Shown here: positions 1 through 64,000 of the stretch, piece after piece
Position numbering within the stretch: the stretch's first letter is position 1
Layout of the letters: every line of letters starts with the position of its first letter
NCBI GenBank assembly: GCA_001804315.1
Contig: MHFT01000050.1
Coordinates: 4,600 to 68,599 of the forward strand
Reading direction: 5' to 3'
DNA length: 64,000 bases
From: Omnitrophica bacterium RIFCSPLOWO2_12_FULL_50_11
Lineage (GTDB): Bacteria > Omnitrophota > Omnitrophia > Omnitrophales > Danuiimicrobiaceae
Program-made: the position numbers and the translations under genes
Notes under the pieces: model-generated
Told to the model about the DNA's origin: nothing
What the model saw: only the letters and a program-made list of their open reading frames with translations
The model's database searches: none

Positions 1-945
1 CGGCACTTTGCGAGCGATCTGACCGTTCAGTACCGTTGGCTGGGCGCGTTGTTTGGCTTCTTCGGAGGTCTCGGAGTTGTCCTCGTTGATTTGTACTTCA
101 AGCGTCTGAGTGTCCGGAACATTCTTTCCATCCTGCTGGGAGCTTCCCTAGGGCTTTGGTTTAATTATTTACTCATGGGCGTCTTAGGCTACGTCCTGCC
201 GGAAACGGACATCCAACAGATTGGCATCGTAACGTCGCTCCTGTTTGCCTACTTGGGCGCGATTACGATTTTGCGCGGGCAGGATGAATTTAGTGTCATG
301 ATTCCTTTCGTCAAATTGTCGGCAAAAGGCGCCAAGGAAGATATCGTCCTGCTCGACACGAGCGTCATCATCGATGGACGCGTCGCGGATATTGCCGAAA
401 CCCAATTTCTCGGCGGGAAACTTTTTCTGCCGCGTTTTGTTTTAAAGGAGCTCCAGCTGATCGCGGACTCCTCCGACCCGCTGAAGCGGAATCGGGGCCG
501 GCGGGGACTCGATATTTTGAATCGGATGAAAAAAAGCCCAGCGGTCGAAATCAGGGTTCATGAAGCAGAGTATACAGATGTGACCACAGTTGATGCGAAA
601 CTGGTTCGGCTAGCGCAAGAGCTGGGGGGAAAACTTTTAACGAATGACTACAATCTGAATAAAGTCGCTGAGCTCCAGGGTGTCAAAGTGCTCAATATCA
701 ACGAACTGGCAAATGCCGTCAAGCCGATCGTCATTCCCGGTGAGATGATGCAGGTCCGAATTTTGAAAGAAGGTAAAGAACATGAGCAAGGAGTCGGCTA
801 TCTAGATGATGGAACGATGGTGGTGGTCGACAACGGGCGCCGTCGGATTGGGCAGACGGTTGCAGTCACGATTACGAGTGTTCTCCAAACGCAAGCTGGG
901 AGAATGATTTTTGCAAAACCAAGCGATGAATCAGCAGTTCATTAG
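1..945 (+). CDS. PIN + TRAM domain membrane protein (YacL-like). The reading frame is open to the window start, so the gene may be 5'-partial; ORF-track start is a TTG at 49
   Basis: N-terminal hydrophobic helices, PIN-like core ([12 protein letters not shown]...), C-terminal TRAM-like beta region. Sits upstream of ispDF-gltX-cysS, as yacL does in Bacillus. Confidence 0.55.
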
Positions 946-2134
946 CGTTATTGTCCCTGCGGCGGGGTCAAGTCGTCGGTTTCGGACTGGGCAGGTCCAG
1001 GACGGCGGATCCAAGATCTACGCGACTCTAGCCCGTGTGCCATTAATCGCACACGTTTTAGGTGTGTTCGACACCGTTCCTTCGGTGCGTGAGCTGCTCG
1101 TTGCACTGAACCGTGGGGACAAAAAGCGTTTTGAGCATGAAATTCTGTCTTTGAAACGGTTCCGGAAACCCCTCATCATCGTAGAGGGCGGAGCGACGCG
1201 GGCCGAGTCTGTTTTCAAGTGTCTCACGCGCGTCTCAGGGGCGAGCACACACGTATGTGTGCACGACGCCGTTCGTCCGCTCGTTGAGAAAGCGTGGGTC
1301 ACTGAGTTAATACGGTGTCTTGATGGTTACGACGGCATCGTGCTGGGCCGCCGCGTGGTACCGACCATCAAAGTGATTCGTCCGAACAAGGGAGAAATCG
1401 CGCGTACGCTTGACCGGACTCACTTGTTTGAAGCGCAAACGCCGCAGCTGTTTCCAAAGAAAGTTTTACTCAGGGCCTATCAGCTCTTGGGGCGACGAGC
1501 ATTTCATGCGACAGACGACGCTTCGTTGGTTGAGGCGGCTGGAGGACGTCTCAAGACCTTGACACATTCGAATTCCAATTTGAAAGTGACAACGTACCAA
1601 GATTTGGTCATGATTCGGAGTATTCTCGAAGAGACAGGTTCCCCCCGGCCGGCTTTCCGATTCGGGCTTGGGTTTGACCGGCATCGACTGGTTCTCAACC
1701 GCCCTTTTTACCTGGGTGGCGTACAAATTAATTCTACGGTCGGGCCTTTGGGGCATTCGGATGGGGACCCGCTGCTTCATGCGGTGACGGATGGAATCCT
1801 GGGCGCGATCGGTGCCGGCGACATTGGTGACTTTTTTCCCGATACGAGTCCGAGGTGGAAGAATGTGAGAAGCGATCGCTTCCTGAAGAAGGCGGTTGAA
1901 CTGGCTTCGAGACGAAAGTTTCAACCGTTTCAGGTGGATGCTACCATTTTTTTAGATCGTCCCAAATTGGGACCTGCAAAGAAAAAGATTCAGACACGAC
2001 TTTCCAAATTGCTTTCCATCCCGCTCGATCGTGTGGGTGTGAAAGCAAAAACGGCGGAAGGATCAGGTCCTGAAAGATTTGACACCGCCGTCTGGTGCCA
2101 TGCCTTAGTCGTTCTCAGTCCCGTCGATTCATGA
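911..2134 (+). CDS. ispDF: Bifunctional 2-C-methyl-D-erythritol 4-phosphate cytidylyltransferase / 2-C-methyl-D-erythritol 2,4-cyclodiphosphate synthase (IspDF). An alternative start ATG lies at 926
   Basis: N-terminal IspD motif [14 protein letters not shown]; C-terminal IspF motifs [12 protein letters not shown] and [19 protein letters not shown]. Stop TGA at 2132-2134 lies inside the left arm (ATGATCCCCC) of a repeat. Confidence 0.85.
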
Positions 2135-2276
2135 TCCCCCGCCACTTTCTAGTTTTTTTGATTGACGGCATGGTTAATGTCATTTGTTTCATTTCGGTAC
2201 GCTGGCTCACTTCCAAGAAAAGAAGTGGGGGTGATCCCCCACCACCTGGTTTCTTGCGTACGAGTGGTGGGGGATG
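2131..2276. repeat. Composite family-A element between ispDF and gltX. Outer imperfect arms ATGATCCCCCGCCACTT / AAGTGGGGGTGATC; inner perfect hairpin GATCCCCCACCAC - 18 nt - GTGGTGGGGGAT
   Basis: Left arm 2131-2147 contains the ispDF stop; inner hairpin 2233-2275 ends 1 nt into the gltX ATG (2274). Confidence 0.85.
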
Positions 2277-3746
2277 AATACGGTTCGCGTTCGCTTTGCG
2301 CCATCGCCAACAGGACTTCTTCACATTGGCAACGTGAGGACAGCCCTCTTTAATTATTTGTTTGCCCGTCACGAGCAGGGAACGTTCATTTTGCGAATCG
2401 AAGATACCGATACGGAGCGCTCCGACCCGAAGTACAGCGACGCAATCATCCGAGACCTCCAGTTGCTGGAAATCCGATCAGACGAAGGCCCTTATTACCA
2501 GTCGCAGCGGCTTGAACTCTACCAAGAAGCGTTCGAGCGGCTCGAAAAACAGGAGCGGGTTTATTTCTGTTATTGCACGCGGGAGGAACTCGAAGCCAGG
2601 CGCCGGGAAGCACGTACCATGAAGCGGCCGCCGCGCTACGACAATCGTTGCCGGATACTTTCCGACCAAGAGCGCCGGCAACGGACGGCACAAGGCATTC
2701 GACCGACGGTTCGGTTTAAAGTCGAGGTAAAGGAACCGATTTTGATTCAGGACGTGATTCGTGGCGAGGTTTCCTTTGATCCAGGAGAAATGGGAGATTT
2801 CGTGATCATGCGTCCGGATCCTCAGGGAAAGGACCGGCTCCTTCCCACTTTTCATCTCTCTGTGTGTGTCGATGACGGCTTGATGGGAATTACGCATGTC
2901 ATTCGCGGGGAAGACCACCTGTCCAATTCACCGCGGCATGTTCTTTTATTTCAAGCACTTGGTTTTCGCGCGCCCGTCTTTGCGCACCTTTCCTTAATCC
3001 ATGGGCCAGGCGGCGAACCTTTGTCCAAGCGTTACGGCGCTTTGTCTGTGAGCGATTTTGTTCATGAGCAGGGTTATCTTCCTGAGGCGATTCGAAACTA
3101 TCTTGCGCTTCTCGGCTGGTCTCCTAAAGACAATCGAGAAGTCTTTGGCAGCCGGGAGCTGGAGGAGGTCTTCGACCTGAGAAATGCGACCCGCCACCCA
3201 GCCATTTTTGCGGAGCAGAAGCTCATGTGGATCAATAGCGAGCACCTGAAGCGTTTACCGGAAGAGGATTATCTCACGCGCGCATTTGACTTTCTCCAGC
3301 GGAAGGGGGTATCCGTTGAGGACAAAGATGCAGCGTTAGAAGTACTTCTGCGGCTTCAGAAGGACATTCACCGGTTTGACGAGCTTCCCCAGCTTTTTTC
3401 GTTTCTGTGTTCTGAGCAGATCTATGAAAAAAAACTTGAGGAGATCTTTGGTTCGAGAGGCGAAGTGCACGACGTTTTGGTAAGCGGTAGGAATGTCCTC
3501 GCGTCAGCGCACTCTGTGTTGAAGCGTTTGAACTCATCCGGAGAAACCTTATTTGAGGAATTGTTTCGTGAATTGAAAAAAGAAGTTTCCGAAAAGGGCA
3601 AGAAGCTCTATTTTCCCATCCGCGCGGCGCTCACCGGTGAGACCTGCGGGATGGAACTCAAGCAGGTTTTCGTTTTGTTAGACACGACGAGGATCGTGAA
3701 AAGATTAGACATGATTCTTCGCTTAATGAAGGGGTCAGTCCCCTAA
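2274..3746 (+). CDS. gltX: Glutamyl-tRNA synthetase
   Basis: RFAPSPTGLLHIGNVRTALFNYLFAR (HIGH motif), PLSKRYG (KMSKS-like). Conserved N-terminus fixes the start at 2274, directly abutting the repeat arm GTGGTGGGGGAT. Confidence 0.9.
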   Translation: MNTVRVRFAPSPTGLLHIGNVRTALFNYLFARHEQGTFILRIEDTDTERSDPKYSDAIIRDLQLLEIRSDEGPYYQSQRLELYQEAFERLEKQERVYFCYCTREELEARRREARTMKRPPRYDNRCRILSDQERRQRTAQGIRPTVRFKVEVKEPILIQDVIRGEVSFDPGEMGDFVIMRPDPQGKDRLLPTFHLSVCVDDGLMGITHVIRGEDHLSNSPRHVLLFQALGFRAPVFAHLSLIHGPGGEPLSKRYGALSVSDFVHEQGYLPEAIRNYLALLGWSPKDNREVFGSRELEEVFDLRNATRHPAIFAEQKLMWINSEHLKRLPEEDYLTRAFDFLQRKGVSVEDKDAALEVLLRLQKDIHRFDELPQLFSFLCSEQIYEKKLEEIFGSRGEVHDVLVSGRNVLASAHSVLKRLNSSGETLFEELFRELKKEVSEKGKKLYFPIRAALTGETCGMELKQVFVLLDTTRIVKRLDMILRLMKGSVP

Positions 3747-3900
3747 AAAGGGGACAGGTTGTCCTCTCCCCCTCTCCGCCGGAGGACGGACCCACTTCCG
3801 GCAGGCGGGCAGAGGAGATGACGTTGAGCATCCCTGAAAAGGGGAGATTATAGAACTCAAGTTATGATATGACTTACCTTTACGATGTTTTGGATGTGTG

Positions 3901-3934
3901 CCGAAATAACACAATTTTCGGTACGTACCGAAAA
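3901..3934 (+). promoter_or_regulatory. Two mutually exclusive hairpins in the cysS leader (CCGAAAT...ATTTTCGG versus TTTTCGGTA-CG-TACCGAAAA). Candidate attenuator-like switch
   Basis: Overlapping alternative pairings read from sequence, about 60 nt upstream of the cysS ATG. No T-box motif seen. Confidence 0.25.
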
Positions 3935-3995
3935 TTGGCTGCATGAAAGGGACAGTCTTCTTTTTACTTTTTAGGGAAAAGATACCCTTCATTGT

Positions 3996-5459
3996 ATGAT
4001 TCGGTTTTTTAATACGCTTTCCGGGAAACTCGAAGAATTCCGCCCGCTTCACAACCATGAGGTGCGGATGTACACGTGCGGGCCAACGGTTTACGACTAT
4101 GCCCACATCGGAAATTTCAGGGCCTTTATCTTTGAGGACTTATTGCGGCGCTTTCTTGAATTTAAAGGTTTCAGCGTGAAGCACGTGATGAACATCACGG
4201 ATGTGGATGATAAAACCATTGCCGGAGCTCGTCGCGAGGGGAAAGCATTAGACGACTTTACCGGCGGCTACGTCCAAGCGTTTTTGGAAGATTTAACGAC
4301 CCTTAACATCTTGCGGGCAGCCGAGCTGCCGCGAGCGACTCGATGGATTCCCAAGATGGTTGCGCTTGTTGAAGAGCTGATTCAAAAAGGGATCGCCTAT
4401 GTCAACGACGGCTCGGTTTATTACCGAGTAAGCGCTTTCCCAACCTATGGGAAGCTGTCCAAGAAAAAGCTTGAAAAAAATATTTCCGGAGCCCGTGTGG
4501 ACGTAGACGAATATGACAAGGAAGAAGGTTCGGATTTTGCGCTTTGGAAAAAAGCAAAAGGAGGCGAACGGGCGTGGAATTCACCCTGGGGAGAAGGCCG
4601 CCCGGGCTGGCACGTGGAATGTTCGGCCATGAGCATGGAATATCTTGGCGAAACGTTTGACATCCACGCGGGGGGTGAAGATCTGATTTTCCCCCATCAT
4701 GAAAATGAAATTGCTCAATCAGAAGCAGCGACGGGCAAACCCTTTGTCCGATATTGGCTCCACTGTAAACATCTGCTCGTCAATGGTGAAAAAATGTCGA
4801 AAACGAAAGAGAATTATTACACGCTGCGCGATCTGGTTGGAAAAGGATATGACCCAATGGCGATTCGATATGCCCTTTTGTCGGTGCATTACCGAGCGCA
4901 GCTTAATTTTACGCTGGAGGGTCTCAAGGAAGCAGCCGAGGTGATTCGCCGCCTGGATGATTGTTACGCGCAATGTGTTTCGCTGAATACCAATTTGCGG
5001 GTCATGCTGGGGTCGCCCTTACTTAATCCAAATTTGGATTTGAAATCAAAACTGAATCACGTCCGTCGCGCTGTGGAATCAGCTTTTGAAGACGATCTGA
5101 ATGTTTCCAAAGCTTTGGCGAATGTGTTTGAAGGGGTGAGGGTCATTAATCGCGCCATTTCGGAGAATTTGACCGAACCGAGAAACGTACAGCCGTCGGT
5201 TGATTTTTTTAAGTTTGTGGATCAATTGTTTGGATTTGACATCGCTGCCTATGATTCGATCCCATCTCAAATCGTGAACCTAGTCATTGAACGCTGGAAA
5301 ATTCGTAACGACGCTAACTTTATGCGGGATAAAAGCTTGCAGGAAGTGTCAGACCGGTTGCGTGATCAGATTCAAGATGCAGGTGTACTCGTGAAAGACG
5401 GAAAACCGGGTGAGGCTTCGACGGTGAAAAGAAAGAGAAGAGCTTGGGATCAACCATGA
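3996..5459 (+). CDS. cysS: Cysteinyl-tRNA synthetase
   Basis: MYTCGPTVYDYAHIGNFRAF (HIGH), GEKMSKTKEN (KMSKS), zinc-binding Cys at WHVECSAM. Confidence 0.9.
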   Translation: MIRFFNTLSGKLEEFRPLHNHEVRMYTCGPTVYDYAHIGNFRAFIFEDLLRRFLEFKGFSVKHVMNITDVDDKTIAGARREGKALDDFTGGYVQAFLEDLTTLNILRAAELPRATRWIPKMVALVEELIQKGIAYVNDGSVYYRVSAFPTYGKLSKKKLEKNISGARVDVDEYDKEEGSDFALWKKAKGGERAWNSPWGEGRPGWHVECSAMSMEYLGETFDIHAGGEDLIFPHHENEIAQSEAATGKPFVRYWLHCKHLLVNGEKMSKTKENYYTLRDLVGKGYDPMAIRYALLSVHYRAQLNFTLEGLKEAAEVIRRLDDCYAQCVSLNTNLRVMLGSPLLNPNLDLKSKLNHVRRAVESAFEDDLNVSKALANVFEGVRVINRAISENLTEPRNVQPSVDFFKFVDQLFGFDIAAYDSIPSQIVNLVIERWKIRNDANFMRDKSLQEVSDRLRDQIQDAGVLVKDGKPGEASTVKRKRRAWDQP

Positions 5460-5478
5460 GACGAACGTATCCTTCGCG

Positions 5479-6117
5479 ATGAAGCGTGGGGGTTACTTGA
5501 TTACTTTTGAAGGGGGAGAAGGAAGCGGAAAAAGTTCGCAGATCCGTTTTGCGGCTTCTTATGTTCGAGGCGAAGGGCGAAAAGCGCTCGTTGTTCGTGA
5601 GCCGGGCACAACGAAAATTGGTGAGCAGGTGAGAAAAATCTTGCTCAATCCGCGCCATCTGTCCATGGCCGTTGAGACAGAACTTTTTCTTTATCTGGCA
5701 GCGCGTGCGCAGCTCGTTCGTGAAGTGATTCGCCCCGCACTTCGAAGTGGAAAGGTGGTCATTAGCGATCGGTTCGAAGATTCTACGATCGCATACCAAG
5801 GATACGCCGGTGGGTTACCGCTCGTAGGAGTGCGGGGTCGTGTTCCTCGATTCATGGAGTTTGCGCGCGGTACCTTGGTTCCGGATTTGACCTTTTTTCT
5901 TGATGTTGAAGCGAGGAAGGGACTGCGGCGGAGCGGTCGGAAAGACCGGATGGAAAGGAAATCGGTCGGGTTTCACGAGCGCTTGAGACGAGGTTATTAC
6001 GCGATTGCCAGGAAAAACCGGAAGCGTTTTGTTGTCATTCCAAGCGGGTGTTCGAAGTCAGAGGTTCGAAAACAAATTCGGGCGGTCTTAGATCGTGTCT
6101 TCAGCAGGACTCGTTGA
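5479..6117 (+). CDS. tmk: Thymidylate kinase
   Basis: P-loop ITFEGGEGSGKSSQ, DRF motif ISDRFEDSTIAYQG. Confidence 0.85.
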   Translation: MKRGGYLITFEGGEGSGKSSQIRFAASYVRGEGRKALVVREPGTTKIGEQVRKILLNPRHLSMAVETELFLYLAARAQLVREVIRPALRSGKVVISDRFEDSTIAYQGYAGGLPLVGVRGRVPRFMEFARGTLVPDLTFFLDVEARKGLRRSGRKDRMERKSVGFHERLRRGYYAIARKNRKRFVVIPSGCSKSEVRKQIRAVLDRVFSRTR

Positions 6118-7111
6118 CCAGTACCTCTTGCATCGATTAACGGGGCAGATCGAACGGAGACAATTGAGTTCGACTTATCTGTTCACGGGCCCTGAGTCCG
6201 AAAAGAACAAGCAGCTGGCAATCGCGTTCGCACAAGCACTGAATTGTCCGCGAACTGAGCGTCCCGAGGCGCTGCCGTGCGGCTGCACTGTCTGTCGAAG
6301 GATTGAAGCAGGTGTCCATCCCGATGTGATGTGGTACGGGACCGATGAGGAGTCGAACGCAATCAAAATTTCCCAGGTGCGGGAATTTCGAAGTTTGCTT
6401 GCGTTAAAGCCCTTTGAAGGAAAAGTGAAGGTGTTCATTTTTAACGGTGCCGAACGCCTATCGAGTGAGGCCCAAAACGCGCTCTTAAAGAGTCTAGAAG
6501 AACCGCCGAGAGGGAACGCGATCGTTCTTTTGGTGCCGCAAGCAAACGTCCTTTTTGACACAGTCGTTTCCCGCGCCCTTGAAATTAAAGTACCGCCTTT
6601 TAAGACGGAAGAGATTCGAAACATCCTCGTCGAAGAAGGCGCGGCGGAAAAAGAAAGCGAGTTTTTAGCTCGGATGGCTCAGGGAAAGCTCGCCCGTGCC
6701 CGAGAAGCGCTTCAGGAAGGATGGTTTCACACTAAGAATCAGTGGCTCGATTCGCTCGTCAAAAACCCAATCGCCTTTCTGGACCAATTTGGCGAGTCCT
6801 CCCGCGGTCACATTTCGGTCGTCCTCGCGTTTTTGCTTGAGTGGCTGCGGGATGTTCTCGTTTTTGAGGTTTCGGGCGAGAGTGAATTTCTGGTCCATGC
6901 GGACCGGATCCGGCTCATCGAGTCGTACGCTGAGCGTTATCCGTTTGATTCCGTCTTGGAGCTGTTCGAACGAATCGAGGAGATTCGAAAGGCACTTCGA
7001 GATTACGGAAATCAAAAACTTGCGCTCACGCAGACTCAAATCTTGTGGGGTAAAGTGGTGGGGAATGATCCCCCACCATTTATTCTCAAGAAACCAGATG
7101 GTGGGGGATGA
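6095..7111 (+). CDS. holB: DNA polymerase III delta-prime subunit
   Basis: AAA+ clamp-loader fold. LFTGPESEKNKQLAIAFAQALNC with Cys cluster CPRTERPEALPCGCTVCRR. Placed between tmk and metG as in Firmicutes. The last ~15 codons are encoded by a repeat hairpin. Confidence 0.75.
   Translation: MSSAGLVDQYLLHRLTGQIERRQLSSTYLFTGPESEKNKQLAIAFAQALNCPRTERPEALPCGCTVCRRIEAGVHPDVMWYGTDEESNAIKISQVREFRSLLALKPFEGKVKVFIFNGAERLSSEAQNALLKSLEEPPRGNAIVLLVPQANVLFDTVVSRALEIKVPPFKTEEIRNILVEEGAAEKESEFLARMAQGKLARAREALQEGWFHTKNQWLDSLVKNPIAFLDQFGESSRGHISVVLAFLLEWLRDVLVFEVSGESEFLVHADRIRLIESYAERYPFDSVLELFERIEEIRKALRDYGNQKLALTQTQILWGKVVGNDPPPFILKKPDGGG
7055..7110. repeat. Family-A element at the holB/metG junction: GTGGTGGGGAAT + GATCCCCCACCAT - 18-nt loop - ATGGTGGGGGAT
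   Basis: 12-bp stem 7068-7079/7098-7109, loop TTATTCTCAAGAAACCAG. The loop is the rc-relative of the 2246-2263 loop (both share CTGGTTTCTTG). Confidence 0.85.
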
Positions 7112-8619
7112 GTAAGCCGTTTTACATCACGACCCCGCTTTATTATGTGAATGCGAAGCCGCATATTGGCCACGCGTATACGAATATTGTATGTGATACG
7201 TTTGCACGGTTTCACCGGTTTTTGGGTGAAGAGGTGCGGTTCATGACGGGCACCGACGAACACGGCACTAAAATTGACCGGGCAGCAAAGGACCAAGGCA
7301 AAGATGCAAAGGTCTATGTCGATGAAATGGTTCCGCTTTTTCAGAGCCTTTGGAACCTCCTTGGAATCCAGTATGACTACTTCATCCGGACGACCGATGA
7401 CAACCATCACCAAATCCTTCAAAATATTTTTAAAACATTGGAAGCGAAAGGTGATATTTATCGGGGAAAATACAAAGGTTGGTATTGCACGCCGTGCGAA
7501 TCTTTTTGGACCGAAACGCAGCTTGCGGAAGGCAAGTGTCCCGACTGTCACCGCGACGTCCAGCAGCTCGCAGAGGACAATTATTTTTTCAGACTTTCCA
7601 AGTATCAGTCATGGCTCGTGGGTTACCTCCGCGACTCGCCTAGGTTTGTCTGGCCGGAAACACGCAGGAATGAAATCTTATCGTTCCTCGAACGGCCGCT
7701 TGAAGATCTTTGCATTACTCGCCCTCGCGCACGTCTGACGTGGGGGATTGCGTATCCTTCGTCGCCTGAACACGTGGTTTATGTTTGGTTTGATGCGTTG
7801 GTGAATTATGTGAGCGGTGTCGCTTACTCGAAAGACATGAAACAATTTTCTCGATTTTGGCCGGCTGATCTGCACGTCGTGGGTAAAGACATTTTACGCC
7901 AGCACGCGATTTATTGGCCGATTATGCTGAAGGCGATTGACGTCGAGATGCCGCGGACCGTTTTGGCGCACGGATGGTGGACAATTGAGGGTTCGAAAGT
8001 GTCTAAGTCGAGAGGCAATGTTGTGGACCCGTTTGAGATCGTGAAGCGTTACGGGGCAGATGCATTCCGTTACTATCTGTTGCACGAAGCGAGGCTGGGA
8101 CTCGATGGTTCCTATTCAGAGGATTTACTGGTCGAGCGCTTGAACAGTGACTTGGCGGACGACTTGGGGAACCTCGTGCTGCGGGCGACCTCGATGCTCG
8201 AGCGGTACTTTAGTGGAAGGATTCCTGACGCGACAAGCTCCGCTACTCCTCTGCGCGGGAAACTAGCGAGCATGACCGATCTGGTCAAAAACGCGATGCT
8301 CGGTTTCCAGCCTTATGCAGCACTCGACGCAATTTGGGAAGTCGTGCGCGAAGCGAATCGTTTTGTCGAGCAGAATAAGCCTTGGGTCCTCGCCAAAGAA
8401 AATAAGAAAGAAGAACTGGGCAACTTCTTAGTCGGTTTACTCGAGACGGTTCGGCTTTTGGGCTTGGTCCTCACCTCTTTTCTGCCCTCTACTGCCGAGA
8501 AGATACTGAGTTCATTGGGAATCAACGGACGACCCAGCATCCAAGACATGCAGTGGGGATCCTTAAAAGCCGGCGTGCGCGTAGAGAAGGGCGTACCTTT
8601 GTTTCCGAAAGTTGAGTAA
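7108..8619 (+). CDS. metG: Methionyl-tRNA synthetase (short form)
   Basis: FYITTPLYYVNAKPHIGHAYT (HIGH), KVSKSRGN (KMSKS), CPDCHRD zinc knuckle. ATG overlaps the holB stop (ATGA) inside a repeat arm. Confidence 0.9.
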   Translation: MSKPFYITTPLYYVNAKPHIGHAYTNIVCDTFARFHRFLGEEVRFMTGTDEHGTKIDRAAKDQGKDAKVYVDEMVPLFQSLWNLLGIQYDYFIRTTDDNHHQILQNIFKTLEAKGDIYRGKYKGWYCTPCESFWTETQLAEGKCPDCHRDVQQLAEDNYFFRLSKYQSWLVGYLRDSPRFVWPETRRNEILSFLERPLEDLCITRPRARLTWGIAYPSSPEHVVYVWFDALVNYVSGVAYSKDMKQFSRFWPADLHVVGKDILRQHAIYWPIMLKAIDVEMPRTVLAHGWWTIEGSKVSKSRGNVVDPFEIVKRYGADAFRYYLLHEARLGLDGSYSEDLLVERLNSDLADDLGNLVLRATSMLERYFSGRIPDATSSATPLRGKLASMTDLVKNAMLGFQPYAALDAIWEVVREANRFVEQNKPWVLAKENKKEELGNFLVGLLETVRLLGLVLTSFLPSTAEKILSSLGINGRPSIQDMQWGSLKAGVRVEKGVPLFPKVE

Positions 8620-9407
8620 TGGCGTTTGTCGATACGCATGTTCATCTTCATTTTCCGGAGTTTCGATCTGAAATCGAGCAGGTCGTCCAAAGGGCGCGGG
8701 ACGCCGGCGTTCGCTGTTTGATTAATGTAGGAACGGATTTGGAATCTTCCAGGAGAGCAGTGGAGGTTGCGGAGCAGTACGATTTTGTTTTTGCAACGGT
8801 TGGCATTCATCCCCATGATGCAAAAGAAGCAACGTCCCGAACATGGAACGAAATCGCCAAGCTTGCCCAACATGACAAAGTGGTTGCGATTGGCGAAGTT
8901 GGACTCGACTTTTATCGGAATCTTTCGCCCAAAGAGGTTCAGAGACAGGTGTTCATACGGTTTATGGAATTGGCAACGCGAACGGACTTGCCGCTTGTCT
9001 TACATCTTCGCGATTCGTACGAGGAGGCCGTTGAACTCTTAGAAGCTCATATGAAACCGCCTATTCGAGCGGTGAGTCACTGCTTTTCGGCAACGATGGA
9101 AATCATGCAAAAACTTGTTCGATTGGGTCTCTACATTTCATTTGCCGGACCTGTTTCATATCCAAGGAACGAGGAGCTCCGTGAAGCTCTAGCGGCGTGT
9201 CCTGAGGATCGGCTCTTGCTCGAGACGGATGCGCCGTATTTGGCGCCGCAAGCGTTCCGGGGAAAGCGCAATGAGCCGGCGTACCTCGTCGAAACAGCCC
9301 GACGGATTGCCGACGTGAGGGGAATTTCACTTGACGAATTGGCAGAACGGACTTCTCAAAACGCGGGTGCACTCTTTGGACGGCGCTTCCAGACGGATAT
9401 GGTATGA
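8619..9407 (+). CDS. tatD: TatD-family metal-dependent DNase/hydrolase
   Basis: VDTHVHLHF at N-terminus; follows metG as yabD/tatD does in Bacillus. Confidence 0.85.
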   Translation: MAFVDTHVHLHFPEFRSEIEQVVQRARDAGVRCLINVGTDLESSRRAVEVAEQYDFVFATVGIHPHDAKEATSRTWNEIAKLAQHDKVVAIGEVGLDFYRNLSPKEVQRQVFIRFMELATRTDLPLVLHLRDSYEEAVELLEAHMKPPIRAVSHCFSATMEIMQKLVRLGLYISFAGPVSYPRNEELREALAACPEDRLLLETDAPYLAPQAFRGKRNEPAYLVETARRIADVRGISLDELAERTSQNAGALFGRRFQTDMV

Positions 9408-10483
9408 AAACGATCATCGCTGAAATTAAGGAATTGTTTCGTGCCGAAAGGCTCTATTTTTACCTGCTCGTCGCTCTCGTGACGTTTTACGCGGTGATTC
9501 TGGTCGCAAGTCGAATGGCGCCGGATCAGCTTTCCCGCGCCGAACGCGGGCTCCAAATGAAGGAAGCCGTATGGAAGGAAACGCCGCAAGCGCCGCACGA
9601 GTTCCAGGCGCGATGGTCTGAGCGAGCAAAGGTTTCGTGGACGTTCAAGATTTCCAATTACCTTTTGATGGCGGCCATTGGTTTAGGAATTTGGCTGAGT
9701 TCGAAGGATCTCTATCAGTGGTATCTAAAAAAGGAAGTGATTCCCCCTTCGGCGAAATTCTTGAACATTGGATGGGGGATTTCAGAAGTGGTCAAGGTGG
9801 TGATTCTTTTCATTCTCTGCGGCACCGTCGTCAATATCGGATTCGTGATCGTCAAATTTCTGTATTTAGCTGCTGTGCCAGGTTCTATTTTAATTCTGGC
9901 TCAAGCGTTCGTATTGGACGTGATTGCTGTGTTCTTAATGGTTGGAGTCATTAGAAAACATGGTTCAGCACTCCGTGATTTACTGGGTTTTGACGTCTTG
10001 AATATTTCGCTCCGTGAAATTTGGCTGGGCGCTCGAACCTATTTTGTTATTCTCCCGATTTTTTTTGTTATGTTGATCCTTATGATCCTGGCAGCATCGT
10101 GGTTGAGGTACGAACCGCCGCCCCATCCACTGGTCGGCGTTTTTTTAAAAGAAGGACCTTTATCGCCGTGGCTGATCGCAGCTTCCATGCTGCTTGCTTG
10201 TTTCATTGGGCCTGTGGTGGAAGAGATCTTTTTTCGAGGTTTTCTCTATCCCGCTCTGCGGCGATACTGGGGCATCCCGTGGTCTATGGTGGTTACGGCT
10301 GGTTTATTCGCTGCGGTGCATGAGAATTTGTTCGCGTTTATTCCTATTTTCTTTTTGGGTCTCGTGCTCGCTTACCTTTATCAAAAACGGGATAACCTGG
10401 TTCCGTGCATATCGCTTCATGTCATGCACAACGTCGCGTTTATTACGTATTTCTTTTTAATTAAGAGCGCCCTGACAGGTTAG
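9404..10483 (+). CDS. CPBP-family intramembrane metalloprotease (CAAX protease/Abi) with a long N-terminal membrane region
   Basis: EEIFFRGFLYPALRR, AAVHENLFAF, HVMHNVAF motifs of PF02517. Multiple predicted TM helices. Confidence 0.7.
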   Translation: MKTIIAEIKELFRAERLYFYLLVALVTFYAVILVASRMAPDQLSRAERGLQMKEAVWKETPQAPHEFQARWSERAKVSWTFKISNYLLMAAIGLGIWLSSKDLYQWYLKKEVIPPSAKFLNIGWGISEVVKVVILFILCGTVVNIGFVIVKFLYLAAVPGSILILAQAFVLDVIAVFLMVGVIRKHGSALRDLLGFDVLNISLREIWLGARTYFVILPIFFVMLILMILAASWLRYEPPPHPLVGVFLKEGPLSPWLIAASMLLACFIGPVVEEIFFRGFLYPALRRYWGIPWSMVVTAGLFAAVHENLFAFIPIFFLGLVLAYLYQKRDNLVPCISLHVMHNVAFITYFFLIKSALTG

Positions 10484-10511
10484 GAAGCGCGGGCCGCTTG
10501 GGATCTAGTGG

Positions 10512-11114
10512 ATGACTTGGATCGTTGGGATTTTTGTTTTTCTGATGAGCATGACGGTGCACGAAGCGTCACACGGGGCAGTCGCTTTTATTCGTGGCGA
10601 CCGAACCGCAAAAGATATGGGACGTTTGACGCTCAATCCGCTGCGGCACATCGATCTCTTCTGGACGGTTTTGTTTCCCGCGCTGCTCTTTGTATCTACG
10701 GCGGGACAGTTTGTGATTGGGATGGCGAAGCCAGTACCCGTCAACTTTGCCAACTTGTATCACCCGAAGCGCGATATGATTTGGGTCGCTTTGGCAGGTC
10801 CTGCGGCGAACATCATTTTTGCCGAATTCCTGCTCTGGGCGCTGCACCTGACCCATCTTCGGGTTTTCCTGCTCGGCGTATACTTTAATCTAGGTCTGGC
10901 GGTGTTTAATTTGCTGCCGATTCCACCCTTAGATGGTTCGCGTATCGCAGCGGGTGTTCTGCCGCGTCCGTGGGATCGCGAGTACCTCAAAATAGAACCA
11001 TACGGTTTTTTAATTGTACTTGTGCTTTATTTTACGGGTGCTTTATATGCGTGGGTGATTCCAGGGATTAACTTATTGGCGTCTTTTTTGGGGATCCCAA
11101 AGTTATATTTATGA
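10512..11114 (+). CDS. Small site-2-protease-family (peptidase M50) zinc metalloprotease
   Basis: HEASH (HExxH) in a TM helix, LPIPPLDGSRI (LDG motif). About 200 aa, all membrane. Stop TGA lies within an ATGATCCCC repeat-like terminus. Confidence 0.7.
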   Translation: MTWIVGIFVFLMSMTVHEASHGAVAFIRGDRTAKDMGRLTLNPLRHIDLFWTVLFPALLFVSTAGQFVIGMAKPVPVNFANLYHPKRDMIWVALAGPAANIIFAEFLLWALHLTHLRVFLLGVYFNLGLAVFNLLPIPPLDGSRIAAGVLPRPWDREYLKIEPYGFLIVLVLYFTGALYAWVIPGINLLASFLGIPKLYL

Positions 11115-11119
11115 TCCCC

Positions 11120-11240
11120 TTTTTGGGTCATCCCGAAATTCGCAAAATCCGAAAAACCCGAAAAAAAGAGAAAGAAAAAAGGAAGCGAAAAAAGAAAGAG
11201 AAAAACGGCTGCTATTTTCTCACCTTAAAAACCTAAGAAA
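11120..11240. repeat. Homopurine (A/G-rich, GAAA-like) low-complexity tract of about 110 nt
   Basis: ccgaaaaacccgaaaaaaagagaaagaaaaaaggaagcgaaaaaagaaagagaaaaacgg; the + strand is almost entirely purines. Confidence 0.8.
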
Positions 11241-11245
11241 TTGGT

Positions 11246-11518
11246 CTAGACAATGGGGTCCACTTCCGATGAACATAAAATATTTGTAAAAAAATAACCT
11301 GTTGGATGCTCCAAAGTTGCATATCGAAAAATACCGCCGGTTACGGCGATGATCAAATCAACGGTTATCCAGTTGCTTCCTTCTTTGAAATATGCAAAAT
11401 CATCCGGTGGGGACAGGGCCGGTCCGGCGATGGGGATGATATTGGCAATGCCCTCAGGCGTATCCGTGTCTCTGATCTCTATAAAGTGACCAGTTCCGTC
11501 TTGAAGTACTCGGTACAT
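11246..11518 (-). CDS. Hypothetical 90-aa protein. Its ATG lies 2 nt downstream of the higA stop, making it a possible third gene of the TA operon
   Basis: ATG at 11518 follows the higA TAA (11521-11523) with a 2-nt gap. No recognisable motifs. A + strand alternative ORF also exists. Confidence 0.3.
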   Translation of the reverse strand: MYRVLQDGTGHFIEIRDTDTPEGIANIIPIAGPALSPPDDFAYFKEGSNWITVDLIIAVTGGIFRYATLEHPTGYFFTNILCSSEVDPIV

Positions 11519-11520
11519 TT

Positions 11521-11862
11521 TTAAGCTGCCTGACGATCTCTTTTTGCAATTGCCTGTCCAATTTTATGCAAGGCCTCTCGGCTAATAGGGATGGCCTGCA
11601 AACGTACTGTATAACCGAGATGGAGCAATATCTTTTCGAGTGTCGCAACACTTGAAAATTCTCCGCTCTCCATTTTGGAAATATGCTGCTGGGATACACC
11701 AATCTTCTCGGCCAATTGTGTCTGATTCAGTTTGTGCTTGATCCGGTAATCAACGATCTTTTTCACAATCTCGAGTTTCTGCTCCTCAAGCTCGTGAAGT
11801 TCCTTAAAATAGGGATCCTTGAGCTTTTCCTGCAGATGCTTGTCAACGCTTTCCGTCTTCAT
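11521..11862 (-). CDS. higA: HigA-like antitoxin, XRE-family HTH protein. Start trimmed to MKTESV at 11862
   Basis: HTH_3 signature KLNQTQLAEKIGVSQQHISKMESGE. SD GGGGTGA precedes the ATG at 11862. Lies immediately downstream of the toxin gene. Confidence 0.7.
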   Translation of the reverse strand: MKTESVDKHLQEKLKDPYFKELHELEEQKLEIVKKIVDYRIKHKLNQTQLAEKIGVSQQHISKMESGEFSSVATLEKILLHLGYTVRLQAIPISREALHKIGQAIAKRDRQAA

Positions 11863-11887
11863 TTTGATCACCCCATTTCTTTCCATC

Positions 11888-12247
11888 TTATTTTTGCTTT
11901 CCTGTTCTTTCCAAAAAGAGCTTCCGTCTCTGAATCGCAACTTCCCTTTCGTTCTTTGGCGTCTTATCGGATTTCTTAATAAAGCCATTTGTGAAAATTG
12001 CCCGGTCCTGATGAAAGAAAAAGTATAAAACCCTTATAGCTCCCTCCCGTCCCTTGAACCTGAGTTCTAATATCTCATCGCCTATATACTTTGCATGGGG
12101 CTGCGGAAGCTTGTGTCCAAACTCTTCCAGCAGACCTACAACGAAGAAGAACTTCCGCTGTGTCTTCGGAACCAGTGAATCGATGAACTCTCGAACCGGC
12201 ACCCAGCTTGAATCCGTGACGAAGTATTCGCATGATACCTTCTTCAC
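11888..12247 (-). CDS. higB: HigB-like toxin (RelE/ParE superfamily, Gp49/DUF891 type). GTG start
   Basis: ELRFKGREGAIRVLYFFF...IFTNGFIKKSDKTPKNEREVAIQRRK matches the HigB-2/Gp49 pattern ELRx..G..RV.YF....L.GF.K..K.P..E...A. Toxin-upstream/antitoxin-downstream order is typical of higBA. Confidence 0.65.
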   Translation of the reverse strand: MKKVSCEYFVTDSSWVPVREFIDSLVPKTQRKFFFVVGLLEEFGHKLPQPHAKYIGDEILELRFKGREGAIRVLYFFFHQDRAIFTNGFIKKSDKTPKNEREVAIQRRKLFLERTGKQK

Positions 12248-12272
12248 TTCACCCCCTGATGTTATATTACAA

Positions 12273-12305
12273 CCATTTAGTAGTATGCCACCATTTAGTT
12301 GTATG
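12273..12305. promoter_or_regulatory. Two 15-nt direct repeats (CCATTTAGTAGTATG / CCATTTAGTTGTATG) overlapping a TTGACA -35 upstream of higB. Candidate operator
   Basis: Tandem repeats separated by CCA, abutting the rc TTGACA at 12304-12309 on the minus strand. Confidence 0.45.
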
Positions 12306-12317
12306 TCAAGTTGGCCA

Positions 12318-12366
12318 TTAAAGTAAAAACCGCCAGATGCCTATAGGAAGGACACCCGGCGGTTCT
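12318..12366 (-). terminator. Rho-independent terminator for the GH130-GT4 operon
   Basis: Minus strand reads AACCGCCGGGTGTCC...CTGGCGGTT (7-bp GC stem) followed by TTTTACTTT, about 140 nt after the GT gene stop. Confidence 0.55.
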
Positions 12367-12505
12367 GTTTCTCTTTCGATTTTTTGATGGGAGAACAATT
12401 GGCTCCCCGTACTGGACGACTTTCGCAACTGGGCACTATCTACCACAGAGACGGGAATCTTCAAAGTCCATTTTGAGGCAGCTATTTGTTAGGAGTAGGA
12501 AATCA

Positions 12506-14761
12506 TCAAGAGTGCTGAATAGCAAGTCTTGCTAAAAGGTAAGAGGTGGTGGACTCCGCTCCCTGATTGAGATTAATTTGACCGTCTCCCACGCCGTCAT
12601 AACACCCGCCCGTGGCCCTGTCATAAACCATCTGATTCAGGCTGTTGTCGCCCAAAAACCAGTTAAAGGCTTCGAGCATGAGTTTGTGATAACTCTCTTT
12701 TCCTGTGACAGAATAGGCGATCTGAAGCGCGCAAGCCATGGCGGAAGCGTCCTCGGGCTGCTGGTCAAAATAGCGGCGCTCACCGGTTTTTTGATGCCAG
12801 CCATCCTGGCCAATCGGCGCGTAGATTCCGTTTAAAAAAGTCTGGGCAATCAAAAAATCCAAAGTCTTGATGCCAGTCTCGAGAAAATCACTATTGCCGG
12901 TTTGCTGATACCCCAAAAGAAGCGCCTCGGGAACAACGGCATTCGAATAGGTTAAATAGGTTTCGAACCATTCCCATTCTTTCGACGAAACTCCCCGGTA
13001 AAGCGAGACCAGGCGGTCACAGTAACGAACCACTCGCTGTTTGAAGTCTTCCCAGTTAATTTCCTTCGGATTTTTTAAAAGTAGGCAAAGTCCTTTCACA
13101 TAAAAGGCGGTGGCGCGTGGGGATTCTATTATCAGAGGATGGTCCATTCTTCTTTTTAATAAGGAAAATGCCCTCTCTCTAAGGGTGTCCGGCAGGGCTG
13201 CTGTAGTTGCCGCGGCTGCGAGCGCCCAGAGTGTCCGGCCATTCGCGTCTTCAAGATTTTCTTTTTGGTTAAACTCATGGTCGATGGTTCTATCCGGCTT
13301 CACGTAATTATAAAAAAGGCCGTTTTCGTCCGAGACAAATTCGATGAAACGCAGGTAAATTTCAATGCGTTTGAGCACTTCATTTTTTCTTTTATCAGGA
13401 GAAAGGGCCTTAATGGCTTTGCCGATCTGCTCCATGTAGGAACACGACACAATAAGCGCACGTGCGTTATCGTCTACGGTATAACCCGAGGAAATGTCAG
13501 GCAAAGAAAGCTGGGCGAATTGAATGATCCCGAAATCGTCGGTCAGACGAAACAAATGGTTTAAGTTACTCCGTGGAATTTTTTTGTACTTACTGACTTT
13601 GGCGATATCGCCGGAGTATTTCGAAAACAATTTTAAATACTCAAGGGCAACATTGTCCCAGGTCATATTGCGGGTCCTAAAATAAGCGTTCTTTCCAAAT
13701 TGTTCCCTGAGCTGGAGGTCTTTCAAAAGCTTGAGAAGAGCCTCGGCATAGGAGGCCGAGTCCCTGAAATTGACTAAGAACCCGGTTTGTGGAGTGATGA
13801 TCTCCTTGGCTTGGGCAAAAGGAGTAGAGATGACGGGTCGGCCGGACCCCAGAGCGTAGGAGAGCGTTCCCGAAACAGTTTGATTCGGATCCAGAGAGGT
13901 TGAAATGTAAATATCCGCGGCCCTCAAAAACTGGAGGAGTTTGTCGAGCGATACGTACTCATTATAGAAACTTACGTTAGAAGAGAGCTTGAGTTCGCGC
14001 ACCTTTTGAATGAGGGACTTCCGGTAGCTTTCGCCTTCTTCTTTTAAGACATTGGGATGAGTCGCACCCAAAACGATATACCTGAGGTCCGGGTAAGCCT
14101 TCACCACCGGAGGCAGGGCCTCCAGAACATATTCAATTCCTTTTCCGCGGCTGAGAAGCCCGAAGGTCAAAAGGATTGTGTTTTTTGAAAAACTTAAAAC
14201 AGACTTGGACTTTGCGCTGGGGGTATAAGGCGCGGGGTGAATACCGTGAAGGATGACCGAAATTTTTTTCCCGTCAATTCCGTATTCTCCGGCCAGGATT
14301 TCTTTTGAACGGTGCGTCATTGCGACTAGACCGCTTGTTTTTTCGGCGATCGAACGCACGATGTTATGAAGTTCGGGATTGGGGGAAGGGAGAACGCTAT
14401 GAAAGGTCACAACCGAAGGCTTTTTGAGTACGTCTAAAAAGGAAAGGATACAAGAACCGTATTTTCCTCCAAAAAGGCCGAATTCATGTTGGATATTGAC
14501 GAGCTTGATGTCATCCGTTTTGTTTATTTTTTCAGCCGTACTGATGAAGCTGGACTCCGAATGCGGGTCGAGCTCGAAAATTACTTCCCGCGGGTAATGG
14601 TAGCGCGACACCGCATCGTTGTTGATCGCGGCGATCCGCGAATCCAGGGCAGTCTCAAACAAGTGATCGATGGCGACCGCGAGGTCTTGAGTAAAAGTCG
14701 CGATCCCGCATTCCCGGGGCGGAAAACTGGACAAATAGACAATCTTTAGGCTTTCTTTCAT
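12506..14761 (-). CDS. Family 4 glycosyltransferase (GT-B) fused to a C-terminal ~330-aa (alpha/alpha)6 six-hairpin-glycosidase-like domain
   Basis: N-terminal IVYLSSFPPRECGIATFTQDL plus a typical GT4 C-terminal Rossmann half (EGFGLP-like region). The C-terminal region has WALAAAAT..., DGW...YFD.QPED, WFLGDN...GGCYDG patterns reminiscent of GH63/GH15-type toroids. Confidence 0.65.
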   Translation of the reverse strand: MKESLKIVYLSSFPPRECGIATFTQDLAVAIDHLFETALDSRIAAINNDAVSRYHYPREVIFELDPHSESSFISTAEKINKTDDIKLVNIQHEFGLFGGKYGSCILSFLDVLKKPSVVTFHSVLPSPNPELHNIVRSIAEKTSGLVAMTHRSKEILAGEYGIDGKKISVILHGIHPAPYTPSAKSKSVLSFSKNTILLTFGLLSRGKGIEYVLEALPPVVKAYPDLRYIVLGATHPNVLKEEGESYRKSLIQKVRELKLSSNVSFYNEYVSLDKLLQFLRAADIYISTSLDPNQTVSGTLSYALGSGRPVISTPFAQAKEIITPQTGFLVNFRDSASYAEALLKLLKDLQLREQFGKNAYFRTRNMTWDNVALEYLKLFSKYSGDIAKVSKYKKIPRSNLNHLFRLTDDFGIIQFAQLSLPDISSGYTVDDNARALIVSCSYMEQIGKAIKALSPDKRKNEVLKRIEIYLRFIEFVSDENGLFYNYVKPDRTIDHEFNQKENLEDANGRTLWALAAAATTAALPDTLRERAFSLLKRRMDHPLIIESPRATAFYVKGLCLLLKNPKEINWEDFKQRVVRYCDRLVSLYRGVSSKEWEWFETYLTYSNAVVPEALLLGYQQTGNSDFLETGIKTLDFLIAQTFLNGIYAPIGQDGWHQKTGERRYFDQQPEDASAMACALQIAYSVTGKESYHKLMLEAFNWFLGDNSLNQMVYDRATGGCYDGVGDGQINLNQGAESTTSYLLARLAIQHS

Positions 14762-14783
14762 TTAATAGACGGACAACCCAACC

Positions 14784-15740
14784 CTACTGGTTTTTCAATT
14801 CTCCCAAGAGTTCATCGATCTCGAGAGATTTCGCCGCGATCCTTTTGTCGGCAGCGCCGTAGTAGATAAAAAGCCGGCCGTCTTTTAGCACGGTGCCTGT
14901 GGGGAAAACCACGTTGTTGACATCGCCCTGCTTTTCCCACGCTTCGACGGGAGAAAACAAGGGCCGTTTCAGACGCCCTATGACTTTGGTCGGATCATGG
15001 AAGTCGAGGAGGGCGGCGGCGTGATAAATCCGGCCCTGGCGGGAGTCTTCTACGCCGTGATAGATCAAAAGCCACCCGTCTTTCGTTTCGATAGGCGGAC
15101 ACCCGCCTCCGATGTTCCTGCTTTCAAACCTGTATTCGGGATCGAGTACAATGTAGTCACCCAAATTCATGAGATAAGCTCTCCAATAATCATCCGTCAA
15201 GTCTTTAAAATCATTGAAATAGATGACTTGTATTCCGGGTAAGACCCGGTGAATTAGCGCGAATTTATTTTTAATTTTCTTGGGAAAGATGAAGGCATCT
15301 TTCTCCCACAGGAGCATGTCGTTACCCTGGCGGTCTCTGATGTAGGAATCGAAGACAAAATAGTTCTCCCGCACCTTGGTCGTCGAGCAGCCAAAAAGGT
15401 TGCTTGCTTCGATGTAAGGAATGCGCGGGGAGATTACTTCGTGTTTTTCGAAATGGACAAGGTCGGTGCTGGTCGCATAAGCAAACAGCGCGTTTTTTCC
15501 GTCATAAACCGTATAAAAAAGATAATAGACCCCGTCTAAAAAAATAATCCGCGGGTCCTCGACACCCATTCTTTCGTAACGGTGTTCGGGAAAAAGGATG
15601 GGCCTCTCCAATCGGGCGACGACCTTGCCCCCTTCCAGCCGGCAGCAGCCTATGGACGAAACCATGTCCACGCGCCGCACGGCCCGGTAAAACAAGTGAG
15701 TCACGCCGTCTTTTTCGATGCAGGCGGGATTTAAAACCAC
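14784..15740 (-). CDS. GH130-family glycoside phosphorylase/hydrolase (beta-mannoside phosphorylase-like, DUF377). GTG start
   Basis: LNPACIEKDGVTHLFYRAV, DGVYYLFYTVYDGKNALFAYATSTDLVHFEK, RLFIYYGAADKRIAAKSLEIDELL. Five-bladed propeller family signature. Confidence 0.75.
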   Translation of the reverse strand: MVLNPACIEKDGVTHLFYRAVRRVDMVSSIGCCRLEGGKVVARLERPILFPEHRYERMGVEDPRIIFLDGVYYLFYTVYDGKNALFAYATSTDLVHFEKHEVISPRIPYIEASNLFGCSTTKVRENYFVFDSYIRDRQGNDMLLWEKDAFIFPKKIKNKFALIHRVLPGIQVIYFNDFKDLTDDYWRAYLMNLGDYIVLDPEYRFESRNIGGGCPPIETKDGWLLIYHGVEDSRQGRIYHAAALLDFHDPTKVIGRLKRPLFSPVEAWEKQGDVNNVVFPTGTVLKDGRLFIYYGAADKRIAAKSLEIDELLGELKNQ

Positions 15741-16000
15741 CTGATTTTCAAATGCGTTTTCCGAACTTTCGAGGATGATGCCCTCGCTTTTGATTTAGAT
15801 CATGGGCCTCCAAATGCCGCCTGCCTGTCGGCAGGCAGGGGTTCAATAAAAAAGCGCTACCGGATTATACTCCGGCAACACCTTGGGATTATGGGTATTG
15901 TAATAATCTCGTCGGGATGGACGCCAAACGAACCACGCATGATCAATGGGCATCATTACTTATAACAATGGAAAAGTGGCGTGGTGCCCACGGAGCGAAG

Positions 16001-17290
16001 TTAATCGAGCCTGTCCTTTAAAACATATCCCGTTGTCCTGCCGTCACCGATTTTTTGAATAAGGCCCGCTTCGAGCAATCGGTTGAAATCCTTGCGCGCT
16101 GTTTCGTCGGAGCATTGATTGAGCTTGCAATACTTCCTGGTTGTCATTTTCTCCGGATGTTCGAGCATCCACTGAAGCGCTTTAATTTGTTTCTTGTCAA
16201 GTTGGGCTTGGGCCTTTTGGCTTAAAACATCGCGGATGTCCCTGACCTTTGTTTCTTTCGCAATCTCGATCTGAACGTTTTTTAATTGCTCCGCCAGAGC
16301 TGTCAGGTAATAAAGAATAAAAAACGTTGCATCGCTGTCATGGGCCTCGGCATTCTGGATAGCACGGTAATATTCACCGCGATGATGGTCAAAATAATCC
16401 GATGGGACAAGGAAATTGATAAATTGATAGCCCTGCTTCATCAGATACAAATTTGATAATGCTCGGGCCGAGCGGCCGTTGCCATCATCAAAAGGATGAA
16501 CATGCACGAAATAAAGATGCACAAACGCGGCCTTTATCAGAGGGTGATTTTCAAAAGTATCATTCATCCACTGAACGTAAGAATCCATCATTCGCATCAC
16601 TTCGGATGCCGGAGGGCCTTCATAAACAACTTGCCCTTGGCCGTCTACAACATAGATGGGGCCTTTACGGTACCCCCCGACGGTAATGGGTCTTTTCTTA
16701 TGGGTGTTCCTTACAAGAATCTTGTGAAGCTCGCAGATCATTTCATGGCTGAAAGGATTTGCGCTTTGCCCACGGATATATTCTAAGGCGTCCCTGTTAT
16801 TGACGATCATTTGAAGACTTTCATCTCCATAATCTTCCCGGGAAGGTTTGTTCAAGTGGAGCAAAGCCACTTCCAGACTCGTTACGGCCCCTTCAATATG
16901 GCTGGAGTAATAAGCTTCCTTTTTTTCGGTTTCAGACGCTAGACGATCGAGAAATTTTTTCGGAAGCTTAAGCGAAGCTAAAAATCCCCTGTTCCTTTCG
17001 ATCTCGGAGATGAGGGCCAGAAGAGTTGGGGGCAGAACAAACCAAAAAGGTTTTCCTTTTTTATCAAGAAGATCCAGACGGTTTGCCTTGCGGAGACGGT
17101 CTTCTTCAACCTCTCGCCATTTTTCGGGGCTGTATTTGGCCAGGATTTTTTGTTTTTCGAAGTAATCTTCCATAAAAGTTAATCGCCAACTATTCGCCAA
17201 TAATATACCCGGTTTCTTGAGGATTGTCCAGAGGGGATTTTTACGAATTCGTAGTTCGAAATCGCCAATAAAACGCCAATTATTCGCCAA
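16001..17290 (-). CDS. Class II Fic-family AMPylator (Fic/DOC) with C-terminal winged HTH. Likely true start MEDYFEK at 17173
   Basis: Canonical Fic motif HPFDDGNGRSARAL; N-terminal inhibitory motif SSHIEG, i.e. (S/T)xxxE(G/N); C-terminal wHTH. Confidence 0.85.
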   Translation of the reverse strand: MANNWRFIGDFELRIRKNPLWTILKKPGILLANSWRLTFMEDYFEKQKILAKYSPEKWREVEEDRLRKANRLDLLDKKGKPFWFVLPPTLLALISEIERNRGFLASLKLPKKFLDRLASETEKKEAYYSSHIEGAVTSLEVALLHLNKPSREDYGDESLQMIVNNRDALEYIRGQSANPFSHEMICELHKILVRNTHKKRPITVGGYRKGPIYVVDGQGQVVYEGPPASEVMRMMDSYVQWMNDTFENHPLIKAAFVHLYFVHVHPFDDGNGRSARALSNLYLMKQGYQFINFLVPSDYFDHHRGEYYRAIQNAEAHDSDATFFILYYLTALAEQLKNVQIEIAKETKVRDIRDVLSQKAQAQLDKKQIKALQWMLEHPEKMTTRKYCKLNQCSDETARKDFNRLLEAGLIQKIGDGRTTGYVLKDRLD

Positions 17291-17294
17291 GCTG
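17181..17294. promoter_or_regulatory. Five TTGGCGA(A/T) direct repeats in two clusters at 11-nt spacing, flanking a perfect 10-bp palindrome ACGAATTCGT, upstream of or overlapping the 5' end of fic
   Basis: CGCCAA at 17184, 17195, 17263, 17274 and 17285 (+ strand), spaced 11 nt within each cluster; palindrome at 17243-17252. Confidence 0.5.
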
Positions 17295-17436
17295 TTGTCA
17301 AATTTATTGCCAGGTTTTTAGCGCCCTTACAAAGAAAAAAGGTGAAGCCGCTTTGATTCGCCTTCACCTTTACTTTTGGCTCGAAAAGTTCGAGCCCTAT
17401 AGGGCTCCCCGGGCAGGGCTCGAACCAAGGTCACTC

Positions 17437-17474
17437 GAAAAATAAAAGGGGTTGCACTTCCGCACAACCCCTTT
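17437..17474 (-). terminator. Rho-independent terminator of the DEAD-box helicase gene
   Basis: Minus strand reads GGGGTTGTGCGGAAGTGCAACCCC hairpin followed by TTTTATTTTT, about 100 nt after the helicase stop. Confidence 0.7.
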
Positions 17475-17572
17475 GCGGTTTCTCCCCGTATGGGCGGGCT
17501 TTTTTCAGTCCCGCGTAGTTTGCGGGAACGACTTTCGCAACCGGCTGATATTCAAAGGCCGTCCTAAGCGAA

Positions 17573-18802
17573 TCAGTGCCTTCGCCCAAAGCGCCGCCGC
17601 GGTTTGAAACTCCGTCGGGTGGCACTAAAACCGCGGCTTCCTGTGAATGGACGGGGAGCCGGGAAAGATTCTTTGGGCAGCTCGGGATGTTCGGAAATCG
17701 GAAGCGCAACGCGCATCAACCGTTCGATAGCCCGTACTTCTTTTTCCTGCTCCGGCATGGCGAAGGATATGGCATGACCCGGATTGCCCGCTCGCCCCGT
17801 ACGTCCAATACGATGAATATAGTTTTCCGAATCTTCGGGAAGGTCGTAATTGATCACCAGCTCAATTCCCCTTACATCAATGCCGCGTGAGGCGATGTCT
17901 GTCGCTACGAGGACACGGTACCTACCGTTTCGGAAACCTTCGAGCGCCTCGCGCCGCTGGGACAGGGAGCGGTTGGAATGAATTTCCGCAGTTCGATGGC
18001 CGATGCTGCGAATCACAGCCGTGATTTTTCTCGCGCCGGCCTTGGTCCGTGAAAAAATGAGCACAGAACCGTGGTATTGCGCCAGGATTTTTTCGAGGAG
18101 CTTACGCTTGGATTCCTTGCGCACCACAAAAAGTTCGTGAGTCACTTTTTCTGCGGCGGTTCCGGATTTGGCGATTTCCACTTGTACAGGCAGCTTCATA
18201 TAAGACGCTGCAAGCCGCGTGATGGCCTCAGGCATCGTCGCAGAAAAAAGCATGGTCTGCCGGTCACGGGGTACAAACCGTAAAATTCTTTGGATCTGAG
18301 GGGCAAAACCCATGTCAAGCATCCGATCCGCCTCGTCCAGTACCAGCACATGCACGTCATTCAAAGTGACGTTGCGTTGCTCTATGTGATCGATCAGCCG
18401 GCCGGGTGTCGCGATTAAAATTCGGGGGTGATGCCTGAGTTCCTGGATTTGCAGATGCATAGAAGCCCCGCCGATCAGCACCGCCATTTTGACTTTTGGC
18501 ATTACCCTGATCAGGTGGTGATGCACTTGCACGGCCAGTTCACGGGTTGGAACAAGTACCAAGCCCCGGCCGCCGGTTTGGGCAAGGCGTTGAAGCATCG
18601 GGATACCGAAGGCGAGGGTTTTTCCCGTACCTGTTTGCGCAATGCCAATCAGATCCTTGCCCTCTAGTGCAATGGGGATGGCCTTTTGCTGAATGGGTGT
18701 GGGGGTGTGAAATCTAATGTGATGAAGCGCATCCAGGAATTGGGGTGCAATGCCCAGGTCGTAAAACCCCGATCCGGGAGGTGCCGTCAGATGTGTGGTC
18801 AT
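17573..18802 (-). CDS. DEAD-box ATP-dependent RNA helicase
   Basis: AQTGTGKT (motif I), LVLDEADRMLDMGF (DEAD), SAT, HRIGRTGRAG (motif VI), basic C-terminal tail. Confidence 0.9.
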   Translation of the reverse strand: MTTHLTAPPGSGFYDLGIAPQFLDALHHIRFHTPTPIQQKAIPIALEGKDLIGIAQTGTGKTLAFGIPMLQRLAQTGGRGLVLVPTRELAVQVHHHLIRVMPKVKMAVLIGGASMHLQIQELRHHPRILIATPGRLIDHIEQRNVTLNDVHVLVLDEADRMLDMGFAPQIQRILRFVPRDRQTMLFSATMPEAITRLAASYMKLPVQVEIAKSGTAAEKVTHELFVVRKESKRKLLEKILAQYHGSVLIFSRTKAGARKITAVIRSIGHRTAEIHSNRSLSQRREALEGFRNGRYRVLVATDIASRGIDVRGIELVINYDLPEDSENYIHRIGRTGRAGNPGHAISFAMPEQEKEVRAIERLMRVALPISEHPELPKESFPAPRPFTGSRGFSATRRSFKPRRRFGRRH

Positions 18803-18896
18803 GGCGTTAGTATAAACTTAAATCGAAGCCGGACAAAACAAAAATTACAAACACGAGATTTGGGACTGCTAATGGAAAGCCGGGACGGCCACTACA

Positions 18897-19027
18897 GTGT
18901 TTCATAAGTTCTTAACCAGGTTTGAGATTGCTTCGTCGGCCTTCGGCCTCCTCGCAAAGACGCGTCATTGCGAGCGAAGCGAAGCAATCTCAAACCTCAC
19001 GAAACCTGTCCTAAAACTTATGAAACG
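18897..19027. repeat. About 130-nt nested imperfect palindrome. Outer arms TTTCATAAGTT/AACTTATGAAA, inner arms GTTTGAGATTGCTTCG/CGAAGCAATCTCAAAC. Contains family-B motifs CCTCGCAAAGAC and GTCATTGCGAG
   Basis: Read directly from sequence. Lies between the helicase start and the maf stop. Confidence 0.75.
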
Positions 19028-19040
19028 CTGTACTACGCCT

Positions 19041-19664
19041 TTAGTGGATGGCCATTTTCGCAACGAACTCAACCTCTCTTCTGAGGACTCTTTTTTTTAT
19101 GGATCTCTTCGCAATGTTCTTGAGAATTTTCTCGACGGGAAGCCCTACGGCGTTTGAGAAGGAACCTTTCACTTCTTCAACGATACCCCTCTGACGGGAT
19201 TGGATGGCGTAAGCGCCTGCTTTATCCAACGGATTTACTTTCTGAACATAACTTTGGATGCCTCGCGCTGTGAGTCTTTTAAGGCGGACGGCGGTTTTCT
19301 CAAAAAAAACGGTTCTTTTGATAACGTGACCTCCGATGATTTTAAAAATCGCAACCCCTGTGTAAACGTAATGCCACCGGCCCTGAAGTCTTCCCAGGAT
19401 GAGGCGTGCCTCTCTTTGATTTGCGGGCTTGCCGAAAATCTTTCCGCCCAGGCAAACCACGGTGTCGGCCGCAAGAAGGGTTCCGTTTTTGACTTGCCCC
19501 GCACAGGAGTCAGCTTTCTTGACCGCATGAATTTGAACGATCCTGGAAGGCGGTGCCGTGGGCCTTCGGTCCTCTTCAAAATCCGGTTTAAGCATGCGGA
19601 AGGGAATTCCAACCCTTTTAAGAAGGGCTTTCCTTCGCGGGGAGGTTGATGCAAGATAAATCAA
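19041..19664 (-). CDS. maf: Maf-like nucleoside triphosphate pyrophosphatase (septum formation protein Maf). Start trimmed
   Basis: LIYLASTSPRRKALL, LLAADTVVCLGGKIFGKP, PLDKAGAYAIQ, VGLPV match Maf/YhdE. Confidence 0.75.
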   Translation of the reverse strand: MIYLASTSPRRKALLKRVGIPFRMLKPDFEEDRRPTAPPSRIVQIHAVKKADSCAGQVKNGTLLAADTVVCLGGKIFGKPANQREARLILGRLQGRWHYVYTGVAIFKIIGGHVIKRTVFFEKTAVRLKRLTARGIQSYVQKVNPLDKAGAYAIQSRQRGIVEEVKGSFSNAVGLPVEKILKNIAKRSIKKRVLRREVEFVAKMAIH

Positions 19665-20956
19665 GGAAGAAGACTCCGTGCCGCGCTTCGTCCCGCCACG
19701 GCCCCTGTGCTCCAAGACCATTGGAAATTAAATCCGCCGATGCGGCCGTCCACATCCAGGATTTCACCTGCAAAGTAAAGTCCGCTTACGAGTTTGGATT
19801 CCATGGTGGCGGCTTTTATCTCTTTAAGGTCCACGCCTCCCGCCGTCACTTCCGCCTTCTTGTAACCAAAAACGCTTTCTGCTTCCAGCGGATAATGAAG
19901 CAGGAAGCGGATCAGCCGCTTTTGGTTTTCGTTTGAAAAATTTTCAATCGACCGGGCTTCGCCGAGGGCGATTTTTTTAAGAAGCGTTTCGACGAACCGA
20001 GCGGGGAGTGAAAATTCCTTCGCGAGAAGATTCCTTACGAGTTTCTGGGGACGTGTCTTTTTCGCCGATTGAAAAGCTGCTTGAAGCGACTCGTCATTTT
20101 CCTCCGGAAGGAAACTGGCCCTGATTTCTGGATTTTCCTCCCTCTTGGCACTTGCCAAATGCCTGCTGATATTAAGTGCCGCGGGCCCGCTGAAACCAAA
20201 ATGCGTGAATAAAAAGGAGTCGCAGTACGCACAGACTTTTTTGCCGTTTCTAAAAAATGAAAGTTTTGCGTCAAGCGAAACACCGCTGAGACTTTTCCAA
20301 TCGGATTCATTCGTCAGGAGCGGTGTCAGCGCAGGAAAGGTATTCAAAAGGGTATGCCCGAAACCTTCAGCTATTCCGTAACCCGTGCCGTCACTCCCTG
20401 TGGCCGGATAAGAAAGACCCCCCGTCGCCAAGATGACCTTCCGCGCGCAAACAGCATCAGGACCCTCCGAACTTCTGAGATGAAACAAATCGCCTTCTTT
20501 TTTGATGGCCGTAATACGAGTACCTTTTTTCCACACAACCCCGAGCCGGTCCGTTTCCTTTAGAAGTGCCTCTAACACAGTTTTTGCGGAATGCGTCACG
20601 GGAAAGTATTTTCCACCAGTTTCACAAACGACCTTCACGCCGATTCCTTCAAAGAATTGGATGGTTTCTTGAGGGGTGAAGGCTTCGAAGACGTGTTTGA
20701 CAAAATGACTCGGACCTCCTTCGAAATCGGAGGGTCTCACTTCTTGGTTGGTGATATTGCACCGCGTCCCGCCCGACATGAGGATCTTTGCGCCGAGGGT
20801 GAGGCGCCCATCCAGAAGAAGAATGTTGAGCGGCACGCCGCGGGCCCGGGCGGTTCTTCCCGCCCAAATCGCGGTCATGAGCCCTGCCGCACCCGCTCCA
20901 ACGATGGCAATGCTAACGGGACTCTCTTCCACGGCGGAAATAGGGTACGGATTCAA
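19661..20956 (-). CDS. HI0933/BaiN-family NAD(FAD)-utilising flavoprotein
   Basis: N-terminal dinucleotide fold IAIVGAGAAGLMTAI; length and C-terminal GG...FAGE motif fit the aminoacetone-oxidase-like family. Confidence 0.7.
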   Translation of the reverse strand: MNPYPISAVEESPVSIAIVGAGAAGLMTAIWAGRTARARGVPLNILLLDGRLTLGAKILMSGGTRCNITNQEVRPSDFEGGPSHFVKHVFEAFTPQETIQFFEGIGVKVVCETGGKYFPVTHSAKTVLEALLKETDRLGVVWKKGTRITAIKKEGDLFHLRSSEGPDAVCARKVILATGGLSYPATGSDGTGYGIAEGFGHTLLNTFPALTPLLTNESDWKSLSGVSLDAKLSFFRNGKKVCAYCDSFLFTHFGFSGPAALNISRHLASAKREENPEIRASFLPEENDESLQAAFQSAKKTRPQKLVRNLLAKEFSLPARFVETLLKKIALGEARSIENFSNENQKRLIRFLLHYPLEAESVFGYKKAEVTAGGVDLKEIKAATMESKLVSGLYFAGEILDVDGRIGGFNFQWSWSTGAVAGRSAARSLLP

Positions 20957-21227
20957 TCAAGGCAAGTTTCTTTGCCTTGGGTAAGGCCTTCACAAAACAT
21001 TCGCGGACGAGGGCGTCGGTTCTCGTTTTGCAGGTTTCCTGATAAACCATCTCAAGCGGCTGCCGGGTTCGTGTGTAACGCGCCGCTTTTCCCTCCGCGT
21101 GCATTTTGAAGCGTCTTTCAATATCTCTCGTGATCCCGGTGTAAAGCGAACGGTCGCCGCATTTCAAAATGTAGAGAAACCATTTTCCGCTTCGCTTTTT
21201 CCGGGATTTTTTCTCTTTTGCCTGCAT
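20913..21227 (-). CDS. GIY-YIG nuclease superfamily protein (YhbQ/UPF0213-like). Start trimmed to MQAKEK
   Basis: WFLYILKCGDRSLYTGITRDIERRFKMH...; GIY-YIG core with the catalytic Arg. Confidence 0.6.
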   Translation of the reverse strand: MQAKEKKSRKKRSGKWFLYILKCGDRSLYTGITRDIERRFKMHAEGKAARYTRTRQPLEMVYQETCKTRTDALVRECFVKALPKAKKLALIESVPYFRRGRESR

Positions 21228-21289
21228 CCGTTCCAGCATTTGTTTGTACCGGTGTTTCATGTCGCGGGCCCTTGTTTAAAAGCACGGAT

Positions 21290-23146
21290 TTAATGTGTCA
21301 TCTTATCTGACCCCTTGATCGGCCTGTTCCGTGATTGACGCTTGCGCTCGTTTTCGGTCAGGTATCGTTTGCGCAGACGGATATTTTTCGGTGTGATCTC
21401 CACAAGTTCATCTTTTTCAATAAACTCCAAAGCGAATTCCAATGTCATTGCACGTGGCGCAATCAACTGAATCGCTTCGTCCGATCCTGAGGCACGCATG
21501 TTGGTCAGCTTCTTTTCTCGGATGGCATTCACAACCAAATCATGTCCTTTATGGTTGACGCCCACGATCATTCCCTCATAAAGATCGTCGCCGGGCCTTA
21601 CGAAAATCTCTCCGCGTTCCTGAAGACCCCAAAGCGCGTAAGCAACCGCCTTGCCAGTAGTTTGTGAAACGAGCACTCCCCACCGGCGTTTAGGCAAGGA
21701 ACCTTTAAACTTTTGATACTCGTAAAAGTTTTGATACATGACCCCCGTGCCGCGCGTCATCGTTAGAAATTCTCCCCGAAAACCAATGAGGGCCCGCGAC
21801 GGAATAAGAAACGCGAGACGAATCGCTGCTGCCTTACTGTGTTGCATATCTTTAAGTTCGGCTTTGCGGCTCCCAAGAGCCTGAATCACTACTCCCTGAT
21901 AACCGGGATCCACTTCCATGGTGATTTCCTCAACCGGCTCAAGCGTCTCGCCTTCGGCCTCCTTCAGAATCACCTGCGGCTGTGAAACTTCCAGCTCATA
22001 ACCTTCACGACGCATCGTCTCAATCAAAATAGAAAGGTGGAGTTCCCCTCGTCCTGAAATTTTAAACCGCTCGCTCCCCTCCACGGTTTCGACCCTGATG
22101 CCCACATTCATCATCGCCTCATGTTCAAGCCGCTCACGGATGTGGCGCGAGGTCAGAAACCGCCCGCCGTCTTTGCCGGCAAGGGGGCTCGTGTTATGCG
22201 AAAAGTACATAGACATCGTAGGTTCATCAATTTTAATGAACGCAAGCGCCTTGGGGTTTTCCGGGCTTGCGAACGTCTCACCGACTTTGACGTTTTCCGC
22301 CCCAGCGATGGAGACGATGTCACCGGCCAGGGCTTCGGCTGTCTCGAATCTCTTAAGGCCTTGGTGTTTCAGAATTTTGGTAACGTGGGCCCGCTCGAGC
22401 AAACCGTCGCGTTTGACAACCACAAAAGGATCGCCGATCTTCACCCTGCCGTGGAATATCCGGCCGGTCGCGATGCGACCCACATAGGAATCACAGTCAA
22501 GCATCGTTACCAACATTTGAAACGTCTCGTCGGTGTCGGCCACAGGCGGAAGCACTCGGTGCAGGATGGTCTCTAGGAGCGGCTTCATGTCCGGACTCTT
22601 TTGCTCAAGATCAAGCGTAGCCCACCCCTCCGTGGCCGAGGCATAAACCACCGGAAAATCCAGTTGTTCGTCAGTCGCATTGAGTTCGCAGAACAGGTCA
22701 AAGGTCATATCCGTTACTTCATGCGGCCGGGCATTTGGACGATCGACTTTGTTGACCACAAGAATGGGTTTTAGGTGCAGCTCTAAACACTTACGCAAAA
22801 CAAATTTGGTCTGCGGCATGGGTCCGTCAAAGGCGTCGACTAAGAGCAAAACGCCTTCTACCATACGGAGGATGCGCTCTACCTCACTGCCAAAATCCGC
22901 GTGGCCGGGTGTGTCGACAATGTTAAATTGTACGCCCCGATATCGAAAGGACGCGTTCTTAGAGAAAATGGTGATGCCGCGTTCACGCTCAAGGACATTG
23001 GAATCCATAATCGTCGTCTCGCCCTTTTTGAAGTCGTAAGCGCCCGTCTGCTTCAGCAGCGCATCGACCAGCGTGGTTTTCCCATGGTCGACATGCGCAA
23101 CGATTGCAACATTGCGTATTTCTTTGCGTCTTTTGAGTTGATGCAT
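21290..23146 (-). CDS. typA: Translational GTPase TypA/BipA. Start trimmed to [12 protein letters not shown]; the ORF track extends it 67 aa upstream
   Basis: [52 protein letters not shown] are BipA-specific (LepA has DHGKSTL). Five-domain length of about 618 aa. Confidence 0.85.
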
Positions 23147-23273
23147 AAGGGAAAAGGGGTTCCATCGCCCCGTGCCGATGGGCTCTATGATAACTCGGGT
23201 TTGAGAAATCTCTTCCCTAACGGAAATGGAAACGTACTTTATCCGTTGGACCCTATTGTGCCCCTCGCGGTTT

Positions 23274-23368
23274 CCCGTGGATTCCCCACGGGCAGAGCCC
23301 GTGGCACTAAAACTCCCACGCGCTCCGCGCGGTTTCTCGCCATTCACCCACGGGCTCAGCCCGTGGAA
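23274..23368. repeat. Cluster of four consecutive short GC-rich hairpins plus direct repeat CGCGGTTTC, in the typA 5' region
   Basis: CCCGTGGATTCCCCACGGG, CACGGGCAGAGCCCGTG, CGCGCTCCGCGCG, CCACGGGCTCAGCCCGTGG. Confidence 0.7.
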
Positions 23369-23432
23369 CTCAAAGCGGCGATTAGAGGGTCAATCTGAAG
23401 GTAGGCGAAAAATGAAGAGAAACCTTCCCTTT

Positions 23433-23600
23433 TTAGCGGCTGCTATCCTTGCGCTTTGCGAAGCACTCCTTGCAGTAGACCGGGCGGTTTCCGCTGGGTC
23501 TAAAAGGTACTTCGCACTCTTTCTGGCAGTCTGCGCAAACCGCCTTGAACATTTCCCTTGGTCTTCCGCCGAATCCACCACCACCTTGCTGAAATGCCAT
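23433..23600 (-). CDS. Small 55-aa glycine-rich zinc-ribbon protein (CxxC-x17-CxxC), absent from the ORF track
   Basis: MAFQQGGGGFGGRPREMFKAVCADCQKECEVPFRPSGNRPVYCKECFAKRKDSSR. Perfect SD AAGGAGG sits 9 nt upstream of the ATG at 23600. Confidence 0.6.
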   Translation of the reverse strand: MAFQQGGGGFGGRPREMFKAVCADCQKECEVPFRPSGNRPVYCKECFAKRKDSSR

Positions 23601-23978
23601 CTATAGTTCCTCCTTTTGGTTTACATAAGCTACTGAACACCTTCCAAATATCGTCCGTATTTGTACGATACTGAAGTGGCTCCCCGGCGAACACTCCAAA
23701 ACGTCCGGATACCAAGTCGCCAAGGGCGCCTGGAAGATCCGAGAATCTACGCCTCATTCTGAGCCGGAGATCTTTCGCCCCTTTCCGCCTCCGCCTCCGC
23801 CGGAGGACAGATGCGCCTCTGGCGCAAGAGGACGGATTCGTCCTTCGGCGAAAAACAGAGCGGCGGACCCGCCACGTTCTTTGGCGGGCGGGGCTCAGCA
23901 TGACGTCCGAAGGGGCCTCAGTAGGATGACGGAATAGCGTTGCCGTATGAACTCACATGCACCCTCAACAGACAAATT

Positions 23979-24009
23979 CCTTACAAAAAATGTAAGGTTC
24001 TTGTAGAAT
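23979..24009 (+). promoter_or_regulatory. Candidate sigma-70 promoter (TTACAA-17-TAGAAT) directly upstream of multi-hairpin element copy 1. Alternatively a 7-bp hairpin CCTTACA-AAAAA-TGTAAGG
   Basis: TTACAA 23981-23986, TAGAAT 24004-24009. Confidence 0.3.
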
Positions 24010-24017
24010 GAGTTGCT

Positions 24018-24271
24018 TTTAGTCCGGTTTTCTCATCAATTTGGCGGATTGATGAGAAAACCGCTTTGGACGCACGAAGTTGCGTCCACATGCACGCACG
24101 GGATGATCGACATCCCGGCGTGCAGTGCTGGCCCATAAAGGGCCGGCAAAGTTTTGCGCCCCTCTCAAAATGGGGCGCAAAAGACAACCCCTGTGGTACA
24201 AATGGACAAGCCCATTTGCACCACAGCCTCTTCGAGGGCATTTCTCATTGGCGATGAGAAATGCGGGTTAG
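24018..24271 (+). repeat. Multi-hairpin element copy 1 (254 bp). Seven consecutive perfect hairpins; includes a 59-nt insertion relative to copy 2
   Basis: Hairpins GGTTTTCTCATCAAT/ATTGATGAGAAAACC, TGGACGCA/TGCGTCCA, (insert CACGCACGGGATG/CATCCCGGCGTG, GGCCC/GGGCC), TTTTGCGCCCC/GGGGCGCAAAA, CTGTGGTACAAATGG/CCATTTGCACCACAG, GCATTTCTCAT/ATGAGAAATGC. About 95% identical to 46343-46536. Confidence 0.85.
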
Positions 24272-24349
24272 CTCCTGGCTACGAAGCGAATTTGAAACAC
24301 AAATTCATTCCCCAAGAAGGTTTGACAGGCATCGACCTACGGAAACCAG

Positions 24350-25243
24350 GTGCGAATCGAATCGATCGGTGAATTCGGTCTCATACGCTTGATTCAAGGG
24401 TGGCTCAACCAGCACATCCTGGATGATACCGCTGTCCTTCCGGCTCCAAGCGGCCGGAATCAATTGCTGACGATCGATACTTTGGTAGAGGGGGTCGACT
24501 TTCTGAGGGGAAGGGCAACGCCTGAACAACTAGGCTGGAAGGCGCTTGCGGTGAGCTTAAGCGATATCGCGGCCATGGGCGGGAAGCCAGAAGCAGCAGT
24601 GATTAGTCTGACGCTTCCCAGGCGGACACCGGTTCGGTTTGTCAGGAAATTTTATGACGGACTGCAAAAATTGGCGCGACGCTTCCAAGTTGCTCTGGTG
24701 GGCGGGGACCTTTCACGCGGTTCGAAGCTAAGTTGTTCCGTAGCCGTACTGGGTGAAGCCGGGCGCAAGCGAACCATTTTTCGGACCGGTGCCAAGGTTG
24801 GTGATTTCATCTGCGTCACAGGGCGGCTGGGGGGCTCCATTCTAGGCCGGCATTTGACTTTTATGCCGCGCATTAAGGAGGGACAGTTTCTCGCGAGAGG
24901 CGGCGTTCATTCGATGATCGATGTATCGGATGGTCTTGTCCAGGACCTGAATCATTTGCTTTCACAAGGAAAATTAGCCTATGCATTGGACGAGACTCAG
25001 ATACCGGTCACCCCCGCGGCACGAAAGCTGGCTCGGGGAAATTTCAAGAAGACCTTGGCACATGCTCTCACTGATGGTGAGGATTTCGAACTTCTCTTTA
25101 CGATCTCTCCGCGCCAGTTTCGTAAACTCCAGCCGCTTTGGAAGCGACGTTTCCGAACTCCAGTGTCGGTGATCGGCCGTGTGATTCGAAGACCCAAAGG
25201 GTGGAAAGCACCACAGGGGAGATGCGGTTTTCGACATTTTTAA
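24350..25243 (+). CDS. thiL: Thiamine-monophosphate kinase
   Basis: AIR-synthase-related fold. GEFGLIRLI N-terminus, DDTAVL, VKTDTL-like region, GGDLSRG. Confidence 0.75.
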   Translation: MRIESIGEFGLIRLIQGWLNQHILDDTAVLPAPSGRNQLLTIDTLVEGVDFLRGRATPEQLGWKALAVSLSDIAAMGGKPEAAVISLTLPRRTPVRFVRKFYDGLQKLARRFQVALVGGDLSRGSKLSCSVAVLGEAGRKRTIFRTGAKVGDFICVTGRLGGSILGRHLTFMPRIKEGQFLARGGVHSMIDVSDGLVQDLNHLLSQGKLAYALDETQIPVTPAARKLARGNFKKTLAHALTDGEDFELLFTISPRQFRKLQPLWKRRFRTPVSVIGRVIRRPKGWKAPQGRCGFRHF

Positions 25244-25261
25244 TACGAGGAGCACTAAAAA

Positions 25262-25726
25262 GTGACGAAAGCGGTTAAGGAAAGCCGTTTCGATGTTCAA
25301 AAATGGAAAAGCCGTTCGGTTGACGAAACGCTTCGGTGGGGAACTTCCATCGCTCGCAACCTCAAACCTGGCACGTGTCTTGCCTTAGTCGGTCCCTTGG
25401 GCAGCGGAAAAACAGTTTTTGTCAAGGGGATCGGTCGCGGGCTTGGCATTGCGGATCGCAGCGAAATCCGGAGCCCGAGCTTTGTCCTTTTCCACAGGTA
25501 CACAGGACCTGTTTCCCTCCACCATTTCGATTTTTACAGACTGGATGCAGAATCTGACCTGGAACGAATCGGGATCTACGAGTTTCTTTTCAATTCGAAT
25601 GCGGTTTCGGTCATTGAGTGGGCAGACCGTATACCGGAGGTACTTCAAAGAGCTCATCTACGGATTGATCTATCCATCACTGGTGAAACGAGCCGAACAA
25701 TTCGCGCACAAAGCAATGAAAGATGA
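25262..25726 (+). CDS. tsaE: tRNA t6A37 threonylcarbamoyladenosine biosynthesis ATPase TsaE
   Basis: P-loop LVGPLGSGKTVFVKGIGRGLGI, FVLFHRY, YRLD. Confidence 0.8.
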   Translation: MTKAVKESRFDVQKWKSRSVDETLRWGTSIARNLKPGTCLALVGPLGSGKTVFVKGIGRGLGIADRSEIRSPSFVLFHRYTGPVSLHHFDFYRLDAESDLERIGIYEFLFNSNAVSVIEWADRIPEVLQRAHLRIDLSITGETSRTIRAQSNER

Positions 25727-26414
25727 AAACAATATTCTCGCGATTGACACATCTTCCAAAGTGCTCTCTGTGGCCATCCGGTCTGGTTCGAAGGCCGTCT
25801 CGGAGCGGAACTTAGAAGGCACGCCGCGTCATTCTGAACAGCTGATCGATGAGATTGAACACGGCCTGAAGGTTCTCAAGCTCAAAAAAGAGGATCTCAC
25901 GCATCTGATTTGGGGACTTGGCCCAGGCTCCTTTACGGGTTTGAGGATCGGCTTTTCCATTTTGAAAGGGCTGCATCTGGGACTAAATCGCCGGATGGCA
26001 CTTGGTGCTTCTAGTCTGGACGTCATTGCCTTTGGATGCGGGCTCGCGAGCGGGACACTCGCGGTTTGTGTCGATGCGAGGCGTGAGCGGATTTATACCT
26101 CCCTTTATCGATTTCAACATGGCGCCATGATGCGCGAGGCCGGCGACGCTCTTTTTTCAGCAGATGAGTTGTTGGACCGCGTCGACGGAGAAACGGTCTT
26201 CGTTGGTGATGCGCTTCTTGCTTATGGAGACGTGATTCGCAAGAAAGTCGGTATGCAAGCTGTATTCTTAAATCCAATTTTTTGGTATCCAAGAGCCGTT
26301 TCGTTAATCCGCTTGTGGGAAGAGAAAGAGGAGTGGCTTGAACCGCTCTCGCTGCGGACGATGATACCCCGCTATTTAAGACGTTCCGAAGCGGAGGAGA
26401 AAATCAGTGGTTGA
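25716..26414 (+). CDS. tsaB: tRNA t6A37 biosynthesis protein TsaB (inactive Kae1/YeaZ paralog). Start trimmed to MKDENNIL
   Basis: ILAIDTSSKVLSVAI, GPGSFTGLRIGFS; follows tsaE. Confidence 0.75.
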   Translation: MKDENNILAIDTSSKVLSVAIRSGSKAVSERNLEGTPRHSEQLIDEIEHGLKVLKLKKEDLTHLIWGLGPGSFTGLRIGFSILKGLHLGLNRRMALGASSLDVIAFGCGLASGTLAVCVDARRERIYTSLYRFQHGAMMREAGDALFSADELLDRVDGETVFVGDALLAYGDVIRKKVGMQAVFLNPIFWYPRAVSLIRLWEEKEEWLEPLSLRTMIPRYLRRSEAEEKISG

Positions 26415-27552
26415 ACTCGAGCTCATTCAAGATTCGCGTGTTCGGGCGCAAGCGAGCTGGCTGGAGCTGAGCCAAGAGGCGCTGAAACACAATTTGCTGC
26501 TCGTCAAGCAATTGACGCTTCCTGGTGCAGCTGTGCTCGCGGTGGTGAAAGCGAATAGCTACGGCCACGGGCTTCGTGAAATAGGTCAATGTCTCCATGA
26601 CGAAGTCGCTTATTTTGGGGTTTCCACGGTTGAGGAAGCGCTGGCCTTGAGGCGAAATGGAATTTCAACGCCAATTCTCCTATTTGGCGTTCCATTTCGC
26701 GAAGCGGTCGAAACTGCGTTGGAATCCGACGTCTCGTTGGCGGTCTCGAGCGTCGAACAAGCGTGCGAGATCGCCCGTACCGCAGAGCGGCTCGCCAAAC
26801 CTGCTGTCATTCATGTAAAAGTTGATACGGGGATGGGGCGGCTCGGGATTCCGGCGCGCGAGGCAATCAGATCCGTCGAAAAAATCGCATCACTCGAAGA
26901 ACTTCGGTTGGAAGGGATCTTCACTCATTTTCCGCAAGGTGAGGGGGAGCAAGACGCCTTTACGCAGAATCAAATTCGTACTTTTCGTGAAGTCATTGAA
27001 GGAGCTTCAAGAAAAGGAATCCATTTTGCATACCGCCATGCCGCGAACACAGTCGGCATCGTGAATTACCGCGAAGCCCATTTCAATTTGGTGCGACCAG
27101 GCATTCTTCTCTATGGCGTACGACCGAGCCGCTCCTTCAAAGGGCATCTTGAGTTGAAACCTGTTCTGAGCTGGAAAGCCAAACTTATTTTACTGAAGCG
27201 ATTACAGGCGGGAGAATCGACCGGATACGGCCGCACCTTTGTTGCCGACCGAGAAACCGTCATTGGTATTTTGCCGGTAGGCTACAGCCATGGTTACTCG
27301 TTCGCCCTCTCGGGCAAAAGCGAGGTTTTGTTTAGCGGAAAGCGTTATCGAGTAGCAGGACGAGTCTCAATGGATTATATCGCCGTCGACTTTGGAACCG
27401 GTTTTGAGGGGAAGGCGGGGGATACAGTGACACTCTTAGGTCGGGAAGGAAATGAAGAAATCACGGTGGAAACTTTAGCAGAACTTTCGGGGACGATTCC
27501 ATACGAGGTGATTACCCGGTTGAGTGGTACAATTCCAAGGATGCTCATATAA
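26407..27552 (+). CDS. alr: Alanine racemase
   Basis: PLP-lysine motif AVVKANSYGHGL; C-terminal beta domain VSMDYIAVD. Confidence 0.85.
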   Translation: MVELELIQDSRVRAQASWLELSQEALKHNLLLVKQLTLPGAAVLAVVKANSYGHGLREIGQCLHDEVAYFGVSTVEEALALRRNGISTPILLFGVPFREAVETALESDVSLAVSSVEQACEIARTAERLAKPAVIHVKVDTGMGRLGIPAREAIRSVEKIASLEELRLEGIFTHFPQGEGEQDAFTQNQIRTFREVIEGASRKGIHFAYRHAANTVGIVNYREAHFNLVRPGILLYGVRPSRSFKGHLELKPVLSWKAKLILLKRLQAGESTGYGRTFVADRETVIGILPVGYSHGYSFALSGKSEVLFSGKRYRVAGRVSMDYIAVDFGTGFEGKAGDTVTLLGREGNEEITVETLAELSGTIPYEVITRLSGTIPRMLI

Positions 27553-27561
27553 GCTGCACAC

Positions 27562-28104
27562 ATGACGTTTCGTATTCTTCATTACGACACCGTAGATTCA
27601 ACCAATAATTTGGCGCGTGCTCTTGCGGAACGAGGCGCTCGGGAAGGAACCGTGATTGTCGCCGATTATCAAACCCACGGCCGCGGCCGTTTTCAGCGGC
27701 GTTGGTATTCGCCGCGCGGGGCTGGTTTGCTCTTTTCCATCATTTTAAGGCCTCGGTTTCAGTCCTCCAAGGCTTCTATATTGACCCATGTGGCGGCACA
27801 GGCCGTTCGGGAGACACTTGAGAAACAATTTGGTTTACAGGCCCGGCTGAAGAAACCGAATGACGTGGTTGTCGGAGGAAAAAAAATTGCTGGTGTTCTC
27901 GCAGAGGCTAGTGGCCAGCAACGTACCTTATCCTACGTGGTCATCGGGATAGGCCTCAACGTCAATACGAAGGCAAAGGATCTTTTGCAGACCGCGACGT
28001 CTATGTACGTGGAAACAGCTGGACGGCTTGAGCTACATTCTATTCTCAATTCAGTGCTCGGAATTTTCGGCAGGATGTATGTGGGGATCATCGCCCACCA
28101 TTGA
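27562..28104 (+). CDS. birA: Biotin--protein ligase catalytic domain (group I BirA-like, no N-terminal HTH, short C-terminus)
   Basis: GRGRFQRRWYSPRGAGLLFSIIL (GRGRxGRxWxSPxG). The last codons overlap a family-A repeat. Confidence 0.75.
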   Translation: MTFRILHYDTVDSTNNLARALAERGAREGTVIVADYQTHGRGRFQRRWYSPRGAGLLFSIILRPRFQSSKASILTHVAAQAVRETLEKQFGLQARLKKPNDVVVGGKKIAGVLAEASGQQRTLSYVVIGIGLNVNTKAKDLLQTATSMYVETAGRLELHSILNSVLGIFGRMYVGIIAHH

Positions 28105-28133
28105 TACGCAAGCAACAAAATGGTGGGGGATCA
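28083..28133. repeat. Family-A element (degenerate) overlapping the birA 3' end: GATCATCGCCCACCATT - 18-nt loop - AATGGTGGGGGATCA
   Basis: Loop GATACGCAAGCAACAAAA shares TTGCGTA (as rc) with the other copies. Confidence 0.75.
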
Positions 28134-28218
28134 ATCATGGTACCGTAGGACATAGGGTACGCAATCGCTGGAGCGTGGAGGATCTGGACCACAACGAATT
28201 GACATTTGGACGATCGCT

Positions 28219-28983
28219 ATGAACTATAACCTGTTGATATGTCTAGACTTAGGTAATTCATGTGCAACGTACGGCATTCATAGAGGTGGGAGGCTGTGTG
28301 CGACAGGATATGTCCCATCAGTCGATATCCCAGATCTTATGCGAATTATAAGGAAAAGTGGGACACAGGACATATCGATTGACTACATGATATGTAGTGT
28401 CGTCCCAGATTTGACAAGAAAACTTGTAGCCTCCATAAAAAAGTTGAGGAACACGGATAAGGTGTTTGTAATTGGAAAAAATCTGAGATTTAGGTTTCCT
28501 ATGCGATATTCGTCGAAATCTCTTGGCGCGGACAGACTCGTAAACCTTTATGGTGCGCGGCTGCTTTACAAAGCTCCTTGCCTTATTGTCGACTTTGGGA
28601 CCGCGATTACCTTCGATTATTTATCGAGGTCAGGCACATTTGAGGGTGGTCTGATTTGCCCGGGCGTGGAATTATCAGCTAAGGCTCTCAGTGAAAAGGC
28701 TGCGCTTTTGCCTTCTCTTACGAAAATTGAGGCGGCTCGGAGTTTACTGGGACGCGGAACGAAAGCAGCGATGTGTGCAGGCCTGCTTAATGGTTTTGGT
28801 GCTCTGGCCGATGGTTTAATCGATAGGTTTCGAAAGGAGTATGATCGGCAGATCAAGGTGATTGCAACAGGCGGCTTTTCGACGCGGATTGCTCCTTATG
28901 TGCATCGTATTGATGTTGTAGATCCGTTGCATACGCTCAAGTCGCTTGCGTTAATTTACAAAAATGAAGTCGGCGAAGCGTAA
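28219..28983 (+). CDS. coaX: Type III pantothenate kinase
   Basis: LLICLDLGNSCATYGIH (ASKHA phosphate-1 motif), VDFGTAITFD, TGGFS. birA-coaX adjacency is common. Confidence 0.8.
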   Translation: MNYNLLICLDLGNSCATYGIHRGGRLCATGYVPSVDIPDLMRIIRKSGTQDISIDYMICSVVPDLTRKLVASIKKLRNTDKVFVIGKNLRFRFPMRYSSKSLGADRLVNLYGARLLYKAPCLIVDFGTAITFDYLSRSGTFEGGLICPGVELSAKALSEKAALLPSLTKIEAARSLLGRGTKAAMCAGLLNGFGALADGLIDRFRKEYDRQIKVIATGGFSTRIAPYVHRIDVVDPLHTLKSLALIYKNEVGEA

Positions 28984-28995
28984 GCGGCAGGGCAA

Positions 28996-29460
28996 ATGAG
29001 GAGGCAAAGAAGGCGGTTCTTCAATTTCTTAACGAATGGGCCGCCGCAGCGGTATTTCGTCGCGTTGCAATTTTGCATCCTTGCCGCGATGTTGCTGTTT
29101 CTCTTGTATGGTTCATTTTATCTGTTCGGCCAGTTTTCGTTGTCAGCACAGGAGCTTGTGTCCACGCCGGCTGAATTCCGTGTTGAGCTGAAAGAATGGT
29201 ACTCACACGTCGTCTTTGCCCTCGCAGGCGTCTTTATGATCGGTTTTGTGATCAATTCGCTCATCGGGCTTATGTTTCTGCATCGCGTGGTGGGTCCGCT
29301 CGTTCAAGTGAAACGAATACTTGATTTGCTTGCAGAAGGAGAATTTCCAGATGGGATCGTTCGGTTTCGCCGCGGAGATTTTACACCAGAGCTTGCGGAG
29401 TCGCTCAATCGGTTAATTGACTTCCTGAGGCATCATGCTTCTGGCCGAGGACGGCGCTAA
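28996..29460 (+). CDS. Small membrane protein: 2 TM helices plus a HAMP-like domain and no output domain
   Basis: LHRVVGPLVQVKRILDLLAEGEF...RFRRGDFTPELAESLNRLIDFL resembles HAMP AS1-connector-AS2. Paralogous to the next gene. Confidence 0.5.
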   Translation: MRRQRRRFFNFLTNGPPQRYFVALQFCILAAMLLFLLYGSFYLFGQFSLSAQELVSTPAEFRVELKEWYSHVVFALAGVFMIGFVINSLIGLMFLHRVVGPLVQVKRILDLLAEGEFPDGIVRFRRGDFTPELAESLNRLIDFLRHHASGRGRR

Positions 29461-29482
29461 GATCTAAGGAATCTGATCGCAC

Positions 29483-29929
29483 ATGTCAGCTTCGAAACGT
29501 TCTAGATCATTGGGTTTAAACATAACGGGGCCGGTTCAAAGAACATTTATTTTGCTTGAATTCATTCTGCTCATGTTAACAATGATTTATCTCTTGTATC
29601 TTATATTTACAACAATTGAGAGCGTCGCAGGGCCCGTAGATACGGCGAAACCCTTCGTTCTCGAGGACGTACTTGACCGAATTAATTTTTTACTTCTGAC
29701 ACGAATTTCGGTTTTATTTCTGGTTGTGTTTGTCGTCAATGTGCTTTTAGGTCTTTTTTATTTACATCGGTTGACCGGACCGCTTGTCAGAATTACGGCG
29801 GTGTTAACTCAGATTGCTCACGGGAAGGTTCCGACACGGGCAGTCACGTTAAGGAGAGGTGATTTTCCAACCGATGTGAGCGACGCGCTCTCAAAGGCGC
29901 TAGAGCGGATTCGCCAGTGGCAGCGGTAA
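29483..29929 (+). CDS. Small membrane protein: 2 TM helices plus a HAMP-like domain. Tandem paralog of 28996..29460
   Basis: LHRLTGPLVRITAVLTQIAHGKVPTRAVTLRRGDFPTDVSDALSKALERI aligns residue-for-residue with the upstream paralog. Confidence 0.5.
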   Translation: MSASKRSRSLGLNITGPVQRTFILLEFILLMLTMIYLLYLIFTTIESVAGPVDTAKPFVLEDVLDRINFLLLTRISVLFLVVFVVNVLLGLFYLHRLTGPLVRITAVLTQIAHGKVPTRAVTLRRGDFPTDVSDALSKALERIRQWQR

Positions 29930-30038
29930 AAGAGGCGTGGCTTCCGAGTTTCCGACCCCTTTATCCGGACGGATCTTGCGACGTCTTGGCTTGCGGTGAC
30001 CCTTTCACGCCGTAACCAGAAATAGCTTCTAGGGATTT

Positions 30039-31169
30039 TTGGACGCCCCACTTTACAGGCGAGTCTTCTGGATGAGAAAATGGGCGATCGTGTTAGGGCT
30101 GATTCTTATGGTTTTGGCGTCTCAGAGCTCACGGGCCGAGGTTGAGGAAGAGCACAGAATGAAACAGGAAGAGGCGATTTTGGCGGGGGGTTGTTTCTGG
30201 TGCATCGAATCCGCTTTGGAACATGTACCGGGCGTTGTCGAGGTGATGTCGGGCTATACGGGCGGCAGTCAAGCCGATCCGACTTATGAAGAAGTGTCTG
30301 CAAAGCAGACAGGGCATTACGAGGCCGTAAAAGTGATTTTCGATCCTTCCAGGTTGAGTTACAAAGAAGTGCTCGATCAATTCTGGCGGAATATCAATCC
30401 CACGGACGAGGGAGGCCAATTCTCGGACCGCGGCCCCCAGTATCGGACCGCCATTTTCTATTTAAATGAAGAGCAGAGAAAGATCGCGGACGCCTCCAAG
30501 TCTAAAATGGAGGTATCCGGAACGTACGACAAACCCATTGTGACACCGATCCTCAAGGCCGGACCGTTTTATCGTGCCGAGGACTACCATCAGGACTACT
30601 ATCGGAAAAACCCCTTGCACTACAGACTTTACCGGTGGGGTTCTGGACGAGATCAGTATCTCAACAAAATATGGGAAGTGGCGAAAGCAAATCCATCAGT
30701 GAAAGGCGGCAACGCAATGGCGACGAAAAAATACGGAGGGCGCACGGATTCCGAGCTTAAGAAAAGATTGACACCGCTTCAATACAATGTGACACAAAAG
30801 GGCAGGACTGAAGCGCCATTTGCAAACGAGTATTGGAACAATAAAAAAGAAGGGATTTACGTGGATATTGTTTCGGGCGAGCCGCTTTTCAGCTCCACGG
30901 ACAAATTCGATTCGGGTACGGGTTGGCCAAGTTTCACAAAGCTCTTGGTTCCCGAAAATATCGTGGAAAAGGAAGACCGAAAGTTTTGGATGGTCCGCAC
31001 TGAGGTCCGAAGCAAGCACGGCGATTCCCACTTGGGGCATGTCTTCGACGACAGGCCTCGCCCGACCGGGCTCCGCTACTGCATCAATTCTGCCGCATTA
31101 AAATTTATCCCTAAGGAAGACCTTGCCAAGGAAGGCTACGGGGAGCACCTGAAGCTTTTCGAGGCGTAG
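30039..31169 (+). CDS. msrAB: Secreted bifunctional peptide methionine sulfoxide reductase MsrA/MsrB
   Basis: Signal peptide; MsrA GGCFWCIE; MsrB HLGHVFDD...RYCINSAAL. Confidence 0.85.
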
Positions 31170-31303
31170 TGGTTTTGCTTGCTCCTTGTTCTATGAAACG
31201 ATATGGGGAATCTGATATTCCTAGCCGGTCAGAGAACTGCTGCAAATAGTTTTTTTTTCTCGGTTGATTTTTTTGGAAAAATAGCAGCATTACTTTCCCT
31301 GAA

Positions 31304-31330
31304 TTAGCAGCCCTTAGTCCTGAGTGCTAA
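31304..31330. promoter_or_regulatory. CIRCE-like HrcA operator, copy 1 (TTAGCAGCC-N9-GAGTGCTAA)
   Basis: Right half-site perfect, left half-site has 2 mismatches to TTAGCACTC. Confidence 0.5.
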
Positions 31331-31356
31331 TCATTTTTTAGAGGTAATTTTTTCAG

Positions 31357-31421
31357 TTGACTCTTTTTCGAAACATGGTATCATCACACCTTCGTTAGCA
31401 CTCTGATCGGTCGAGTGCCAA
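31357..31421 (+). promoter_or_regulatory. groEL promoter (TTGACT-16-TATCAT) followed immediately by a CIRCE element TTAGCACTC-N9-GAGTGCCAA
   Basis: -35 at 31357-31362, -10 at 31379-31384, CIRCE at 31395-31421 with 1 mismatch to consensus. Confidence 0.7.
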
Positions 31422-31507
31422 AGTAGAGGAAGTCCAGTTCGTCTGGATTTTGCCGGAATGTAGTTGCTGTTATGACTCAGCATTTGTTGCTTCAATAGTC
31501 AAACTAA

Positions 31508-33151
<1,644 letters not shown>

Positions 33152-33280
33152 TATTGAAGAATCGAGAATAAAAAAGCACAAGGCAGTAGCGCGGTAAGCA
33201 GCACACATAAGATCGGTTTCATTGCATGTGGCCGACTGCCTGGTGCCGAGAGTTATACTGACATTAGGAGGGTAGACGAA

Positions 33281-33568
33281 ATGAGCATTAAACCGTTGGG
33301 CGACCGAGTACTGGTTGAGGTTCTGGAAGCGGAAGAGAAGACAAAGGGAGGGATTATTCTTCCAGATACCGCAAAGGAAGAAAAAACAGAGGGAAAGATC
33401 GTTTCGATTGGACTTGGAAAAGTACTGGAATCGGGTAAGAGGCAGCCAATCGACGTGAAAAAAGGCGACCGCATCATTTTTGGAAAATATCACGGAGACG
33501 AAATCTTGATTGACGGTAAAAAGCATAAGGTCCTCAAAGAAGAAGATATCCTCGCCGTTTACGGATAA
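33281..33568 (+). CDS. groES: Co-chaperonin GroES, located downstream of groEL
   Basis: MSIKPLGDRVLVEVLEAEEKTKGGIILPDTAKEEKTEGKIVSIG. SD AGGAGGG upstream. Confidence 0.9.
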   Translation: MSIKPLGDRVLVEVLEAEEKTKGGIILPDTAKEEKTEGKIVSIGLGKVLESGKRQPIDVKKGDRIIFGKYHGDEILIDGKKHKVLKEEDILAVYG

Positions 33569-33791
33569 ACCGATTTAACAAAACCCACCCACCACTTTCC
33601 TTACAGCGGCTCGTAAGCGACGCTGAGCCGCTGTAAGAGGAAGCATCGTACGACGGGTGCCACGCAGATTTTCCTAATTTCCGTTTGACAACGTTGGCAT
33701 AATCCTATTAGATATAAACCACATTAATCTTCCTGCCGGTATGTTTTATCCTTTATGAGCGGTTGATCACATAGAGGGAGGGCTTTTTTCA

Positions 33792-34952
33792 ATGGGCGAG
33801 TGGATCGGTCGAGACCGTAAAGCGAGGCGGTGTTATGGATTTGATGAAGTCGCACTTGTTCCCGGGACCGTGACGATTAACCCCGCCGAGGTGGAGATCG
33901 GCTGGGAATTGAATGGCGAACGGTTTCCAATCCCGTTCATAGCATCGGCTATGGATGGCGTTGTGGATCCAAATTTTGCGGTGACGATGGGGAAGCTGGG
34001 CGGTATTGCGGTGCTCAATCTAGAAGGTATTTATACGCGTTATGACGATTACGATTCCATTTTAGCGGACATCGCAAAAGCGTCGCCGGAGAAAGCAACG
34101 ACGCTGGTTCAAAAACTTTACACACAGCCGATTAAGGAAAAGCTGATTTCGAAGCGCATCCGGGAAATTAAAAAAGGTGGAGTGCGTGCTGCGGTGAGTG
34201 CGATTCCCCAGCGTGCCGAGAAGTTCGGGCACATTGCGCAAGAAGCAGGATGCGATATTTTTGTGGTTCAATCTACGGTCACCACGGTCCGGCATATTTC
34301 AAAGGCGTATCAGGTGGTTGATCTCAAGAAATTCTGCAGACAAATCAAGATTCCCGTTATTGTGGGCAATTGCGTGACCTATCAAGTGGCCCTGGAACTG
34401 ATGGATACGGGTGCGCGTGCTTTGCTGATTGGCATTGGGCCAGGTTCTGCCTGCACGACACGCGGCGTTCTTGGATTGGGGGTCCCACAAGTCACCGCAA
34501 TTTGTGATTCCATGGCTGCCCGTGATTTTTATTTTAAAAGGACGAAGCGCTACGTTCCAATTATTGCGGACGGAGGGATGTCGACGGGAGGCGACGTTTG
34601 CAAAGCGTTCGCCTGTGGAGCGGATGCGGTGATGATCGGTTCTGCCTTTGCGCGCGCAAGAGAAGCGCCGGGACGTGGTTATCATTGGGGAATGGCGACG
34701 CCCCATGCAAACCTACCGCGCGGGACGAGGATCAAAGTCGGGACCACCGGATCCCTTGAAGAAATTTTGTTTGGGCCCGCGCGCCATGACGATGGAAGCG
34801 AAAATTTGGTGGGGGCACTCAAAACCTGTATGGGCAGTGCGGGCGCACGAACGATTAAGGAATTTCACTTTAGCGAGATTATTATCGCGCCCGCCATTAA
34901 GACCGAAGGGAAACTTTTCCAAGCTGCTCAAAAAGTGGGCATGATGAAATGA
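33792..34952 (+). CDS. IMP dehydrogenase family protein lacking the CBS subdomain (GuaB3-like/IMPDH-related)
   Basis: Catalytic loop [45 protein letters not shown]. Only 386 aa, so there is no room for a Bateman domain. Confidence 0.7.
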
Positions 34953-34992
34953 CTTTTCACCCTTCTTTCCAAGTAAAGAGGGGTGAAAAGTC
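34951..34992 (+). terminator. 12-bp stem hairpin immediately after the IMPDH-like stop (GACTTTTCACCC...GGGTGAAAAGTC). Terminator-like but with no U-run
   Basis: Perfect inverted repeat read from sequence; the stop codon TGA lies in the left arm. Confidence 0.35.
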
Positions 34993-35102
34993 ATTGCATG
35001 GATCGCATCCTCGCAATGACGGCTGCGGTGGGCTTCTCCCTCGGAATGACGGTGCAGTGCAAGGCCGTCGGCTACCGTTTGGCATGCTGGCCTCGCCATG
35101 AC
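34990..35102. repeat. Family-B fragment array: partial GTCATTGC, then three direct copies of the CCTCGCAATGACGG-like terminal motif (35008, 35038, 35091). The last supplies the guaA ATG
   Basis: CCTCGCAATGACGG, CCCTCGGAATGACGG, CCTCGCCATGACAA. Confidence 0.7.
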
Positions 35103-36648
35103 AAACGCTAAAACAGACACGATCGTCATACTCGATTTTGGTTCTCAATACACACAGCTGATCGCAAGACGCGTGCGGGAGCAGAACATTTTTTCTCTCA
35201 TTCACCCGTACTCCATTTCGCTCGGAGAGATCCGTAAGGTCGAGCCCAAAGGCATTATACTTTCCGGTTCACCCTGTAATGTTTATCAAAAGAATGCACC
35301 CATCCCGGATCCTGGCATCTTTTCTCTCGGCGTTCCGATCCTCGGCATCTGTTACGGTCTCCAGTTGATCGGACATTTGTTTCAGGGGACGGTGAAGAAC
35401 GTAAAAAAACGTGAGTATGGGCCTGCTTGCCTCAAGGTGGACCGTAATGAAGACTTATTCCACGGCCTTCCCAAGGAAATCGACTGCTGGATGAGTCACG
35501 GTGATCAGGTGATCAAGTTAGGCAAGGACTTTGACCGGATCGCGCATACGCGCACATCTCCAATCGCAGGTTTTCGAGACACGAAACGCCGGATCTATGG
35601 CGTTCAGTTTCACCCTGAAGTGACACACACGCCTCTTGGCCACAAAATCTTTCATAATTTTCTGTATCGGATTTGCAGGGTTAAAAGAGAATGGACGCCT
35701 CGATCTTTTGTTCGGGAGTCGATTCGATCCATTTGCAAGCAGGTAGGAACCGGCCGGGTCGTACTCGGTTTATCGGGAGGTGTGGACTCCTCTGTGACGG
35801 CCGCATTGCTTCATCGGGCTATTGGGTCGGAGCTCACCTGTATTTTTGTGGATAACGGTCTGCTTCGCTTGGGCGAGCGGGAACGCGTCCGACGGACTTT
35901 TCGCGAGCACTTTAGGATGAAGCTTCGAATCGTCGACGCCTCAAAAGAATTTTTAAAGGCACTGCGTGGTGTCGAAGATCCTGAGCGGAAAAGGAAAATA
36001 ATTGGGAGGACCTTCGTTCGCGTTTTTGAACAGGAAGCAAAAAAACTGGGGCGGGTTTCCTTTCTGGGGCAGGGGACGCTTTATCCGGATGTGATCGAAT
36101 CGGTTTCGTTTCATGGGGGTCCCACTCAAACCATTAAGTCGCATCATAATGTGGGCGGCCTTCCGCGGAAAATGAGGCTCAAACTCATCGAACCGCTTCG
36201 AGAGTTATTTAAAGACGAGGTTCGCCGGATCGGCCGGACCTTGCGTTTGCCAAAGGAAGTGGTCGATCGCCAACCTTTTCCGGGACCAGGACTGGCGGTG
36301 CGAATCTTGGGGTCAGTCACCAAGGAACGTTGCGATTTGCTCAGACAAGCGGATTGGATCGTGATTGACGAAATGAAGAAGGCTGGTCTTTATTACCGAC
36401 TTTGGCAGAGTTTCGCCGTTTTACTCCCCGTAAAAAGCGTTGGGGTGATGGGGGATGAGCGCACGTATGAGCATGTCATTGCCATTCGAGCGGTGACTTC
36501 GCAAGACGCGATGACGGCAGATTGGGCTCGGATCCCAAACGATGTTCTCAGTCGGATCTCGAACCGGATCATGAATGAAGTTCACCGTGTGAACCGCGTC
36601 TGCTACGATATCTCAAGTAAGCCTCCAGCCACGATCGAGTGGGAATAA
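35098..36648 (+). CDS. guaA: GMP synthase (glutamine-hydrolysing)
   Basis: ILDFGSQYTQLIARRVRE (GATase), GGVDSSV (PP-loop ATPase), C-terminal dimerisation domain. Confidence 0.9.
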   Translation: MTNAKTDTIVILDFGSQYTQLIARRVREQNIFSLIHPYSISLGEIRKVEPKGIILSGSPCNVYQKNAPIPDPGIFSLGVPILGICYGLQLIGHLFQGTVKNVKKREYGPACLKVDRNEDLFHGLPKEIDCWMSHGDQVIKLGKDFDRIAHTRTSPIAGFRDTKRRIYGVQFHPEVTHTPLGHKIFHNFLYRICRVKREWTPRSFVRESIRSICKQVGTGRVVLGLSGGVDSSVTAALLHRAIGSELTCIFVDNGLLRLGERERVRRTFREHFRMKLRIVDASKEFLKALRGVEDPERKRKIIGRTFVRVFEQEAKKLGRVSFLGQGTLYPDVIESVSFHGGPTQTIKSHHNVGGLPRKMRLKLIEPLRELFKDEVRRIGRTLRLPKEVVDRQPFPGPGLAVRILGSVTKERCDLLRQADWIVIDEMKKAGLYYRLWQSFAVLLPVKSVGVMGDERTYEHVIAIRAVTSQDAMTADWARIPNDVLSRISNRIMNEVHRVNRVCYDISSKPPATIEWE

Positions 36649-36660
36649 TTTTGCCAGCGT

Positions 36661-36706
36661 CGTCATCCTGAGCCCGCCACGATTTGCGGCGGGCTCAGGA
36701 TGACGG
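36661..36706. repeat. Perfect 18-bp-stem hairpin CGTCATCCTGAGCCCGCC-ACGATTTGC-GGCGGGCTCAGGATGACGG, related to family B by the shared GTCAT...ATGACGG termini
   Basis: Read from sequence. The ATG at 36700 inside the right arm is the ORF-track start of dnaE. Confidence 0.8.
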
Positions 36707-39700
36707 ATGGTTTTGGTGTGGGAATCGCTATGTCGCATGTTGATTTTGCTCATCTTCATTGTCATACGCAATTTTCTCTGCTGGATGCAACTTCAAAGAT
36801 ACCGCAGTTACTTAAACGAGCGGTGGATCTTCATTTTCCCGCGCTCGCCGTCACCGACCACGGCAATTTATTTGGCGCCATTTCTTTTTACGAAGAGGCC
36901 ATGCGGCAAGGAATCAAGCCCATTATCGGTATGGAAGCCTACGTAGCGCCTAAATCACGTTTTGACCGAACAGCTCACGGGATTAAAGAGGCTTCCTTTC
37001 ATCTGACGCTCTTATGCCGAAATGAAGTTGGGTATAAGAATTTGCTCAAACTGACCACTGCAAGTTACCTCGAAGGTTTCTATTATCGGCCTCGAATGGA
37101 TAAAGAGCTCCTTGCCAAACATCGCGAAGGATTGATCGCCCTCTCCGGTTGCTTGAAGGGGGAGGTACCCTACCATACGTGGCACGAACAATTGGACAAA
37201 GCAGAGGAGGCAATACGCGGATATATCGACATATTTGGAACCGAGAACTTTTATCTGGAGCTCATGGACCAAGGAATTGAAGCGCAGCAGAAACTTTTCC
37301 AGCACTATCCGAATTTTGCGCGCGCATTCGGCTTGAAACTCGTCGCGACGAATGATTGCCATTACATTCAACGTACGGATGCCGTGTCCCACGATGCCTT
37401 GATCTGCATCGGAACCGGTTCGCTCATTTCCGACGAAGACCGGATGCGGTACCACGGAGACCAGTTCTATTTAAAATCGGCGGAAGAAATGAAATCTCTG
37501 TTCCAAGGAGTTCCGGGAGCGGTTCGGAACACGATTGAAATCGTGGATCGGTGCAATTTGGAGATGGATTTCACGAAAACGCATCTTCCTATTTTTACGC
37601 CCCCAAATGGAAAAAAACAGGAAGGCTACCTTGAAGAACTGTGTTGCGAGCTGCTCAGAAAAAAAATGGGCGAGCAGATTCCTCAAGGGTATGTGGATCG
37701 GCTCCGCCACGAGCTGTCGGTGATTCGGAAGATGGGTTTTTCAGGTTACTTCTTAGTCGTGTGGGATTTTGTCCGCCATGCGCGCGAAAATTATGTTCCC
37801 GTAGGGCCGGGCCGGGGTTCTGTTGCAGGAAGCCTGGTCGCTTATGTCTTGGGGATTACGAGTTTGGATCCGATTCGACACGGTTTGATTTTCGAACGCT
37901 TCCTCAATCCAGAACGAATTTCGATGCCTGACATTGATATTGATTTTTGTTACGAGCGCCGCGATGAAGTCATCAACTATGTCGGCAAAAAATACGGCGA
38001 AGAAAGTGTAGCGCATATCATTACGTTTGGAACCATGGCAGCACGAGCGGTGATTCGGGATGTTGGACGCGTCATGGGGGTGAGTTATCAGGAAGTAGAT
38101 CAGCTTGCAAAACTGATTCCTGCCGAGTTGGACATGACGATCGATCGGGCGCTGCATATGGAGCCCAGGCTCAGAGATTTGGTAAATTCAGATGAGCGAG
38201 TTCGGAAACTCATCGAGACTTCGAAAGCACTTGAGGGGCTCTCACGTCACGCTTCCACCCATGCCGCAGGAATCGTCATTTCAGAAGGACCGCTCTCCGA
38301 TCATAGCCCGTTGTTTAAGGCCAATGACCAAATCACGACCCAATACGATATGGGAGCGGTTGAGCGCATCGGTCTTCTGAAGATGGATTTTCTCGGTTTG
38401 AAGACACTGACGGTAATAGACAAAGCCGCGAAACTTGTCCAGAGTCGCTGCGATGTTGAGATCGAAATTGAACGCATTCCACTGGATGATCCAGGGACCT
38501 ATCAAATGTTAGGCCGCGGGGAAGCGATTGGGGTGTTTCAGCTGGAAAGTTCGGGCATGCGAGACCTGTTACGGAAGATGAAACCGAGTCGTTTCGGGGA
38601 TCTTGTGGCTTTGCTCGCGCTTTTTCGTCCCGGGCCGATTGGGAGCGGTATGATTGATGATTTCATTCGAAGGATGCACAATCCTGCTTTGATCCAGTAC
38701 GATCACCCGGTTTTGGTACCGATCCTCAAGGAAACGTACGGCATTATTTTGTACCAAGAGCAGGTGATGCAGATTGTTTCAACGCTTGCGGGTTTCAGCA
38801 TGGCGAAAGCCGATTCACTCAGACGAGCGATTGGCAAAAAGATTCCTGAAATTATGGAACGTGAGAAAAAATCGTTCATCGACGGCGCGACGAAGAATCG
38901 AATTGACCCTAAAATCGCTGACCGAATTTGGAATCTAATCGAGTACTTTTCCGGTTACGGCTTTAACAAGAGCCACTCGACGGCGTATGCGTTCATCTCT
39001 TACCAGACTGCCTACTTAAAAGCGAATTATCCAAATGAGTATATGGCTGCCTTGCTCACATCAGAGCAAGACAATACGGACAAGATTGTTCGCTACATCG
39101 AGGAGTGCAAGCGGCTCCGGATTCCAGTGCTCCCGCCCTCCGTGAACGAAAGCTGCTCAGAGTTTGCCTGTGTCGGAGATACGATTCGGTTTGGTTTGAG
39201 CGCGGTAAAAAATGTCGGCCTGGGGTCTGTGGAGTCGATACTAGAAAGCCGCACAACGCAAGGTCGATTCAAGTCCTTACAAGATTTTACCGAGCGTGTC
39301 GATCTTCGGTTGTGTAATCGAAAGGTGCTGGAAAGTTTAATTAAGTGCGGGGCGTTCGATGATTTTGGATTGAAACGAGCGCAACTGATGGCCATGTTGG
39401 ATTCGGTGTTGAATGCGGGCGCAAGAGTCCAACATGATCGACAACGAGGTCAATTGTCCCTTTTGACGCAAATGGGGACAAAGGAGAGCTTTTTTGACAT
39501 TGTTACCTCGATCCCAAATGTTGAAGAGTGGGCTGAGAACGAATTGCTGGGCTATGAGCGGGAAATGCTCGGATTTTATGTGAGCGCGCACCCTCTTGCG
39601 AAGTATGAAAAAGCCCTTCGGACATTTGCGAGTGTGACGTCCGCTGGATTGCGAGATTTACGAGATCAAACGCAGCTGAGCATTGGTGGTGTCGTGAGTT

Positions 39701-40170
39701 CGAGAAAGGAAATTGTGACGAAGCGGGGAGATCGGATGGCCTTTATCGGCCTCGAAGATTTAGACGGTCGTTGCGAGGTGGTCGTATTCCCTGAGTTGTT
39801 CAAATCTTCATCTTCGTTGCTCCAAAAAGATGCGTGCGTATTTGTCCGTGGCAAGGTGAATGGGCGGGAGGACACGCCCAAGGTGATTGCCGAAGAAGTG
39901 ATTCCCCTTGATGAAGTTAAGAGAAAGCAGGTCAGAATGGTTTCCATAGACCTGCTGACCGCTGGGTTGGATTTGCAAACCCTGGAGCAACTGAAGGAGA
40001 TTTTGTCCCAGCATCCTGGAAAAACCCCCGTCCATATTAATTTTAAGGATTCGTCGGGTCGCAAAACCGTCCTCCATCCTGGGGATCGGTTTAGGGTTGA
40101 GACGAGTGAGCCATTGTTCGAAGAATTGGAGCGTCTGGTTGGTTCGGAAGCGGTTAAGATTAGCTGCTAA
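36700..40170 (+). CDS. dnaE: DNA polymerase III alpha subunit. True start probably MSHVDFAHLHCH at 36733
   Basis: PHP domain FAHLHCHTQFSLLDA, palm/fingers motifs, OB fold at C-terminus. 1156 aa. Confidence 0.9.
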   Translation: MTDGFGVGIAMSHVDFAHLHCHTQFSLLDATSKIPQLLKRAVDLHFPALAVTDHGNLFGAISFYEEAMRQGIKPIIGMEAYVAPKSRFDRTAHGIKEASFHLTLLCRNEVGYKNLLKLTTASYLEGFYYRPRMDKELLAKHREGLIALSGCLKGEVPYHTWHEQLDKAEEAIRGYIDIFGTENFYLELMDQGIEAQQKLFQHYPNFARAFGLKLVATNDCHYIQRTDAVSHDALICIGTGSLISDEDRMRYHGDQFYLKSAEEMKSLFQGVPGAVRNTIEIVDRCNLEMDFTKTHLPIFTPPNGKKQEGYLEELCCELLRKKMGEQIPQGYVDRLRHELSVIRKMGFSGYFLVVWDFVRHARENYVPVGPGRGSVAGSLVAYVLGITSLDPIRHGLIFERFLNPERISMPDIDIDFCYERRDEVINYVGKKYGEESVAHIITFGTMAARAVIRDVGRVMGVSYQEVDQLAKLIPAELDMTIDRALHMEPRLRDLVNSDERVRKLIETSKALEGLSRHASTHAAGIVISEGPLSDHSPLFKANDQITTQYDMGAVERIGLLKMDFLGLKTLTVIDKAAKLVQSRCDVEIEIERIPLDDPGTYQMLGRGEAIGVFQLESSGMRDLLRKMKPSRFGDLVALLALFRPGPIGSGMIDDFIRRMHNPALIQYDHPVLVPILKETYGIILYQEQVMQIVSTLAGFSMAKADSLRRAIGKKIPEIMEREKKSFIDGATKNRIDPKIADRIWNLIEYFSGYGFNKSHSTAYAFISYQTAYLKANYPNEYMAALLTSEQDNTDKIVRYIEECKRLRIPVLPPSVNESCSEFACVGDTIRFGLSAVKNVGLGSVESILESRTTQGRFKSLQDFTERVDLRLCNRKVLESLIKCGAFDDFGLKRAQLMAMLDSVLNAGARVQHDRQRGQLSLLTQMGTKESFFDIVTSIPNVEEWAENELLGYEREMLGFYVSAHPLAKYEKALRTFASVTSAGLRDLRDQTQLSIGGVVSSRKEIVTKRGDRMAFIGLEDLDGRCEVVVFPELFKSSSSLLQKDACVFVRGKVNGREDTPKVIAEEVIPLDEVKRKQVRMVSIDLLTAGLDLQTLEQLKEILSQHPGKTPVHINFKDSSGRKTVLHPGDRFRVETSEPLFEELERLVGSEAVKISC

Positions 40171-40226
40171 TCCCCACCACTTTGAGGAATGTTACGGGGG
40201 ACGCACCTTAAAGTGGTGGGGGGATC
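40169..40226. repeat. Family-A hairpin element copy (ATCCCCACCACTTTGAGG - 18-nt loop - CCTTAAAGTGGTGGGGGGAT). The dnaE stop TAA overlaps its first base
   Basis: 19-bp stem, 18-nt loop AATGTTACGGGGGACGCA. Confidence 0.85.
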
Positions 40227-40265
40227 GAACCCGTTTAGTTGAAACGTGTTAGGAAAAAAAATCCA

Positions 40266-40294
40266 TTGACACAGTAGAGGGAATTTGCTATTTT
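40266..40294 (+). promoter_or_regulatory. Candidate sigma-70 promoter for hup (TTGACA-17-TATTTT)
   Basis: TTGACA 40266-40271, TATTTT 40289-40294, about 100 nt upstream of the hup ATG. Confidence 0.5.
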
Positions 40295-40394
40295 CTTGCG
40301 ACATAAAGACTTAGCGCAACCGGTGTGAGGGGTTGGTTACGGTTCTTTAGCCGTTTCTACGTCAACAGCTTTGGTGGACCGGGAGGTAAGAATA

Positions 40395-40667
40395 ATGACC
40401 AAAAAAGATATCGTCACCAAAGTCTCCAACGAGACCAATCTCACCCAGATAGATGTAAAAAGAATCGTCCAGCGCACCTTGGATTGTGTACTCGAGAGTT
40501 TGGAACGGGGTGAGACAGTCGAGTTGCGCAATTTTGGTGTTTTCAAGGTAAAGACCCGCAAGGGTAGAATTGGCCGGAACCCGAGGACCGGACAAGAAGT
40601 TCAGGTTCCCGAAAAGAAGGTAGTTGTGTTCAAACCGGGACTTGTTCTGAAAAATCAGGTGAAATAA
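40395..40667 (+). CDS. hup: HU-family nucleoid-associated DNA-binding protein. Start trimmed to MTKKDIV with SD GGGAGG
   Basis: TKKDIVTKVSNETNLTQIDVKRIV...FGVFKVKTRKGRIGRNPRTGQEVQVPEKKVVVFKPG (HU arm motif). Confidence 0.85.
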   Translation: MTKKDIVTKVSNETNLTQIDVKRIVQRTLDCVLESLERGETVELRNFGVFKVKTRKGRIGRNPRTGQEVQVPEKKVVVFKPGLVLKNQVK

Positions 40668-40687
40668 GCTGAAGTGTGGAGGAAGCA

Positions 40688-40918
40688 ATGTCAGTTAGAG
40701 GGAAGGTGAAGTGGTTTTCGAATGTGAAGGGTTATGGTTTTATCGAACAGGAAGGTGGACAAGACGTGTTTGTTCACTATTCCATGGTTCAAGGCCAAGG
40801 GTACAAAACACTGTCCGAAGGTGATGTGGTTACCTTCGATATCGTCCAAGGTGAAAAAGGACCCCAAGCCTCAAATGTCGTAAAGGAAGAGCCAGCAGCA
40901 TCAGATCAAAAAAGCTAA
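40688..40918 (+). CDS. Cold-shock protein (CspA family)
   Basis: [28 protein letters not shown] (RNP1/RNP2). Confidence 0.85.
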
Positions 40919-41007
40919 GCCATCCTTTTTTCACTTAACCATTATTCTTACATCGAAGGTCTCGTAGGCGCAAATTTATATTTGGCCAGTGAGACCTTTG
41001 TTATTTT

Positions 41008-41805
41008 ATGACCAGGAGACTCAAACGGTTTTACGTGTCTTCATCTCTGGAGGCAAGAGACAATCGTCACCAAAGTGGAAAGGAGGCGACCGTCCTTCTC
41101 ACACAGGAGGAGACACATTATCTTAAACGTGTGCTGCGGATGAAACGGGGAGATCGGTGTCTTCTATTTGATCGGAGAGGAAGTGAATTCTTAAGCTGTC
41201 TGGACCGTGTCGATCCCAGTGGAAGGTGTGCAGTCAAGCTGCTTCGACCGATGACGCGTACGCGACGTGAGCGGTTCACACTGTCAGTCGCGCAATCAGT
41301 CCCGCAGCACAGGAAAATGGATGAGATCGTCCGCAAAGCAGCAGAGCTTGGGGTGTTTGAACTGATTCCTATGGTGACCGACCGCACTGTGGTACGAATG
41401 AGCAAGGAGCGCGAAGTTCAGGTGGATCAACGTTGGGACAGGTTGGTGGCCCAGACGCTGCAGCAATCGCGGATCGAAACGTTTCCCCAAATTCGACCGA
41501 TGACATCGTTTCAAACCCTCTGCGCTGAACTCGAGAAGTTCGATCAAGTTTTTCTGTTTCATCCGTCTCCTGAAGCACGTCCCATTCGTGATTTGCTGCG
41601 TCCGCAGGCTGAAGGTGAATGCGGTGACGAGCATCGGTCGGTTCGCATTTTGCTTTTGATCGGGCCGGAAGGCGGGTTTACGGATCGAGAGATTAAGGCA
41701 TCCCAAGCTTGCGGTGCGAAGCTTGTCCGGATGAGCACTGGAATCATGAAATCAGACACTGCGTTTGTTGCGGCAACGAGCTTGATTCGATGTATGTATG
41801 AGTAG
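41008..41805 (+). CDS. rsmE: 16S rRNA (uracil1498-N3)-methyltransferase RsmE
   Basis: PUA-like N-terminus; SPOUT C-terminus LLIGPEGGFTDREI. Confidence 0.8.
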   Translation: MTRRLKRFYVSSSLEARDNRHQSGKEATVLLTQEETHYLKRVLRMKRGDRCLLFDRRGSEFLSCLDRVDPSGRCAVKLLRPMTRTRRERFTLSVAQSVPQHRKMDEIVRKAAELGVFELIPMVTDRTVVRMSKEREVQVDQRWDRLVAQTLQQSRIETFPQIRPMTSFQTLCAELEKFDQVFLFHPSPEARPIRDLLRPQAEGECGDEHRSVRILLLIGPEGGFTDREIKASQACGAKLVRMSTGIMKSDTAFVAATSLIRCMYE

Positions 41806-41860
41806 CAACGTCATGCGAGGCCAACAACCCAAGCAATGGCCGAAGTAATTGCAACTGCAC

Positions 41861-41954
41861 CGTCATTGCGAGGAAGCGAACCAGGCGAAGACGAAGCAAT
41901 CTCAGAACCTAGATTGCTTCGGCATTGCTTTGGGACTCAGCCTCGCAATGACGG
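41861..41954. repeat. Family-B nested inverted-repeat element: GTCATTGCGAGG ... GAAGCAATCT ... AGATTGCTTC ... CCTCGCAATGACGG
   Basis: Outer 12-13-bp arms at 41861-73/41941-54, inner 10-bp arms at 41893-902/41911-20. Creates a spurious 42-aa N-terminal extension of mtaB in the ORF track. Confidence 0.85.
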
Positions 41955-41961
41955 ATGCGTG

Positions 41962-43338
41962 ATGTCTTCGTCCTTGCCCGGATCGCTTCTTCGCAGTGAC
42001 GAACCTTTTCGGAGGAAAACGGTTAAATTTTCAACGCTTGGATGTCGCTTGAATCAATACGAAACTCAAGCCATTCGGGAACAGTTTCTGCGAGGCGGCT
42101 ATGAGGAAACTGGCGATGCTCAAGATGCGGATGTGTTCGTCTTAAATACGTGTTCGGTTACAAGCGAAAGTGACCGTCAAAGCCGTTATCTCATCCGCCG
42201 ATTTCACCGTTCGAAGCCGGAGGGAAAAGTGGTGGTGACCGGTTGTTACGCAGAACGAAATAGGGAAGAAATTGAAGCCATTCCGGGCGTGACTCTGACC
42301 GTATTGAACCGAGAGAAATCAGAGCTCTATGACTTGTTTGAACGTCACGGTCGTGACCCAAGCTGTCTCAGACGAGCGGAACCTGCGCCGCGGCGGCGTT
42401 TTGCACCACTTCAAATTTCCCACTTTGAGGGACGAAGTCGCGCCTATGTGAAGGTTCAAGATGGATGTAATCATGCCTGTTCGTTTTGTAAGGTCGTGCT
42501 TGCGCGTGGTCCTTCTCGGAGCCGGCCGGTTGAGAAAGTCGTCGAAGAAGCGAGACGTCTTGTTGACGACGGCTATTTGGAAGTGGTTCTGACAGGGATT
42601 CAGTTGGGGGCGTACGGTTATGACCTCCGGAAACGTCAAATGCTTGTGGATCTGCTTGGGCTTTTGCCTCAAATCCCGGGGCTCGAGCGGATCCGTTTAA
42701 GTTCCATTGAGCCTACGGATGTGACGGATGAACTTATTTCTTCGATGGCTTCGAACCCAAAGGTTTGTCCTCATCTTCATATTCCGCTTCAAAGTGGCGC
42801 GGATCAAGTACTCGAGCGTATGAACCGCCGGTATCGAAGAAGTGCCTATACGGACTTGATACATCAGTTGAGGGGTTCCATAAACAATTTTGTACTGACG
42901 ACGGATGTGATGATCGGGTTTCCTGGTGAAACGAGTGAAGATTTCGAGCAAACGGTCGAGGTTCTCGAGGAGACAGAGCCGTACAAGCTCCACATTTTTC
43001 CATTTAGTCCGCGCGAGGGAACGCGGGCAGCACGCTTTCAGAATACGGTCGCCTCGGATGAAGTACGCGGACGACGGCACCTAGCCTATCAGCTGGAAAA
43101 GAAGCTTCGGAGAAGGGTTCAAGAAAGATTTCTGGGCCATACGGTAGACGTTTTGGCGGAGGAAACACGACGCGGACAAGGTTGGACAACAGGGCGGAGT
43201 CGTCATTACCTCAAAGTGCGTTTCTCAGTTCCCGGAGCGCAGCCCGGGTTGTGCTATCCAGTGCGAATGACACAAATCGAGGGCGATGAGTTGCTTGGCT
43301 ACGCAGTCGCAGACAGTGTTTTTCAATCTGACACATAA
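41962..43338 (+). CDS. mtaB: Radical-SAM methylthiotransferase, MtaB-like (tRNA ms2t6A). Start trimmed to MSSSLPG
   Basis: UPF0004 N-terminal domain VKFSTLGCRLNQYETQAI, radical SAM CNHACSFC, C-terminal TRAM. Confidence 0.75.
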   Translation: MSSSLPGSLLRSDEPFRRKTVKFSTLGCRLNQYETQAIREQFLRGGYEETGDAQDADVFVLNTCSVTSESDRQSRYLIRRFHRSKPEGKVVVTGCYAERNREEIEAIPGVTLTVLNREKSELYDLFERHGRDPSCLRRAEPAPRRRFAPLQISHFEGRSRAYVKVQDGCNHACSFCKVVLARGPSRSRPVEKVVEEARRLVDDGYLEVVLTGIQLGAYGYDLRKRQMLVDLLGLLPQIPGLERIRLSSIEPTDVTDELISSMASNPKVCPHLHIPLQSGADQVLERMNRRYRRSAYTDLIHQLRGSINNFVLTTDVMIGFPGETSEDFEQTVEVLEETEPYKLHIFPFSPREGTRAARFQNTVASDEVRGRRHLAYQLEKKLRRRVQERFLGHTVDVLAEETRRGQGWTTGRSRHYLKVRFSVPGAQPGLCYPVRMTQIEGDELLGYAVADSVFQSDT

Positions 43339-43339
43339 C

Positions 43340-43879
43340 ATGGAAACATATTCCTATTGGCTCTTGATTTGGAAGTATATGGGATGGATCGACGTTGTCT
43401 TTGTCATCGCGTTTGCGGTGGGTGTCTTCCTAGGCCTGAACAGAGGTTTTGGGAAAATGTTGCGTCGGGTGAGTGAAGTTTTGGTGGCGCAGGTCGTTGT
43501 ACTCGAATATTACCAAGCTCTTGCGCAGGCGGTTCACGTTCGTATTCCGATTCCAATTCAGCTGCTTGAGATCTTTATGTTTGCTGCTCTCGCGATTGGG
43601 TCGATTCTCGCTATTTTATTTTTGTTTCAGGTGTTATCTGCAATTGTGTTCATTGAAGCAACACCGTTTGTAAGAAATATATTGGGAGGGATCATCGGTG
43701 GCGTTTATTTTGTTTTACTGCTGGGCCTTCTTTCGTCCTTTTTATTGATGTTTCCAAATCCGTGGATGCATGACAGCTTTCATAAAAGTGCCCTGAGCGG
43801 CCCTTTTCTGGCAGAGCTGACTCCCCAAGTGCACGGGTGGGCGAAGTCGTTCATTCTGGAACGTCTATCGGCACCGTGA
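43340..43879 (+). CDS. cvpA: CvpA-family membrane protein (colicin V production protein-like)
   Basis: Four TM helices beginning WIDVVFVIAFAVGVFLGLNRGF. Confidence 0.65.
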   Translation: METYSYWLLIWKYMGWIDVVFVIAFAVGVFLGLNRGFGKMLRRVSEVLVAQVVVLEYYQALAQAVHVRIPIPIQLLEIFMFAALAIGSILAILFLFQVLSAIVFIEATPFVRNILGGIIGGVYFVLLLGLLSSFLLMFPNPWMHDSFHKSALSGPFLAELTPQVHGWAKSFILERLSAP

Positions 43880-43950
43880 AACTGCTTGCACCGTTTTCTC
43901 CTCCACCTCAACCCATTCACTCCGAAGGGGGAACCGAGAGGGTGAGGGGG

Positions 43951-44544
43951 TTGAAACCGCTCGACCGGTCTTTTTATAATCGTTGTACTCAGATTGTTGC
44001 GTATGAATTGATTGGAAAGATCCTTACCTTTCGCGAAGGACAGTCGCTACTACGCGGCCGAATCGTCGAGACAGAGGCTTATCTCGGCAAGGAAGATCGA
44101 GCGAGCCACGCGTATCGGGGTGTGACGCCTCGGAATCGTGTCATGTTCGGGCCGCCGGGCTTTAGCTATGTCTATTTTACTTATGGGAATCATCACTGTT
44201 TGAATATTGTGACGGAGCTGGAGGGCATGCCAGGAGCGGTATTGATTCGAGCCGCAGAGCCGCTGACGGGGATTTCGGTGATGAGGAAGCGGAGGAGGCA
44301 GGAGGCAACGGTACAATTAACGAATGGCCCGGGAAAGTTAACACAAGCGTTTGGAATTACACGGGAACATTCCGGCCGTGATATGACCACCGAACCTCTT
44401 TGCGTTACTGAGGCGCGCGATGACAAAGACATAGACTTTTCCTCGGTCCATATTCGAGCCGCAACGAGGATCGGCATCCGCCACGGGAAAAAGTTGCCGT
44501 TTCGATTTTATCTGATGGGCAATCCTTTCGTTTCGGCAGGTTGA
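43951..44544 (+). CDS. mpg: DNA-3-methyladenine glycosylase (Mpg/AAG family). Start uncertain: GTG at 43945 or TTG at 43951
   Basis: VAYELIGKIL...RIVETEAYLGKEDRASHAYRGVTPRNRVMFGPPGFSYVYFTYGNHHCLNIV. Confidence 0.8.
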   Translation: MKPLDRSFYNRCTQIVAYELIGKILTFREGQSLLRGRIVETEAYLGKEDRASHAYRGVTPRNRVMFGPPGFSYVYFTYGNHHCLNIVTELEGMPGAVLIRAAEPLTGISVMRKRRRQEATVQLTNGPGKLTQAFGITREHSGRDMTTEPLCVTEARDDKDIDFSSVHIRAATRIGIRHGKKLPFRFYLMGNPFVSAG

Positions 44545-44547
44545 TCG

Positions 44548-46329
44548 ATGGCTTTCAGCGAGCAAGTGATTGATCAAGTCCAGCAAGCGAGCGATATTGT
44601 GGATGTGGTTTCTTCTTATGTTCCGCTCAAGCGGGCAGGTCGTAACTATAAAGCGCTTTGTCCGTTTCATCACGAAAAAACCCCGTCTTTTATGGTGAAT
44701 CCCGACAAGCAAATCTTTCACTGCTTCGGTTGTGGCGTTGGAGGCGATGTCTTTTCATTCGTGATGAAACATGAACAGATGGGCTTTCCGGAAGCGCTCC
44801 GGCATCTGGCCGATCGCGCACGGATTTGTCTCCCCGAAGCTAGTGACACAACACCGGAAGCGCGTTCTCTCAACGAGCGGTTGTATCAGATTTATGCCCT
44901 TGCTTCAGAATTTTATCATACTCGTCTGACGAATCCTGCACTGGGAGAGCAGGCACGATCGTACTTGGCCAAACGTAGTTTTGATCTAGAGGCGGTTAAG
45001 ACGTTTCAGTTGGGTTTTGCACCCCCCGAATGGCGCGCACTTCTTCAGATGTTGACCAAAAAAGGATTTCGGGACGAAGAACTGCTTCGTTCCGGGTTGA
45101 TTGTCCGATCGGTCCAAGGCGAAGCGTATGACCTTTTTCGAAACCGTATCATATTCCCCATTATGAACGCGCAAGGCAAGCTGATCGCATTTGGTGGTCG
45201 GGTTCTGGGTGATGAAACGCCCAAATATCTGAACTCACCTGAAACCTCAATTTTCAAGAAGCGGAAGGAGCTGTATGCACTCCACCTTGCGAAACGATTT
45301 ATTTCTGCCCCTGGTGCCATTCGCCGTGTCCTCATAACGGAAGGCTATCTGGACTGCATTCGCCTTTACATGAGTGGTTTTCAAAATGTGGTTGCGAGTC
45401 TAGGGACTTCGCTGACCGAAGAGCACGTTCGGAATCTCAAGCGTTATGCAGATGAAGCGATTGTGATTTTTGATCCGGATCCGGCAGGTGAACAAGCATC
45501 GTTGAGAAGTCTGGACCTTTTTCTTGAGGAGGGGATGGCGGTTAAAGTGCTCTCACTCCCTCAGGGGATTGATCCGGATGACTTCGTTCGGGCGCGCGGA
45601 CCAGAGGCGATGAAGCCGTTGATAGAAGAAAGCCAGGATTTTTTTGACTTTAAGCTTCGTGTCCTTCTCGCGCGTTACAACCGGTCGGATTCACTTGGAC
45701 TCTTGAAGGTTACAGGAGAGTTTTTAGACAGTATTTCCAAAATTAAGAATGCGGTACTTGTAGACCGCTATTTAAAACGGTTGTCAGCGAATTTAGGTGT
45801 TGAAGAAACATCGTTACGTTCTGAATTAAAGAAGTTGAAACAGAAGCAGACGTCACTCCGGTTCACCAAACCAGCCGGCTCGCAAGTCGGCCAGACGAGT
45901 GACAAGGAGGGACCATTTGAGAATATCCTCCTAAGTTTACTCCTTAATGAACCGATGCATTTAACCGTTTTCCAGGAGATGTTTCCTCATTTTGTGTTTT
46001 CGAGCGAGAAAGCAAATAAGGTGCTCCATCTGCTCGGCCAAATGGCTCATGAAGAGGCGCTGTCTCGGCATTCGGCTTCAAAATTGTTGAATCGGGTCAG
46101 AGACCCTGAGTTGAAAAACTACGTCAGTAACTTGCTCGTCAGGGAGTGGGGCTCAGCGCGCGATCGGGACCGTGCATTTCATGACTGTATGGAACGGCTG
46201 AGGAAGGGGGAACGATCGGAGCAGCTCAAAGCGCTTCGCCATCAGATTTCGCAGGCAGAAAAGACAGGTGACGAGAAGCTGGTTCTCCAGTATGTTAGGG
46301 AATATCAAGGGTTACTTGGAAAGGGGTGA
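44548..46329 (+). CDS. dnaG: DNA primase
   Basis: Zinc ribbon CPFHHEKTPSFMVNPDKQIFHCFGCGVGGD, TOPRIM EGYLD...DPDPAG. Confidence 0.9.
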   Translation: MAFSEQVIDQVQQASDIVDVVSSYVPLKRAGRNYKALCPFHHEKTPSFMVNPDKQIFHCFGCGVGGDVFSFVMKHEQMGFPEALRHLADRARICLPEASDTTPEARSLNERLYQIYALASEFYHTRLTNPALGEQARSYLAKRSFDLEAVKTFQLGFAPPEWRALLQMLTKKGFRDEELLRSGLIVRSVQGEAYDLFRNRIIFPIMNAQGKLIAFGGRVLGDETPKYLNSPETSIFKKRKELYALHLAKRFISAPGAIRRVLITEGYLDCIRLYMSGFQNVVASLGTSLTEEHVRNLKRYADEAIVIFDPDPAGEQASLRSLDLFLEEGMAVKVLSLPQGIDPDDFVRARGPEAMKPLIEESQDFFDFKLRVLLARYNRSDSLGLLKVTGEFLDSISKIKNAVLVDRYLKRLSANLGVEETSLRSELKKLKQKQTSLRFTKPAGSQVGQTSDKEGPFENILLSLLLNEPMHLTVFQEMFPHFVFSSEKANKVLHLLGQMAHEEALSRHSASKLLNRVRDPELKNYVSNLLVREWGSARDRDRAFHDCMERLRKGERSEQLKALRHQISQAEKTGDEKLVLQYVREYQGLLGKG

Positions 46330-46342
46330 CGTGAGGTAAGGA

Positions 46343-46536
46343 TTTAGTCCGGTTTTCTCATCAATTTGGCGGATTGATGAGAAAACCGCTTTGGACGCAC
46401 GAAGTTGCGTCCAAAGTTTTGCGCCCCTGTCAAAACGGGGCGCAAAAGACAACCCCTGTGGTACAAATGGACAAGCCCATTTGCACCACAGCCTCTTCGA
46501 GGGCATTTCTCATTGGCGATGAGAAATGCGGGTTAG
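46343..46536 (+). repeat. Multi-hairpin element copy 2 (194 bp, five consecutive perfect hairpins), between dnaG and rpoD
   Basis: Same hairpin series as 24018-24271 minus the 59-nt insert. Differences from copy 1 fall in loops (TGTCAAAAC vs TCTCAAAAT). Confidence 0.85.
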
Positions 46537-46542
46537 GATTCT

Positions 46543-48330
46543 ATGAAGAGGGAAAGAAGGTTTAAGAAAATTCGTCAGAAGAAGCGAAACCGGAATGCCA
46601 AAGGCCGAGGTCTGGATTCTCGGCGCGATTCAAAGCATTCGCCGAAATCGAGGCCCTGCTTGGAGAAAGAGACTGTGTCTATCACCAGAAAAGTCCATGG
46701 CCGTACAAGGAAGAAGAAAACACTAGCTTCTGAGGCAGCCAGTTTGAAACGAGGCGGAACCGCTTCTTATCAGGCGGACTTAGATCAGCTTGTCTCGTTA
46801 GGCAAGCGGCAAGGCTATGTCACTTATGAGCAAATCAACAGTGTATTTCCACGCGAAACCACTTCTTCCGAAAGGATCGAGGAAATACTAAACGCACTTT
46901 CTGAGCGGAATATCGAGGTGACGACGAGCCCGATTCAAAAGGGGGCCGGCGTTGAAGAAGAAAGTCAAGTGAAGAAGGAGAGGAAAGAAATAGCTCTACC
47001 TCGTAAAGAATTTCCGATTCAAGAAGAAGAATATGAACGCGCCCGCATGGATGATCCTGTTCGGACCTATTTGCGTCAAATGGGTCAGATTCCGTTGCTG
47101 ACGCGGGAGCAGGAAATCGCGCTCGCGAAGCGCATTGAAGATGAAGAGGCGAAATTGGCGACCACGGTGTTTGAAACGAAAGCGGCACGATATGAGGTGT
47201 TGTGCTTGGCAAATCAAATTGTGAACAATGAGGTCAGCTTAGAATCCATCATTGATGAAGACGAGGCATCCAAACTCCAGTTCACGAAGCGAAAGTTACA
47301 AAGTCTAACGCGCAAGCTTCGTGCGTCGCGCAAAGATGCTGACTTAGTCCCGCTCCTGAAGCAGTTCAATCTGAATGTCGGGATCGTCGAACAAATTATT
47401 GCCAATTTGCGTTCCAAACTCAATGAGCTTAAGCGGAACGAAAAGGCGATCGAGCAACTTAGGAGAACAGAGGTTCGGGGACAGATTGGTGCCCTGATGG
47501 AACGGAACAAAGAAATTCTCAGTCAGATCGGCGAGACGGAAAGTGCGGTTTATGAGCATATGAAGCGGATTCAAAAACGTGAGCGTGAGCTTTCTCGGGC
47601 GAAGAAAGATTTAGTCGCTGCGAATTTGAGGCTCGTGGTGAGCATTGCCAAAAAATACACGAACCGAGGGCTCACGTTCTTGGATTTGATTCAGGAAGGC
47701 AATATCGGTTTGATGAAAGCGGTAGATAAATTCGAATACAAGCGGGGTTACAAATTTTCTACTTATGCGACCTGGTGGATCCGCCAGGCAATTACGCGTT
47801 CGATTGCGGACCAGGCGCGAACGATCCGCATTCCGGTGCACATGATCGAGACGATCAATAAATTTTTCCGTGCGTCGCGACATCTGGTTCAGGAATCGGG
47901 CCGCGAGCCGACTCCGGAAGAAGTGGCGCGTGTGATGAAGATGCCGGTTGAAAAGGTGAAGGGGATCCTGAAAATTGCGCAGGAGCCCATCAGCCTTCAG
48001 ACGCCTGTGGGCGAAGAAGGAGACACGAGCTTTGGCGATTTTATCGAGGACAAAGGCGCCGTTTCTCCAGCGAATGCGACTGCTTATTCCATGCTCAAAG
48101 AGCAGATGGATGAGGTTTTGGACACGATTACAGAGCGCGAGGAAAAAGTTTTGAGGCTTCGGTTCGGGATCGGGGATGGTTACTCACGGACGCTCGAGGA
48201 GGTAGGGAAAATCTTTAATGTTACGCGCGAGCGCGTCCGTCAAATTGAGGCGAAGGCGCTTCGAAAACTAAGGCATCCAACGCGTTCGCGGAAGCTGAAA
48301 AACTTTTTAGACTTGAAGTTCAAGGACTAG
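46543..48330 (+). CDS. rpoD: RNA polymerase primary sigma factor (sigma-70/RpoD) with an unusual basic N-terminal extension. Start uncertain
   Basis: Regions 1.2-4: [92 protein letters not shown]. Confidence 0.9.
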
Positions 48331-48350
48331 TCCCCCACCACTCTTGAAAT
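48329..48350. repeat. Family-A half-element (GTCCCCCACCACTCTTGA) abutting the rpoD stop TAG
   Basis: Left arm only; the weak partner GTGGTTGGG about 45 nt downstream. Confidence 0.5.
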
Positions 48351-48523
48351 GATGTGCCCTATATTGTTCAAACCACCAAAATTGAACGTGGTTGGGATTA
48401 GCCGGTGAAATGACGAAATTCTCCGCCAGAAAACGCGGTGGATTCGCCCTGTCGTTTGGCGGAGAATGACAAACGGCCCTGTTGCTTGAGCAACCACTGA
48501 TGAGATGAGGAGAACGTTCGGAT

Positions 48524-48832
48524 ATGCCAACACGAGAAGAAGTCATCGAAGCAGTGAAACAAGTATACGATCCAGAAATTCCGGTCAATGTGTACGATCT
48601 CGGTCTCATTTATGAAATCAACGTTCAGGGTCAAAAGGTAGTGTTGAAGATGACGTTGACGAGCCAAGGCTGCCCCTCCGCTCGCGAGTTGCCGGATATG
48701 GTCCGCACGCGAATCGCGGTGTTGCCGAACGTACAGGACGTAGACGTCCAATTGGTTTGGGATCCAGCGTGGAATCCCTCCATGATTAGTCCCCAAGGAA
48801 AGCAGATCCTAAAGCTTGAGGATGAGTATTAG
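48524..48832 (+). CDS. DUF59/MIP18-family Fe-S cluster assembly protein (SufT-like)
   Basis: VYDPEIPVNVYDLGLIY...LTSQGCP (conserved Cys) pattern. Confidence 0.7.
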   Translation: MPTREEVIEAVKQVYDPEIPVNVYDLGLIYEINVQGQKVVLKMTLTSQGCPSARELPDMVRTRIAVLPNVQDVDVQLVWDPAWNPSMISPQGKQILKLEDEY

Positions 48833-48845
48833 CTTTTCTTGACCG

Positions 48846-49556
48846 ATGGATAAGGTGCGGCGTCTATACGAAGAGTCGCGTGTCTCCTTTCGGGCCGGTG
48901 ATTTAAGCGAAGCCATCTCAAAATTGGAGGAAGCGGTGTCTTTAGATCCTGAAGATCCAGACGTACTGGAAGCGTTGGGTGTGTGCTATTCTAAAATAGA
49001 CCGACTGGACGATGCGATCGGTATGATGAAGCGCTTGGCCAAAGTTTCCCCCAATCACATCATGGCACATACTAATCTCTCCCGGTTTTATGTTCAAAAG
49101 GGAATGATTTTGGAAGCGGAACAAGAACAAGCCGAAGCACGTCTGCTTTCCTGGAAAGCAGAATTGAAAGCTCAAAAGGAAACGCAAAGCCAGGAAGCGA
49201 AAGAGAAAACGTCAGAAGAACAAGAACGAGAGCGGGTGAGAGAAATTGAAGATCGGATCATTCGGTATCAAAAAGTGATTGCATTGGATCCAGACGACGT
49301 GCTTGGTTATTTCAGTTTGGGGAGCGCTTATTTGGAAGCGAAACGCGTCGAGGACGCAAAGGAAGCGTTTTCGCGGGCGGTTGAAGTCGATCCCCATCAC
49401 AGCCAGAGTTATCTGAACCTGGGTCTTGCGTTGGAATCTCTCGAGCAGAAAAGCAAAGCAATTCGCGTTTACGAGCGGGGAATTCAAGTGGCTGAGGCGC
49501 GCGGCGATATGATCCCGCTTCGAAAAATGGAAGCGCGTTTGAAGATGCTTCGATGA
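48846..49556 (+). CDS. Tetratricopeptide-repeat protein with a central charged coiled-coil
   Basis: TPR-like 34-residue repeats (ALGVCYSKIDRLDDAIGMMKR, LGSAYLEAKRVEDAKEAFSRAVEVDP, LNLGLALESLEQKSKAIRVYERG). Confidence 0.6.
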   Translation: MDKVRRLYEESRVSFRAGDLSEAISKLEEAVSLDPEDPDVLEALGVCYSKIDRLDDAIGMMKRLAKVSPNHIMAHTNLSRFYVQKGMILEAEQEQAEARLLSWKAELKAQKETQSQEAKEKTSEEQERERVREIEDRIIRYQKVIALDPDDVLGYFSLGSAYLEAKRVEDAKEAFSRAVEVDPHHSQSYLNLGLALESLEQKSKAIRVYERGIQVAEARGDMIPLRKMEARLKMLR

Positions 49557-49564
49557 TCGAGTCC

Positions 49565-49638
<74 letters not shown>

Positions 49639-49693
49639 AGATTCGCGGTTCCGAACGGTGGAGAAATAAAGGAAACCGTGAAACGAATTTGCC

Positions 49694-50794
49694 ATGAGAA
49701 TTTTACACCGCTACTGCCTTCGTGAACTCGTCGCGCCATTTTTGCTCTCCTTGGTGCTTGTCACTTTCATTTTTCTCGTGGCCAATTTGTTTACACTCGC
49801 GGACCTGGTGATTAATAAAGGTGTGAGCTTCTTCGAGGTGTTGAAACTGCTCGTTTTGATGATCCCAGAATTATTGGGTTTTATTTTGCCGACCGGCACC
49901 TTGGCAGCTGTCCTTCTTGTTTTCGGCGCCTTTGCTCAAAACAACGAAATCCTCGCCATGAAGGCAAGCGGACTTCATTTGTTTCATGTCTTTGCGCCGG
50001 TCGTGGCGATCGCGTTCTTCCTGAGCTTGTTTTCGCTTTTTTTGATCGATCAACTGCAACCTGCTTCCGAATACCGTTCTCGTCAAATCGTCCGCAAAAT
50101 GTTGGTTCAGAGGCCCGCCGCATATTTGGAAGCCGGCCGATTTGTCAAAGATTTCCAAGATTACACCTTTTGGATCAATAAAGTGGATGGGAATCGGCTT
50201 AAGGGCGTCACGATTTTTCAGCATTTGGAGGATAAACCCACAAGAACGATCATGGCTGAATGGGCAGAGATCATTCCATCAGAAGATGAAAAATCGTTTG
50301 CCTTGAGACTTCACAGTGGTACAAGTGATGAAGTCAATCCGGAAGACCCAAGTGTTTTTTATAAGCTCGACTTTAAAACGCTGTTGCTTCAAGACATCGT
50401 GCTTGGGCGCGAGCGCGGTGGGGTAGATAAGAAAGAGAAGGAGATGTCGATCGATGAACTGCTGTATCGATTAAAGCATGATGCGACCGTCAAGAGTGTG
50501 CCGAAGCGCGAGCGGACGTTTAAAGCGGAAATTCATAAGAAAATTTCATTTTCCTTTGCGACACTCGTTTTTGTCCTGGTTGGTTTGCCTGCTGCGATTC
50601 TAAGTCGGCGCGGGGAGGCTGTGGTGAGTTTTAGCGTGGCAATGGGTATGGTGGCTATTTATTATGTTTTGTTTGTGGCTGGGCGGACGGCCGCGGTTTT
50701 CGGGTATTTGCCTGCCTGGATTGCTCTTTGGTTGCCCAATGTGTTGCTTGTTGCGGTTGCCTTATTCCTCGGGAGGAAAGTGGTGCAGTTGTAA
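49694..50794 (+). CDS. LptF/LptG-family lipopolysaccharide export permease
   Basis: YjgP/YjgQ architecture: 3 TM, a large periplasmic beta-jellyroll, 3 TM; N-terminus MRILHRYCLRELVAPFLLSLVLVTFIF. Confidence 0.75.
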   Translation: MRILHRYCLRELVAPFLLSLVLVTFIFLVANLFTLADLVINKGVSFFEVLKLLVLMIPELLGFILPTGTLAAVLLVFGAFAQNNEILAMKASGLHLFHVFAPVVAIAFFLSLFSLFLIDQLQPASEYRSRQIVRKMLVQRPAAYLEAGRFVKDFQDYTFWINKVDGNRLKGVTIFQHLEDKPTRTIMAEWAEIIPSEDEKSFALRLHSGTSDEVNPEDPSVFYKLDFKTLLLQDIVLGRERGGVDKKEKEMSIDELLYRLKHDATVKSVPKRERTFKAEIHKKISFSFATLVFVLVGLPAAILSRRGEAVVSFSVAMGMVAIYYVLFVAGRTAAVFGYLPAWIALWLPNVLLVAVALFLGRKVVQL

Positions 50795-50837
50795 GTGCTG
50801 GAGATGTTTGGTAATATAATCGAAATTGTTCTTTCTG

Positions 50838-51150
50838 AATTTGGTGATGCGCGGTAGGGCTAGGAGATGATCGCTCCCGCCGGATTTGGGCGGGGGAGGA
50901 AAGTCCGGGCTCCATAAGGCAGAGTGCTCCGTAATTCGGAGGCTTACGTCCCGAAAGGGGTGTAAGACGGAAAGTGCCACAGAAAAAAAACAGCTCCTCA
51001 TTTTTTTGGGGGGTCAAGGTGAAACGGCGGTTTAAGAGACCACCGGTCCAACGGCAACTGCGGACGCATGGCAAACCCCACTTGGAGAAAGACTGAATAG
51101 AAGACGATCGGCTTGCCCTTAAAAGACGTCGAGCCAGGGAATAGCCTGTT
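50838..51150 (+). ncRNA. rnpB: RNase P RNA (bacterial type A, compact ~300 nt). Ends are approximate
   Basis: Universal P4 region GGAGGAAAGTCCGGGCTCCATAAGGCAGAGTGC; GGAAAGTGCCACAGAAA; GGTGAAACGGCGGTTTAAGAGACCACC; 3' P4 strand GATCGGCTT. TATAAT -10 at 50815. Confidence 0.8.
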
Positions 51151-51154
51151 CCCT

Positions 51155-51210
51155 GTCCCCCACCACTTTAAGGTGATAATCTTTGGACACACCTTAAAGT
51201 GGTGGGGGAC
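51155..51210. repeat. Family-A hairpin element (GTCCCCCACCACTTTAAGG - 18 nt - CCTTAAAGTGGTGGGGGAC), immediately 3' of rnpB
   Basis: Perfect 19-bp stem, 18-nt loop. Confidence 0.9.
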
Positions 51211-51271
51211 TAAAGTCTTGGGTTAGTCGCATGAGATTTCGTGAGAGCGGAATCCTAGACAGATGATCATC

Positions 51272-51327
51272 GTCCCCCACTACTTTAAGGTTCGTCCCCT
51301 GTGACATTCCTTAAAGTAGTGGGGGAT
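51272..51327. repeat. Family-A hairpin element (GTCCCCCACTACTTTAAGG - 18 nt - CCTTAAAGTAGTGGGGGAT). Carries a compensatory C-to-T / G-to-A pair relative to the copy at 51155
   Basis: Perfect 19-bp stem; CACTAC/GTAGTG here versus CACCAC/GTGGTG in the neighbouring copy. Confidence 0.9.
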
Positions 51328-51423
51328 TACAGAACTCGGCTTAACTTAGCGTTACCGCGCAATCTCCACTTTTGCACAATGTAAACGGGTGCGTGGCACC
51401 AAACTTTTTCTTGGTTTTTGCTG

Positions 51424-51567
51424 TTGACTCTGGCGGTTCTTTGAGGTATTATTACGCTCGTTCGCCTTTTAAACTGGTCCTGTGAGGCCGGAAAAGGTAT
51501 CAAATGAAAATCGAAAGACGAGAAAAGATTAAGATAAGCTCACTCAAATAGTGAGCTATTTTTTTAC
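51424..51567 (+). promoter_or_regulatory. pyr operon leader: promoter TTGACT-17-TATTAT, PyrR-binding loop (AAACTGGTCCTGTGAGGCCGGAAAAGG) and intrinsic attenuator terminator AGCTCACT-CAAAT-AGTGAGCT plus TTTTTTT
   Basis: -35 51424-29, -10 51447-52; GGTCCTGTGAGGCC matches the PyrR box consensus RUCCAGAGAGGCU; terminator at 51537-51567 lies 18 nt before the pyrR ATG. Confidence 0.7.
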
Positions 51568-51584
51568 CTACGAACTGGAACATT

Positions 51585-52139
51585 ATGACACACTCAAGAG
51601 AAATCATTAATTCAGAGGAAATGAACCGTGCGATGGTGAGAATCGCGCACGAGATCCTTGAGAAGAACAAAGGAACAGAAGGACTGGCCTTAATCGGGAT
51701 CCGTACAGGGGGTGCCTATCTGGCAAAGCGGTTTCAAGAGAAAATTCATGCCGTGGAAGGATGTGAGGTTCCGCTTGGGCTCCTCGATATTACGATGTAT
51801 CGCGATGACTTGACTGAAATCGGCCCGCAGCCGAATGTTGGCGAGACCGACATCAGTTTTGATGTGAACGGAAAAAACGTCGTGCTCGTAGATGACGTTT
51901 TGTTTACCGGTCGTACGATTCGATGCGCACTCGACGCCTTAATCGATTTAGGGCGGCCGCGGTCGATACAGCTTGCTGTGCTCGTGGACCGGGGTCACAG
52001 GGAACTGCCGGTCAAACCCGACTATGTGGGAAAAAATATTCCGACCGCAAGACACGAAGAAGTGGTGGTGAAATTTAAAGAGCATGACGGCGAAGATAGC
52101 GTTTGTATCGTTGAGAGGAGCCCCGATGTGGAAGCGTAA
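51585..52139 (+). CDS. pyrR: Pyrimidine operon attenuation regulator / uracil phosphoribosyltransferase PyrR
   Basis: PRTase fold [21 protein letters not shown]-terminal [18 protein letters not shown]. Confidence 0.85.
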
Positions 52140-53085
52140 AGATTTGGTGGGCTTGAGGGATTTGACAGCTGAGGAGATCAATCTCGTTCTCGACACTGCG
52201 AAAGCGTTTCAGGAAATTTCGCTTCGTCCCGTGAAAAAAGTACCGACCCTTCGCGGCCGGACAGTCGCGAATCTTTTTTTTGAGCCGAGTACACGTACAC
52301 GAATTTCATTCGAGCTGGCGGAGAAGCGTTTGAGCGCCGATACGATTAACTTTACGAGCTCAAGTTCGAGTACCGTGAAAGGGGAAACGCTTCGAGATAC
52401 GGTGCTCAATATTGAGTCACTGAAGGTGGATATTATCGTCATGCGTCATTTTGCTTCGGGTGCACCGCATCGGCTCGCTCAAGCACTTCCTGTGAGTGTG
52501 ATCAATGCGGGTGATGGGATGAATGAACATCCAACGCAAGCACTGTTGGACATGTTTACGGTTCGGGAAAAGAAGGGAACGGTTGCCGGAATCAAAATTG
52601 CATTTGTGGGTGATATCTTGCACAGCCGAGTGGCGCGATCTAACGTTTGGGGCTTGACGAAACTTGGCGCACGCGTGACCCTCTGTGGACCTAGGACGCT
52701 TTTACCTAAGGGTGTGGAAACATTCGGCGTTCATGTCACGACTGATCTCGAAGAAGCAATCCATGATGCGGATGTGATCAATTTACTTCGGATTCAAGCG
52801 GAGCGGCAGAGCGAATGTTACTTTCCAAGTATCCGCGAATATGCGAATAACTACCAAATCAACCGCGAGGTGTTAAAGCACGCCAAGCCTGATGTGTTGA
52901 TCATGCATCCAGGCCCTGTCAACCGAGGTGTGGAAGTATCGAGCGATGTGATGGACGGCCCTTATTCGGTCATTCTCGATCAGGTGACGAACGGTCTTGC
53001 CGTGCGAATGGCGGTATTGTATCTCTTAAGCGGCGTCCGGAAAAAGAGGTGGGGAACAGTTCCTGTTTCGCCAAATCAGACATGA
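52124..53085 (+). CDS. pyrB: Aspartate carbamoyltransferase catalytic subunit. Start trimmed to MWKRKDL
   Basis: [15 protein letters not shown] (STRTR), [10 protein letters not shown] (HPxP-like). Confidence 0.85.
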
Positions 53086-54416
53086 ACCTCCTAATTAAAC
53101 AAGTTCATATCATCGATCCGAAAAATGAAGTGGATGGCGTTTTTGATCTTTCGATTGAAAACAGCGTCGTCAGAGAAATCAATAAAGAAATTTCATCACA
53201 AGTAGGCGAAGTGATCGATGCGAAAGGCCTTTATCTGTTTCCTGGTTTGATCGATTTGCACGTTCATTTTCGTGAACCTGGTTATGAGCAGAAGGAAACC
53301 ATTCAAAGCGGCGCAAAAGCTGCTTTAAAAGGCGGATTTGTGGCGGCAGTCACGATGCCGAATACGAATCCACCCTGTGACCACCAAAGCGTCATTGACA
53401 ATATGATCCGAAAAGCGAACGAGGTGCCGTTTTACATTTATCCTGCCGCGACGTTGACGAAAAATCGAGCTGGTGGTGAGCTTTCTGAGATGGCGGATTT
53501 AAGGAAGGCAGGCGCCCGGGCGGTAACCGACGATGGAGATTGGATCAGTGATTCACTTCTGATGCGGCGGGCCATGGAATATGCCTCGATGCTGAATCTT
53601 TTGGTCGTTAGCCATGCTGAAGACAAGCGGCTCACGGCAATGGGGGCCATGAACGAGGGGATCATGTCCACTCAACTGGGTCTCAAAGGCATTCCGAACG
53701 CAAGCGAGGACGTGGCGGTAAGTCGAGACATTTTATTGGCGGAGCTCACGGGCGTACGGCTTCATTTAACTCATATCTCTACAAGAGGAGCGGTCGAGCA
53801 AATTCGACTGGCCAAAAAAAGAAAAATTTCGGTGACAGCTGATGTAACGCCCCATCACTTGACACTCACGGACGAGGCGCTCGCCGGTTACGATACAAAT
53901 TTTAAAATGATGCCGCCGTTAAGGACCGAGGCGGATCGGAAAGCGGTAGTCGACGGGCTCATAGACGGGACGATTGATGCGATTGCCACAGACCATGCGC
54001 CCCACACCGAAGAGGAGAAGATGGCGGAATTTCAAGATGCCCCAGTTGGCGTTACGGGACTGGAAACCGCTCTTGGGGTGGTGCTCACAGAGTTCTACCA
54101 CCGGAAGTTGATGGATCTAAACAGCGTCGTTCGACGGATGTCTGCGAATCCAGCGGAAATTTTGAAATTACCGCCTGGCTTTGGCGAGATCCGTGTTGGG
54201 ACAGAAGCAAACCTCACGCTCGTAGACGTCAATCAAGAATGGACGGTGAAGAAGGAAAACTTCGTTTCCAAGTCACAAAATTCTTGCTTCATCGGTAAGA
54301 AACTGAAAGGAAGAGCAGTTGCAACCATATGTCGCGGGCGGTTATGGCGCTTCGCCACACTGGTTCCTGAGGCGGTCGAGCAAGCACCGTTAAATCAATG
54401 CCGAAAGCAATCTTAG
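53082..54416 (+). CDS. pyrC: Dihydroorotase. Start trimmed to MNLLIKQ
   Basis: [12 protein letters not shown] metal-binding HxH, DHAPH. Confidence 0.85.
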
Positions 54417-55546
54417 GGTTAGAAGACGGGCTTGTCTTTGAAGGGAGTTCCTTTGGTGTGGAAGGGGAAGCCTACGGCGAGGTCGTCTTTAACACCTCGA
54501 TGTCGGGTTACCAGGAAATTTTGACCGACCCTTCCTACAAAGGACAGATTGTAACGATGACAAATCCGCACATCGGTAACTACGGTGTCAACCAAGCCGA
54601 TGTCGAGTCGCGGCGACCTTGGGTGGAAGGTTTTGTCGTGCGGGAACTGAGCTCGGTTGTGAGTAACTGGCGTTCCGAAATGTCACTTCCTGAGTATCTG
54701 GCCAACTGCAAGATCATCGGCATTCAAGGGATCGACACTCGAAAGCTTGTCAAACACCTAAGAGATCATGGCGCGAAGAAAGGGGTGCTTTCCACCGTTG
54801 ATCTCGATTCCAAACGCCTCGTCGTGAAGGCAAAAGATTCTCCCAGTATAGTCGGCATCGATCTTGTGAAAGAAGTGACATGTGAGAAGCCATACGATTT
54901 TCGTGAAACCCTGCCCAGTGAATTTCATTGGCCCGCTAAAGGCATGTCCACCTCTTATGCTGGGCCCAAGCGGCGTGAGCATTTTATCGTTTGTGTGGAT
55001 GGTGGAATCAAATGGAACATGTTACGGAAGCTCAATCAACACAACTTCCGCGTAAGAGTGGTTCCAGCCAATACGACTGCGGAAGATATTTTGGAACTAA
55101 AACCGGAAGGTGTTTTTTATTCAAACGGCCCTGGCGATCCGGAACCCGTAACGTATTTGTGGGGCGAGATGCGTAAGCTGATTGGAAAAATTCCGATTTT
55201 TGGGATTTGTCTTGGCCATCAGATGGTCGGTCTTGCGCTCGGCGGAAGGACATTCAAGTTGAAATTCGGCCACCGGGGCGGCAATCATCCGGTCCTGGAT
55301 TTGAAATCGAAACGGGTAGAAATCACCTCTCAGAACCACGGCTTTTGTGTCGACATGGATTCCCTTCCTAAGGATGAAATCGAGTGTACGCACATCAACT
55401 TAAATGATCAGACTCTTGAAGGCCTTCGACACAAGAAGTATCCCCTTTTTGCCGTTCAGTACCATCCGGAAAATTCTCCAGGACCTCACGATTCAGATTA
55501 TTTGTTCAGTCGTTTTTACGCTATGGTTGACCATGGCGTGTGGTGA
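54398..55546 (+). CDS. carA: Carbamoyl-phosphate synthase small (glutaminase) subunit
   Basis: N-terminal CPSase_sm domain, GATase catalytic Cys in GICLGHQ, HG...HPE. Confidence 0.9.
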   Translation: MPKAILGLEDGLVFEGSSFGVEGEAYGEVVFNTSMSGYQEILTDPSYKGQIVTMTNPHIGNYGVNQADVESRRPWVEGFVVRELSSVVSNWRSEMSLPEYLANCKIIGIQGIDTRKLVKHLRDHGAKKGVLSTVDLDSKRLVVKAKDSPSIVGIDLVKEVTCEKPYDFRETLPSEFHWPAKGMSTSYAGPKRREHFIVCVDGGIKWNMLRKLNQHNFRVRVVPANTTAEDILELKPEGVFYSNGPGDPEPVTYLWGEMRKLIGKIPIFGICLGHQMVGLALGGRTFKLKFGHRGGNHPVLDLKSKRVEITSQNHGFCVDMDSLPKDEIECTHINLNDQTLEGLRHKKYPLFAVQYHPENSPGPHDSDYLFSRFYAMVDHGVW

Positions 55547-55561
55547 AGGAAGCCTCGTTTT

Positions 55562-58500
55562 ATGCCAAAACGGACGGATATTAAGAAAATCCTGATCATT
55601 GGTTCCGGACCCATTATCATTGGGCAGGGGTGTGAGTTTGACTATTCAGGTTCGCAAGCCTGCAAGGCTCTTAGAGAAGAAAGCTATCAAGTTGTGCTCG
55701 TCAATTCAAATCCAGCCACGATCATGACGGATCCCGAAGTTGCTGATCGAACGTACATTGAGCCGATTACGTCCGAAGTGTTAGAGCAAATTATCGAGCG
55801 GGAACGTCCAGACGCGTGCCTCGCGACCATGGGTGGCCAAACCGGTCTCAACACGGCGGTGGAAGCGTATGAAAAAGGGATTTTTGACCGCTATGGCGTA
55901 GAAATGATCGGGGTGAATTATGCAGCCGTGAAGAAGGCAGAGGACCGACACGAGTTCCAACAGGCGATGCAACGTATCGGCCTTGATTTGCCGCGTTCCG
56001 AATGCGCCTATTCGGTGGAGGAAGCGATCGAAGCCGCGAAACGAATCGGTTTTCCCGTCGTCGTACGGCCAAGCTTTACCCTCGGCGGTTCTGGAAGCGG
56101 CATTTGCTTTAATGAGGACAGCCTTCGGCGAGTCGTCCGGCTCGGCCTGGAATACAGCATCGTGCGTGAAGTACTCATTGAAGAATCGGTTTTGGGTTGG
56201 AAAGAATATGAGCTTGAGGTGATGCGAGACTGTAGGGATAATTTTGTCGTCATTTGTTCCATTGAAAATTTCGATCCGATGGGAATTCATACGGGCGATT
56301 CGATTACGGTTGCGCCGGCTCAGACGCTTACCGATAAGGAGTATCAGAGAATGCGGGACGCCGCGCGGAGGGTCATCTCTGAAATCGGGGTGGAGACAGG
56401 CGGTTCGAATATTCAGTTTGCTGTTCATCCGGTGACGGGCCGTATGGTTGTGATTGAAATGAATCCGCGCGTTTCTCGGTCTTCAGCGCTTGCCTCTAAA
56501 GCGACTGGGTTTCCCATCGCAAAATTTGCAGCGAAGCTTGCCGTTGGGATGACCTTGGATGAGATTCCGAATGACATTACGAAATACACGCCCGCCGGTT
56601 TCGAACCGAGTATCGATTACTGCGTCGTCAAGGTTCCTCGATTTGCCTTTGAAAAGTTTGAGGGGGTAGACGACACGCTTTCGACACAGATGAAGTCTGT
56701 GGGAGAAACGATGGCGATCGGCAGGACTTTCAAGGAAGCGCTTCAAAAGGGCCTGCGGGGCCTCGAGATCAGGAGAAGTGGTCTTGGCGGCGACGGCCGT
56801 GACGAAATTTTTGGCGAAGAAATCAGTTCAAAGGAAGCGTTGTTGAAATTGATAGACCGCGCGAAGCAAGATGAACCCCTTCGAGAAAAGATTGCGGAGT
56901 ATCTCCGTATTCCAAAATCGGATCGACCATTTTATATTAAGTACGCCTTTTACGCAGGTCTGACCTCGCAAGAAATATTTGAGCTTACGAAGATCGATCC
57001 ATGGTTTCTGGAGCAGATCAGACAAATCGTCGAGATGGAAAGAGAATTGTTGTCTGTAGGGGCGCACGGCCGTGCGCCCCTACTCCTGCTACGCAAAGCG
57101 AAACAATTCGGCTTCTCCGATCAGCAAATTGCGTTCTACTGGGATCAAACGGAATCTGATATTCGTGCACTTCGCAGAGCGCACGGAATCGAGGCCGTCT
57201 ATAAACTCGTAGATACTTGCGCTGCGGAATTCAAGGCGTACACGCCGTACTTTTATTCGACCTATGAGGAGGAAGACGAGTCCGTTACAAGTGAAAAGAA
57301 AAAAATTATGATCCTCGGAGGAGGTCCCAACCGAATTGGACAAGGGATCGAATTCGACTACTGTTGTGTTCACGCGGCACTTGCGTTAAAAGAACTAGGC
57401 TATGAAACCATTATGGTGAATTCAAACCCCGAGACGGTCAGCACGGATTACGACACATCGGATAAACTTTTTTTTGAGCCGCTCACACTGGAGGACGTTT
57501 TAAACATAGCGGATCGTGAGAAACCGGACGGCCTCGTTGTTCAACTCGGGGGCCAAACCCCGCTTAATCTCTCGAGCGGCTTAGAAGCGGCCGGCCTCAA
57601 GATTTTGGGGACGTCTACGCGGTCGATTTATATGGCGGAGGATCGGAAGCAGTTTCGGGCCCTGCTCGACAAACTCGGAGTCCGGCAGCCAAAAAGCGAA
57701 ACCGTTTTTACAGCGGAGGAAGCCTTTCAGGTTGCTCAAGCCATTGGTTACCCGGTTCTGATCCGGCCTTCTTTTGTCCTAGGTGGGCGTGCGATGGAGA
57801 TTATTTATGATGACGTACAGCTGAAAAAATACATCCGGCATGCGGTAGAAGCAAGCGACAGAAAGCCGGTCCTGATTGACAAGTTTTTAGAAAATGCAAT
57901 AGAGGTGGACGTCGATCTCATTGGAGACGGGAAAAATTTTGTCGTGGGAGGAGTTCTGGAGCACATAGAAGAAGCAGGCGTTCATTCGGGCGATGCGGCG
58001 ATGGCACTTCCTCCGTTTACGCTTTCAAAAAAATTGATTTCCGAGCTCAAGGAAAAAACAAAACAACTCGCGGCTGAACTCGACATCGTCGGCTTAATGA
58101 ATGTCCAATACGCTATTCAAGATGGCGAGATTTATTGTTTGGAGGTAAACCCGCGGGCTTCTCGGACCGTGCCTTTCGTGAGTAAGGCCATTGGTATTCC
58201 ACTCGCGAAACTTGCTGCGAAAGTGATGATCGGCAAAACGCTCAAAGAGCTTGGGTTTACGGAGGAGGTGGTGCCGCGCCATTTTTCGGTCAAAGAGTCT
58301 GTCTTTCCATTTGTGAAGTTTCCCGGTGTGGATATCATCCTGTCACCGGAGATGAAATCAACGGGCGAGGTGATGGCGATTGATGAAGATTTTGACCTCG
58401 CGGTCTACAAATCCCAGCAGGCGGCATACTGCAGCGTTCCTGTTTCAGGGCGGGTGTTTATCAGCGTCAAGGATGAGGACAAAAAAAAGGTGGTTCCGGT

Positions 58501-58879
58501 AGCCCAAGAGCTTTTGCGGCTTGGATACGAGCTTGTGTCGACGCAGGGCACAAGTCGGGTTTTGGAAGCCCACGGTGTAAAAACCGAAGTCGTGAAGAAG
58601 ATTGCTGAAGGGCATCCGAATGTGGCCGACAAAATTCGGGCGAAAGAAATCGGTCTCGTCATTAACACGCCAACCGGTAAGGGGCCGATGTTGGATGAAG
58701 CAAAGATCCGTTCTCTCGCTGTTTCGTTTAACATTCCTTGTATTACGACATTGAACGCAGCCCGCGCCATTGTGCGTGCTGTGAAGTCATTCCGCAAGCG
58801 TGGACTGACTGTCAAGTCACTCCAAGAGTATCACGAATTGAACAGCAACGTCATTGCGAGGACGCAATTCAGGCGATGA
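55562..58879 (+). CDS. carB: Carbamoyl-phosphate synthase large subunit
   Basis: Two ATP-grasp repeats ([21 protein letters not shown] / [22 protein letters not shown]), oligomerisation and MGS-like domains. The last ~10 codons lie inside a family-B repeat. Confidence 0.95.
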
Positions 58880-58942
58880 CGAAGCAATCTTGCATTCTGA
58901 GATTGCTTCGGCAATGCTCCGGTACGCTGCCTCGCAATGACG
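58849..58942. repeat. Family-B nested inverted-repeat element spanning the carB stop and the pyrK ORF-track start
   Basis: GTCATTGCGAGG 58849-61, GAAGCAATCT 58881-90, AGATTGCTTCGG 58899-910, CCTCGCAATGACGG 58929-42. Confidence 0.85.
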
Positions 58943-59731
58943 GACGTGGATGAAAAGGTCATGTATGACGAAACAGTAACGATTCTTGAGAATCAAAAAG
59001 TGAACGCTCAATATTACAAGCTTGTTTTTTCCTCCAAGCGGATTTCCCGGCGCGTTCGAGCTGGTCAATTCGTCAATCTTCAAGTTGAAGACAGTTCAGA
59101 TCCACTGCTCAGAAGGCCGCTGAGTTACTACCGGGTGCGCAGTGAGCGGGTCGAACTTCTGTATGAAGTGTTAGGGCGGGGCACGGCACTCTTAGCGCAA
59201 AAAAAACGAGGTCACAAAGTTAACGTGTTGGGGCCGCTTGGCCACCCTTTTTCACAGACTCTAAACGGGAAGCGCCGCCTCCTCGTGGGCGGCGGTGTTG
59301 GCGTTCCACCCCTTTTGTTTCTTGCAGAGCACGCCGGTAGGGAAAAGCACGCACCGGTTTTTCTGATTGGCTGTAAGTCAAAGGGCGAAGTACTTCCAAA
59401 GCGGGAACTTTCGAATGTGAAGGGAGAAGTTCTCTACGCCACGGAGGATGGTTCCTACGGCCAAAGAGGACTCGTTACCGTTTTGCTTCAAAAGTTGCTT
59501 GAAAAAGGGGATCCCAAATCGTGGTTTATTCAAACGTGTGGTCCCCATGCGATGCTGGCTGCTGTGATGAAGCTGGCGCGTCAATTTGGCGTTGAAGGCG
59601 AAGCTTCCATTGATGAGCGAATGGCTTGTGGTGTCGGTGCCTGTTTGGGATGTGTTGTCGAGACGAGAGAAGGATTTAAAACGAGCTGTGTAGAAGGCCC
59701 GGTATTTTCATTTCGTGATTTGGTAGGATAG
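58937..59731 (+). CDS. pyrK: Dihydroorotate dehydrogenase electron-transfer subunit PyrK. True start possibly MYDETV at 58961
   Basis: FAD/NAD ferredoxin-reductase fold; C-terminal 2Fe-2S cluster motif CGVGACLGCVV. Confidence 0.85.
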   Translation: MTDVDEKVMYDETVTILENQKVNAQYYKLVFSSKRISRRVRAGQFVNLQVEDSSDPLLRRPLSYYRVRSERVELLYEVLGRGTALLAQKKRGHKVNVLGPLGHPFSQTLNGKRRLLVGGGVGVPPLLFLAEHAGREKHAPVFLIGCKSKGEVLPKRELSNVKGEVLYATEDGSYGQRGLVTVLLQKLLEKGDPKSWFIQTCGPHAMLAAVMKLARQFGVEGEASIDERMACGVGACLGCVVETREGFKTSCVEGPVFSFRDLVG

Positions 59732-59771
59732 GAGCAGCAGAAAGGACAAAAAGGTCGTAATTTGGTGGCAT

Positions 59772-60992
59772 ATGAGTAGACGAAGACGAACGCAAAGACG
59801 GTCTCTGAAGAGGCGAAGCCGGCGAAGACCGAAATTGAGACGTCCATACCGTTTCATGAGAAAACGTCTGCGGAAGATAAGACGTGCGGGAACGAGAAGC
59901 TCAACACGGTCGGAACGTGCAATCTCAGTAGGTGTCGAACTTGAAACGTATTCTATCTCAGTGCCTGAGTACCGGATTTCGCGCGAGCTGCATTTCCCCC
60001 GGCGCGGCATTGCAGAGTTGGGTGAGCGCTTTACGAAAGATGCCAGTATTGGAAGCGAGTACAACAGTAGGGTTTTTTATACCGTTCGGGAAGCGTTCTT
60101 CTTACTTAAAAATGGTCTGCGCAAGTACATTCACTACCGATCCTCGCCCGAAGAACATGATTACCGCACTTTGTTTCCCATTGGGGGATGGACAGACCGA
60201 TTTGCAGGCAGCCACATTCACATGGCGCTTGGAAAGAAAAAGTTTGAGTATCGTCGCGCGCGGTTGCTTGCACGGCGCTTGCACAGCCATATTCCGTTTC
60301 TCATTGCCCTCTGCGGAAATTCACCCGTATGGCGCGACCGGATTACTGCGATCAATTCGAATCGATTGCTCCGCGGGACAGAGAAATATTGCAAGGTAAC
60401 AAGACGGGAGCTCTTGTACAAGCACCACTACCGAGAGCTGACGTATAACGAAGGCGGAAAAAGGAAACCGCCGACTTTGGAAATTCGCGTGTTGGACTCA
60501 GGAATTCCCGAATACGTTGTCGCCGCTATTTGCGTTGTGAAAGCGGTCGCCCTTCAGTGGCTCGAGCGAAAACCGAGCTTAAATCATTTGACCCATGAAG
60601 ATTATCTGAGTGCTCGGGATCAGGCGATCCGGTATGGGCCAAAAGCCAAGCTGTTGTGGAACCGTCATGCACTTACGGTTCCTCAATATGTGGACCTTTT
60701 TTTCCGAAAATATGAAGACGAGCTGGACCAGCTGGCCATCCCGGATGACGTCATCGATGTCTTTAAATATCTCAAGAGAGGATGGAATCAGTCGACCGTG
60801 ATCCGCAGAGCAGCCCAGAAGTCCAGATGGCATCATCGTCCGACTTGGGAACGGCGTTTTGCCAAGAGATACGCAGCTGCTATTCGGGCGCTTCTTGACG
60901 GCAACTCCTATACTGAATTTGCAAAAGCCTTGGGGGTACGGCTCCCGAGCATCGAGCGAACGTGGATGGGTCGTAGAGAATCTAAATGGTGA
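59772..60992 (+). CDS. Carboxylate-amine ligase, glutamate-cysteine ligase family 2 (YbdK-like). The ORF carries a 50-aa Arg/Lys-rich N-terminal tail of uncertain reality
   Basis: SVGVELETYSI (cf. YbdK TLGIELEMQVV); SHIHMALG...HSHIPFLIALCGNSPVW (cf. QHVHVGC...VPHFIALSAASPYM); PTLEIRVLDSG (cf. GTVEVRVMDT). Confidence 0.7.
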   Translation: MSRRRRTQRRSLKRRSRRRPKLRRPYRFMRKRLRKIRRAGTRSSTRSERAISVGVELETYSISVPEYRISRELHFPRRGIAELGERFTKDASIGSEYNSRVFYTVREAFFLLKNGLRKYIHYRSSPEEHDYRTLFPIGGWTDRFAGSHIHMALGKKKFEYRRARLLARRLHSHIPFLIALCGNSPVWRDRITAINSNRLLRGTEKYCKVTRRELLYKHHYRELTYNEGGKRKPPTLEIRVLDSGIPEYVVAAICVVKAVALQWLERKPSLNHLTHEDYLSARDQAIRYGPKAKLLWNRHALTVPQYVDLFFRKYEDELDQLAIPDDVIDVFKYLKRGWNQSTVIRRAAQKSRWHHRPTWERRFAKRYAAAIRALLDGNSYTEFAKALGVRLPSIERTWMGRRESKW

Positions 60993-61058
60993 AAAGGCGG
61001 CGTCATTTCTCGGCACTGCGATGAGCGGCCGCATCTGGATGACAGGTAGGCACAACTC

Positions 61059-61787
61059 ATGAAATACTCGAGGCAGACAGGCAAACCGATCATCGGGATC
61101 AGCTGTGAAGTGATCAAGCTGAAACCGTATTATTTTGAGTTTGAACTTGCCTGTGATTACCGCTACATCCGAGCAATCTTACGGGCTGGCGGAATTCCAC
61201 TCATGCTTCCGATTAATCACAATCCAAGGGATGTGATGAAGCTCCTCCGAACGATCGACGGCCTCCTCATTATCGGAGGTGCCGACATTCCGCCGAGTTT
61301 CTATGGCGAGCGGAATCGGCACAAGATCAAGCCGATGTATCGAGGCCGGATCCGATTTGATATGAAGCTCTACCGAATGGCACAGCACTTGAAACTGCCT
61401 ATTCTTTGTATCTGCTACGGGTTGCAGCTCTTGAATGTGATTTACGGCGGCACTCTTTATCAAGATCTTCAAAAGCAGATGCGTCGTGCAAAGAATCACC
61501 AGTCGAGGCGCCATCCGATGCACACCCTTCACCTTGATCAAAGGTCCAAACTCATTAAAATCTTTAGACATCAGCATTTCATGGTACACAGTCAACATCA
61601 TCAGGCCGTCAAGCGCCTCGGCCGTTCGCTCCGGGCGGTCGGTTATTCGCCAGATGGAGTGGTTGAGGCGGTCGAAGGACCGCCTCGAACGCTTGCCGTC
61701 CAGTGGCATCCGGAGCGCCAAGATCGCGATCCGATCCAGAAACGGCTATTTCGTCGATTCGTAGACGAGTGCCGAAAGCGCAAATGA
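61059..61787 (+). CDS. Peptidase C26 / class-I glutamine-amidotransferase-like gamma-glutamyl hydrolase (PuuD family)
   Basis: IIGGADIPPSFYGE, nucleophile Cys in ICYGLQLLN, HSQHHQAVKRLG (PuuD NSxHHQ motif). Stop overlaps the pyrD ATG (ATGA). Confidence 0.75.
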   Translation: MKYSRQTGKPIIGISCEVIKLKPYYFEFELACDYRYIRAILRAGGIPLMLPINHNPRDVMKLLRTIDGLLIIGGADIPPSFYGERNRHKIKPMYRGRIRFDMKLYRMAQHLKLPILCICYGLQLLNVIYGGTLYQDLQKQMRRAKNHQSRRHPMHTLHLDQRSKLIKIFRHQHFMVHSQHHQAVKRLGRSLRAVGYSPDGVVEAVEGPPRTLAVQWHPERQDRDPIQKRLFRRFVDECRKRK

Positions 61788-62731
61788 GACCAGATTTAAC
61801 GACAAAATTTGCAGGTCTCACGTTCAAAAATCCTGTGACCGTTGCCTCGGGAACTTTTGGTTCCAAAGATGAATATGCCGCCTCCGTTGACTATTCCAAA
61901 TTGGGCGCGGTGGTAACGAAGACCGTGACGCTCCAACCGAGGCAAGGCAATCCCATGCCGCGGATTTGGGAAACGCCGTGCGGCATGCTCAATGCAATTG
62001 GGTTACAAAATAAGGGCGTTGACGATTTCATCGAAAACAAGATTCCATACTTTAAGAAAATAAGGACCCATCTGATTGTCAATATTGCAGGTGAGAGTGT
62101 AGATGATTTCGTGGCCCTTGCGCGAAAGTTGGACCGCGTAAAAGGTGTATCGGCGCTCGAACTTAATATTTCTTGCCCCAATGTGAAGCGAGGTCTTGAG
62201 TTTTGCGCAAAGCCTGAACTGGCCCATGAAGTAGTGGCGGCGGTCAAAGGTGCGACGTCACTGCCGTTCTTTACCAAACTTTCGCCTGAAGCAGGCGATT
62301 TTTTGGGTGTCGCCGAAGCAGTGATTCGAGCGGGCAGTCACGCTTTGAGTCTCATCAATACGATCCGAGGGATGGCTGTGGATATTGAAAAACGCCGCCC
62401 CCAGATTGCCAATGTGTGTGGCGGCTTAAGCGGTCCTGCCATTCGGCCGATCGCGCTTCGTTTTCTGTATGAAGTGAAACGTCACTTTGAGATTCCAGTG
62501 ATGGCGATGGGAGGTATCGCTACGGCGCAAGACGCCCTTGAATTTTTGATTACCGGTGCGGATCTTGTTGCACTTGGTACCGTCAATTTTGTTCATCCCA
62601 AGGCGACGATGGAGGTTCTCAAAGGAATCGAAGCCTATCTGAAAAGGAAAGGTCATCCATCGATTGACGATGTTCGGGGTACCCTTCAAGTCAAATCTGA
62701 GTTTGAAAACCACCACGTGCCCGCGGGTTAA
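61784..62731 (+). CDS. pyrD: Dihydroorotate dehydrogenase catalytic subunit (class 1B, PyrD). Start trimmed to MRPDLTTKFAG
   Basis: LTFKNPVTVASGTFG, NISCPN (catalytic Cys), GGI.T..DALEF. Confidence 0.85.
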   Translation: MRPDLTTKFAGLTFKNPVTVASGTFGSKDEYAASVDYSKLGAVVTKTVTLQPRQGNPMPRIWETPCGMLNAIGLQNKGVDDFIENKIPYFKKIRTHLIVNIAGESVDDFVALARKLDRVKGVSALELNISCPNVKRGLEFCAKPELAHEVVAAVKGATSLPFFTKLSPEAGDFLGVAEAVIRAGSHALSLINTIRGMAVDIEKRRPQIANVCGGLSGPAIRPIALRFLYEVKRHFEIPVMAMGGIATAQDALEFLITGADLVALGTVNFVHPKATMEVLKGIEAYLKRKGHPSIDDVRGTLQVKSEFENHHVPAG

Positions 62732-62751
62732 CCCCGCCGCTTTGAGGGAAA

Positions 62752-63492
62752 ATGGGACGAAAAGACATGCGCGAAAAGAAATCCAATTACAAAGGGCGGA
62801 TCATTGTTGCGCTCGATACGCCGGATCTTGGTTTTGCGAAAAAGCTGGTTCGCATCCTCAAGGACGAGATTAAAATCTTCAAGGTCGGAAGCGAGCTCAT
62901 GACTGCCCATGGTCCGAGAGCGGTCCGGACCGTTCTCGAGTTAGGTGCGGAAGTCTTTTTGGACCTTAAGTTTCATGACATTCCCAATACCGTCGCGCAA
63001 GCAACGCGCGCCGCGGTACGGCTTGGCATTTGCATGCTAAACCTCCACGTAGCGGGGGGCCTTCAAATGATGCAAGAGGCCTGTATTGCTTCTGCAGATG
63101 AGGCACGGAGAAACAATTTAAAGCCGCCCAAACTTCTTGGTGTTACGCTCCTCACGAGCTTAAGCGATGAGGAAGTACACGAGGAAATCGGCCTTCCAAA
63201 ATCGATCAATCGAATTGCCGTTCAATATGCGCAGCTGGCTCAAAAGGCTGGCTTGGACGGCGTCGTCTCCTCTGCGCTGGAAGCAAGAAAGATCAAGACC
63301 CAGTGCGGCCCGAATTTTTTGGTCGTCTCGCCGGGGATTCGGCCGGAATGGGCTGGCCGGGACGATCAGAGGCGCGTTTTGTCACCGCGAGAAGCCTTCG
63401 AGCTTGGCGCGAGTTACATCGTTATCGGTCGTCCGATTACGGAAGCAGACGATCCTGGCAAGGCTATCCGGCAAATTTCAAGAAGTTTGTGA
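62752..63492 (+). CDS. pyrF: Orotidine-5'-phosphate decarboxylase
   Basis: IIVALDTPD, FKVGSEL, DLKFHDIPNTV, GRPI. Confidence 0.85.
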   Translation: MGRKDMREKKSNYKGRIIVALDTPDLGFAKKLVRILKDEIKIFKVGSELMTAHGPRAVRTVLELGAEVFLDLKFHDIPNTVAQATRAAVRLGICMLNLHVAGGLQMMQEACIASADEARRNNLKPPKLLGVTLLTSLSDEEVHEEIGLPKSINRIAVQYAQLAQKAGLDGVVSSALEARKIKTQCGPNFLVVSPGIRPEWAGRDDQRRVLSPREAFELGASYIVIGRPITEADDPGKAIRQISRSL

Positions 63493-63550
63493 CCGTTGCT
63501 GTACCGCTCCTTTTGGCAGGTTGTCTGTGGAGAGCGAATAGGAAACCGCG

Positions 63551-63916
63551 ATGGCGAAGAAGATTTTGGTTATCGACGATGATCCTGATGTAAGAGAGGC
63601 TCTGAAGCTTCGTTTGGAGGCGAGCGGCTATCATGTCGTGACGGCTACAGGCGGGATCAGTGGATTAAAAGTTTTTGAAGAGACACAACCGGATCTCATC
63701 CTGCTCGATGTTGCCATGCCCGACATGGATGGATACGCGTTTATCAAAACCTTTAAGGCGAAGTATTTCGGTCGATACGTCCCCATCATCGTGTTGACAG
63801 GGAAGGATAGCATGAAAGATGTGTTTGAGTTGGAAGGTGCTAGAGCCTATCTCACCAAACCTTGCGATCCTGGTGAATTGGTTCAGACGATACAGAACCT
63901 TTTAAGGTCACGCTAA
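63551..63916 (+). CDS. Stand-alone response-regulator receiver (CheY-like) domain protein
   Basis: KILVIDDDPDVRE (acidic pocket), phospho-acceptor LDVAMPDMDG, T...K...P (LTGKDS...KP). Confidence 0.75.
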   Translation: MAKKILVIDDDPDVREALKLRLEASGYHVVTATGGISGLKVFEETQPDLILLDVAMPDMDGYAFIKTFKAKYFGRYVPIIVLTGKDSMKDVFELEGARAYLTKPCDPGELVQTIQNLLRSR

Positions 63917-64000
63917 GCGATGGTCTATCGGTTTTTCTTTTCTCTTTTTGTCGTCTTCGCTGCTGGTGCCTCGGGCGTTCAACTCGAAGCGTCTCCAGTT

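Follow-up and report, generated by a model that had tools for sequence, protein, structure and literature searches.

Hairpin elements at gene ends in Omnitrophota are probably small transposons that insert into stop codons

Why do hairpins lie exactly on gene junctions in a bacterial genome, where they appear to supply stop and start codons? The window analysed here, the whole stretch of 64,000 nucleotides (64 kb) from Omnitrophica bacterium RIFCSPLOWO2_12_FULL_50_11, contains eight such elements of 40, 54, 67 and 97 nt. In our reading, they are probably small non-coding transposons (MITEs) of Omnitrophota, which insert into stop codons and duplicate them. MITEs are the short non-coding remnants of a cut-and-paste transposon.

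Termini, centres and subfamilies

The terminal inverted repeat TCCCCCACCAC(TTTAAGG) is common to all eight elements. With up to two mismatches, the motif GATCCCCCACCAC occurs 13 times in the window against 1.1 expected, and no shuffle reached 13. The window hairpins are genuine and far exceed what chance allows. The features are as follows (window positions, with the strand where one is assigned).

2132-2134, + strand: TGA, ispDF stop codon, first of three TGA copies (read as a target-site duplication)
2135-2231: element 1, 97 nt, older and decayed (TCCCCCGCCACTTTC ... GAAGTGGGGG), TGA on either side
2232-2234, + strand: second TGA copy, between elements 1 and 2
2235-2274: element 2, 40-nt subfamily, 11-nt terminal repeats and 18-nt centre CTGGTTTCTTGCGTACGA, hairpin of -23.4 kcal/mol
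2275-2277, + strand: third TGA copy, with T2275 and G2276 as the last two bases of the gltX start ATG 2274-2276
7052-7065, + strand: solo right-terminus lookalike (AAGTGGTGGGGAAT), by sequence resemblance; adjoins the target
7066-7068, + strand: TGA, left target copy at the holB-metG junction
7069-7108: 40-nt element within the 3' end of holB; A7108 is the first base of the metG start codon
7109-7111, + strand: TGA, right target copy and holB stop; overlaps the metG ATG 7108-7110
28088-28133: TCA, 40-nt element (28091-28130), TCA, inserted in the final lipB codons
40168-40170, + strand: TAA, dnaE stop; an element adjoins
40171-40224: 54-nt element, long-arm subfamily, centre AATGTTACGGGGGACGCA
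48328-48330, + strand: TAG, rpoD stop at the ancestral position; RpoD ends ...D* in the relatives L093 and L095 too
48331-48397: 67-nt copy of the 70-nt subfamily, right terminus decayed (GTGGTTGGGA), followed by T and TAG (48399-48401)
50855-51358, + strand: rnpB (RNase P RNA, class A), host of two copies; Rfam RF00010, 228.5 bits (gathering score 100)
51156-51209: 54-nt element within the P15-P17 region of RNase P RNA; not in three relatives
51273-51326: 54-nt element at the P19 position of RNase P RNA; in relatives, P19 is a short, unrelated hairpin

The general form is 5'-TCCCCCACCAC(TTTAAGG)...(CCTTAAAGT)GGTGGGGGA-3', with terminal inverted repeats of 11-18 bp. Both ends correspond to TCCCCCACCAC / GTGGTGGGGGA in 40 of 40 copies, extended to 18 nt in the long-arm subfamily. 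The length classes are 40, 54, 67-70, ~100 and 110 nt, none with an ORF of its own; the family ranges from 40 to ~190 nt, and its longest member has a nested insert. The same termini enclose centres of 18 nt (two unrelated sequences), ~48, ~79 and ~88 nt. Other members have centres of ~42 to 160 nt, and in the L124 copy another repeat family is nested inside the centre. Within each subfamily the centre is conserved. It measures 18 nt in 24 of 25 long-arm copies; among those from 21 JGI loci (same or sister genome), 21 of 22 have this length and the other has 16 nt. Copies occur in either orientation.

A preliminary description of this DNA had listed six hairpins with an 18-nt centre. Its coordinates contain the cores re-derived here: 2233-2276 contains 2235-2274, 7067-7110 contains 7069-7108, 28083-28133 contains 28091-28130, 40169-40226 contains 40171-40224, 51155-51210 contains 51156-51209, and 51272-51327 contains 51273-51326. 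The similarity of the loops, in either orientation, is borne out for the hairpin centres. However, the fixed loop length of 18 nt is true of two subfamilies and not of the family, which has the other centres of ~42 to 160 nt.

Occupied and empty sites

The ispDF-gltX junction has the layout TGA, 97 nt, TGA, 40 nt, TGA. The stretch 2131-2276, formerly taken as one copy, is really two elements (2135-2231 and 2235-2274) with a TGA between them. As had been stated, the ispDF stop TGA 2132 is at the left terminus, where it adjoins the T of TCCCCC. The final base of element 2, A2274, is the A of the gltX ATG. The use of the right arm's last A as a start was also correct. An independent gene call gives the same start in near-identical assemblies of the same organism. 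When both elements and two TGA copies are deleted in silico, TTCATGAATACGG is obtained, with an ATGA overlap as in the relative L089. The junction minus both elements is TCATGAATACG, which matches this 4-nt overlap.

The ATGA at holB-metG is the ancestral junction. Here holB has 14 codons more than in the relative L087, and the extra length is accounted for by the element 7069-7108. The gene does read through a copy, as proposed, and ends at TGA 7109. Likewise, the metG ATG 7108 falls on the last A of the right arm, and an independent gene call gives the same 503-aa MetG (near-identical assemblies). The N-termini of gltX and metG align with a relative. Judging by its sequence, the lookalike at 7052-7065 may be a remnant of an older copy.

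The element in lipB contains the gene's new stop, TGA 28102. In L087, where the site is empty, TCA is present only once. Without 28091-28130 and one TCA, the lipB end becomes ...GGGGATCAATCATGGT, colinear with ...GAAAATCAACCATGGT in L087. No elements are present at the holB-metG and lipB-coaX junctions in the closest relatives.

The stops of dnaE (TAA 40168) and rpoD (TAG 48328) had been placed at left terminus, and both adjoin the T of TCCCCC. The dnaE copy, 40171-40224, has no recognisable duplication (left TAA, right TCG). After rpoD, the spacer is ~190 nt here versus 12-13 nt in L093 and L095, with the C-terminal residue of the protein unchanged. As this residue is the same in relatives, the stop codons belong to the genes themselves. 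The supposed half copy 48329-48350 is in fact a full 67-nt copy of a different subfamily, with a decayed right arm. Its centre shows 69-77% identity to three JGI-locus copies, against a background of ~45%.

A stub at 11110-11135 was rejected as a family member. Only TGATCCCC matches, and this is indistinguishable from chance. The TGA of the M50 gene, said to lie inside its terminus, is this gene's ancestral stop and part of an ATGA junction.

The placement of copies exactly on stop and start codons was right. The two copies reported in tandem after rnpB are in fact inside rnpB, within the Rfam class A match 50855-51358, which covers model positions 1-367 and spans both. Neither copy is present in the rnpB of three relatives, and neither has a recognisable target duplication. 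Other RNA genes are also affected: in L128, one copy is in helix H98 of 23S rRNA and another lies 11 nt past 5S rRNA.

No such motif was found in L087, L089 and L090 (58 kb of syntenic DNA). Filled versus empty orthologous sites were observed at lipB, ispDF-gltX, holB-metG, rpoD and the two rnpB sites.

Direct repeats and the origin of the copies

The flanks were surveyed in 40 complete copies. The metagenome sample demanded one perfect arm, so the survey is biased to young copies. Direct repeats flank 24 of the 40: 17 copies have identical 3-nt repeats, 3 have identical 4-nt repeats, and 4 match with a 1-nt offset. When the right flanks were permuted (10,000 trials), exact 3-nt repeats numbered 6.0 on average and 14 at most. 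The 3-nt repeats have the form T-N-A (TCA, TGA, TAA, TTA), and the 4-nt repeats the form Y-TAR (CTAG, CTAA, GTAG). TCA, TGA or TTA is found on both sides of 17 copies, 7 others fit the 4-nt Y-TAR, and the L098 copy has TAA on both sides. These repeats co-vary among copies (TCA/TCA, TGA/TGA, TTA/TTA, TAA/TAA). Inverted (palindromic) flanks are seen in just 6 of the 40 copies. No duplication could be recognised in 16 of the 40, including 40171-40224 and both rnpB copies. We read the direct repeats as target-site duplications; because they flank the copies, the copies arrived by insertion.

The left flank is TCA in 13 of the 40 copies, TAG in 8, TGA in 6 and TAA in 3, with others in the remainder. 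Of the 22 metagenome-locus copies, 12 have, on one side or the other, an open stretch of 93-498 codons whose stop is exactly at -3 relative to the terminal T. The dnaE stop in the window is likewise at -3.

Short (below ~300 bp) non-coding units, common termini, target duplication and filled and empty sites are among the marks of a MITE, and these were found here. A transposase recognising the common ends would make a staggered cut at T-N-A or Y-TAR. In gene-dense genomes, the stop codon would be nearly the sole harmless target of this type, and surviving insertions would be in stop codons because such trinucleotides can hardly be hit harmlessly anywhere else. The left copy of the duplicated stop would still terminate the upstream gene, which would stay intact as a result of the duplication. 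Since the last base of the element is A, the right copy reads A followed by TGA. This would restore the ATG of a downstream gene that formerly overlapped the stop (ATGA), as for gltX, metG and, in another MAG, lipA. Insertion into stop codons, with their duplication, would thus explain why copies touch gene ends and rebuild overlapping starts. The RNA hairpin would be a by-product, tolerated between cistrons and in peripheral helices of RNase P RNA and 23S rRNA.

Against the MITE reading, a single enzyme would not usually make duplications of both 3 and 4 nt, and 16 of the 40 copies have no recognisable one. End-like sequence is also present beside several targets, with lookalikes of the element's own right end at 7052-7065 and at L027 4920-4938. 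The MITE model leaves these sequences unexplained; re-use of hot spots, or homing to end-like sequence, is our guess.

A search for an autonomous element or a transposase with these termini gave nothing in the 64-kb window, in 215 kb of same- or sister-genome loci, or beside copies in other Omnitrophota MAGs, which also speaks against the MITE reading. The genes enclosed by two copies are proB, glmU and a toxin-antitoxin pair.

Selection could instead have kept the copies as useful intercistronic RNA hairpins, which would couple or occlude translation, serve as an RNase III or exonuclease barrier, or stabilise the mRNA. We consider this unlikely. The hairpins do fold strongly (-17 to -40 kcal/mol), the gltX and metG start codons take their A from the closing base, and the window's three 40-nt copies can pair with an upstream arm instead. 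With the stop codon right at the stem, a ribosome that terminates there has to open the stem. REPs near stop codons affect expression in E. coli. The hairpins described here may affect translation. On the other hand, copies are not kept at orthologous junctions even in the closest relative (83% MetG identity), their orientation relative to the flanking gene is unbiased (9 vs 4), and the direct repeats show that they came by insertion. Copies also occur in rRNA, in RNase P RNA and between convergent genes, and most genes here are without any Shine-Dalgarno sequence. No Rfam family matches the elements.

The arms tell the same about stem maintenance by selection, which had been proposed from a compensatory pair between the rnpB copies. 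One compensated pair does exist, in 51273-51326 (CACTAC/GTAGTG), but arm changes in the 25 long-arm copies are 14 uncompensated versus 1 compensated. The single pair does not support stem selection, as it is part of RNase P RNA, in which the pairing of helices is under selection in any case. In the two L128 copies (23S rRNA and 5S trailer), the mismatches are G.U on the transcribed strand, which favours a selected hairpin. A dedicated translational device for aminoacyl-tRNA synthetase genes is not supported: the closest relatives are without elements at holB-metG and lipB-coaX, and in one of them ispDF and gltX simply overlap by ATGA.

It is even less probable that these are REP-like elements that a RAYT or a tyrosine (HUH) transposase of the IS200-IS605 type moved by way of a single-stranded hairpin. 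Their form as short, perfect palindromes would agree with it, as would their location at gene ends, in either orientation and often in tandem or near other hairpin families (three-hairpin clusters in other Omnitrophota). So would the GTAG on both sides of L101 12020-12097; however, this is 1 of 40 copies, and GTAG is not conserved. IS200/IS605-type insertion makes no duplication and is always 3' of one fixed tetranucleotide. The REP/RAYT or IS200-like copying suggested earlier is unsupported, because such a mechanism does not make the co-varying 3- or 4-nt direct repeats that flank 24 of the 40 copies. In addition, the subfamilies have the same termini around different centres, as MITEs typically do. 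No recurrent protein family turned up at up to 2.5 kb from the copies, and a Pfam search of 17 ORFs gave no Y1 transposase.

Could the hairpins be ordinary GC-rich intrinsic terminators, or a DNA uptake or protein-binding motif in inverted pairs? The positions at gene ends would suit this, as would an 11-nt arm motif kept across many Omnitrophota MAGs with differing centres, but it is highly improbable: TTTT within 12 nt of either end accompanies only 3 of 25 copies, subfamily centres are conserved at a fixed length, direct repeats flank the copies, and many copies lie in RNA genes or within operons of co-directional essential genes (obg, proB and proA in L136). The preliminary view of discrete, conserved multi-copy units stands.

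Comparison with known systems

The family appears to be undescribed. We regard it as one more example of a class of mobile DNA that is already known, and not as a novel regulatory device. Correia/CREE (Neisseria) and RUP (Streptococcus pneumoniae) are bacterial MITEs, A+T-rich, of 100-170 bp and with TA at their ends (PMC2229807). The Omnitrophota elements resemble them in being short, non-coding and multi-copy, and in having terminal inverted repeats and target-site duplications. They share the long RNA hairpins, the location at gene ends, the ORF fusions and a presence that varies among related genomes. In contrast, the Omnitrophota elements are C/G-rich (TCCCCCACCAC), of 40-110 nt, and duplicate T-N-A or Y-TAR. 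The stop codon itself is the site of most surviving copies, and no parent insertion sequence was found.

Within the IS5 family, the IS1031 group has a preference for 5'-TNA-3' and generates direct repeats of 3 bp (PMC12016507). The largest class of copies here (TCA, TGA, TAA, TTA) agrees with this group in target consensus and in the length of the duplication. The agreement is in the footprint alone, and the one published terminus compared (GAACCTGTCTAGTATCT, PMC12016507) is unrelated to TCCCCCACCAC. The second class of copies also differs, with its 4-nt Y-TAR repeats. Repeats of this type are typical of other IS5 subgroups.

REP/BIME sequences of Enterobacteria and Pseudomonas are similar as palindromes of a few tens of nt right after stop codons, and in both, clusters with other hairpins are common. 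The foot of a REP is a conserved GTAG, its target is not duplicated, and it is linked to a Y1 transposase gene. The Omnitrophota elements are without this conserved foot and have target duplications, and the 17 ORFs run through Pfam include no Y1 transposase.

Rickettsia palindromic elements (RPE) are tolerated in essential genes, including the RNase P RNA gene (PMC2229807). The elements described here are also palindromic repeats inside essential genes, and extend ORFs in frame (holB, lipB, obg, proB). By description, RPE are set apart by their 100-150 bp, a location mostly within coding regions and no clear duplication, whereas the Omnitrophota elements are mostly at stop codons.

Finally, Supply et al. 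1997 reportedly found that the ends of mycobacterial interspersed repetitive units (MIRUs) overlap the preceding stop and following start codons in operons. MIRUs are tandem direct repeats with small ORFs, unlike these inverted-repeat hairpins with target duplications. Nevertheless, both are intercistronic repeats whose ends overlap the stop before and the start after.

Hairpin elements in the window and beyond

With at most two mismatches allowed, the window has 13 occurrences of the motif GATCCCCCACCAC; shuffling predicts 1.1, and no shuffle exceeded 5. Two of these matches are chance occurrences within coding sequence (23572, and 36445 in the GMP synthase gene). We recovered copies by pattern scans with mismatches. 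Each element is taken to begin at the T of TCCCCC and to end with the A of GGGGGA, the family termini being TCCCCCACCAC. Sequence reading and a scan for paired termini gave eight elements.

Elements of the family in the window
2135-2231: 97 nt
2235-2274: 40 nt, 11-nt arms and 18-nt centre
7069-7108: 40 nt, 11-nt arms and 18-nt centre
28091-28130: 40 nt, 11-nt arms and 18-nt centre
40171-40224: 54 nt, 18-nt arms and 18-nt centre
48331-48397: 67 nt
51156-51209: 54 nt, 18-nt arms and 18-nt centre
51273-51326: 54 nt, 18-nt arms and 18-nt centre

Their predicted RNA hairpins are strong (-17 to -40 kcal/mol), and their arms vary too little to allow a covariation analysis. The hairpins of the preliminary description are real and well above chance; three factual corrections were needed, on the half copy after rpoD, the copies after rnpB and the M50 stub. 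What was read as a half copy after rpoD belongs to a 70-nt subfamily and is complete, though its right arm has decayed. Its centre has 69-77% identity to those of three copies found outside the window, whereas unrelated pairs have about 45%. The tandem copies placed after rnpB both lie within the gene, because the Rfam RNase P class A model aligns end to end over 50855-51358 (228.5 bits). In addition, the single copy read at 2131-2276 is two elements with a TGA between them. The likeness of the centres in either orientation holds among the 40-nt copies and among the 54-nt copies.

A stub reported at the M50 protease gene has only TGATCCCC in common with the family, and we do not count it as a member. 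The TGA of this gene belongs to an ancestral ATGA junction, also present in a relative. Between the M50 protease gene and thiL lie about 13 kb of mostly minus-strand genes (~11115-24340), with an HTH/Gp49 pair, glycosyltransferase, GH130, Fic, DEAD helicase, Maf and BipA. The two flanking genes are adjacent or overlapping (ATGA) in the related loci L087, L089 and L090. This block is an inserted or rearranged island that starts right after the M50 TGA.

The window holds other repeats. One of ~190-260 nt, with several different hairpins, lies at 24012-24272 and 46343-46536. It includes CGGTTTTCTCATCAAT / ATTGATGAGAAAACCG at 24025-24063 and 46350-46388, and both copies are 97-100% identical to copies in the JGI loci L109, L122 (two copies) and L137. 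A hairpin of yet another family, with perfect 18-bp pairing (CGTCATCCTGAGCCCGCC ... GGCGGGCTCAGGATGACG), lies at 36661-36705, and its right arm includes the first ATG of the dnaE ORF (36700). Related arms (CGTCAT...GAGG/CCTC...ATGACG) occur at 18893-19032, 23500-23930, 41814-41954 and ~58880-58940.

Beyond the window, a metagenome scan with one 18-nt arm returned 21 loci (215 kb) of the JGI dataset Ga0156289. They have no unique sequence in common with the window, but another repeat is common to both at 97-100% identity. These loci are presumably further contigs of the window's own genome or a sister genome. They carry at least 22 long-arm copies (54-nt type), 21 of them with an 18-nt centre, and also members with the same termini and longer centres. 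The long-arm centre is AAYGTCCCNNGGGACRAA or its reverse complement, so copies lie in both orientations and the hairpin extends into a second short stem. At L124 4215-4403, ~135 nt of a further hairpin family (CCCGTCATCCTGAGCGGAG ... CTCAGAATGACG) interrupts the centre of a long-arm copy, so that one repeat family is nested in another.

We also scanned one genome per species with the pattern TCCCCCACCA-N20-34-TGGTGGGGGA. Family-like hairpins were found in at least 10 Omnitrophota MAGs and in a few from other candidate phyla. Other matches, in Clostridia and in one Planctomycetota MAG, are unrelated. In Clostridia MAGs (L001, L004, L014, L016, L017, L024, L030 and others), TCCCCCACCA is the tRNA 3' end (acceptor 3' strand plus ACCA), which explains these matches. 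There, a terminator hairpin follows the tRNA and its far arm pairs back onto the tRNA 3' end. Mimicry of a tRNA 3' end by the family was rejected, since the window's only tRNA is unrelated and lacks an encoded CCA. The Planctomycetota MAG Centralia_MAG_388 (L003, L008, L012, L020, L021 and ~20 more contigs) has a different nested palindrome, CCACCCCAACCC-TCCCCCACCAGGGGGGAGGGAG...CTCCCTCCCCCCTGGTGGGGGA-GGGTTGGGGTGG, very abundant and often at contig ends. In a Saccharibacteria MAG (L056 2030-2160, minus strand), a tRNA-Ala-like gene, complete with G3.U70 in its acceptor stem and with D and T arms, carries a TCCCCC...GGGGGA hairpin in place of the anticodon loop. ARAGORN makes no call for it and calls the adjoining intact tRNA-Ala.

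Other Omnitrophota have clusters of three hairpins joined by conserved linkers, in which a TCCCCCACCACTTT hairpin (centres 20-23 nt) takes the middle place. The layout is TTAAATGAGC...GCGAATTTAA / hairpin / TAAGTTCGG...CCTCACTTAT, with variable flanking stems. It occurs at L029, L039, L050 and L051 (MAG DeMMO4_14), at L022, L041, L044 and L061 (CSMAG_2090), and at L032, L006, L064 and L055. The cluster at L050 590-800 has z = -10.8. We rejected a structured non-coding RNA here, because the clusters have no Rfam match and the flanking hairpins differ. We read them as mosaics of different palindromic repeats.

Occupied and empty sites

MetG of the window has 100% identity to MetG of Omnitrophica bacterium RIFCSPLOWO2_12_FULL_50_11. 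The order ispDF-gltX-cysS-tmk-holB-metG-tatD-...-lipB-coaX is kept in L087, L089 and L090 (MetG identity 83%, 68% and 67%), and the element motif is absent throughout these 58 kb. The copies are inserted DNA rather than conserved signals. At ispDF-gltX, the window reads TGA / 97 nt / TGA / 40 nt / TGA. Without the two elements and two of the TGAs, this becomes TTCATGAATACGG, in which the genes overlap by 4 nt (ATGA), and L089 has exactly this arrangement (ispDF end 5274, gltX start 5271). Likewise, the lipB end without 28091-28130 and one TCA becomes ...GGGGATCAATCATGGT, colinear with ...GAAAATCAACCATGGT and its single TCA in L087. The ATGA overlap of the holB stop and metG start is present in both the window and L087, and holB has 338 codons in the window versus 324 in L087. 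In two relatives the RpoD C-terminus is the same (...D, then stop). There, 12-13 nt separate rpoD from the next gene, against ~190 nt in the window, where the spacer opens with the 67-nt element directly after TAG. Finally, rnpB of three relatives aligns well to that of the window without either 54-nt insert, and their P19 consists of short unrelated hairpins.

The same ispDF-gltX TGA carries a different element of 113-115 nt in L087 (5419-5533), with related termini TCCCATCACCTCCG / CGGAGGTGATGGGA and TGA on both sides. It encloses three hairpins (z = -8.6), surrounded by the stem ATCCCATCACCTCCG / CGGAGGTGATGGGAT. Its centre is at best weakly similar to that of the 97-nt element in the window (score 0 versus null -11.6 +/- 4.6). 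The TGA/TGA flanks indicate another element of the same kind. Its right terminus gives a canonical GGAGGTGAT Shine-Dalgarno 7 nt ahead of the gltX ATG. A conserved gltX leader with a long-range Shine-Dalgarno/anti-Shine-Dalgarno stem was considered and rejected, as L089 has a bare ATGA overlap at this junction.

A near-identical strain (L082 1600-1660, compared with window 2105-2140) is without 33 nt (TTAGTC...CATGATCC) at the left end of the 97-nt element. Consequently, the IspDF frame of this strain continues into the element, and the called protein is 5 residues shorter. The terminus may be an indel hot spot; otherwise the difference is an artefact of assembly.

Target duplications and gene ends

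Among 40 complete copies, 17 have identical 3-nt flanks (TCA, TGA or TTA) and three have identical 4-nt flanks (CTAG, GTAG, CTAA), so two duplication lengths coexist. Four more match at a one-base offset, and 16 have no recognisable duplication. When right flanks were permuted among copies, which keeps their skewed composition, the mean was 6.0 matches and the maximum 14 in 10,000 trials. Inverted flanks, expected from mere palindrome extension, occur in only 6 of the 40. The repeats differ between copies and co-vary, as a staggered target cut produces, unlike a fixed cleavage motif. Several targets adjoin sequence like the element's own right end (7052-7065; L027, from another MAG); our guess is repeated use of a hot spot.

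The target forms T-N-A and Y-TAR jointly cover TAA, TGA and TAG; for genes on the opposite strand they cover the complementary TTA, TCA and CTA. The left flank is a stop triplet in 17/40 copies and TCA (an opposite-strand TGA) in 13 more. In 12 of the 22 metagenome copies, an open stretch of 93-498 codons has its stop exactly at -3 from the terminal T on either side, as does dnaE in the window.

These footprints suggest how insertion would proceed. The enzyme would target the short T-N-A/Y-TAR motif and, with minimal intergenic space, the surviving insertions would be those within the stop codon itself. The duplication would keep one stop copy in place, leaving RpoD and IspDF unaltered. As the last base of the element is A, the second target copy would read A/TGA, and a downstream ATG overlapping the old stop would be rebuilt.

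Start codons proposed to be rebuilt at element ends
2274: gltX ATG
7108: metG ATG
L027 4981: lipA, in another MAG

Thus the claim that the elements supply start codons holds in one part: the A of these ATGs comes from the element. The start positions themselves are ancestral. Where the frame does not match, the upstream protein would acquire a short element-encoded tail; such tails are read in holB and lipB, and in obg and proB of L136, ending ...VPHHFK.... A Shine-Dalgarno sequence is missing from most genes of the window, so the G-run of the hairpin need not act as one.

Copies also lie inside RNA genes, one in the P15-P17 region of rnpB and one at the P19 position. In L128, one copy is within 23S rRNA as a 45-nt insertion in a helix loop (model positions ~2817-2826), and a second lies 11 nt past 5S rRNA. 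The position after the sarcin-ricin loop and H97 suggests that this helix is H98. All these sites are peripheral, variable helices. Each L128 copy has a single arm mismatch, which is G.U on the transcribed strand. The sole compensated arm change among 25 long-arm copies is in the P19 copy. Such a pattern agrees with selection acting on the host RNA rather than on the element. In Rickettsia, the RNase P RNA and tmRNA genes are already known to contain palindromic repeats (PMC2229807).

The 3' part of the L128 23S rRNA (10737-11939, minus strand) has, in addition, a 742-nt insertion relative to the model, with a 187-aa ORF bearing a LAGLIDADG-like motif (11185-11748). The insertion is probably a group I intron that encodes a homing endonuclease.

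Nature of the family and related systems

The family behaves like a bacterial MITE, and the discrete mobile unit proposed in the preliminary description is upheld. Its suggested mechanism, a hairpin of the REP/RAYT or IS200 type, fares less well: the target duplications, together with the tests on the alternatives, point to a cut-and-paste MITE with stop-codon-shaped target duplications. The evidence also points away from a selected RNA switch or a dedicated translational device, since copies are absent at the junctions of relatives and arm changes are uncompensated in 14 cases versus one compensated. Moreover, the centre orientation relative to the gene ending at the element (9 versus 4) is not significant, and there is no match to an Rfam family. 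An intrinsic terminator is the weakest alternative, with TTTT within 12 nt of an end in just 3/25 copies. The hairpins may still influence translation or RNA decay.

We doubt, without dismissing it, that the family is adapted to essential operons. Its 5'-T...A-3' ends and T-N-A target would allow entry into the TGA of an ATGA junction with both codons restored, so it could colonise sites closed to other transposons. The hairpin abutting the stop would make downstream translation dependent on unwinding by the ribosome terminating upstream, as an acquired translational coupler, and the same hairpin would be reused as a helix of RNase P RNA or 23S rRNA.

No transposase or long element with the family termini was found in searches that covered genome fragments. 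An all-against-all comparison of ORFs up to 2.5 kb from 20 copies gave no recurring protein family. With Pfam, the 13-kb island of the window showed no mobilising enzyme (glycosyltransferase, Fic, helicase, Maf and BipA genes and a toxin-antitoxin pair), and copy neighbours in other MAGs were housekeeping genes, again with no mobilising enzyme. ORFs between paired copies (proB, glmU, a VapBC-like pair) included none either, and inverted repeats 0.6-3.5 kb apart were merely separate copies, not a long element. Overall, only housekeeping genes, toxin-antitoxin pairs and a LAGLIDADG ORF were recovered. In the closest relative (LptF 89% identical), L091 1303-2543 holds a phage-type integrase and small HTH genes directly upstream of the tRNA(CAT) preceding lptF.

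A simple transposition footprint explains a pattern that resembles regulation, in which hairpins supply essential genes with stop and start codons. With this in mind, annotators of Omnitrophota MAGs can avoid mis-called gene ends and rnpB/rRNA boundaries. Copies likely break short-read assemblies. Two related contigs stop within ~100 nt of lptF, just ahead of the place of rnpB in the window; L091 ends 93 nt past lptF, where rnpB would start. The family is a clean natural example of transposon target preference and purifying selection giving codon-exact placement. In an uncultured phylum, it shows a route by which RNase P RNA and 23S rRNA can take up a mobile hairpin, and it offers a testable case of hairpins imposed on translation starts in an organism mostly without Shine-Dalgarno sequences.

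We found no description of the family in the full-text literature under its terminal sequences or Omnitrophica repeats. Unlike REP/BIME, it is without a conserved GTAG and has target duplications. Correia and RUP elements are distinct from it in their A+T-rich sequence and TA ends. MIRUs are distinct in being direct repeats in tandem, although they too overlap the stop and start codons on either side. The commonest footprint here, a T-N-A target with a 3-bp repeat, is also that of the IS5 family's IS1031 group (PMC12016507). The resemblance is of footprint only, and the family termini are unlike the one IS1031-group terminus compared. This is a new family of a known kind, with codon-exact, self-repairing insertion into ATGA junctions and RNA helices.

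Follow-up and report, generated by a model that had tools for sequence, protein, structure and literature searches.

The window analysed here, a stretch of 64,000 nucleotides from an Omnitrophota genome, carries a block of minus-strand genes between an M50 protease gene (10512-11114, plus strand) on one side and a DEAD-box helicase gene (17573-18802, minus strand) on the other. The open reading frame (ORF) list and Pfam place minus-strand ORFs at 12506-14761 (751 aa), 14784-15740 (318 aa) and 16001-17290, and all the genes named in the initial annotation of this block were found. Its features are:

11521..11886, minus: HTH (Xre-type) antitoxin gene, likely start ATG 11886 (PF01381; GC 0.437)
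11888..12247, minus: HigB-like (Gp49/RelE-fold) toxin gene (PF05973, 83 bits; GC 0.447)
12282..12309, minus: promoter-like site for higBA, TTGACA, 16 nt, TG-CATACT (consensus match only)
12321..12366, minus: intrinsic terminator of the GH130-fusion operon (dG -26.5 kcal/mol, z -5.3, then UUUUU)
12506..14761, minus: 751-aa fusion of a divergent GT4 (GT-B) domain to a C-terminal (alpha/alpha)6 barrel (ORF, Pfam, homologues)
12509..13609, minus: (alpha/alpha)6 six-hairpin domain, residues 385-751, assigned to no described family (fold comparison)
13610..14761, minus: GT4 domain, residues 1-384 (PF00534 70.8 bits, PF13439 31.4 bits, both above cut-offs)
13856..13882, minus: QTVSGTLSY, Q294-x7-Y302, where GT4 enzymes have the EX7E donor-binding motif (alignment to PimA and MshA)
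14784..15803, minus: GH130 gene, beta-1,2-mannoside phosphorylase type, with a stop at codon 3 (Pfam, PDB, Foldseek, signature residues)
15795..15797, minus: in-frame TAA at GH130 codon 3, AAA (Lys) in relatives (relatives' alignment, L171)
15817..15838, minus: 9-bp GC-rich hairpin directly 5' of the GH130 GGAGG Shine-Dalgarno sequence (dG -18.5 kcal/mol, z -4.5)
15851..15884, minus: hairpin with GTATAAT in its loop, then a U-run (dG -21.4 kcal/mol, z -5.7)
15913..15961, minus: 49-nt dispersed element in the Fic 3' region (copies in L002, L144 and L167)
16001..17173, minus: Fic protein, 390 aa (Pfam Fic, Fic_N and HTH_DeoR; PADLOC SoFic; homologues)
16463-16498, minus: Fic motif HPFDDGNGRSAR
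16889-16906, minus: inhibitory SSHIEG; a winged HTH lies at the C-terminus of the same protein
17181..17294, minus: Fic promoter with five TTGGCG repeats in 11-nt phase (promoter scan, repeat count, homologous layouts)

Absent from the initial annotation were the premature stop of the GH130 gene, the correction of the Fic start and the non-canonical motif in the GT4 active site.

Composition and the two accessory cassettes

The block had been described as a single AT-rich, acquired accessory islet. Taken whole, it is slightly AT-richer (GC 0.469 against 0.504-0.508), and synteny with the nearest relatives is lost directly past M50. When GC and codon usage were compared between block and flanks, as the initial annotation had proposed, the low GC belonged to Fic (0.45, z -2.2) and higBA (0.44-0.45), whereas the sugar genes were native in composition: the fusion gene has a GC of 0.478 (z -1.0), a GC3 z of +0.2 and a codon-usage distance z of -0.5, and the GH130 gene matches the window mean of 0.50. 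The block contains no integrase, tRNA or flanking duplication. Of the genes in the block, only Fic and higBA act like accessory cassettes. The islet reading nevertheless fails for the sugar genes, because of their conserved pairing, native composition and conservation equal to or above that of the flanking housekeeping genes. Nor does Fic lie next to higBA, as had been stated, since the 3.2-kb sugar pair separates them. The explanation we favour, to which we give slightly better than an even chance, is that three independent units share one strand (a sugar operon, a Fic cassette and a higBA cassette), the sugar pair most likely having a cyclic role in mannoside metabolism.

The higBA-type toxin-antitoxin cassette lies past the operon terminator, behind a promoter-like site with 10/12 matches and an extended -10. 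The start of its antitoxin gene was placed at ATG 11886 because this position adjoins the toxin stop codon. The terminator proposed at 12318-12366 was confirmed, with its stem at 12326-12366 and a U-run. At the other end of the operon, the hairpin at 15851..15884 ends Fic transcription, and the GTATAAT in its loop may be the pair's -10 element; L089 and L092 have a homologous sequence ahead of GH130. The GH130-fusion operon has a -10-like element of its own upstream, as well as a Shine-Dalgarno sequence and a terminator.

The Fic gene was annotated from an ORF of 429 aa that begins within its own operator repeats. The true start is ATG 17173, giving 390 aa; homologues measure 387-390 aa and are up to 91% identical. 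Both the Fic motif and the inhibitory SSHIEG reported earlier are present, as in a class II-type Fic. Repeats had also been noted upstream, and TTGGCG-N5-TTGGCG does occur three times against 0.03 expected. Three of the TTGGCG repeats lie upstream of the -35 element TGGACA (17225-17230) and two between the -10 element TATATT (17202-17207) and the ATG. A matching promoter and repeat layout precedes Fic homologues in four unrelated contexts (L167-L170), and we found no earlier description of such a phased, operator-like array. The C-terminal winged HTH of Fic probably binds these repeats, in which case the gene would be autoregulated. Copies 81-82% identical occur in metagenome-assembled genomes labelled Deltaproteobacteria and Bdellovibrionota, with a partial copy in Auribacterota, and the neighbourhood differs in each genome examined. 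It is reasonable to think of Fic as a mobile, putatively defensive gene, and of its cassette, with its own promoter between the helicase and the pair, as a probably self-contained SoFic-type unit. The 49-nt element downstream recurs at 94% identity in L002 and L144 and, in partial form, ahead of Fic in L167; it had no match in Rfam.

The GH130 gene and its fusion partner

The GH130 assignment was upheld by Pfam (PF04041, E 1e-44). The closest PDB sequence match is Teth514_1788 (E 1.5e-45, 32% identity), and the best PDB matches by Foldseek (TM 0.82-0.83) are beta-1,2-oligomannan and beta-1,2-mannobiose phosphorylases. Among its signature residues (R19, E61-D62, K147, R165, H228, D298) are the proton-donor Asp, the Arg/His phosphate pair and the Glu/Lys +1-subsite pair, a pattern assigned to beta-1,2 phosphorylases (PMC7660257, Table 2). 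Judged by its residues, the protein carries the full beta-1,2-mannoside phosphorylase signature. Its acceptor may not be mannose, because a helical insertion of ~40 residues is absent from Teth514_1788.

The 318-aa ORF is what remains of a 339-codon gene starting at ATG 15803. The N-terminus is intact in all 48 GH130 orthologues that lie beside a fusion gene, and the TAA is unique to this genome among them. The identical codon-3 TAA occurs in a second public assembly (L171); because the window and L171 part at a breakpoint at ~15115, one or other assembly may be chimeric. The segment lost is modelled as a confident beta-strand (residues 2-9, pLDDT ~91). The gene has also lost one residue (YHA-AALLD), and at 133 invariant sites it carries 4 private changes, joint highest among 29 sequences. 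Given the stop at codon 3, the phosphorylase either is not produced or is translated from the internal GTG 15740 and lacks its first beta-strand.

The call of a 751-aa fusion of GT4 and (alpha/alpha)6 domains was borne out by Pfam and fold relatives. Homologues over the full length share 62-83% identity with it in Omnitrophota and ~55% in Elusimicrobiota and Chloroflexota. Contrary to the initial annotation, the architecture is not unusual: at E<=1e-3, the family of the C-terminal domain comprises 3498 cluster representatives, and fusions are numerous among these. The fusion has no hydrophobic segment (maximum KD19 1.21); on this ground its product and that of GH130 are predicted to be soluble and cytoplasmic, within the same favoured explanation.

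The best PDB relatives of the GT4 domain are MshA, PimA, sucrose-phosphate synthase and archaeal GlgA (E 1e-9 to 1e-6). Its Q and Y align opposite both Glu of PimA and MshA, and across 21 full-length homologues the conservation of the QX7Y motif is at least 90%. The canonical donor-binding Arg is replaced by Leu, and the Lys of the phosphate-binding loop is retained. The second Glu of EX7E normally contacts the nucleotide ribose, and the importance of each Glu differs between GT4 enzymes (PMC8760489). From these substitutions, the domain may not use nucleotide sugars, or may be no transferase at all. As for the C-terminal half, the initial annotation had called for its family to be named; the six-hairpin fold was established, but no described family could be assigned. 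The sole close structural relative of the barrel is YPO2471, and the fold also includes epimerases and isomerases. We found no paper on this GH130 clade, GT4 clade or six-hairpin family.

Conservation and probable role of the pair

GH130 lies directly upstream of the fusion on the same strand in 48 of the 65 loci with sufficient upstream sequence, and in a further 11 it occurs at a distance in the flank. The pair is spread over Omnitrophota, Elusimicrobiota and others. GH130 is the sole widely recurrent neighbour of the fusion (63/85 loci), the next families reaching at most 13 loci. One clade has kinase, GT4, GH100-like and PIG-L-like genes as neighbours instead, and the Chloroflexota-like clade has a GH100/GDE_C/MGH1-like hydrolase among them. 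Identity to the best relative is 83% for the fusion, 76% for M50 and 64% for TatD, and the fusion shows no private change at 255 sites otherwise invariant. In L146, L116, L091 and L145, the pair has a DEAD-box helicase gene 41-68% identical to that of the window at a distance of 0.2-3.3 kb. No genes of a GDP-mannose pathway or transporter are linked to the pair. The GH130-fusion pair is a two-gene sugar-metabolism module, widely conserved but uncharacterised, in Omnitrophota. The favoured explanation, at the same slightly better than even chance, includes that it is old and was kept vertically in Omnitrophota and several other phyla. Its flanking genes change in almost every relative, so the pair could formally be mobile.

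The pair most likely builds and degrades a mannose-containing oligosaccharide or glycoside within the cytoplasm. GH130 would reversibly cleave beta-1,2-mannosidic bonds with phosphate to give alpha-mannose-1-phosphate (Man1P), the GT-B domain of the fusion would form or lengthen the acceptor, and the six-hairpin domain would trim, hydrolyse or isomerise it; here we infer both the substrates and the direction of flux.

A different cycle had been proposed at first, with the whole block acquired and its sugar genes producing and recycling a mannosylglycerate- or mannosylglucosylglycerate-type compatible solute. In principle, a glycosyltransferase working with a phosphorylase and a six-hairpin domain could drive it, and the lower GC of the block, the broken synteny past M50 and the hydrolase beside the pair in the Chloroflexota-like clade are consistent with it. 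However, Fic and higBA alone account for the AT-richness, most of the related loci examined have the pair, whose divergence parallels that of housekeeping genes, and the block lacks an integrase, a tRNA and a flanking duplication. Glycerate-pathway or phosphatase genes were not seen among the neighbours examined in ~85 related loci. The GH130 signature points to beta-1,2-mannosides, whereas mannosylglycerate and mannosylglucosylglycerate contain alpha-mannosyl bonds. The solute proposal thus found no direct support, and we consider it highly improbable. Purely catabolic salvage, in which the six-hairpin hydrolase and GH130 cut imported beta-mannosides (e.g., host or prey glycans) beside a binding or regulatory GT4 pseudo-enzyme, would agree with the degenerate GT4 motifs and with the mostly catabolic role of characterised GH130 clusters (PMC4264767, PMC7660257). 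It is nonetheless unlikely: no transporter or extracellular glycosidase lies beside the pair in related loci examined, and the GT4 domain is 55-86% identical across loci. A working active site is argued by its being as conserved as the remaining protein, with many invariant motifs.

The altered motifs could instead mean that phosphate is relayed with no nucleotide sugar involved, the GT4 domain acting as a retaining glycoside phosphorylase. Because it would use the alpha-Man1P released by GH130, beta-mannosides and an alpha-linked product would be interconverted at no ATP cost. The nearly invariant change of EX7E to QX7Y and of Arg to Leu with the phosphate-loop Lys kept, the loss of the ribose-contacting Glu (PMC8760489), the strict pairing with a Man1P-producing enzyme and the existence of at least one natural phosphorylase in GT4 (PMC10913872) argue for it; the varying importance of the Glu among GT4 enzymes argues against, and we hold the relay quite improbable. 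Possible, if still doubtful, is that the module is decaying in this strain and has no current function, GH130 being a pseudogene. The unique stop, the deletion, the private changes and the loss of a strand that the model renders with confidence all suggest decay. Nevertheless, the remaining 318 codons are undamaged and keep every signature residue, the private-change excess is small, the fusion gene is fully constrained (0/255), and translation could restart at ATC 15794 or GTG 15740.

Relation to known systems

The nearest counterparts of the GH130 protein are Teth514_1788 and Teth514_1789 of Thermoanaerobacter sp. X-514 (GH130_6), beta-1,2-oligomannan and beta-1,2-mannobiose phosphorylases. 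At TM 0.82, the likeness extends to shared catalytic, phosphate-binding and +1-subsite residues; apart from the insertion, the window protein differs in scoring 188 bits against the 450-bit NCBIfam equivalog cut-off. The Thermoanaerobacter cluster also encodes a GT4 alpha-mannosyltransferase (PMC4264767). That cluster is larger, with an ABC transporter, a GH5 enzyme and a Man1P guanylyltransferase among the products of its 12 genes, whereas the window pair comprises two, and its GT4 is joined to a six-hairpin domain and has no EX7E.

The mannogen cycle of Leishmania offers a model of how a mannoside reserve might turn over in the cytoplasm; in it, GT108 enzymes, GH130-related five-bladed propellers, make and phosphorolyse intracellular beta-1,2-mannan (PMC10913872). 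Leishmania MTP4 is among the GH130 Foldseek matches (E 1.4e-9). That system differs in being eukaryotic and GT108-based, with no GT4 or six-hairpin partner, and a mannan in Omnitrophota is hypothetical. The mycobacterial methylmannose polysaccharide system (ManT mannosyltransferase and MmpH hydrolase) has separate genes and methyltransferases and no GH130; sequence identity is ~9%, and there are closer fold matches than MmpH. YPO2471 of Yersinia pestis (PDB 7TEM), on which we found no paper, is a stand-alone, uncharacterised structural-genomics protein, annotated as exported and ~20% identical. Mannosylglycerate/glucosylglycerate hydrolases (GH63, (alpha/alpha)6) and compatible-solute pathways differ: the match is remote (60th in rank), the linkage chemistry is unfit for GH130, and no solute-synthesis gene linked to the pair was seen among the neighbours examined.

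The Fic protein resembles SoFic, a PADLOC single-gene anti-phage system with a class II Fic AMP-transferase. It matches the full-length model (E 9e-60 over 51-388) and shares the Fic motif, the N-terminal inhibitory (S/T)xxxE(G/N) motif and the C-terminal winged HTH. The window protein differs in scoring 79 bits against the 550-bit NCBIfam equivalog cut-off, and its phased TTGGCG array is an additional feature.

Gene order and conservation of the sugar pair

Five genes occupy the minus strand in the interval bounded by the M50 peptidase and DEAD-box helicase genes, and they are transcribed in the order Fic, GH130, 751-aa GT4 fusion, HigB-like toxin and HTH antitoxin. The best matches of every gene come from Omnitrophota MAGs, which places the window in that phylum. 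The wider flanks are made of core housekeeping genes: one holds IspDF, GltX, CysS, Tmk, HolB, MetG and TatD, the other Maf, TypA, ThiL, TsaD and Alr.

Features of the block and its borders
10512-11114, plus strand, M50 peptidase gene
11521-11886, minus strand, HTH antitoxin gene of higBA
11888-12247, minus strand, HigB-like toxin gene of higBA
12506-15803, minus strand, sugar pair (GH130 gene, then the gene for the 751-aa fusion)
Fusion residues 1-384, GT4 GT-B domain (PF00534 + PF13439)
Fusion residues 385-751, (alpha/alpha)6 barrel (AF2 model)
16001-17173, minus strand, Fic gene
17338-17371, hairpin with T-run
17388-17425, palindrome
17445-17474, hairpin with T-run
17573-18802, minus strand, DEAD-box helicase gene

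The higBA module has a promoter-like site of its own, located after the terminator of the sugar pair's operon. A small ORF at 11246-11518 was not taken as a gene, as it has no PADLOC match and contains a terminator-like site. Three strong hairpins follow one another at 17338-17474, between the helicase stop codon and the Fic promoter, and an Rfam scan of 11100-17700 returned no match at E<=1.

The arrangement in which GH130 is followed, after a short gap and on the same strand, by the fusion gene was found in 48 of the 65 loci with sufficient upstream sequence, and in 11 further loci a distant GH130 is found at another place in the flank. Loci with the pair come from Omnitrophota and from a clade further removed, and no neighbour of the fusion other than GH130 recurs widely. 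The GC3 and codon usage of the two genes are native, and they are conserved at least as well as the flanking housekeeping genes. A DEAD-box helicase gene also lies beside or near the pair in four related loci (L146, L091, L116 and L145). The marks of a genomic island are thus lacking from the sugar pair: its composition is native, it is present in most related loci, and the block holds neither tRNA nor integrase (the sole tRNA of the window is at 49565). Fic and higBA do show island-like composition, and Fic is also shared across phyla. The recurrent pairing, native composition and conservation of the sugar genes speak, as far as these genes are concerned, against the reading of the block as a single acquired islet that was put forward in the initial annotation. 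Taken together with the nearby helicase gene and the lack of tRNA or integrase, they indicate that the sugar pair is a core module in a little-syntenic genome, at the junction of two convergent blocks.

Two further signs of insertion were considered. An empty site with M50 adjoining the DEAD-box helicase was sought in the nearest relatives (L007-L012) and none was available in the data, because nothing downstream of M50 is syntenic in these contigs, which keep the TatD-CAAX-M50 order. A 17-nt repeat (12416-12432 and 17528-17544; motif GTTGCGAAAGTCGTCC...GGGGAG) brackets Fic, GH130 and the fusion, with one copy 3' of the fusion gene and the other 3' of the gene for the helicase. The same motif is found 3' of the fusion in the related locus L002 (12404) and upstream of GH130 in L001 (8836), and it also occurs in L171 (4288). 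An island flanked by direct repeats was rejected, since the motif also occurs at other intergenic sites in L002 and L001; the repeat is therefore a motif dispersed among intergenic sites rather than a target-site duplication. What had been described as an islet is a core operon, its phosphorylase gene interrupted, with a small accessory cassette on either side. The original observation is thus partly confirmed, and the interpretation given to it is supported only in part.

The Fic and higBA cassettes

The AT-rich genes of the block are Fic and higBA (GC 0.44-0.45; z -2.2 to -3.0). The real start of Fic is the ATG at 17173, which gives a protein of 390 aa; the longer 429-aa ORF starts within the gene's own operator repeats. 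The HxFx(D/E)GNGRxxR motif is present as HPFDDGNGRSAR (residues 226-237 of the 390-aa protein), and a putative inhibitory (S/T)xxxE(G/N) motif, SSHIEG, occupies residues 90-95 of the same chain, within the Fic_N match and N-terminal to the Fic core. Compared with SoFic models, the protein matches that of PADLOC over its full length (E 9e-60) and scores 79 bits against the 550-bit cut-off of the NCBIfam equivalog. Homologues 81-82% identical occur in MAGs labelled as other phyla, and the context of the gene differs in every genome examined. No plasmid source was found in a plasmid search with Fic, because all matches were below 60% identity (best listed, 32%).

Repeats upstream of Fic had been called iteron-like. 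Replication iterons are not borne out; instead, five TTGGCG repeats in 11-nt phase (17181-17294) frame the Fic promoter, three of them upstream of the -35 and two between the -10 and the ATG. This layout is kept with Fic homologues in unrelated contexts (loci L167-L170) and in MAGs of other phyla. The repeats are operator-like sites, most likely serving the winged HTH of the Fic protein itself.

On its 3' side, Fic is followed by two strong hairpins. The second (15851-15884) is also present in relatives that have no Fic at the same spot, and it therefore belongs to the GH130 upstream region. The Fic 3' region also contains a dispersed 49-nt element (15913-15961) that relatives carry at unrelated intergenic positions (L002 5535-5583; L144 2383-2431; L167 5808-5880). 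Small ORFs in this element encode the short peptide PIDHAWFVWRPSR, and it has no Rfam match. A second, unrelated Fic gene, with HPFGDGNGRTARL and a C-terminal HTH, was seen in another Omnitrophota contig (L138, 131-748), where it lies 68 nt upstream of GH130; the two Fic proteins are 24% identical. The presence of two different Fic genes upstream of GH130 may point to a hot spot for insertion or to some functional connection.

The HigBA-type module consists of two small, adjacent genes, for a RelE-fold toxin (PF05973, 83 bits) and an HTH antitoxin (PF01381, 46 bits). The toxin gene comes first, and the two meet at 11886-11888. Both the Fic and the higBA cassettes are ordinary.

A predicted phosphorylase with an interrupted reading frame

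The GH130 gene product matches its family profile, PF04041, with E 1e-44 (153 bits), and it lies closest to the beta-1,2-oligomannan and beta-1,2-mannobiose phosphorylases of Thermoanaerobacter (E 1.5e-45). Its AF2 model is a five-bladed beta-propeller (pLDDT 86) that Foldseek aligns to Teth514_1788, the Thermoanaerobacter beta-1,2-oligomannan phosphorylase, at E 1e-26 and TM 0.82. A helical insertion of about 40 residues distinguishes it from Teth514_1788. Phosphorylases are told from hydrolases in this family by the donor Asp, an Arg/His pair and the lack of a second carboxylate base and of a signal peptide (PMC7660257, Table 2). The proton donor D62 and the phosphate pair R165 (Arg) and H228 (His) were located through a motif alignment with Teth514_1788 rather than by aligning the protein directly with UhgbMP. 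The set of Arg, Glu, Lys and Asp at subsite +1 that is used to predict beta-1,2 phosphorylases (PMC7660257; see also PMC12814180) is complete, with R19, E61 (before the catalytic Asp), K147 and D298. The protein is accordingly predicted from these residues to be of the phosphorylase rather than the hydrolase type. It scores 188 bits against the NCBIfam beta-1,2-mannobiose phosphorylase equivalog, short of the cut-off of 450. There is no hydrophobic N-terminus.

Public labels for this clade vary. Relatives of GH130 are called "pesticidal protein Cry7Aa" at NCBI, which appears to be a misannotation, and GH43/DUF377 hydrolase at JGI, with one case of beta-1,2-mannobiose phosphorylase; the fusion is labelled just "glycosyltransferase". 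The GH130 of the related locus L100 (about 6237-6716) carries a low-complexity repeat insertion (RPESRGLASD...SQSH...), also seen in L003 and L116, directly before the conserved NKFAL(I/V)HR segment.

The full-length GH130 frame is not intact in the window. The true ATG is at 15803, with GGAGG ahead of it, and the sequence reads M-I-stop, because of an in-frame TAA at codon 3 (15795-15797), before the conserved N-terminus (IKSEGIILESSEN...) resumes in the same frame. At this codon relatives carry AAA (Lys), and the frame is unbroken in all 48 of 48 orthologues that adjoin a fusion gene. The 318-aa ORF is thus a 5'-truncated remnant of the GH130 gene, and the 21 residues lost include what is confidently modelled as a beta-strand. 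The same TAA is present in L171, a second and independent public contig. As a test of decay, private substitutions at invariant sites were counted; the excess in GH130 (4/133, compared with 0/255 in the fusion) is slight and not decisive.

For about 6.4 kb, from GIY-YIG to mid-GH130 and down to about 15115, L171 is identical to the window (0-1 differences). Past this point (L171 about 6715-7181) they diverge by 13-20% over the 3'-terminal third of GH130 and the beginning of the fusion, where L171 ends, and this 3' part of L171 is nearer to L002 than to the window. The break marks either a site of recombination or a chimera in one of two assemblies, that of the window or that of L171. Should the window be the chimeric one, its two flanks would be neighbours only by artefact, and the description of each gene would be unchanged.

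The fusion protein and a possible role for the pair

Both Rossmann halves of the GT4 domain were matched (PF00534, 70.8 bits with a cut-off of 26.4; PF13439, 31.4 bits with a cut-off of 28.5). In the PDB it comes closest to MshA, PimA, a sucrose-phosphate synthase and archaeal GlgA. In the GT4 EX7E motif the first Glu touches the donor sugar and the second the ribose (PMC8760489). This donor-binding motif is missing from the fusion, in which Q294-x7-Y302 (13856-13882) aligns opposite both Glu residues of the motif in PimA and MshA. In the G-R-x4-K-G phosphate loop (14138-14161) K207 is retained, Leu stands at the canonical Arg, and an Arg is found two residues before the Lys. The QX7Y and Leu-for-Arg substitutions are nearly invariant across the fusion family. 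Judged by its sequence, this GT4 domain is non-canonical.

Pfam has no dedicated family for residues 385-751. The six-hairpin, glycosidase-like fold proposed for them in the initial annotation was right, as indicated by an AF2 model forming an (alpha/alpha)6 barrel (pLDDT 81, pTM 0.87), a match of the domain's family profile to 7TEM (Yersinia pestis YPO2471) at 2.9e-26, and matches of single family members scattered across six-hairpin clan entries (C5-epim_C, GH88, GH127 and GH76). Against named glycoside hydrolase families, the window barrel gave only 18.4 bits for GH88 (cut-off 26.6) and 15.8 bits for GH9. In a search for a catalytic acid/base pair, residues D430, D431, D722 and E736 proved invariant, and no correspondence to a characterized active site could be drawn for them. 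The barrel belongs to no described enzyme family, and it need not be a hydrolase.

In Chloroflexota-like loci (L006, L127-L133) the fusion is accompanied by a PfkB kinase, a PIG-L-like protein, another GT4, a GH100/GDE_C/MGH1-like hydrolase and an N-terminally extended GH130 of 550-600 aa, a larger sugar cluster that differs from the two-gene pair. Kinship of the barrel to the GH100/GDE_C-like neighbour in these loci was rejected, as BLASTP against the L006 protein was not significant.

The proposed synthesis and recycling of mannosyl or glucosyl compatible solutes was not supported. The pair best fits an intracellular make-and-degrade cycle for a mannose-containing glycan or glycoside, because a phosphorylase with a beta-1,2-mannoside signature is paired with a GT-B domain and a barrel, in the cytoplasm and without transporters. 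It is an unlikely further idea that GH130 and a GT4 domain turned phosphorylase (QX7Y) could swap mannose-1-phosphate without nucleotide sugars, with the product processed by the fused barrel, which would then represent a new family of glycoside hydrolases or isomerases. If so, Omnitrophota and several other uncultured phyla would possess, in bacterial form, an equivalent of the mannogen reserve of Leishmania.

Among genes without a housekeeping role in these loci of a large uncultured phylum, the pair ranks with the best conserved, and it recurs in Elusimicrobiota, Chloroflexota and others. Its characterization could establish a new family of six-hairpin enzymes, assign a function to YPO2471/7TEM, account for a GT4 lineage without EX7E, and reveal whether these very small bacteria hold an intracellular mannoside reserve. 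Literature searched on Omnitrophota and GH130, YPO2471 and GH130/GT4 fusions yielded no description of the module, which is an uncharacterized variant assembled from known enzyme kinds. A cycle of this type has precedents in the Thermoanaerobacter cluster, which also contains a GT4, in the mannogen cycle of Leishmania, and in the mycobacterial ManT/MmpH system.

Follow-up and report, generated by a model that had tools for sequence, protein, structure and literature searches.

Several intergenic gaps in a 64-kb stretch of DNA from a Candidatus Omnitrophota MAG (the whole stretch is called the window here) hold nested palindromes whose ends carry ATG triplets, which raises the question of whether these elements are leaders of the genes beside them or copies of a repeat that settles between genes. 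The palindromes noted in a preliminary description of this DNA are real, as every sequence it reported was found in its place, and they are copies of a small intergenic hairpin repeat that is ordinary in kind. We consider it probable (roughly 0.7) that the elements are dispersed, non-coding copies of REP type which are moved in trans, and that their effects on neighbouring genes are by-products.

Intact and Decayed Copies in the Window

The motif GTCATTGCGAGG was matched 17 times in the window with up to two mismatches (five of the matches being exact) against 6.0 +/- 2.2 times in shuffled sequence, with none of 100 shuffles reaching 17. A covariance model (R1) that was trained on copies from outside the window returned exactly six strong units (E 7e-8 to 3e-6; next match E = 0.19), a local density of 6 per 64-kb window. 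These intact units form three doublets, which are accompanied by decayed copies and fold into long hairpins (-28 to -42 kcal/mol, z -6 to -10).

The first doublet lies between maf (-) and a DEAD-box helicase gene (-), with its tags facing each other. Its left member, GTCTTTGCGAGGAGGCCGAAGGCCGACGAAGCAATCTC, occupies 18924..18963 (-; R1 35.6 bits, E = 2.9e-6), and its right member, the canonical 26-nt-type unit CGTCATTGCGAGCGAAGCGAAGCAATCTC, occupies 18962..18991 (+; 37.3 bits, E = 1.2e-6) and has the core that is the commonest sequence type among viral contigs. Around the doublet runs an outer 31-nt imperfect palindrome (18893..19032; arms 18893-18923 and 19002-19032; inverted repeat I1, 81% complementary), whose arms had no second occurrence in any sequence searched; for the region as a whole the folding energy is -42.5 kcal/mol (z = -10). 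The copy described as permuted at 18897-19027 is present, but it is just the alternative inverted arrangement of two units. In the rsmE/mtaB gap, a doublet with tags outward combines a left type A unit (core GGA...GAC) at 41860..41903 (+; E = 1.1e-6) with a right type B unit (core GGC...GCC) at 41910..41954 (-; E = 2.1e-7). A decayed third unit (ACGTCA-TGCGAGGCCA...TGGCCGAAGTAATTGC; 41808..41852, +; 10.8 bits, E = 1.8) begins there right behind the rsmE stop codon, its helices still recognisable. The carB/pyrK doublet likewise has a type A unit at 58848..58891 (+; E = 3.3e-6) and a type B unit at 58899..58943 (-; E = 7.1e-8), and the terminal ATGACGG of the latter holds the ORF-track pyrK ATG at 58937.

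Other traces are more degenerate. The guaB3/guaA spacer contains a small palindrome of two 5' arms (GTCATTGC...GCAATGAC) at 34990..35020, where R1 matches weakly (34999-35022, -; E = 0.56), and two more arm-like motifs at 35039..35102 (-), namely GTCATTCCGAGG at 35039-35050 and GTCATGGCGAGG at 35091-35102, the second overlapping the guaA start ATG at 35098. The three-copy array described at 35009-35102 does exist, with 0, 1 and 1 mismatches, although the third copy probably represents guaA's own start region. In the guaA/dnaE gap, inverted-repeat analysis confirmed the perfect 18-bp hairpin at 36661..36706 (I7, 100% complementary; -25.1 kcal/mol, z = -9.8), which represents a sister subfamily (CGTCATCCTGAG plus a CCCGCC hairpin). 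Decayed remains of this subfamily lie at 23835..23932 (-), with CGTCATGCTGAGC at 23893-23905 (-) and CCTCAGTAGGATGACGG at 23916-23932 (+), and a very weak fragment at 3804..3824 (+; GGCGGGCAGAGGAGATGACG) is recognisable by its terminal ATGACG and GGCGGG module only; direct repeat D15 connects 3774-3802 with 23795-23823. Singletons of the terminal motif had been placed near 3829 and at 23880-23930, and traces are found there, but they are weak fragments of the sister subfamily (GTCATYCTGAG).

Unit Architecture and Covariation

The basic unit is 26-45 nt long and occurs singly, in inverted doublets (the nested palindromes) or in clusters. Its consensus, YGTC-ATTGC-GA-[G…variable hairpin…C]-GAA-GCAAT-C, reads from 5' to 3' as an unpaired YGTC tag, a 5-bp helix whose first pairs are A-T and T-A, an internal loop of purines (GA facing GAA or GA), a second helix that ends in a closing G-C pair and is free in sequence and length (2 to >8 bp), and a short tail rich in C. 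Neither the internal loop nor the GTC tag changes across copies, while both helices covary over hundreds of them. Helix 1, which has the form AT+NNN / N'N'N'+AT in every subfamily, is perfectly complementary in 496 of 517 matches and covaries among subfamilies (TGC/GCA, TCT/AGA, CCT/AGG, TCC/GGA, CCC/GGG, TAC/GTA). For helix 2, the closing pair is G-C in 273 of 286 distinct cores, and the mean run of consecutive end pairs in these cores is 2.69 compared to 0.57 in shuffles. Among 42 distinct units of equal length, five of the six helix 2 pairs change on both sides, giving 47 such cells versus 10.5 in shuffles (0 of 500 reach 47) and a covariation score of 0.27 that drops to 0.02-0.06 when the partners are slid. 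Of 181 viral units, 78 have C and 95 have T ahead of GTC, and all six window units begin CGTC. The 3' tail follows C + T/C + C/A, being CTC, CTT or CTA in the window and CCA(G) in plasmid copies and many viral copies.

The two halves of one doublet often carry unrelated cores, so that the half and not the doublet is the evolving entity. This bears on the possibility that the 94-nt doublets are MITEs, with their 13-14-bp outer repeats serving as TIRs for a DDE transposase whose gene lies elsewhere. The two outer arms (CCGTCATTGCGAGG / CCTCGCAATGACGG) do match perfectly, and seven copies of similar length share internal sequence, but such an origin is very improbable given the unrelated cores of the halves, the lack of a target-site duplication at the seven doublets and of a recurrent DDE transposase nearby, and the occurrence of units alone, in tandem and inverted the other way round, with no fixed element length.

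The apical hairpin is hypervariable and mostly capped by a GNA triloop: triloops make up 117 of 261 apical loops, 71 of these 117 being GNA, and of 47 tetraloops just 7 are GNRA. The element seen most often at the apex is exactly GCGAAGC, GCGCAGC, GCGTAGC or GCGGAGC, and longer stems also end C-GNA-G. Since DNA mini-hairpins of very high stability are typically marked by C-G-closed GNA triloops and tandem G.A pairs, the unit may well fold as single-stranded DNA. The d(GCGNAGC) hairpin melts at about 76 C against 39 C for r(GCGAAAGC), and both the origin of phage G4 and ssiA of RSF1010 contain hairpins of this kind (PMC13037366). Two observations count against our preferred explanation here, as isolated units have unremarkable nearest-neighbour stability (z -2.5 to +1.0) and the long cores of the window copies have little structure.

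The same mini-hairpins could also mean that the units are strand-specific single-stranded DNA replication signals, such as priming or primosome-assembly sites, because known ssi signals and phage origins contain them (PMC13037366). Apical hairpins of the GCGNAGC / CCGAAGG type would suit this role, as would the agreement in strand of single units on one viral contig (65 of 68 pairs), which we also count in favour of the dispersed-repeat explanation. We nevertheless give the replication idea little credence, for most chromosomal copies are inverted doublets and so lack a net strand, many orthologous sites are empty, conservation within the unit is lowest in the apical hairpin and the window copies lack a clean mini-hairpin.

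Spread, Genomic Context and Strand

The family is carried by at least 120 contigs of viruses and by at least 107 stretches of genome, from at least nine groups at phylum level. Omnitrophota, Gemmatimonadota, Planctomycetota, Patescibacteria, Chloroflexota, Bacteroidota and Proteobacteria all have near-identical doublets, as do phage contigs, and the family is also found on plasmids of Novosphingobium, Methylosinus and Methylobacterium. Throughout these at least nine groups and the phage contigs about 20 bases of the unit stay the same while its tip is free to vary, which implies a conserved recognising factor. Genome-specific subfamilies exist as well: the 94-nt doublet is lineage-specific, and its cores are shared by seven or more loci, of which the window has two and one JGI project five. 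These five, which were chosen for carrying a doublet, hold 24 units in 59 kb, in clusters of up to five.

Copies are located after genes and avoid divergent promoter regions. Doublets could be placed relative to their flanking genes in 33 cases; the genes are codirectional in 20 of these, convergent in 12 and divergent in 1, and the median distance downstream of the preceding ORF is 13 nt. Such a position would be expected of a functional RNA stem-loop that guards the upstream mRNA from 3' exonucleases or acts as a processing site, its anchors being kept by selection on the RNA, and a role in mRNA protection or processing has been proposed for E. coli REPs. The doublets make long hairpins, several phage contigs have a unit 8-20 nt upstream of a ribosome-binding site and ATG, and many REPs have been argued to be transcribed (Di Nocera et al.; PMC3733652). 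This explanation is unlikely, however, as single units are antisense to the genes about as often as sense (27 vs 23 units one way and the other; 9 contigs sense, 9 antisense), so that transcripts would often carry pyrimidines where the conserved internal loop has purines. Furthermore, the apical loops prefer DNA-typical GNA triloops over GNRA tetraloops, the same gene pairs are filled in one genome and empty in another, and a search of Rfam 15 with window copies and canonical viral copies gave only chance-level miRNA/snoRNA matches. The doublets do not have the form of intrinsic (Rho-independent) terminators, in which a T-run directly follows a GC-rich hairpin, for no T-run comes after them, and in a lax terminator scan only the inner hairpin at 41892-41921 passes (tail GCATTGCTTT). 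The orientation of doublets relative to local GC skew is weakly biased (66 vs 40 loci, which are not independent), and this we count against the dispersed-repeat explanation.

Turnover at Orthologous Gene Junctions

Copies are gained and lost at orthologous gene junctions. The rsmE/mtaB junction holds copies in the window, whereas relatives L121 and L122, in which rsmE and mtaB overlap, have none there; pyrC/carA is empty in the window and in L240 and filled in L238 and L241; and carB/pyrK is filled in the window, filled otherwise in L238 and empty in L240, its contents differing among L238, L240 and L241. These filled and empty junctions bear out the view of the elements as intergenic, modular and REP-like, inserting and turning over, and not as conserved leaders. 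The core of unit 41910..41954 is polymorphic between strains, differing from L123 and L124 by a 24-nt hairpin indel and two substitutions, whereas the remaining 16.7 kb compared with L123 contain only 5 SNPs, the strains being otherwise 99.97% identical.

Two of the three doublets showed no presence/absence difference among about five strain-level contigs each; mobility is accordingly deduced solely from relatives at about 80% DNA identity, and recent hyperactivity of these repeats finds no support. In L238, the left arm CGTCATTGCGAGGA stands at exactly the window's offset from carB despite diverged flanks, which could reflect inheritance under constraint instead of reinsertion.

Effects on Neighbouring Genes

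According to the preliminary description, the elements give downstream genes their start codons, extend the N-termini of the products and cause genes nearby to be rearranged. It is true that right-hand termini contain the ORF-track ATGs at 58937, 36700 and 35098, that the one for mtaB (41836) lies in or upstream of an element, and that automated calls for L123 take the long form of dnaE. Most of these 'start codons' are nonetheless ORF-calling artefacts. PyrK homologues are 254-258 aa long with the N-terminus MFDETV, and relatives begin MFDETVTILEN, which corresponds to ATG 58961 in the window, so that 58937 is a spurious start. The same applies to dnaE ATG 36700 (ATGACGG), as L121 DnaE begins MPHVDFAHLH, equivalent to window ATG 36731. 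For mtaB, the profile match begins at residue 62 of the long ORF, and the automated L123 call starts at the equivalent of ATG 41962. The guaA ATG at 35098 is native, because guaA of L121 likewise starts ATGACGAAC with no flanking motif.

One such claim did hold, in that carB truly runs 13 codons into an element, and the unit at 58848..58891 supplies its last 9 codons and the stop (58877-58879), whereas CarB of L238 ends ...EYHER*. As for rearrangement, the two extra genes of the pyr operon sit after pyrK without adjoining the element and are already present in the 81% relative and shared with L238 and L239, and hence no link to the element is demonstrated. Altogether, a role in providing start codons or rearranging genes is scarcely tenable, and the altered carB tail, like the pushing apart of rsmE and mtaB, would be a by-product of dispersed repeat copies. 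For annotation, this means that the elements make pyrK, dnaE and mtaB look longer at the N-terminus than they are, add a real tail to the C-terminus of CarB and cause contig breaks; a covariance model of the unit would allow pipelines to mask them.

A Candidate Mobilising Mechanism

Movement in trans would call for an enzyme, and the analysis found none. No transposase recurs near the units (227 loci), which counts against our explanation, and no RAYT homologue was found in the window or the viral loci. The relative L121 does have a RAYT gene at guaA/dnaE, but no CGTC-tagged units flank it. Among its homologues, P0060 and P0096 have GTAG REPs (GTAGGGGCAATTCATGAATTGCCCCTAC-type) on their flanks and P0104 has a different repeat there, and this RAYT was rejected as mobiliser of the CGTC units since its family goes with GTAG REPs. 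Separate GTAG REPs coexist with CGTC-tagged units in the same genomes.

A strand-specific enzyme may read the tag and hairpin and copy or move the unit in trans, as RAYT does for GTAG REPs. More tentatively, and with considerable doubt on our part, the unit might be a pan-bacterial, phage-borne structured single-stranded DNA module with an invariant GTC tag, a tandem-GA core and a free apical hairpin, served by an enzyme class new to REPs; the apical hairpin would then gain and lose small hairpin modules. If true, this would end the 'orphan' status of CGTC repeats, and finding units in phages and in the tiny genomes of Patescibacteria would suggest machinery that is phage-borne or very compact. 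The abundance of the family and the ease with which it is found now make phylogenetic profiling practical for seeking the enzyme.

Comparison with Known Systems

Integron attC sites are similarly folded single-strand sites, with conserved terminal sequences and structure and a centre free in sequence and length. The units, however, have no R/L boxes (GTTRRRY), integron integrase or cassette context and are dispersed between housekeeping genes, so the likeness is an analogy of principle only. The commonest unit tip matches d(GCGNAGC) mini-hairpins exactly (Hirao and co-workers; review PMC13037366), but these are a physical motif rather than a repeat family and account for the tip only.

GTAG REPs and REPINs (E. 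coli REP/BIME, Pseudomonas REPIN) are also short hairpins with a 4-nt tag at the foot, and like them the units have mismatches that make the strands distinguishable, inverted doublets, clusters, an intergenic spread and a proposed single-stranded DNA mechanism. They differ in the tag, which is YGTC instead of GT[AG]G 5' of the hairpin, and in that no RAYT gene (TnpA-REP) among those examined is flanked by CGTC units as in a REPtron. REPs, including GTAG REPs, are usually lineage-specific, whereas the anchor sequence of the unit is common to several phyla.

The closest likeness is to the CGTC-tagged REP superfamily, which includes Neisseria dRS3 and Rickettsia RPE-4 and RPE-6 (Di Nocera, De Gregorio & Rocco 2013, BMC Genomics 14:522; PMC3733652). 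Its families are described as having uninterrupted 8-9-bp stems, 4-5-nt loops, a CGTC (or TGTC/CCTC) tag, a 3' tail that is mostly CCA and no transposase (PMC3733652). Our units differ in their 5-bp stem, conserved GA/GA(A) internal loop, variable second helix and mostly 3-nt loops, with a continuous stem only in the hairpin at 36661-36706 (ATCCTGAG/CTCAGGAT). Clusters, too, are common in the unit family, unlike in that description, and Omnitrophota, Patescibacteria, Gemmatimonadota, Planctomycetota and phage contigs are newly found hosts; neither the unit sequence nor its typical translated peptides appear in that paper, its supplements or the searchable literature. Like CGTC REPs, the units have a CGTC/TGTC tag that is left unpaired at one end and a stem whose first pairs are A-T, T-A. 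Their tail is short and C-rich, being CCA in alphaproteobacterial and many viral copies and CTC, CTT or CTA in the window. Both are dispersed in many copies, with frequent inverted dimers that are often heterodimers, between unidirectional or convergent genes; both are located after genes, show an unusual cross-phylum similarity and have no linked transposase, and the unit family is present in Novosphingobium aromaticivorans, a species listed by Di Nocera et al. (PMC3733652). The family is therefore best accommodated as an undescribed variant of the CGTC-tagged REP superfamily.

Definition of the repeat unit and its copies in the window

The repeat sequences quoted in the preliminary description were all found in the window, where the arm GTCATTGCGAGG has 17 matches at two or fewer mismatches, five of them exact, against 6.0 +/- 2.2 in shuffled sequence. 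The nested palindromes that had been taken as the basic entity, by contrast, each proved to be an inverted pair of a shorter unit with the consensus Y-GTC-ATTGC-GA-[G…variable…C]-GAA-GCAAT-C-Y. The GTC tags point outward in the doublets at 41860-41954 and 58848-58943, and toward each other at 18924-18991. This facing pair of ordinary units accounts for the "permuted b'-a'-a-b" form. A covariance model trained solely on copies from outside the window returned exactly six strong units in it (18924-18963 (-), 18962-18991 (+), 41860-41903 (+), 41910-41954 (-), 58848-58891 (+) and 58899-58943 (-); E 7e-8 to 3e-6), with the next match at E = 0.19, and it also detected a decayed unit at each of 34999-35022 and 41808-41852. 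A sister subfamily with ATCCT in place of ATTGC is represented in the window by the hairpin at 36661-36706 and by the fragments at 23893-23932 and ~3804-3824. The neighbouring genes are those guessed initially (helicase/maf, guaB3, guaA, dnaE, rsmE, mtaB, carB and pyrK). One metagenome contig (L258) starts inside the 18924-18991 doublet, at window position ~18942, which indicates that these repeats break assemblies.

Structure and covariation

The units share a conserved structure, certain parts of which do not vary: the GTC tag, the A-T and T-A pairs that open the stem, and an internal loop of purines (GA facing GAA or GA). The arms of the outer helix are perfectly complementary in 496 of 517 matches while covarying between subfamilies (ATTGC/GCAAT, ATTCT/AGAAT, ATCCT/AGGAT, ATTCC/GGAAT, ATCCC/GGGAT and ATTAC/GTAAT). 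A search of viral contigs with both anchors found at least 120 contigs, with 181 units among the matches listed, the commonest of these being the 26-mer GTCATTGCGAGCGAAGCGAAGCAATC. The segment between the anchors is 5 to 44 nt long and nearly always a hairpin: a G-C pair closes 273 of 286 distinct cores, and runs of nested pairs average 2.69 in cores compared to 0.57 in shuffles, a second tandem G.A layer being the most frequent break in the core helix. Among 42 distinct units of equal length, five of the six core-helix pairs show changes on both sides, and covariation amounts to 47 cells vs 10.5 in shuffles, none of 500 shuffles scoring as high. The covariation score of the core helix is 0.27, and slid partners give 0.02-0.06. 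Neither the window copies nor the canonical viral copies match an Rfam 15 family in gathering or E-value mode. On inspection, the GA/GAA core was rejected as a hammerhead, hairpin ribozyme or kink-turn, as the CUGANGA element or the 3-nt bulge geometry is missing.

Gene starts, the carB tail and the pyr operon

The ATGAC termini had been thought to supply the starts of adjacent genes, and the homologues argue for other starts or a native one. PyrK homologues are 254-258 aa long and begin MFDETVTILEN, corresponding to the window ATG at 58961 and not to the element ATG at 58937; likewise, dnaE of the syntenic locus L121 begins MPHVDFAHLH, which is the window ATG at 36731 instead of 36700. The supposed N-terminal extension of mtaB is not borne out either, the first 61 residues of the long ORF lying outside the MtaB profile, and the start is likely the ATG at 41962, where the automated call in the strain-level contig L123 begins. 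For guaA, L121 shares the ATGAC start but lacks the remaining motif; the start is therefore native. The carB gene does read 13 codons into the left arm, as proposed, and in the relative L238 it instead ends ...EYHER*. The two extra genes of the pyr operon, which encode a GCS2-like ligase and a class-I amidotransferase and were said to be inserted right after the element, both follow pyrK, are common to L238/L239 and are absent from the more distant L241; a causal link to the element is not shown.

Turnover among relatives and strains

Syntenic loci of relatives were retrieved through RsmE and PyrK homologues; L121/L122 and L238/L239 come from the same ENA and Logan samples, with 69% identity to the window RsmE and 81% to its PyrK. 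Comparison for empty sites, as had been suggested, revealed such sites. Three units lie between rsmE and mtaB in the window, where the site in L121/L122 is empty and the genes overlap (ATGGTTGA). Between carB and pyrK, the window doublet faces an empty site with overlapping genes in L240, an identical left arm at identical offset followed by unrelated content including a GTAG REP in L238/L239, and a 13-nt spacer in L241, whose carB tail holds a sister-subfamily remnant. Conversely, pyrC and carA overlap at an empty site in the window, L240 is also empty, and L238/L239 and L241 carry tags-outward doublets. The decayed pieces in the guaB3-guaA spacer differ between the window and L121. Judged from these loci, there is evidence that copies come and go at gene junctions.

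Between strains, the window differs from L123 by five SNPs in 16.7 kb, and in the core of unit 41910-41954 by a 24-nt hairpin indel and two changed nucleotides besides, making the apical region the fastest-changing site; L124 has the same core changes as L123. For each of the other two doublets, ~5 independent strain-level contigs carry it unchanged, and no very recent insertion or loss is seen.

The 24-nt piece present or absent between strains is a small module, CCGCC-loop-GGCGG(ACCCGCC), that recurs inside or beside unit cores in Omnitrophota (L123/L124 10911-10934; L238 ~3110-3150; L241 5930-5985; window 23860-23890). Separately, the conserved carA start ATGCCGAAAGCAATCTTAGGG (window 54398-54420) resembles the unit's 3' anchor CCGAAGCAATCT, and the pyrC-carA junction just upstream of it is doublet-filled in two relatives; the likeness may reflect a target preference or coincidence.

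Proliferation and distribution

The two tags-outward doublets of the window are 86-87% alike, their non-hairpin cores included. In a metagenome scan, the lineage-specific junction occurred at exactly five further loci, all from a single JGI project and of equal GC content with flanks all different. Across the 59 kb of these loci the covariance model gives 24 matches, as many as five units forming a cluster. A scan of species-representative genomes with the heterodimer junction (26 fixed bases) returned at least 107 stretches; those listed are from Omnitrophota, Gemmatimonadales, Planctomycetia, several Patescibacteria lineages, Chloroflexota, Bacteroidota, Desulfomonilaceae, Pseudobdellovibrionaceae, and Alpha- and Gammaproteobacteria. 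The outer anchors, which the pattern did not demand, are conserved in all listed stretches, and the cores differ. Megaplasmids of Methylosinus, Methylobacterium and Novosphingobium also carry the heterodimer doublet, one Novosphingobium replicon in at least 40 places.

DNA-level or RNA-level role

Of 261 structured cores, 117 have an apical triloop, which is GNA in 71 of them, and just 7 of 47 tetraloops are GNRA. As DNA, the motif GCGNAGC folds into an "extraordinarily stable" mini-hairpin that melts at ~76 C (PMC13037366; PMC3201870), compared to 39 C for the RNA counterpart r(GCGAAAGC) (PMC13037366). Units sharing a viral contig lie on the same strand in 65 of 68 pairs. Relative to genes there is no orientation bias for single units (27 sense and 23 antisense; 9 vs 9 contigs) or doublets, and relative to local GC skew the bias is weak, the observations not being independent. 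Taken together, loops and orientation would favour a process acting on one strand of the DNA over a role as RNA, a reading kept conditional since isolated units are not unusually stable under standard energy models. The elements in the window do not qualify as intrinsic terminators. Codirectional genes border 20 of the 33 placeable doublets, convergent genes 12 and divergent genes one, and the upstream ORF ends a median of 13 nt before the doublet.

Search for a mobilising enzyme

Exactly at the site of the window's 36661-36706 hairpin, L121 carries a gene for a 185-aa RAYT-like Y1 transposase (5129-5686), which sits between guaA and dnaE without spacer and overlaps the dnaE start. As the cognate enzyme of the units it was rejected: GTAGGGGCAATTCATGAATTGCCCCTAC-type REPs flank two of the three RAYT homologues examined (Geobacter P0060 and planctomycete P0096), GTCAT units flank none of the three, and a GTAG REP, GTAGGAGCAATTCATGAATTGCTCCTAC, encoding VGAIHELLL, lies inside the L121 coding sequence, which no units flank. 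The L121 enzyme is thus the partner of the GTAG family and not of the present one. Unit pairs in a REPtron-like arrangement, ~580 nt apart in loci L059 and L062, have no plausible gene between them. When 1866 ORFs near units were clustered all against all, the proteins that recurred were phage structural proteins, UvrA and kinases, with no nuclease or transposase among them. Since the surroundings of the units in 227 loci show no recurring transposase, we infer the mobilising mechanism by analogy.

Other repeats in the window

The carB ORF contains a perfect 14+14 GTAG-type REP, GTAGGGGCGCACGG/CCGTGCGCCCCTAC, in frame at 57056-57083, in a linker with other insertions in relatives; that of L241, GVGAVHEPPL, looks REP-derived. 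The class-A RNase P RNA (50855-51358) is 504 nt long against a 367-position model, with two large insertions holding another palindromic family, GTCCCCCACCACTTTAAGG / CCTTAAAGTGGTGGGGGAC (51155-51210 and 51273-51326, also 40172-40222). An intergenic ~195-nt duplication of 98-100% identity (24018-24271 and 46343-46536), contains the 16-bp hairpin CGGTTTTCTCATCAAT/ATTGATGAGAAAACCG, one copy preceding an AIR-synthase-related gene (24350) and the other a sigma-70 gene (46543). A further family, GGGGATGATCCCCCACC...GGTGGGGGAT, has three gene-junction copies (2227-2275, 7061-7109 and 28083-28131), and a 19-nt palindrome pair, CCACGGGCAGAGCCCGTGG and CCACGGGCTCAGCCCGTGG, 43 nt apart at 23286-23366, sits at the 5' end of the 21290-23347 (-) ORF.

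Comparison with known REP families

The four described CGTC REP families have continuous 8-9-bp stems and 4-5-nt loops (PMC3733652), whereas in the present units the stem is interrupted, the GA/GA(A) loop conserved and the apical helix free. The unit sequence and its typical peptides are absent from that paper and its supplements, Rfam 15 and the searchable literature; on this structural difference and this absence, we place the units as a new variant of the CGTC-tagged REPs. The window repeats match this superfamily (Di Nocera et al., PMC3733652), as a previously undescribed variant, in the CGTC/TGTC tag, the AT-starting stem and, less clearly, the short tail, which is CTC, CTT or CTA in the window units against mostly CCA in the superfamily; they further match it in the inverted, often heterodimeric pairs and the position downstream of genes, and in having no dedicated transposase and an unusual similarity across phyla.

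Follow-up and report, generated by a model that had tools for sequence, protein, structure and literature searches.

The window analysed here, a 64,000-nucleotide stretch of contig MHFT01000050.1 of Omnitrophica bacterium RIFCSPLOWO2_12_FULL_50_11, carries the same hairpin-rich element twice and in shared orientation, at 24019-24271 (copy 1, 253 nt), on the 5' side of an AIR-synthase-related gene, and at 46344-46536 (copy 2, 193 nt), between dnaG and rpoD. An earlier note on this DNA had located the two copies at these places. The features of both are listed in Table 1. The copies are closer than the 95% identity first estimated: they differ at only two positions over the 194 nt common to both (99% identity), and both mismatches are in the loop of H3, to which the differences in this shared hairpin had rightly been confined. 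Copy 1 contains an extra 60 nt (not 59), the boundaries of which are ambiguous by a 2-nt CA microhomology and which fold as two hairpins. The local hairpins number six in copy 2 and eight in copy 1, rather than five to seven, and the stems, described as uniformly perfect and free of bulges, include an A.C mismatch in H4, a 1-nt bulge in H2a, a T.G pair in H2b and an H5 of just 4 bp. TTAG is present at both ends of both copies, as claimed. The hairpin motif TTTCTCAT..ATGAGAAA occurs four times against 0.00 expected. Folding of the plus strand with RNAfold gave -148 kcal/mol for copy 1 (z = -14.9 against shuffled sequences) and -107 kcal/mol for copy 2 (z = -12.0), and the minus strand folds almost equally well (z = -13.4 and -12.5, respectively). 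Only short ORFs of 60-86 aa overlap copies 1 and 2, none of them element-specific. Both copies, insert included, were recovered in independent assemblies of other samples, and several contigs terminate within the element, as one expects of a repeat.

Table 1. Coordinates, in the window, of the two copies of the element and of the neighbouring genes
Feature	Position	Strand	Evidence or remark
5' target-site duplication TTAG, copy 1	24019..24022	+	4-mers identical at both ends in 69/75 full-length copies; outer base co-varies
Core of copy 1, 245 nt, 8-hairpin '253-nt' subfamily	24023..24267	+	same long form at at least 7 distinct sites
Left terminal inverted repeat TCCGGTTTTCTCATCAAT, also 5' arm of H1 (24025-24063)	24023..24040	+	12-13/18 positions match right-end reverse complement
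Internal hairpins, copy 1: H2 24067-24088, H3 24152-24182, H4 24191-24226 (A.C mismatch), H5 24227-24237	24067..24237	+	folding
60-nt two-hairpin module: H2a 24091-24124, H2b 24126-24148	24089..24148	+	CA microhomology at bounds; defines long subfamily
Right terminal inverted repeat GGCGATGAGAAATGCGGG, includes 3' arm of H6 (24238-24264)	24250..24267	+	same right end, then CTAA, in Ca. Omnitrophus fodinae (L079)
3' target-site duplication TTAG, copy 1	24268..24271	+	flanking 4-mer analysis
AIR-synthase-related (thiL-like) gene 3' of copy 1, context only	24350..25243	+	
dnaG, 5' of copy 2, shown for context	44548..46329	+	Pfam
5' target-site duplication TTAG, copy 2	46344..46347	+	flanking 4-mer analysis
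Core of copy 2, 185 nt, 6 hairpins	46348..46532	+	folding
Copy 2 hairpins	H1 46350-46388, H2 46389-46416, H3 46417-46447, H4 46456-46491, H5 46492-46502, H6 46503-46529	+	
3' target-site duplication TTAG, copy 2	46533..46536	+	TAG at 46534-46536 stops the frame ahead of rpoD
rpoD, 3' of copy 2, shown for context, no overlap with element	46543..48330	+	ORF from ATG 46543

Copy 2 does lie in the dnaG-rpoD spacer, which it fills, but the overlap with rpoD that was also proposed is not there: the gene starts at ATG 46543, after the in-frame TAG stop at 46534-46536. Removal of copy 2 leaves a spacer of about 24 nt. The TTAG of the target-site duplication, followed by GA, restores an AGGA at a distance of 6 nt from the rpoD ATG. 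Because no promoter-like site was detected in or near copy 2, its upstream side included, the mRNA of the essential rpoD gene presumably reads through the six hairpins of this copy in their present orientation, or starts at an undetected promoter. The promoter that had been placed before copy 1 reads CTTACA-18-TAGAAT; it matches the consensus at 9 of 12 positions, and one such site was found where shuffled sequences give 0.6.

The element occurs at many other places. An HMM search of all fetched DNA, with chaining and flank-based de-duplication, put the number of distinct insertion sites at about 102, and their flanks are unrelated. The MAG Omnitrophica bacterium GWA2_52_8 accounts for at least 65 of them, and the data set with the window-type subfamily for at least 14. 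Full-length copies with both flanks occupy 75 of the total and are the basis of all flank statistics given below. A scan for the end-hairpin motif in one genome per species returned 11 loci in GWA2_52_8, with elements of about 193 nt and unrelated flanks, and the elements of this genome are about 89% identical to copy 2 of the window; a metagenome scan with the H3-H4 linker returned 95 further stretches. These scans demanded an exact H6 or an exact H3-H4 linker, and conservation in these parts is partly ascertainment. The first pattern scan also matched sequences of Hyphomicrobiales and Flavobacteriales, which were discounted as members of other families with the short motif in common by coincidence, and a distant blastn search of a plasmid collection gave one insignificant 35-nt match only. 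Most copies stem from a very recent burst, with a mean identity of 93% and many identical copies; the presence of cores that are 100% identical at different sites indicates that such bursts are recent. The earlier note had held that further copies flanked by target-site duplications and variable in internal content would make the element a MITE and not an ncRNA, and such copies are what the search produced.

The flanks of the 75 full-length copies show that the terminal tetranucleotides are target-site duplications. The 4-mers on the 5' and 3' sides are TTAG/TTAG in 61 cases, CTAG/CTAG in seven and GTAG/GTAG in one; the six discordant cases consist of two TTAG/CTAG and four single-mismatch pairs, and CTAG/TTAG is never found. 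A change of the outer base at one end goes with the same change at the other (Fisher p = 3e-8 for this co-variation), and base composition outside the 4-mers is unbiased. Cores flanked by CTAG are 99-100% identical to cores flanked by TTAG (two of the seven at 100%), and no internal position separates the two groups. The outer base therefore comes from the target and is not inherited with the element, as in a true target-site duplication. An empty paralogous site was found in the stretch L009: CCCTCACCCTAGCCCTCTCCC is unfilled once, and filled once as ...CCCTAG[core]CTAGCCC.... This pair of sites requires a 4-nt staggered cut followed by repair.

Between the duplicated 4-nt targets the core has the layout 5'-TCCGGTTTTCTCATCRAT ... 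GGCGATGAGAAATGCGGG-3', and the end motifs of the element are 5'-YCCGSWTTTCTCAT...ATGAGAAAWSCGGR-3'. Over 18 positions, the left end TCCGGTTTTCTCATCRAT and the right end read in reverse complement, CCCGCATTTCTCATCGCC, agree at 12-13, and the element is thus bounded by imperfect terminal inverted repeats (TIRs) of about 18 nt. In H1 the left terminal repeat pairs with its own inverted copy on the inward side; the right end forms H6 in the same way. In its minimal form the element is reduced to 43 bp, the two ends around a 5-nt loop, and this form is flanked by TTAG at two places in GWA2_52_8 (L059, L144); close relatives of this minimal form, flanked by CTAA, are present in Candidatus Omnitrophus fodinae (L079), in which another contig begins inside a further copy, and in a groundwater Planctomycetota MAG (L053). 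Deletion derivatives lack their 5' part, either H1-H2 (L033, L143) or H1-H3 (L059). The 60-nt insert is no single event confined to copy 1: the 253-nt form that carries it is present at at least seven distinct sites (L116, L117, L122, L175, L119, L169 and the window) and is therefore a transposing subfamily. The hairpin modules H2a, H2b, H2, H3 and H4 were searched for outside the elements in the fetched DNA and none was found; in the DNA examined they are not independent mobile units.

Insertions inside genes are almost lacking. Among the 75 occupied sites 57 are intergenic, and the other 18 coincide exactly with a stop codon, which is read as TAG within TTAG or as TAA in the reverse direction. 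Of the free TTAG sites on the same contigs, 767 are in genes, 451 between genes and 54 at stop codons, so that stop codons are enriched among occupied sites (18/75 against 54/505 free non-genic TTAG sites, p = 0.002). About 60% of free TTAG sites lie inside ORFs of at least 100 codons, and no clear case of gene interruption was seen among the 75 full-length copies. When empty sites are restored, nine of the 75 fall inside open frames, each of only 94-190 codons, a result that chance can explain. As the duplication restores the stop codon, insertions at gene ends are harmless.

These properties lead us to conclude, with good confidence, that the two repeats of the window are copies of a family of non-autonomous DNA transposons (MITEs) of Omnitrophota. 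MITEs are small and non-coding, have TIRs, duplicate their target and are present as many dispersed copies with truncated variants (review PMC10969869). The element has the size of a MITE (~50-500 bp), no coding capacity, TIRs, a target-site duplication and dispersed copies. It has moved to many unrelated sites and duplicates four target bases. In the mechanism that we propose, a DDE transposase encoded elsewhere would bind both ~18-nt ends in trans, cut NTAG (TTAG in most cases) with a 4-nt stagger, and insert the element. H2 to H5 and the 60-nt insert would be passenger palindromes.

From the target-site duplication alone, we infer that the mobilising transposase may be of the IS5 type. IS5 duplicates a 4-bp YTAR (PMC5009759), and the 61 TTAG and seven CTAG sites fit this rule, as does the CTAA of the relatives, with GTAG as the one exception. 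Neither IMG/VR nor 1.15 Mb of fetched DNA yielded an autonomous element or transposase with matching ends. In the fetched DNA, left and right end motifs 300-5000 nt apart belonged only to pairs of MITEs, and a fuzzy search for solo ends gave minimal elements only. A generic scan for YTAR with a pair of 16-nt TIRs 600-3500 nt apart gave only MITE pairs and one unrelated 714-bp candidate, and no element could be recognised around the sites that scans of IMG/VR with the end motifs returned, which are probably chance matches. IS5-family elements have tips in GG or GA, and the tips of the present element, TCC... and CCC..., are unlike them. Duplications of about 4 bp are also made by IS701, IS1380 and ISH3, and the transposase may come from such a family instead.

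The stems of the element are better conserved than its loops, and how this came about bears on whether the hairpins are passengers. Across 25 representative copies, pairing holds for 92.7% of stem cells, and sliding the partners lowers this to 48% at most. Changes on both sides of a stem affect 12 pairs (seven in H1, three in H6, two in H4), where shuffles give 4.6 +/- 1.4 and slid controls 1-5. Between the four lineages that we distinguish (window type, GWA2 type, L094 and L166), loops diverge by 39-63% and stems by 6-19%, and pairs compared between lineages are changed on both sides in up to 11 cases against five on one side. The L166 lineage has perfect end hairpins of 17 bp and 12 bp, which differ from those of the window at four and three to four pairs, respectively. 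Its left and right ends have drifted apart at about eight of 14 positions and are barely alike, each being still a perfect palindrome. As judged from these sequences, the L166 ends would fit recognition of a structure better than recognition of a sequence.

Such observations can be read in favour of a MITE whose hairpin array is functional and selected, either in RNA (in termination or insulation, in stabilising 3' ends, as a target of RNase or as a sponge) or as folded single-stranded DNA used in mobilisation. Compensatory stem changes with drifting loops agree with this, as do the L166 end palindromes, perfect in spite of the difference between the two ends, and the H4 A.C mismatch, a G.U on the minus strand, which is kept in all four lineages (4/4). 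T-rich tracts follow H4 and H2 on the minus strand, and bcr1 offers the precedent of a transcribed repeat with compensatory changes (PMC3184786). There is also a mild excess of elements co-oriented with tandem genes (24 against 13 opposed), but it is not significant, and wobble-type mismatches, about 35 G.T against 21 A.C in counts that are not independent, reveal no clear strand preference. Template switching is able to generate perfect hairpins and to keep them perfect (PMC8794818); it also yields paired stem changes, the same pattern as selection would leave, and compensation is therefore no proof of selection for RNA. The inference of selection is further weakened by the recent burst to which most copies belong, by the demand for exact words in the scans, by the mismatches already present in H1, H2 and H4 of the largest subfamily, and by wobble counts that carry no clear strand signal. 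We consider a selected array unlikely, and attribute stem compensation mainly to palindrome-templated correction by template switching, together with a filter on the few 'master' copies that transpose, and not to an RNA function in the host. A counterpoint to the passenger reading is that selection on RNA or single-stranded DNA structure also gives conserved stems and free loops. Because the MITE is about 89% identical between genomes in which DnaG is 45% identical, one may also imagine that the hairpins are not passengers, and that either folded ends are recognised and a 4-nt target duplicated, or a selected RNA module (an operon insulator or 3'-end stabiliser) is spread by transposition and exchanged horizontally between distant lineages; this seems to us quite unlikely.

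A mobile origin could alternatively be of the REP/BIME or IS200/IS605-derived (PATE) kind, in which a Y1/HUH transposase (RAYT or TnpA), recognising terminal hairpins and NTAG, moves palindromic elements in the form of single-stranded DNA. REPs have a GTAG-plus-palindrome layout. Each end of the present element is likewise a hairpin adjoining a conserved NTAG tetranucleotide, and in L166 the hairpins are conserved rather than the end sequences; sub-terminal end hairpins are present as H1 and H6, but these are common to other families and not diagnostic. REP and PATE systems, however, do not duplicate their target, and a 3' tetranucleotide travelling with the element would produce CTAG/TTAG combinations. 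We observed none of these, and seven CTAG/CTAG copies with cores identical to those of TTAG/TTAG copies. In addition, an empty site with a single CTAG exists (L009), and the two ends that make up the minimal form are symmetric. The statistics of the target-site duplication thus largely refute a REP or PATE origin, which we regard as very improbable.

The element might finally be a duplicated family of structured ncRNA genes, such as sponge or decoy sRNAs, as its extreme folding energies and the weak promoter-like match upstream of copy 1 could suggest. Against this, there are more than 100 copies with target-site duplications, deletion variants and an ends-only form, they lie in both orientations relative to neighbouring genes, their two strands fold equally well, and the promoter match is at chance level, with none upstream of copy 2. 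Rfam searches, at the gathering score on the whole window and permissively on the element, gave nothing relevant, sub-threshold hits being chance matches (e.g. bantam, 24 bits against a cut-off of 61). Such an origin is extremely improbable. A local segmental duplication within the contig or an assembly artefact, which the presence of just two copies in the window itself could evoke, is scarcely credible given their unrelated flanks, the roughly 100 other sites in several datasets and the agreement of independent assemblies. Among the three readings that the earlier note had offered, a mobile element is thus retained, whereas a novel structured ncRNA is abandoned and a multi-REP array is dismissed on the target-site statistics.

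The element resembles the known prokaryotic MITEs (Correia, RUP, Nezha, Chunjie, QMITE; PMC10969869) in being small (~190-250 bp), non-coding and multi-copy with TIRs and target-site duplications, in its mostly intergenic position, in its size variants and truncated copies, and in transcripts predicted to fold very stably. As Chunjie does, it can sit in an operon without destroying it, here dnaG-rpoD. It differs from these MITEs in forming a chain of six to eight separate local hairpins instead of one long TIR-to-TIR hairpin, each terminal repeat pairing with its own inward copy; in its specific 4-mer target TTAG, where Correia duplicates TA, Chunjie 9 bp and QMITE2 7-9 bp; and in its host phylum, Omnitrophota. 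With IS5-type elements (PMC5009759) it shares an intergenic bias and the 4-bp duplication of a YTAR word (TTAG/CTAG here, CTAA for the relatives from O. fodinae and Planctomycetota), and it departs from them in its strong preference for TTAG among YTAR words, in the one GTAG outside YTAR and in its YCC tips.

The earlier note had also stated that nothing looks like this element, but hairpin-rich MITEs with compensatory stem changes are known, e.g. bcr1, and BOX elements are modular (PMC3184786). The bcr1 repeat of the Bacillus cereus group (~155 bp, with 5-bp direct repeats; PMC3184786) is also MITE-like, keeps a multi-stem structure by compensatory changes and varies between copies in structural stability. 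In contrast to the present element, bcr1 is known to be transcribed; the length and sequence of its target duplication are different, there is no sequence similarity, and its hosts belong to another phylum. BOX of Streptococcus pneumoniae (boxA-boxB(n)-boxC) is similarly modular and non-autonomous, with a varying number of stem-loop modules. Here, in contrast, a single 60-nt gain founded a subfamily and the other variants are deletions, without a variable tandem number of one module, and TIRs and a target-site duplication are clear. Short perfect palindromes next to an NTAG-like tetranucleotide, a high copy number and an extragenic position are shared with REP/BIME elements and RAYT; the true target-site duplication and symmetric terminal repeats are not, and were, when tested, incompatible with REPs. 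A literature search found no work joining Omnitrophica with miniature inverted-repeat elements, and none tying a TTAG/CTAG duplication to a particular bacterial MITE.

The protein sequences of the two main hosts are far more divergent than their elements. DnaG is 45% identical and RpoD 61% identical between the window genome and GWA2_52_8, against about 89% for the element, and for this reason the comparison points to the element and its unseen transposase having spread horizontally among Omnitrophota that occur together. In GWA2_52_8 no copy lies between dnaG and rpoD, but the two genomes are too divergent (DnaG 45%) for the site to be compared base by base.

In conclusion, the repeats belong to a new family within a well-known class of elements and do not represent a new RNA gene; the family is distinguished by its chain of separate hairpins, its self-paired terminal repeats, a TTAG target that coincides with stop codons, and its host phylum. 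A MITE family leaves current concepts of mobile DNA unchanged. Its recognition keeps an abundant repeat from being mislabelled as a novel RNA gene and accounts for contig breaks in Omnitrophota MAGs. The ends-only, six-hairpin and eight-hairpin forms, with stems that evolve by compensation, provide a natural data set on whether perfect hairpins are maintained by selection or by template-switch mutation. For the biology of these organisms, it means that uncultured groundwater bacteria with small genomes carry a recently active, TTAG-specific transposition system, and that the element seems to pass from one distant lineage of the phylum to another.

The dnaG–rpoD spacer of the window genome measured only ~24 nt prior to insertion of the MITE, the TTAG-flanked chain of hairpins. 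The 4-nt target-site duplication (TTAG) followed by GA rebuilds an AGGA that ends six bases before the start codon (ATG) of rpoD, so this essential gene kept its ribosome-binding context despite the insertion. In Omnitrophica bacterium GWA2_52_8, a MAG rich in MITE copies, the corresponding spacer is ~300 nt long and carries no MITE. The coordinates of this and other features are summarized in the table.

Features discussed in this part, by source sequence
Feature	Source	Positions	Strand
dnaG–rpoD spacer	window	46330-46542	
DnaG and RpoD comparison	window	44548-48330	
DnaG and RpoD comparison	L141	7951-11330	
RNase P RNA	window	50855-51358	
Second repeat family, ~49-nt hairpins, GGGGATGATCCCCCACCA...TGGTGGGGGAT	window	2227-2275, 7061-7109, 28083-28131	
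Putative small ORF, typA–thiL intergenic region	window	23390-23584	minus
Third repeat family, palindromic units CGTCATTGCGAGG.../AGATTGCTTCG...	window	41853-41959, 58841-58948, 34999-35027	
Short repeats CTCCGCCGGAGGAC(G/A)GA	window	3774-3802, 23795-23823	
Local duplications	L111	670-1070	
Local duplications	L141	3650-4200	
714-bp stretch	L123	723-1444	
714-bp stretch	L137	2775-3496	

The window also encodes a bacterial class A RNase P RNA (covariance-model match, 228 bits), which is 504 nt long compared with the 367 positions of the model. Alignment to the model places an insertion of ~100 nt in the P15–P17 region and an extra long hairpin of ~40 nt, CCCCCACUACUUUAAGG...CCUUAAAGUAGUGGGGG, near the 3' end. 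This hairpin resembles the stem sequence of the ~49-nt hairpin family. The predicted product of the typA–thiL small ORF, read by eye from locus L082, is rich in glycine at its N-terminus and then has two CxxC pairs, a zinc-ribbon-like arrangement.

Outside Omnitrophota, a different high-copy repeat, whose hairpin GCGGATTTCTCATgccaTTGGCgcatATGAGAAATCCGC is set within a conserved stretch of at least 80 nt, occurs in L001, L002, L004 and about 30 other loci, its hosts being Hyphomicrobiales SVL1_sbin.57 and Segnochrobactraceae EtOH-i3. It has the stem TTTCTCAT/ATGAGAAA in common with the Omnitrophota MITE, by common descent or by chance. Four tiny contigs (L007, L011, L068 and L076), assigned to Kineobactrum, two Rhodosalinus species and Marinobacter, are identical in sequence around TTTCTCATCTGGCGATGAGAAA, probably owing to a common contaminant or spike-in of those assemblies.

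In L111 and L141, the 5' flank and the first part of the MITE are repeated upstream of a complete copy, and these duplications are either real rearrangements at the MITE or assembly artefacts. The 714-bp stretch in L123 and L137 ends in 16-nt inverted repeats (TTTTTATGAATCGGAA, two mismatches) with TTAA on either side, and may be another non-autonomous element of GWA2_52_8. Locus L009 contains CCGCCGAAGGACGG units, similar to the window's CTCCGCCGGAGGAC(G/A)GA repeats, as well as a hairpin repeat, CCCTCTCCCGGCGGGAGAGGG, which is the MITE insertion target behind the comparison of its unfilled and filled sites.

The CGTCATTGCGAGG/AGATTGCTTCG family is common to the window genome and GWA2_52_8, and is also present in L037, about 190-250 nt upstream of the MITE of that locus. 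The window genome is distant from GWA2_52_8, with amino-acid identities of 45% for DnaG and 61% for RpoD, yet the MITEs of the two are about 89% identical at the nucleotide level, which suggests that the MITE was transferred horizontally.
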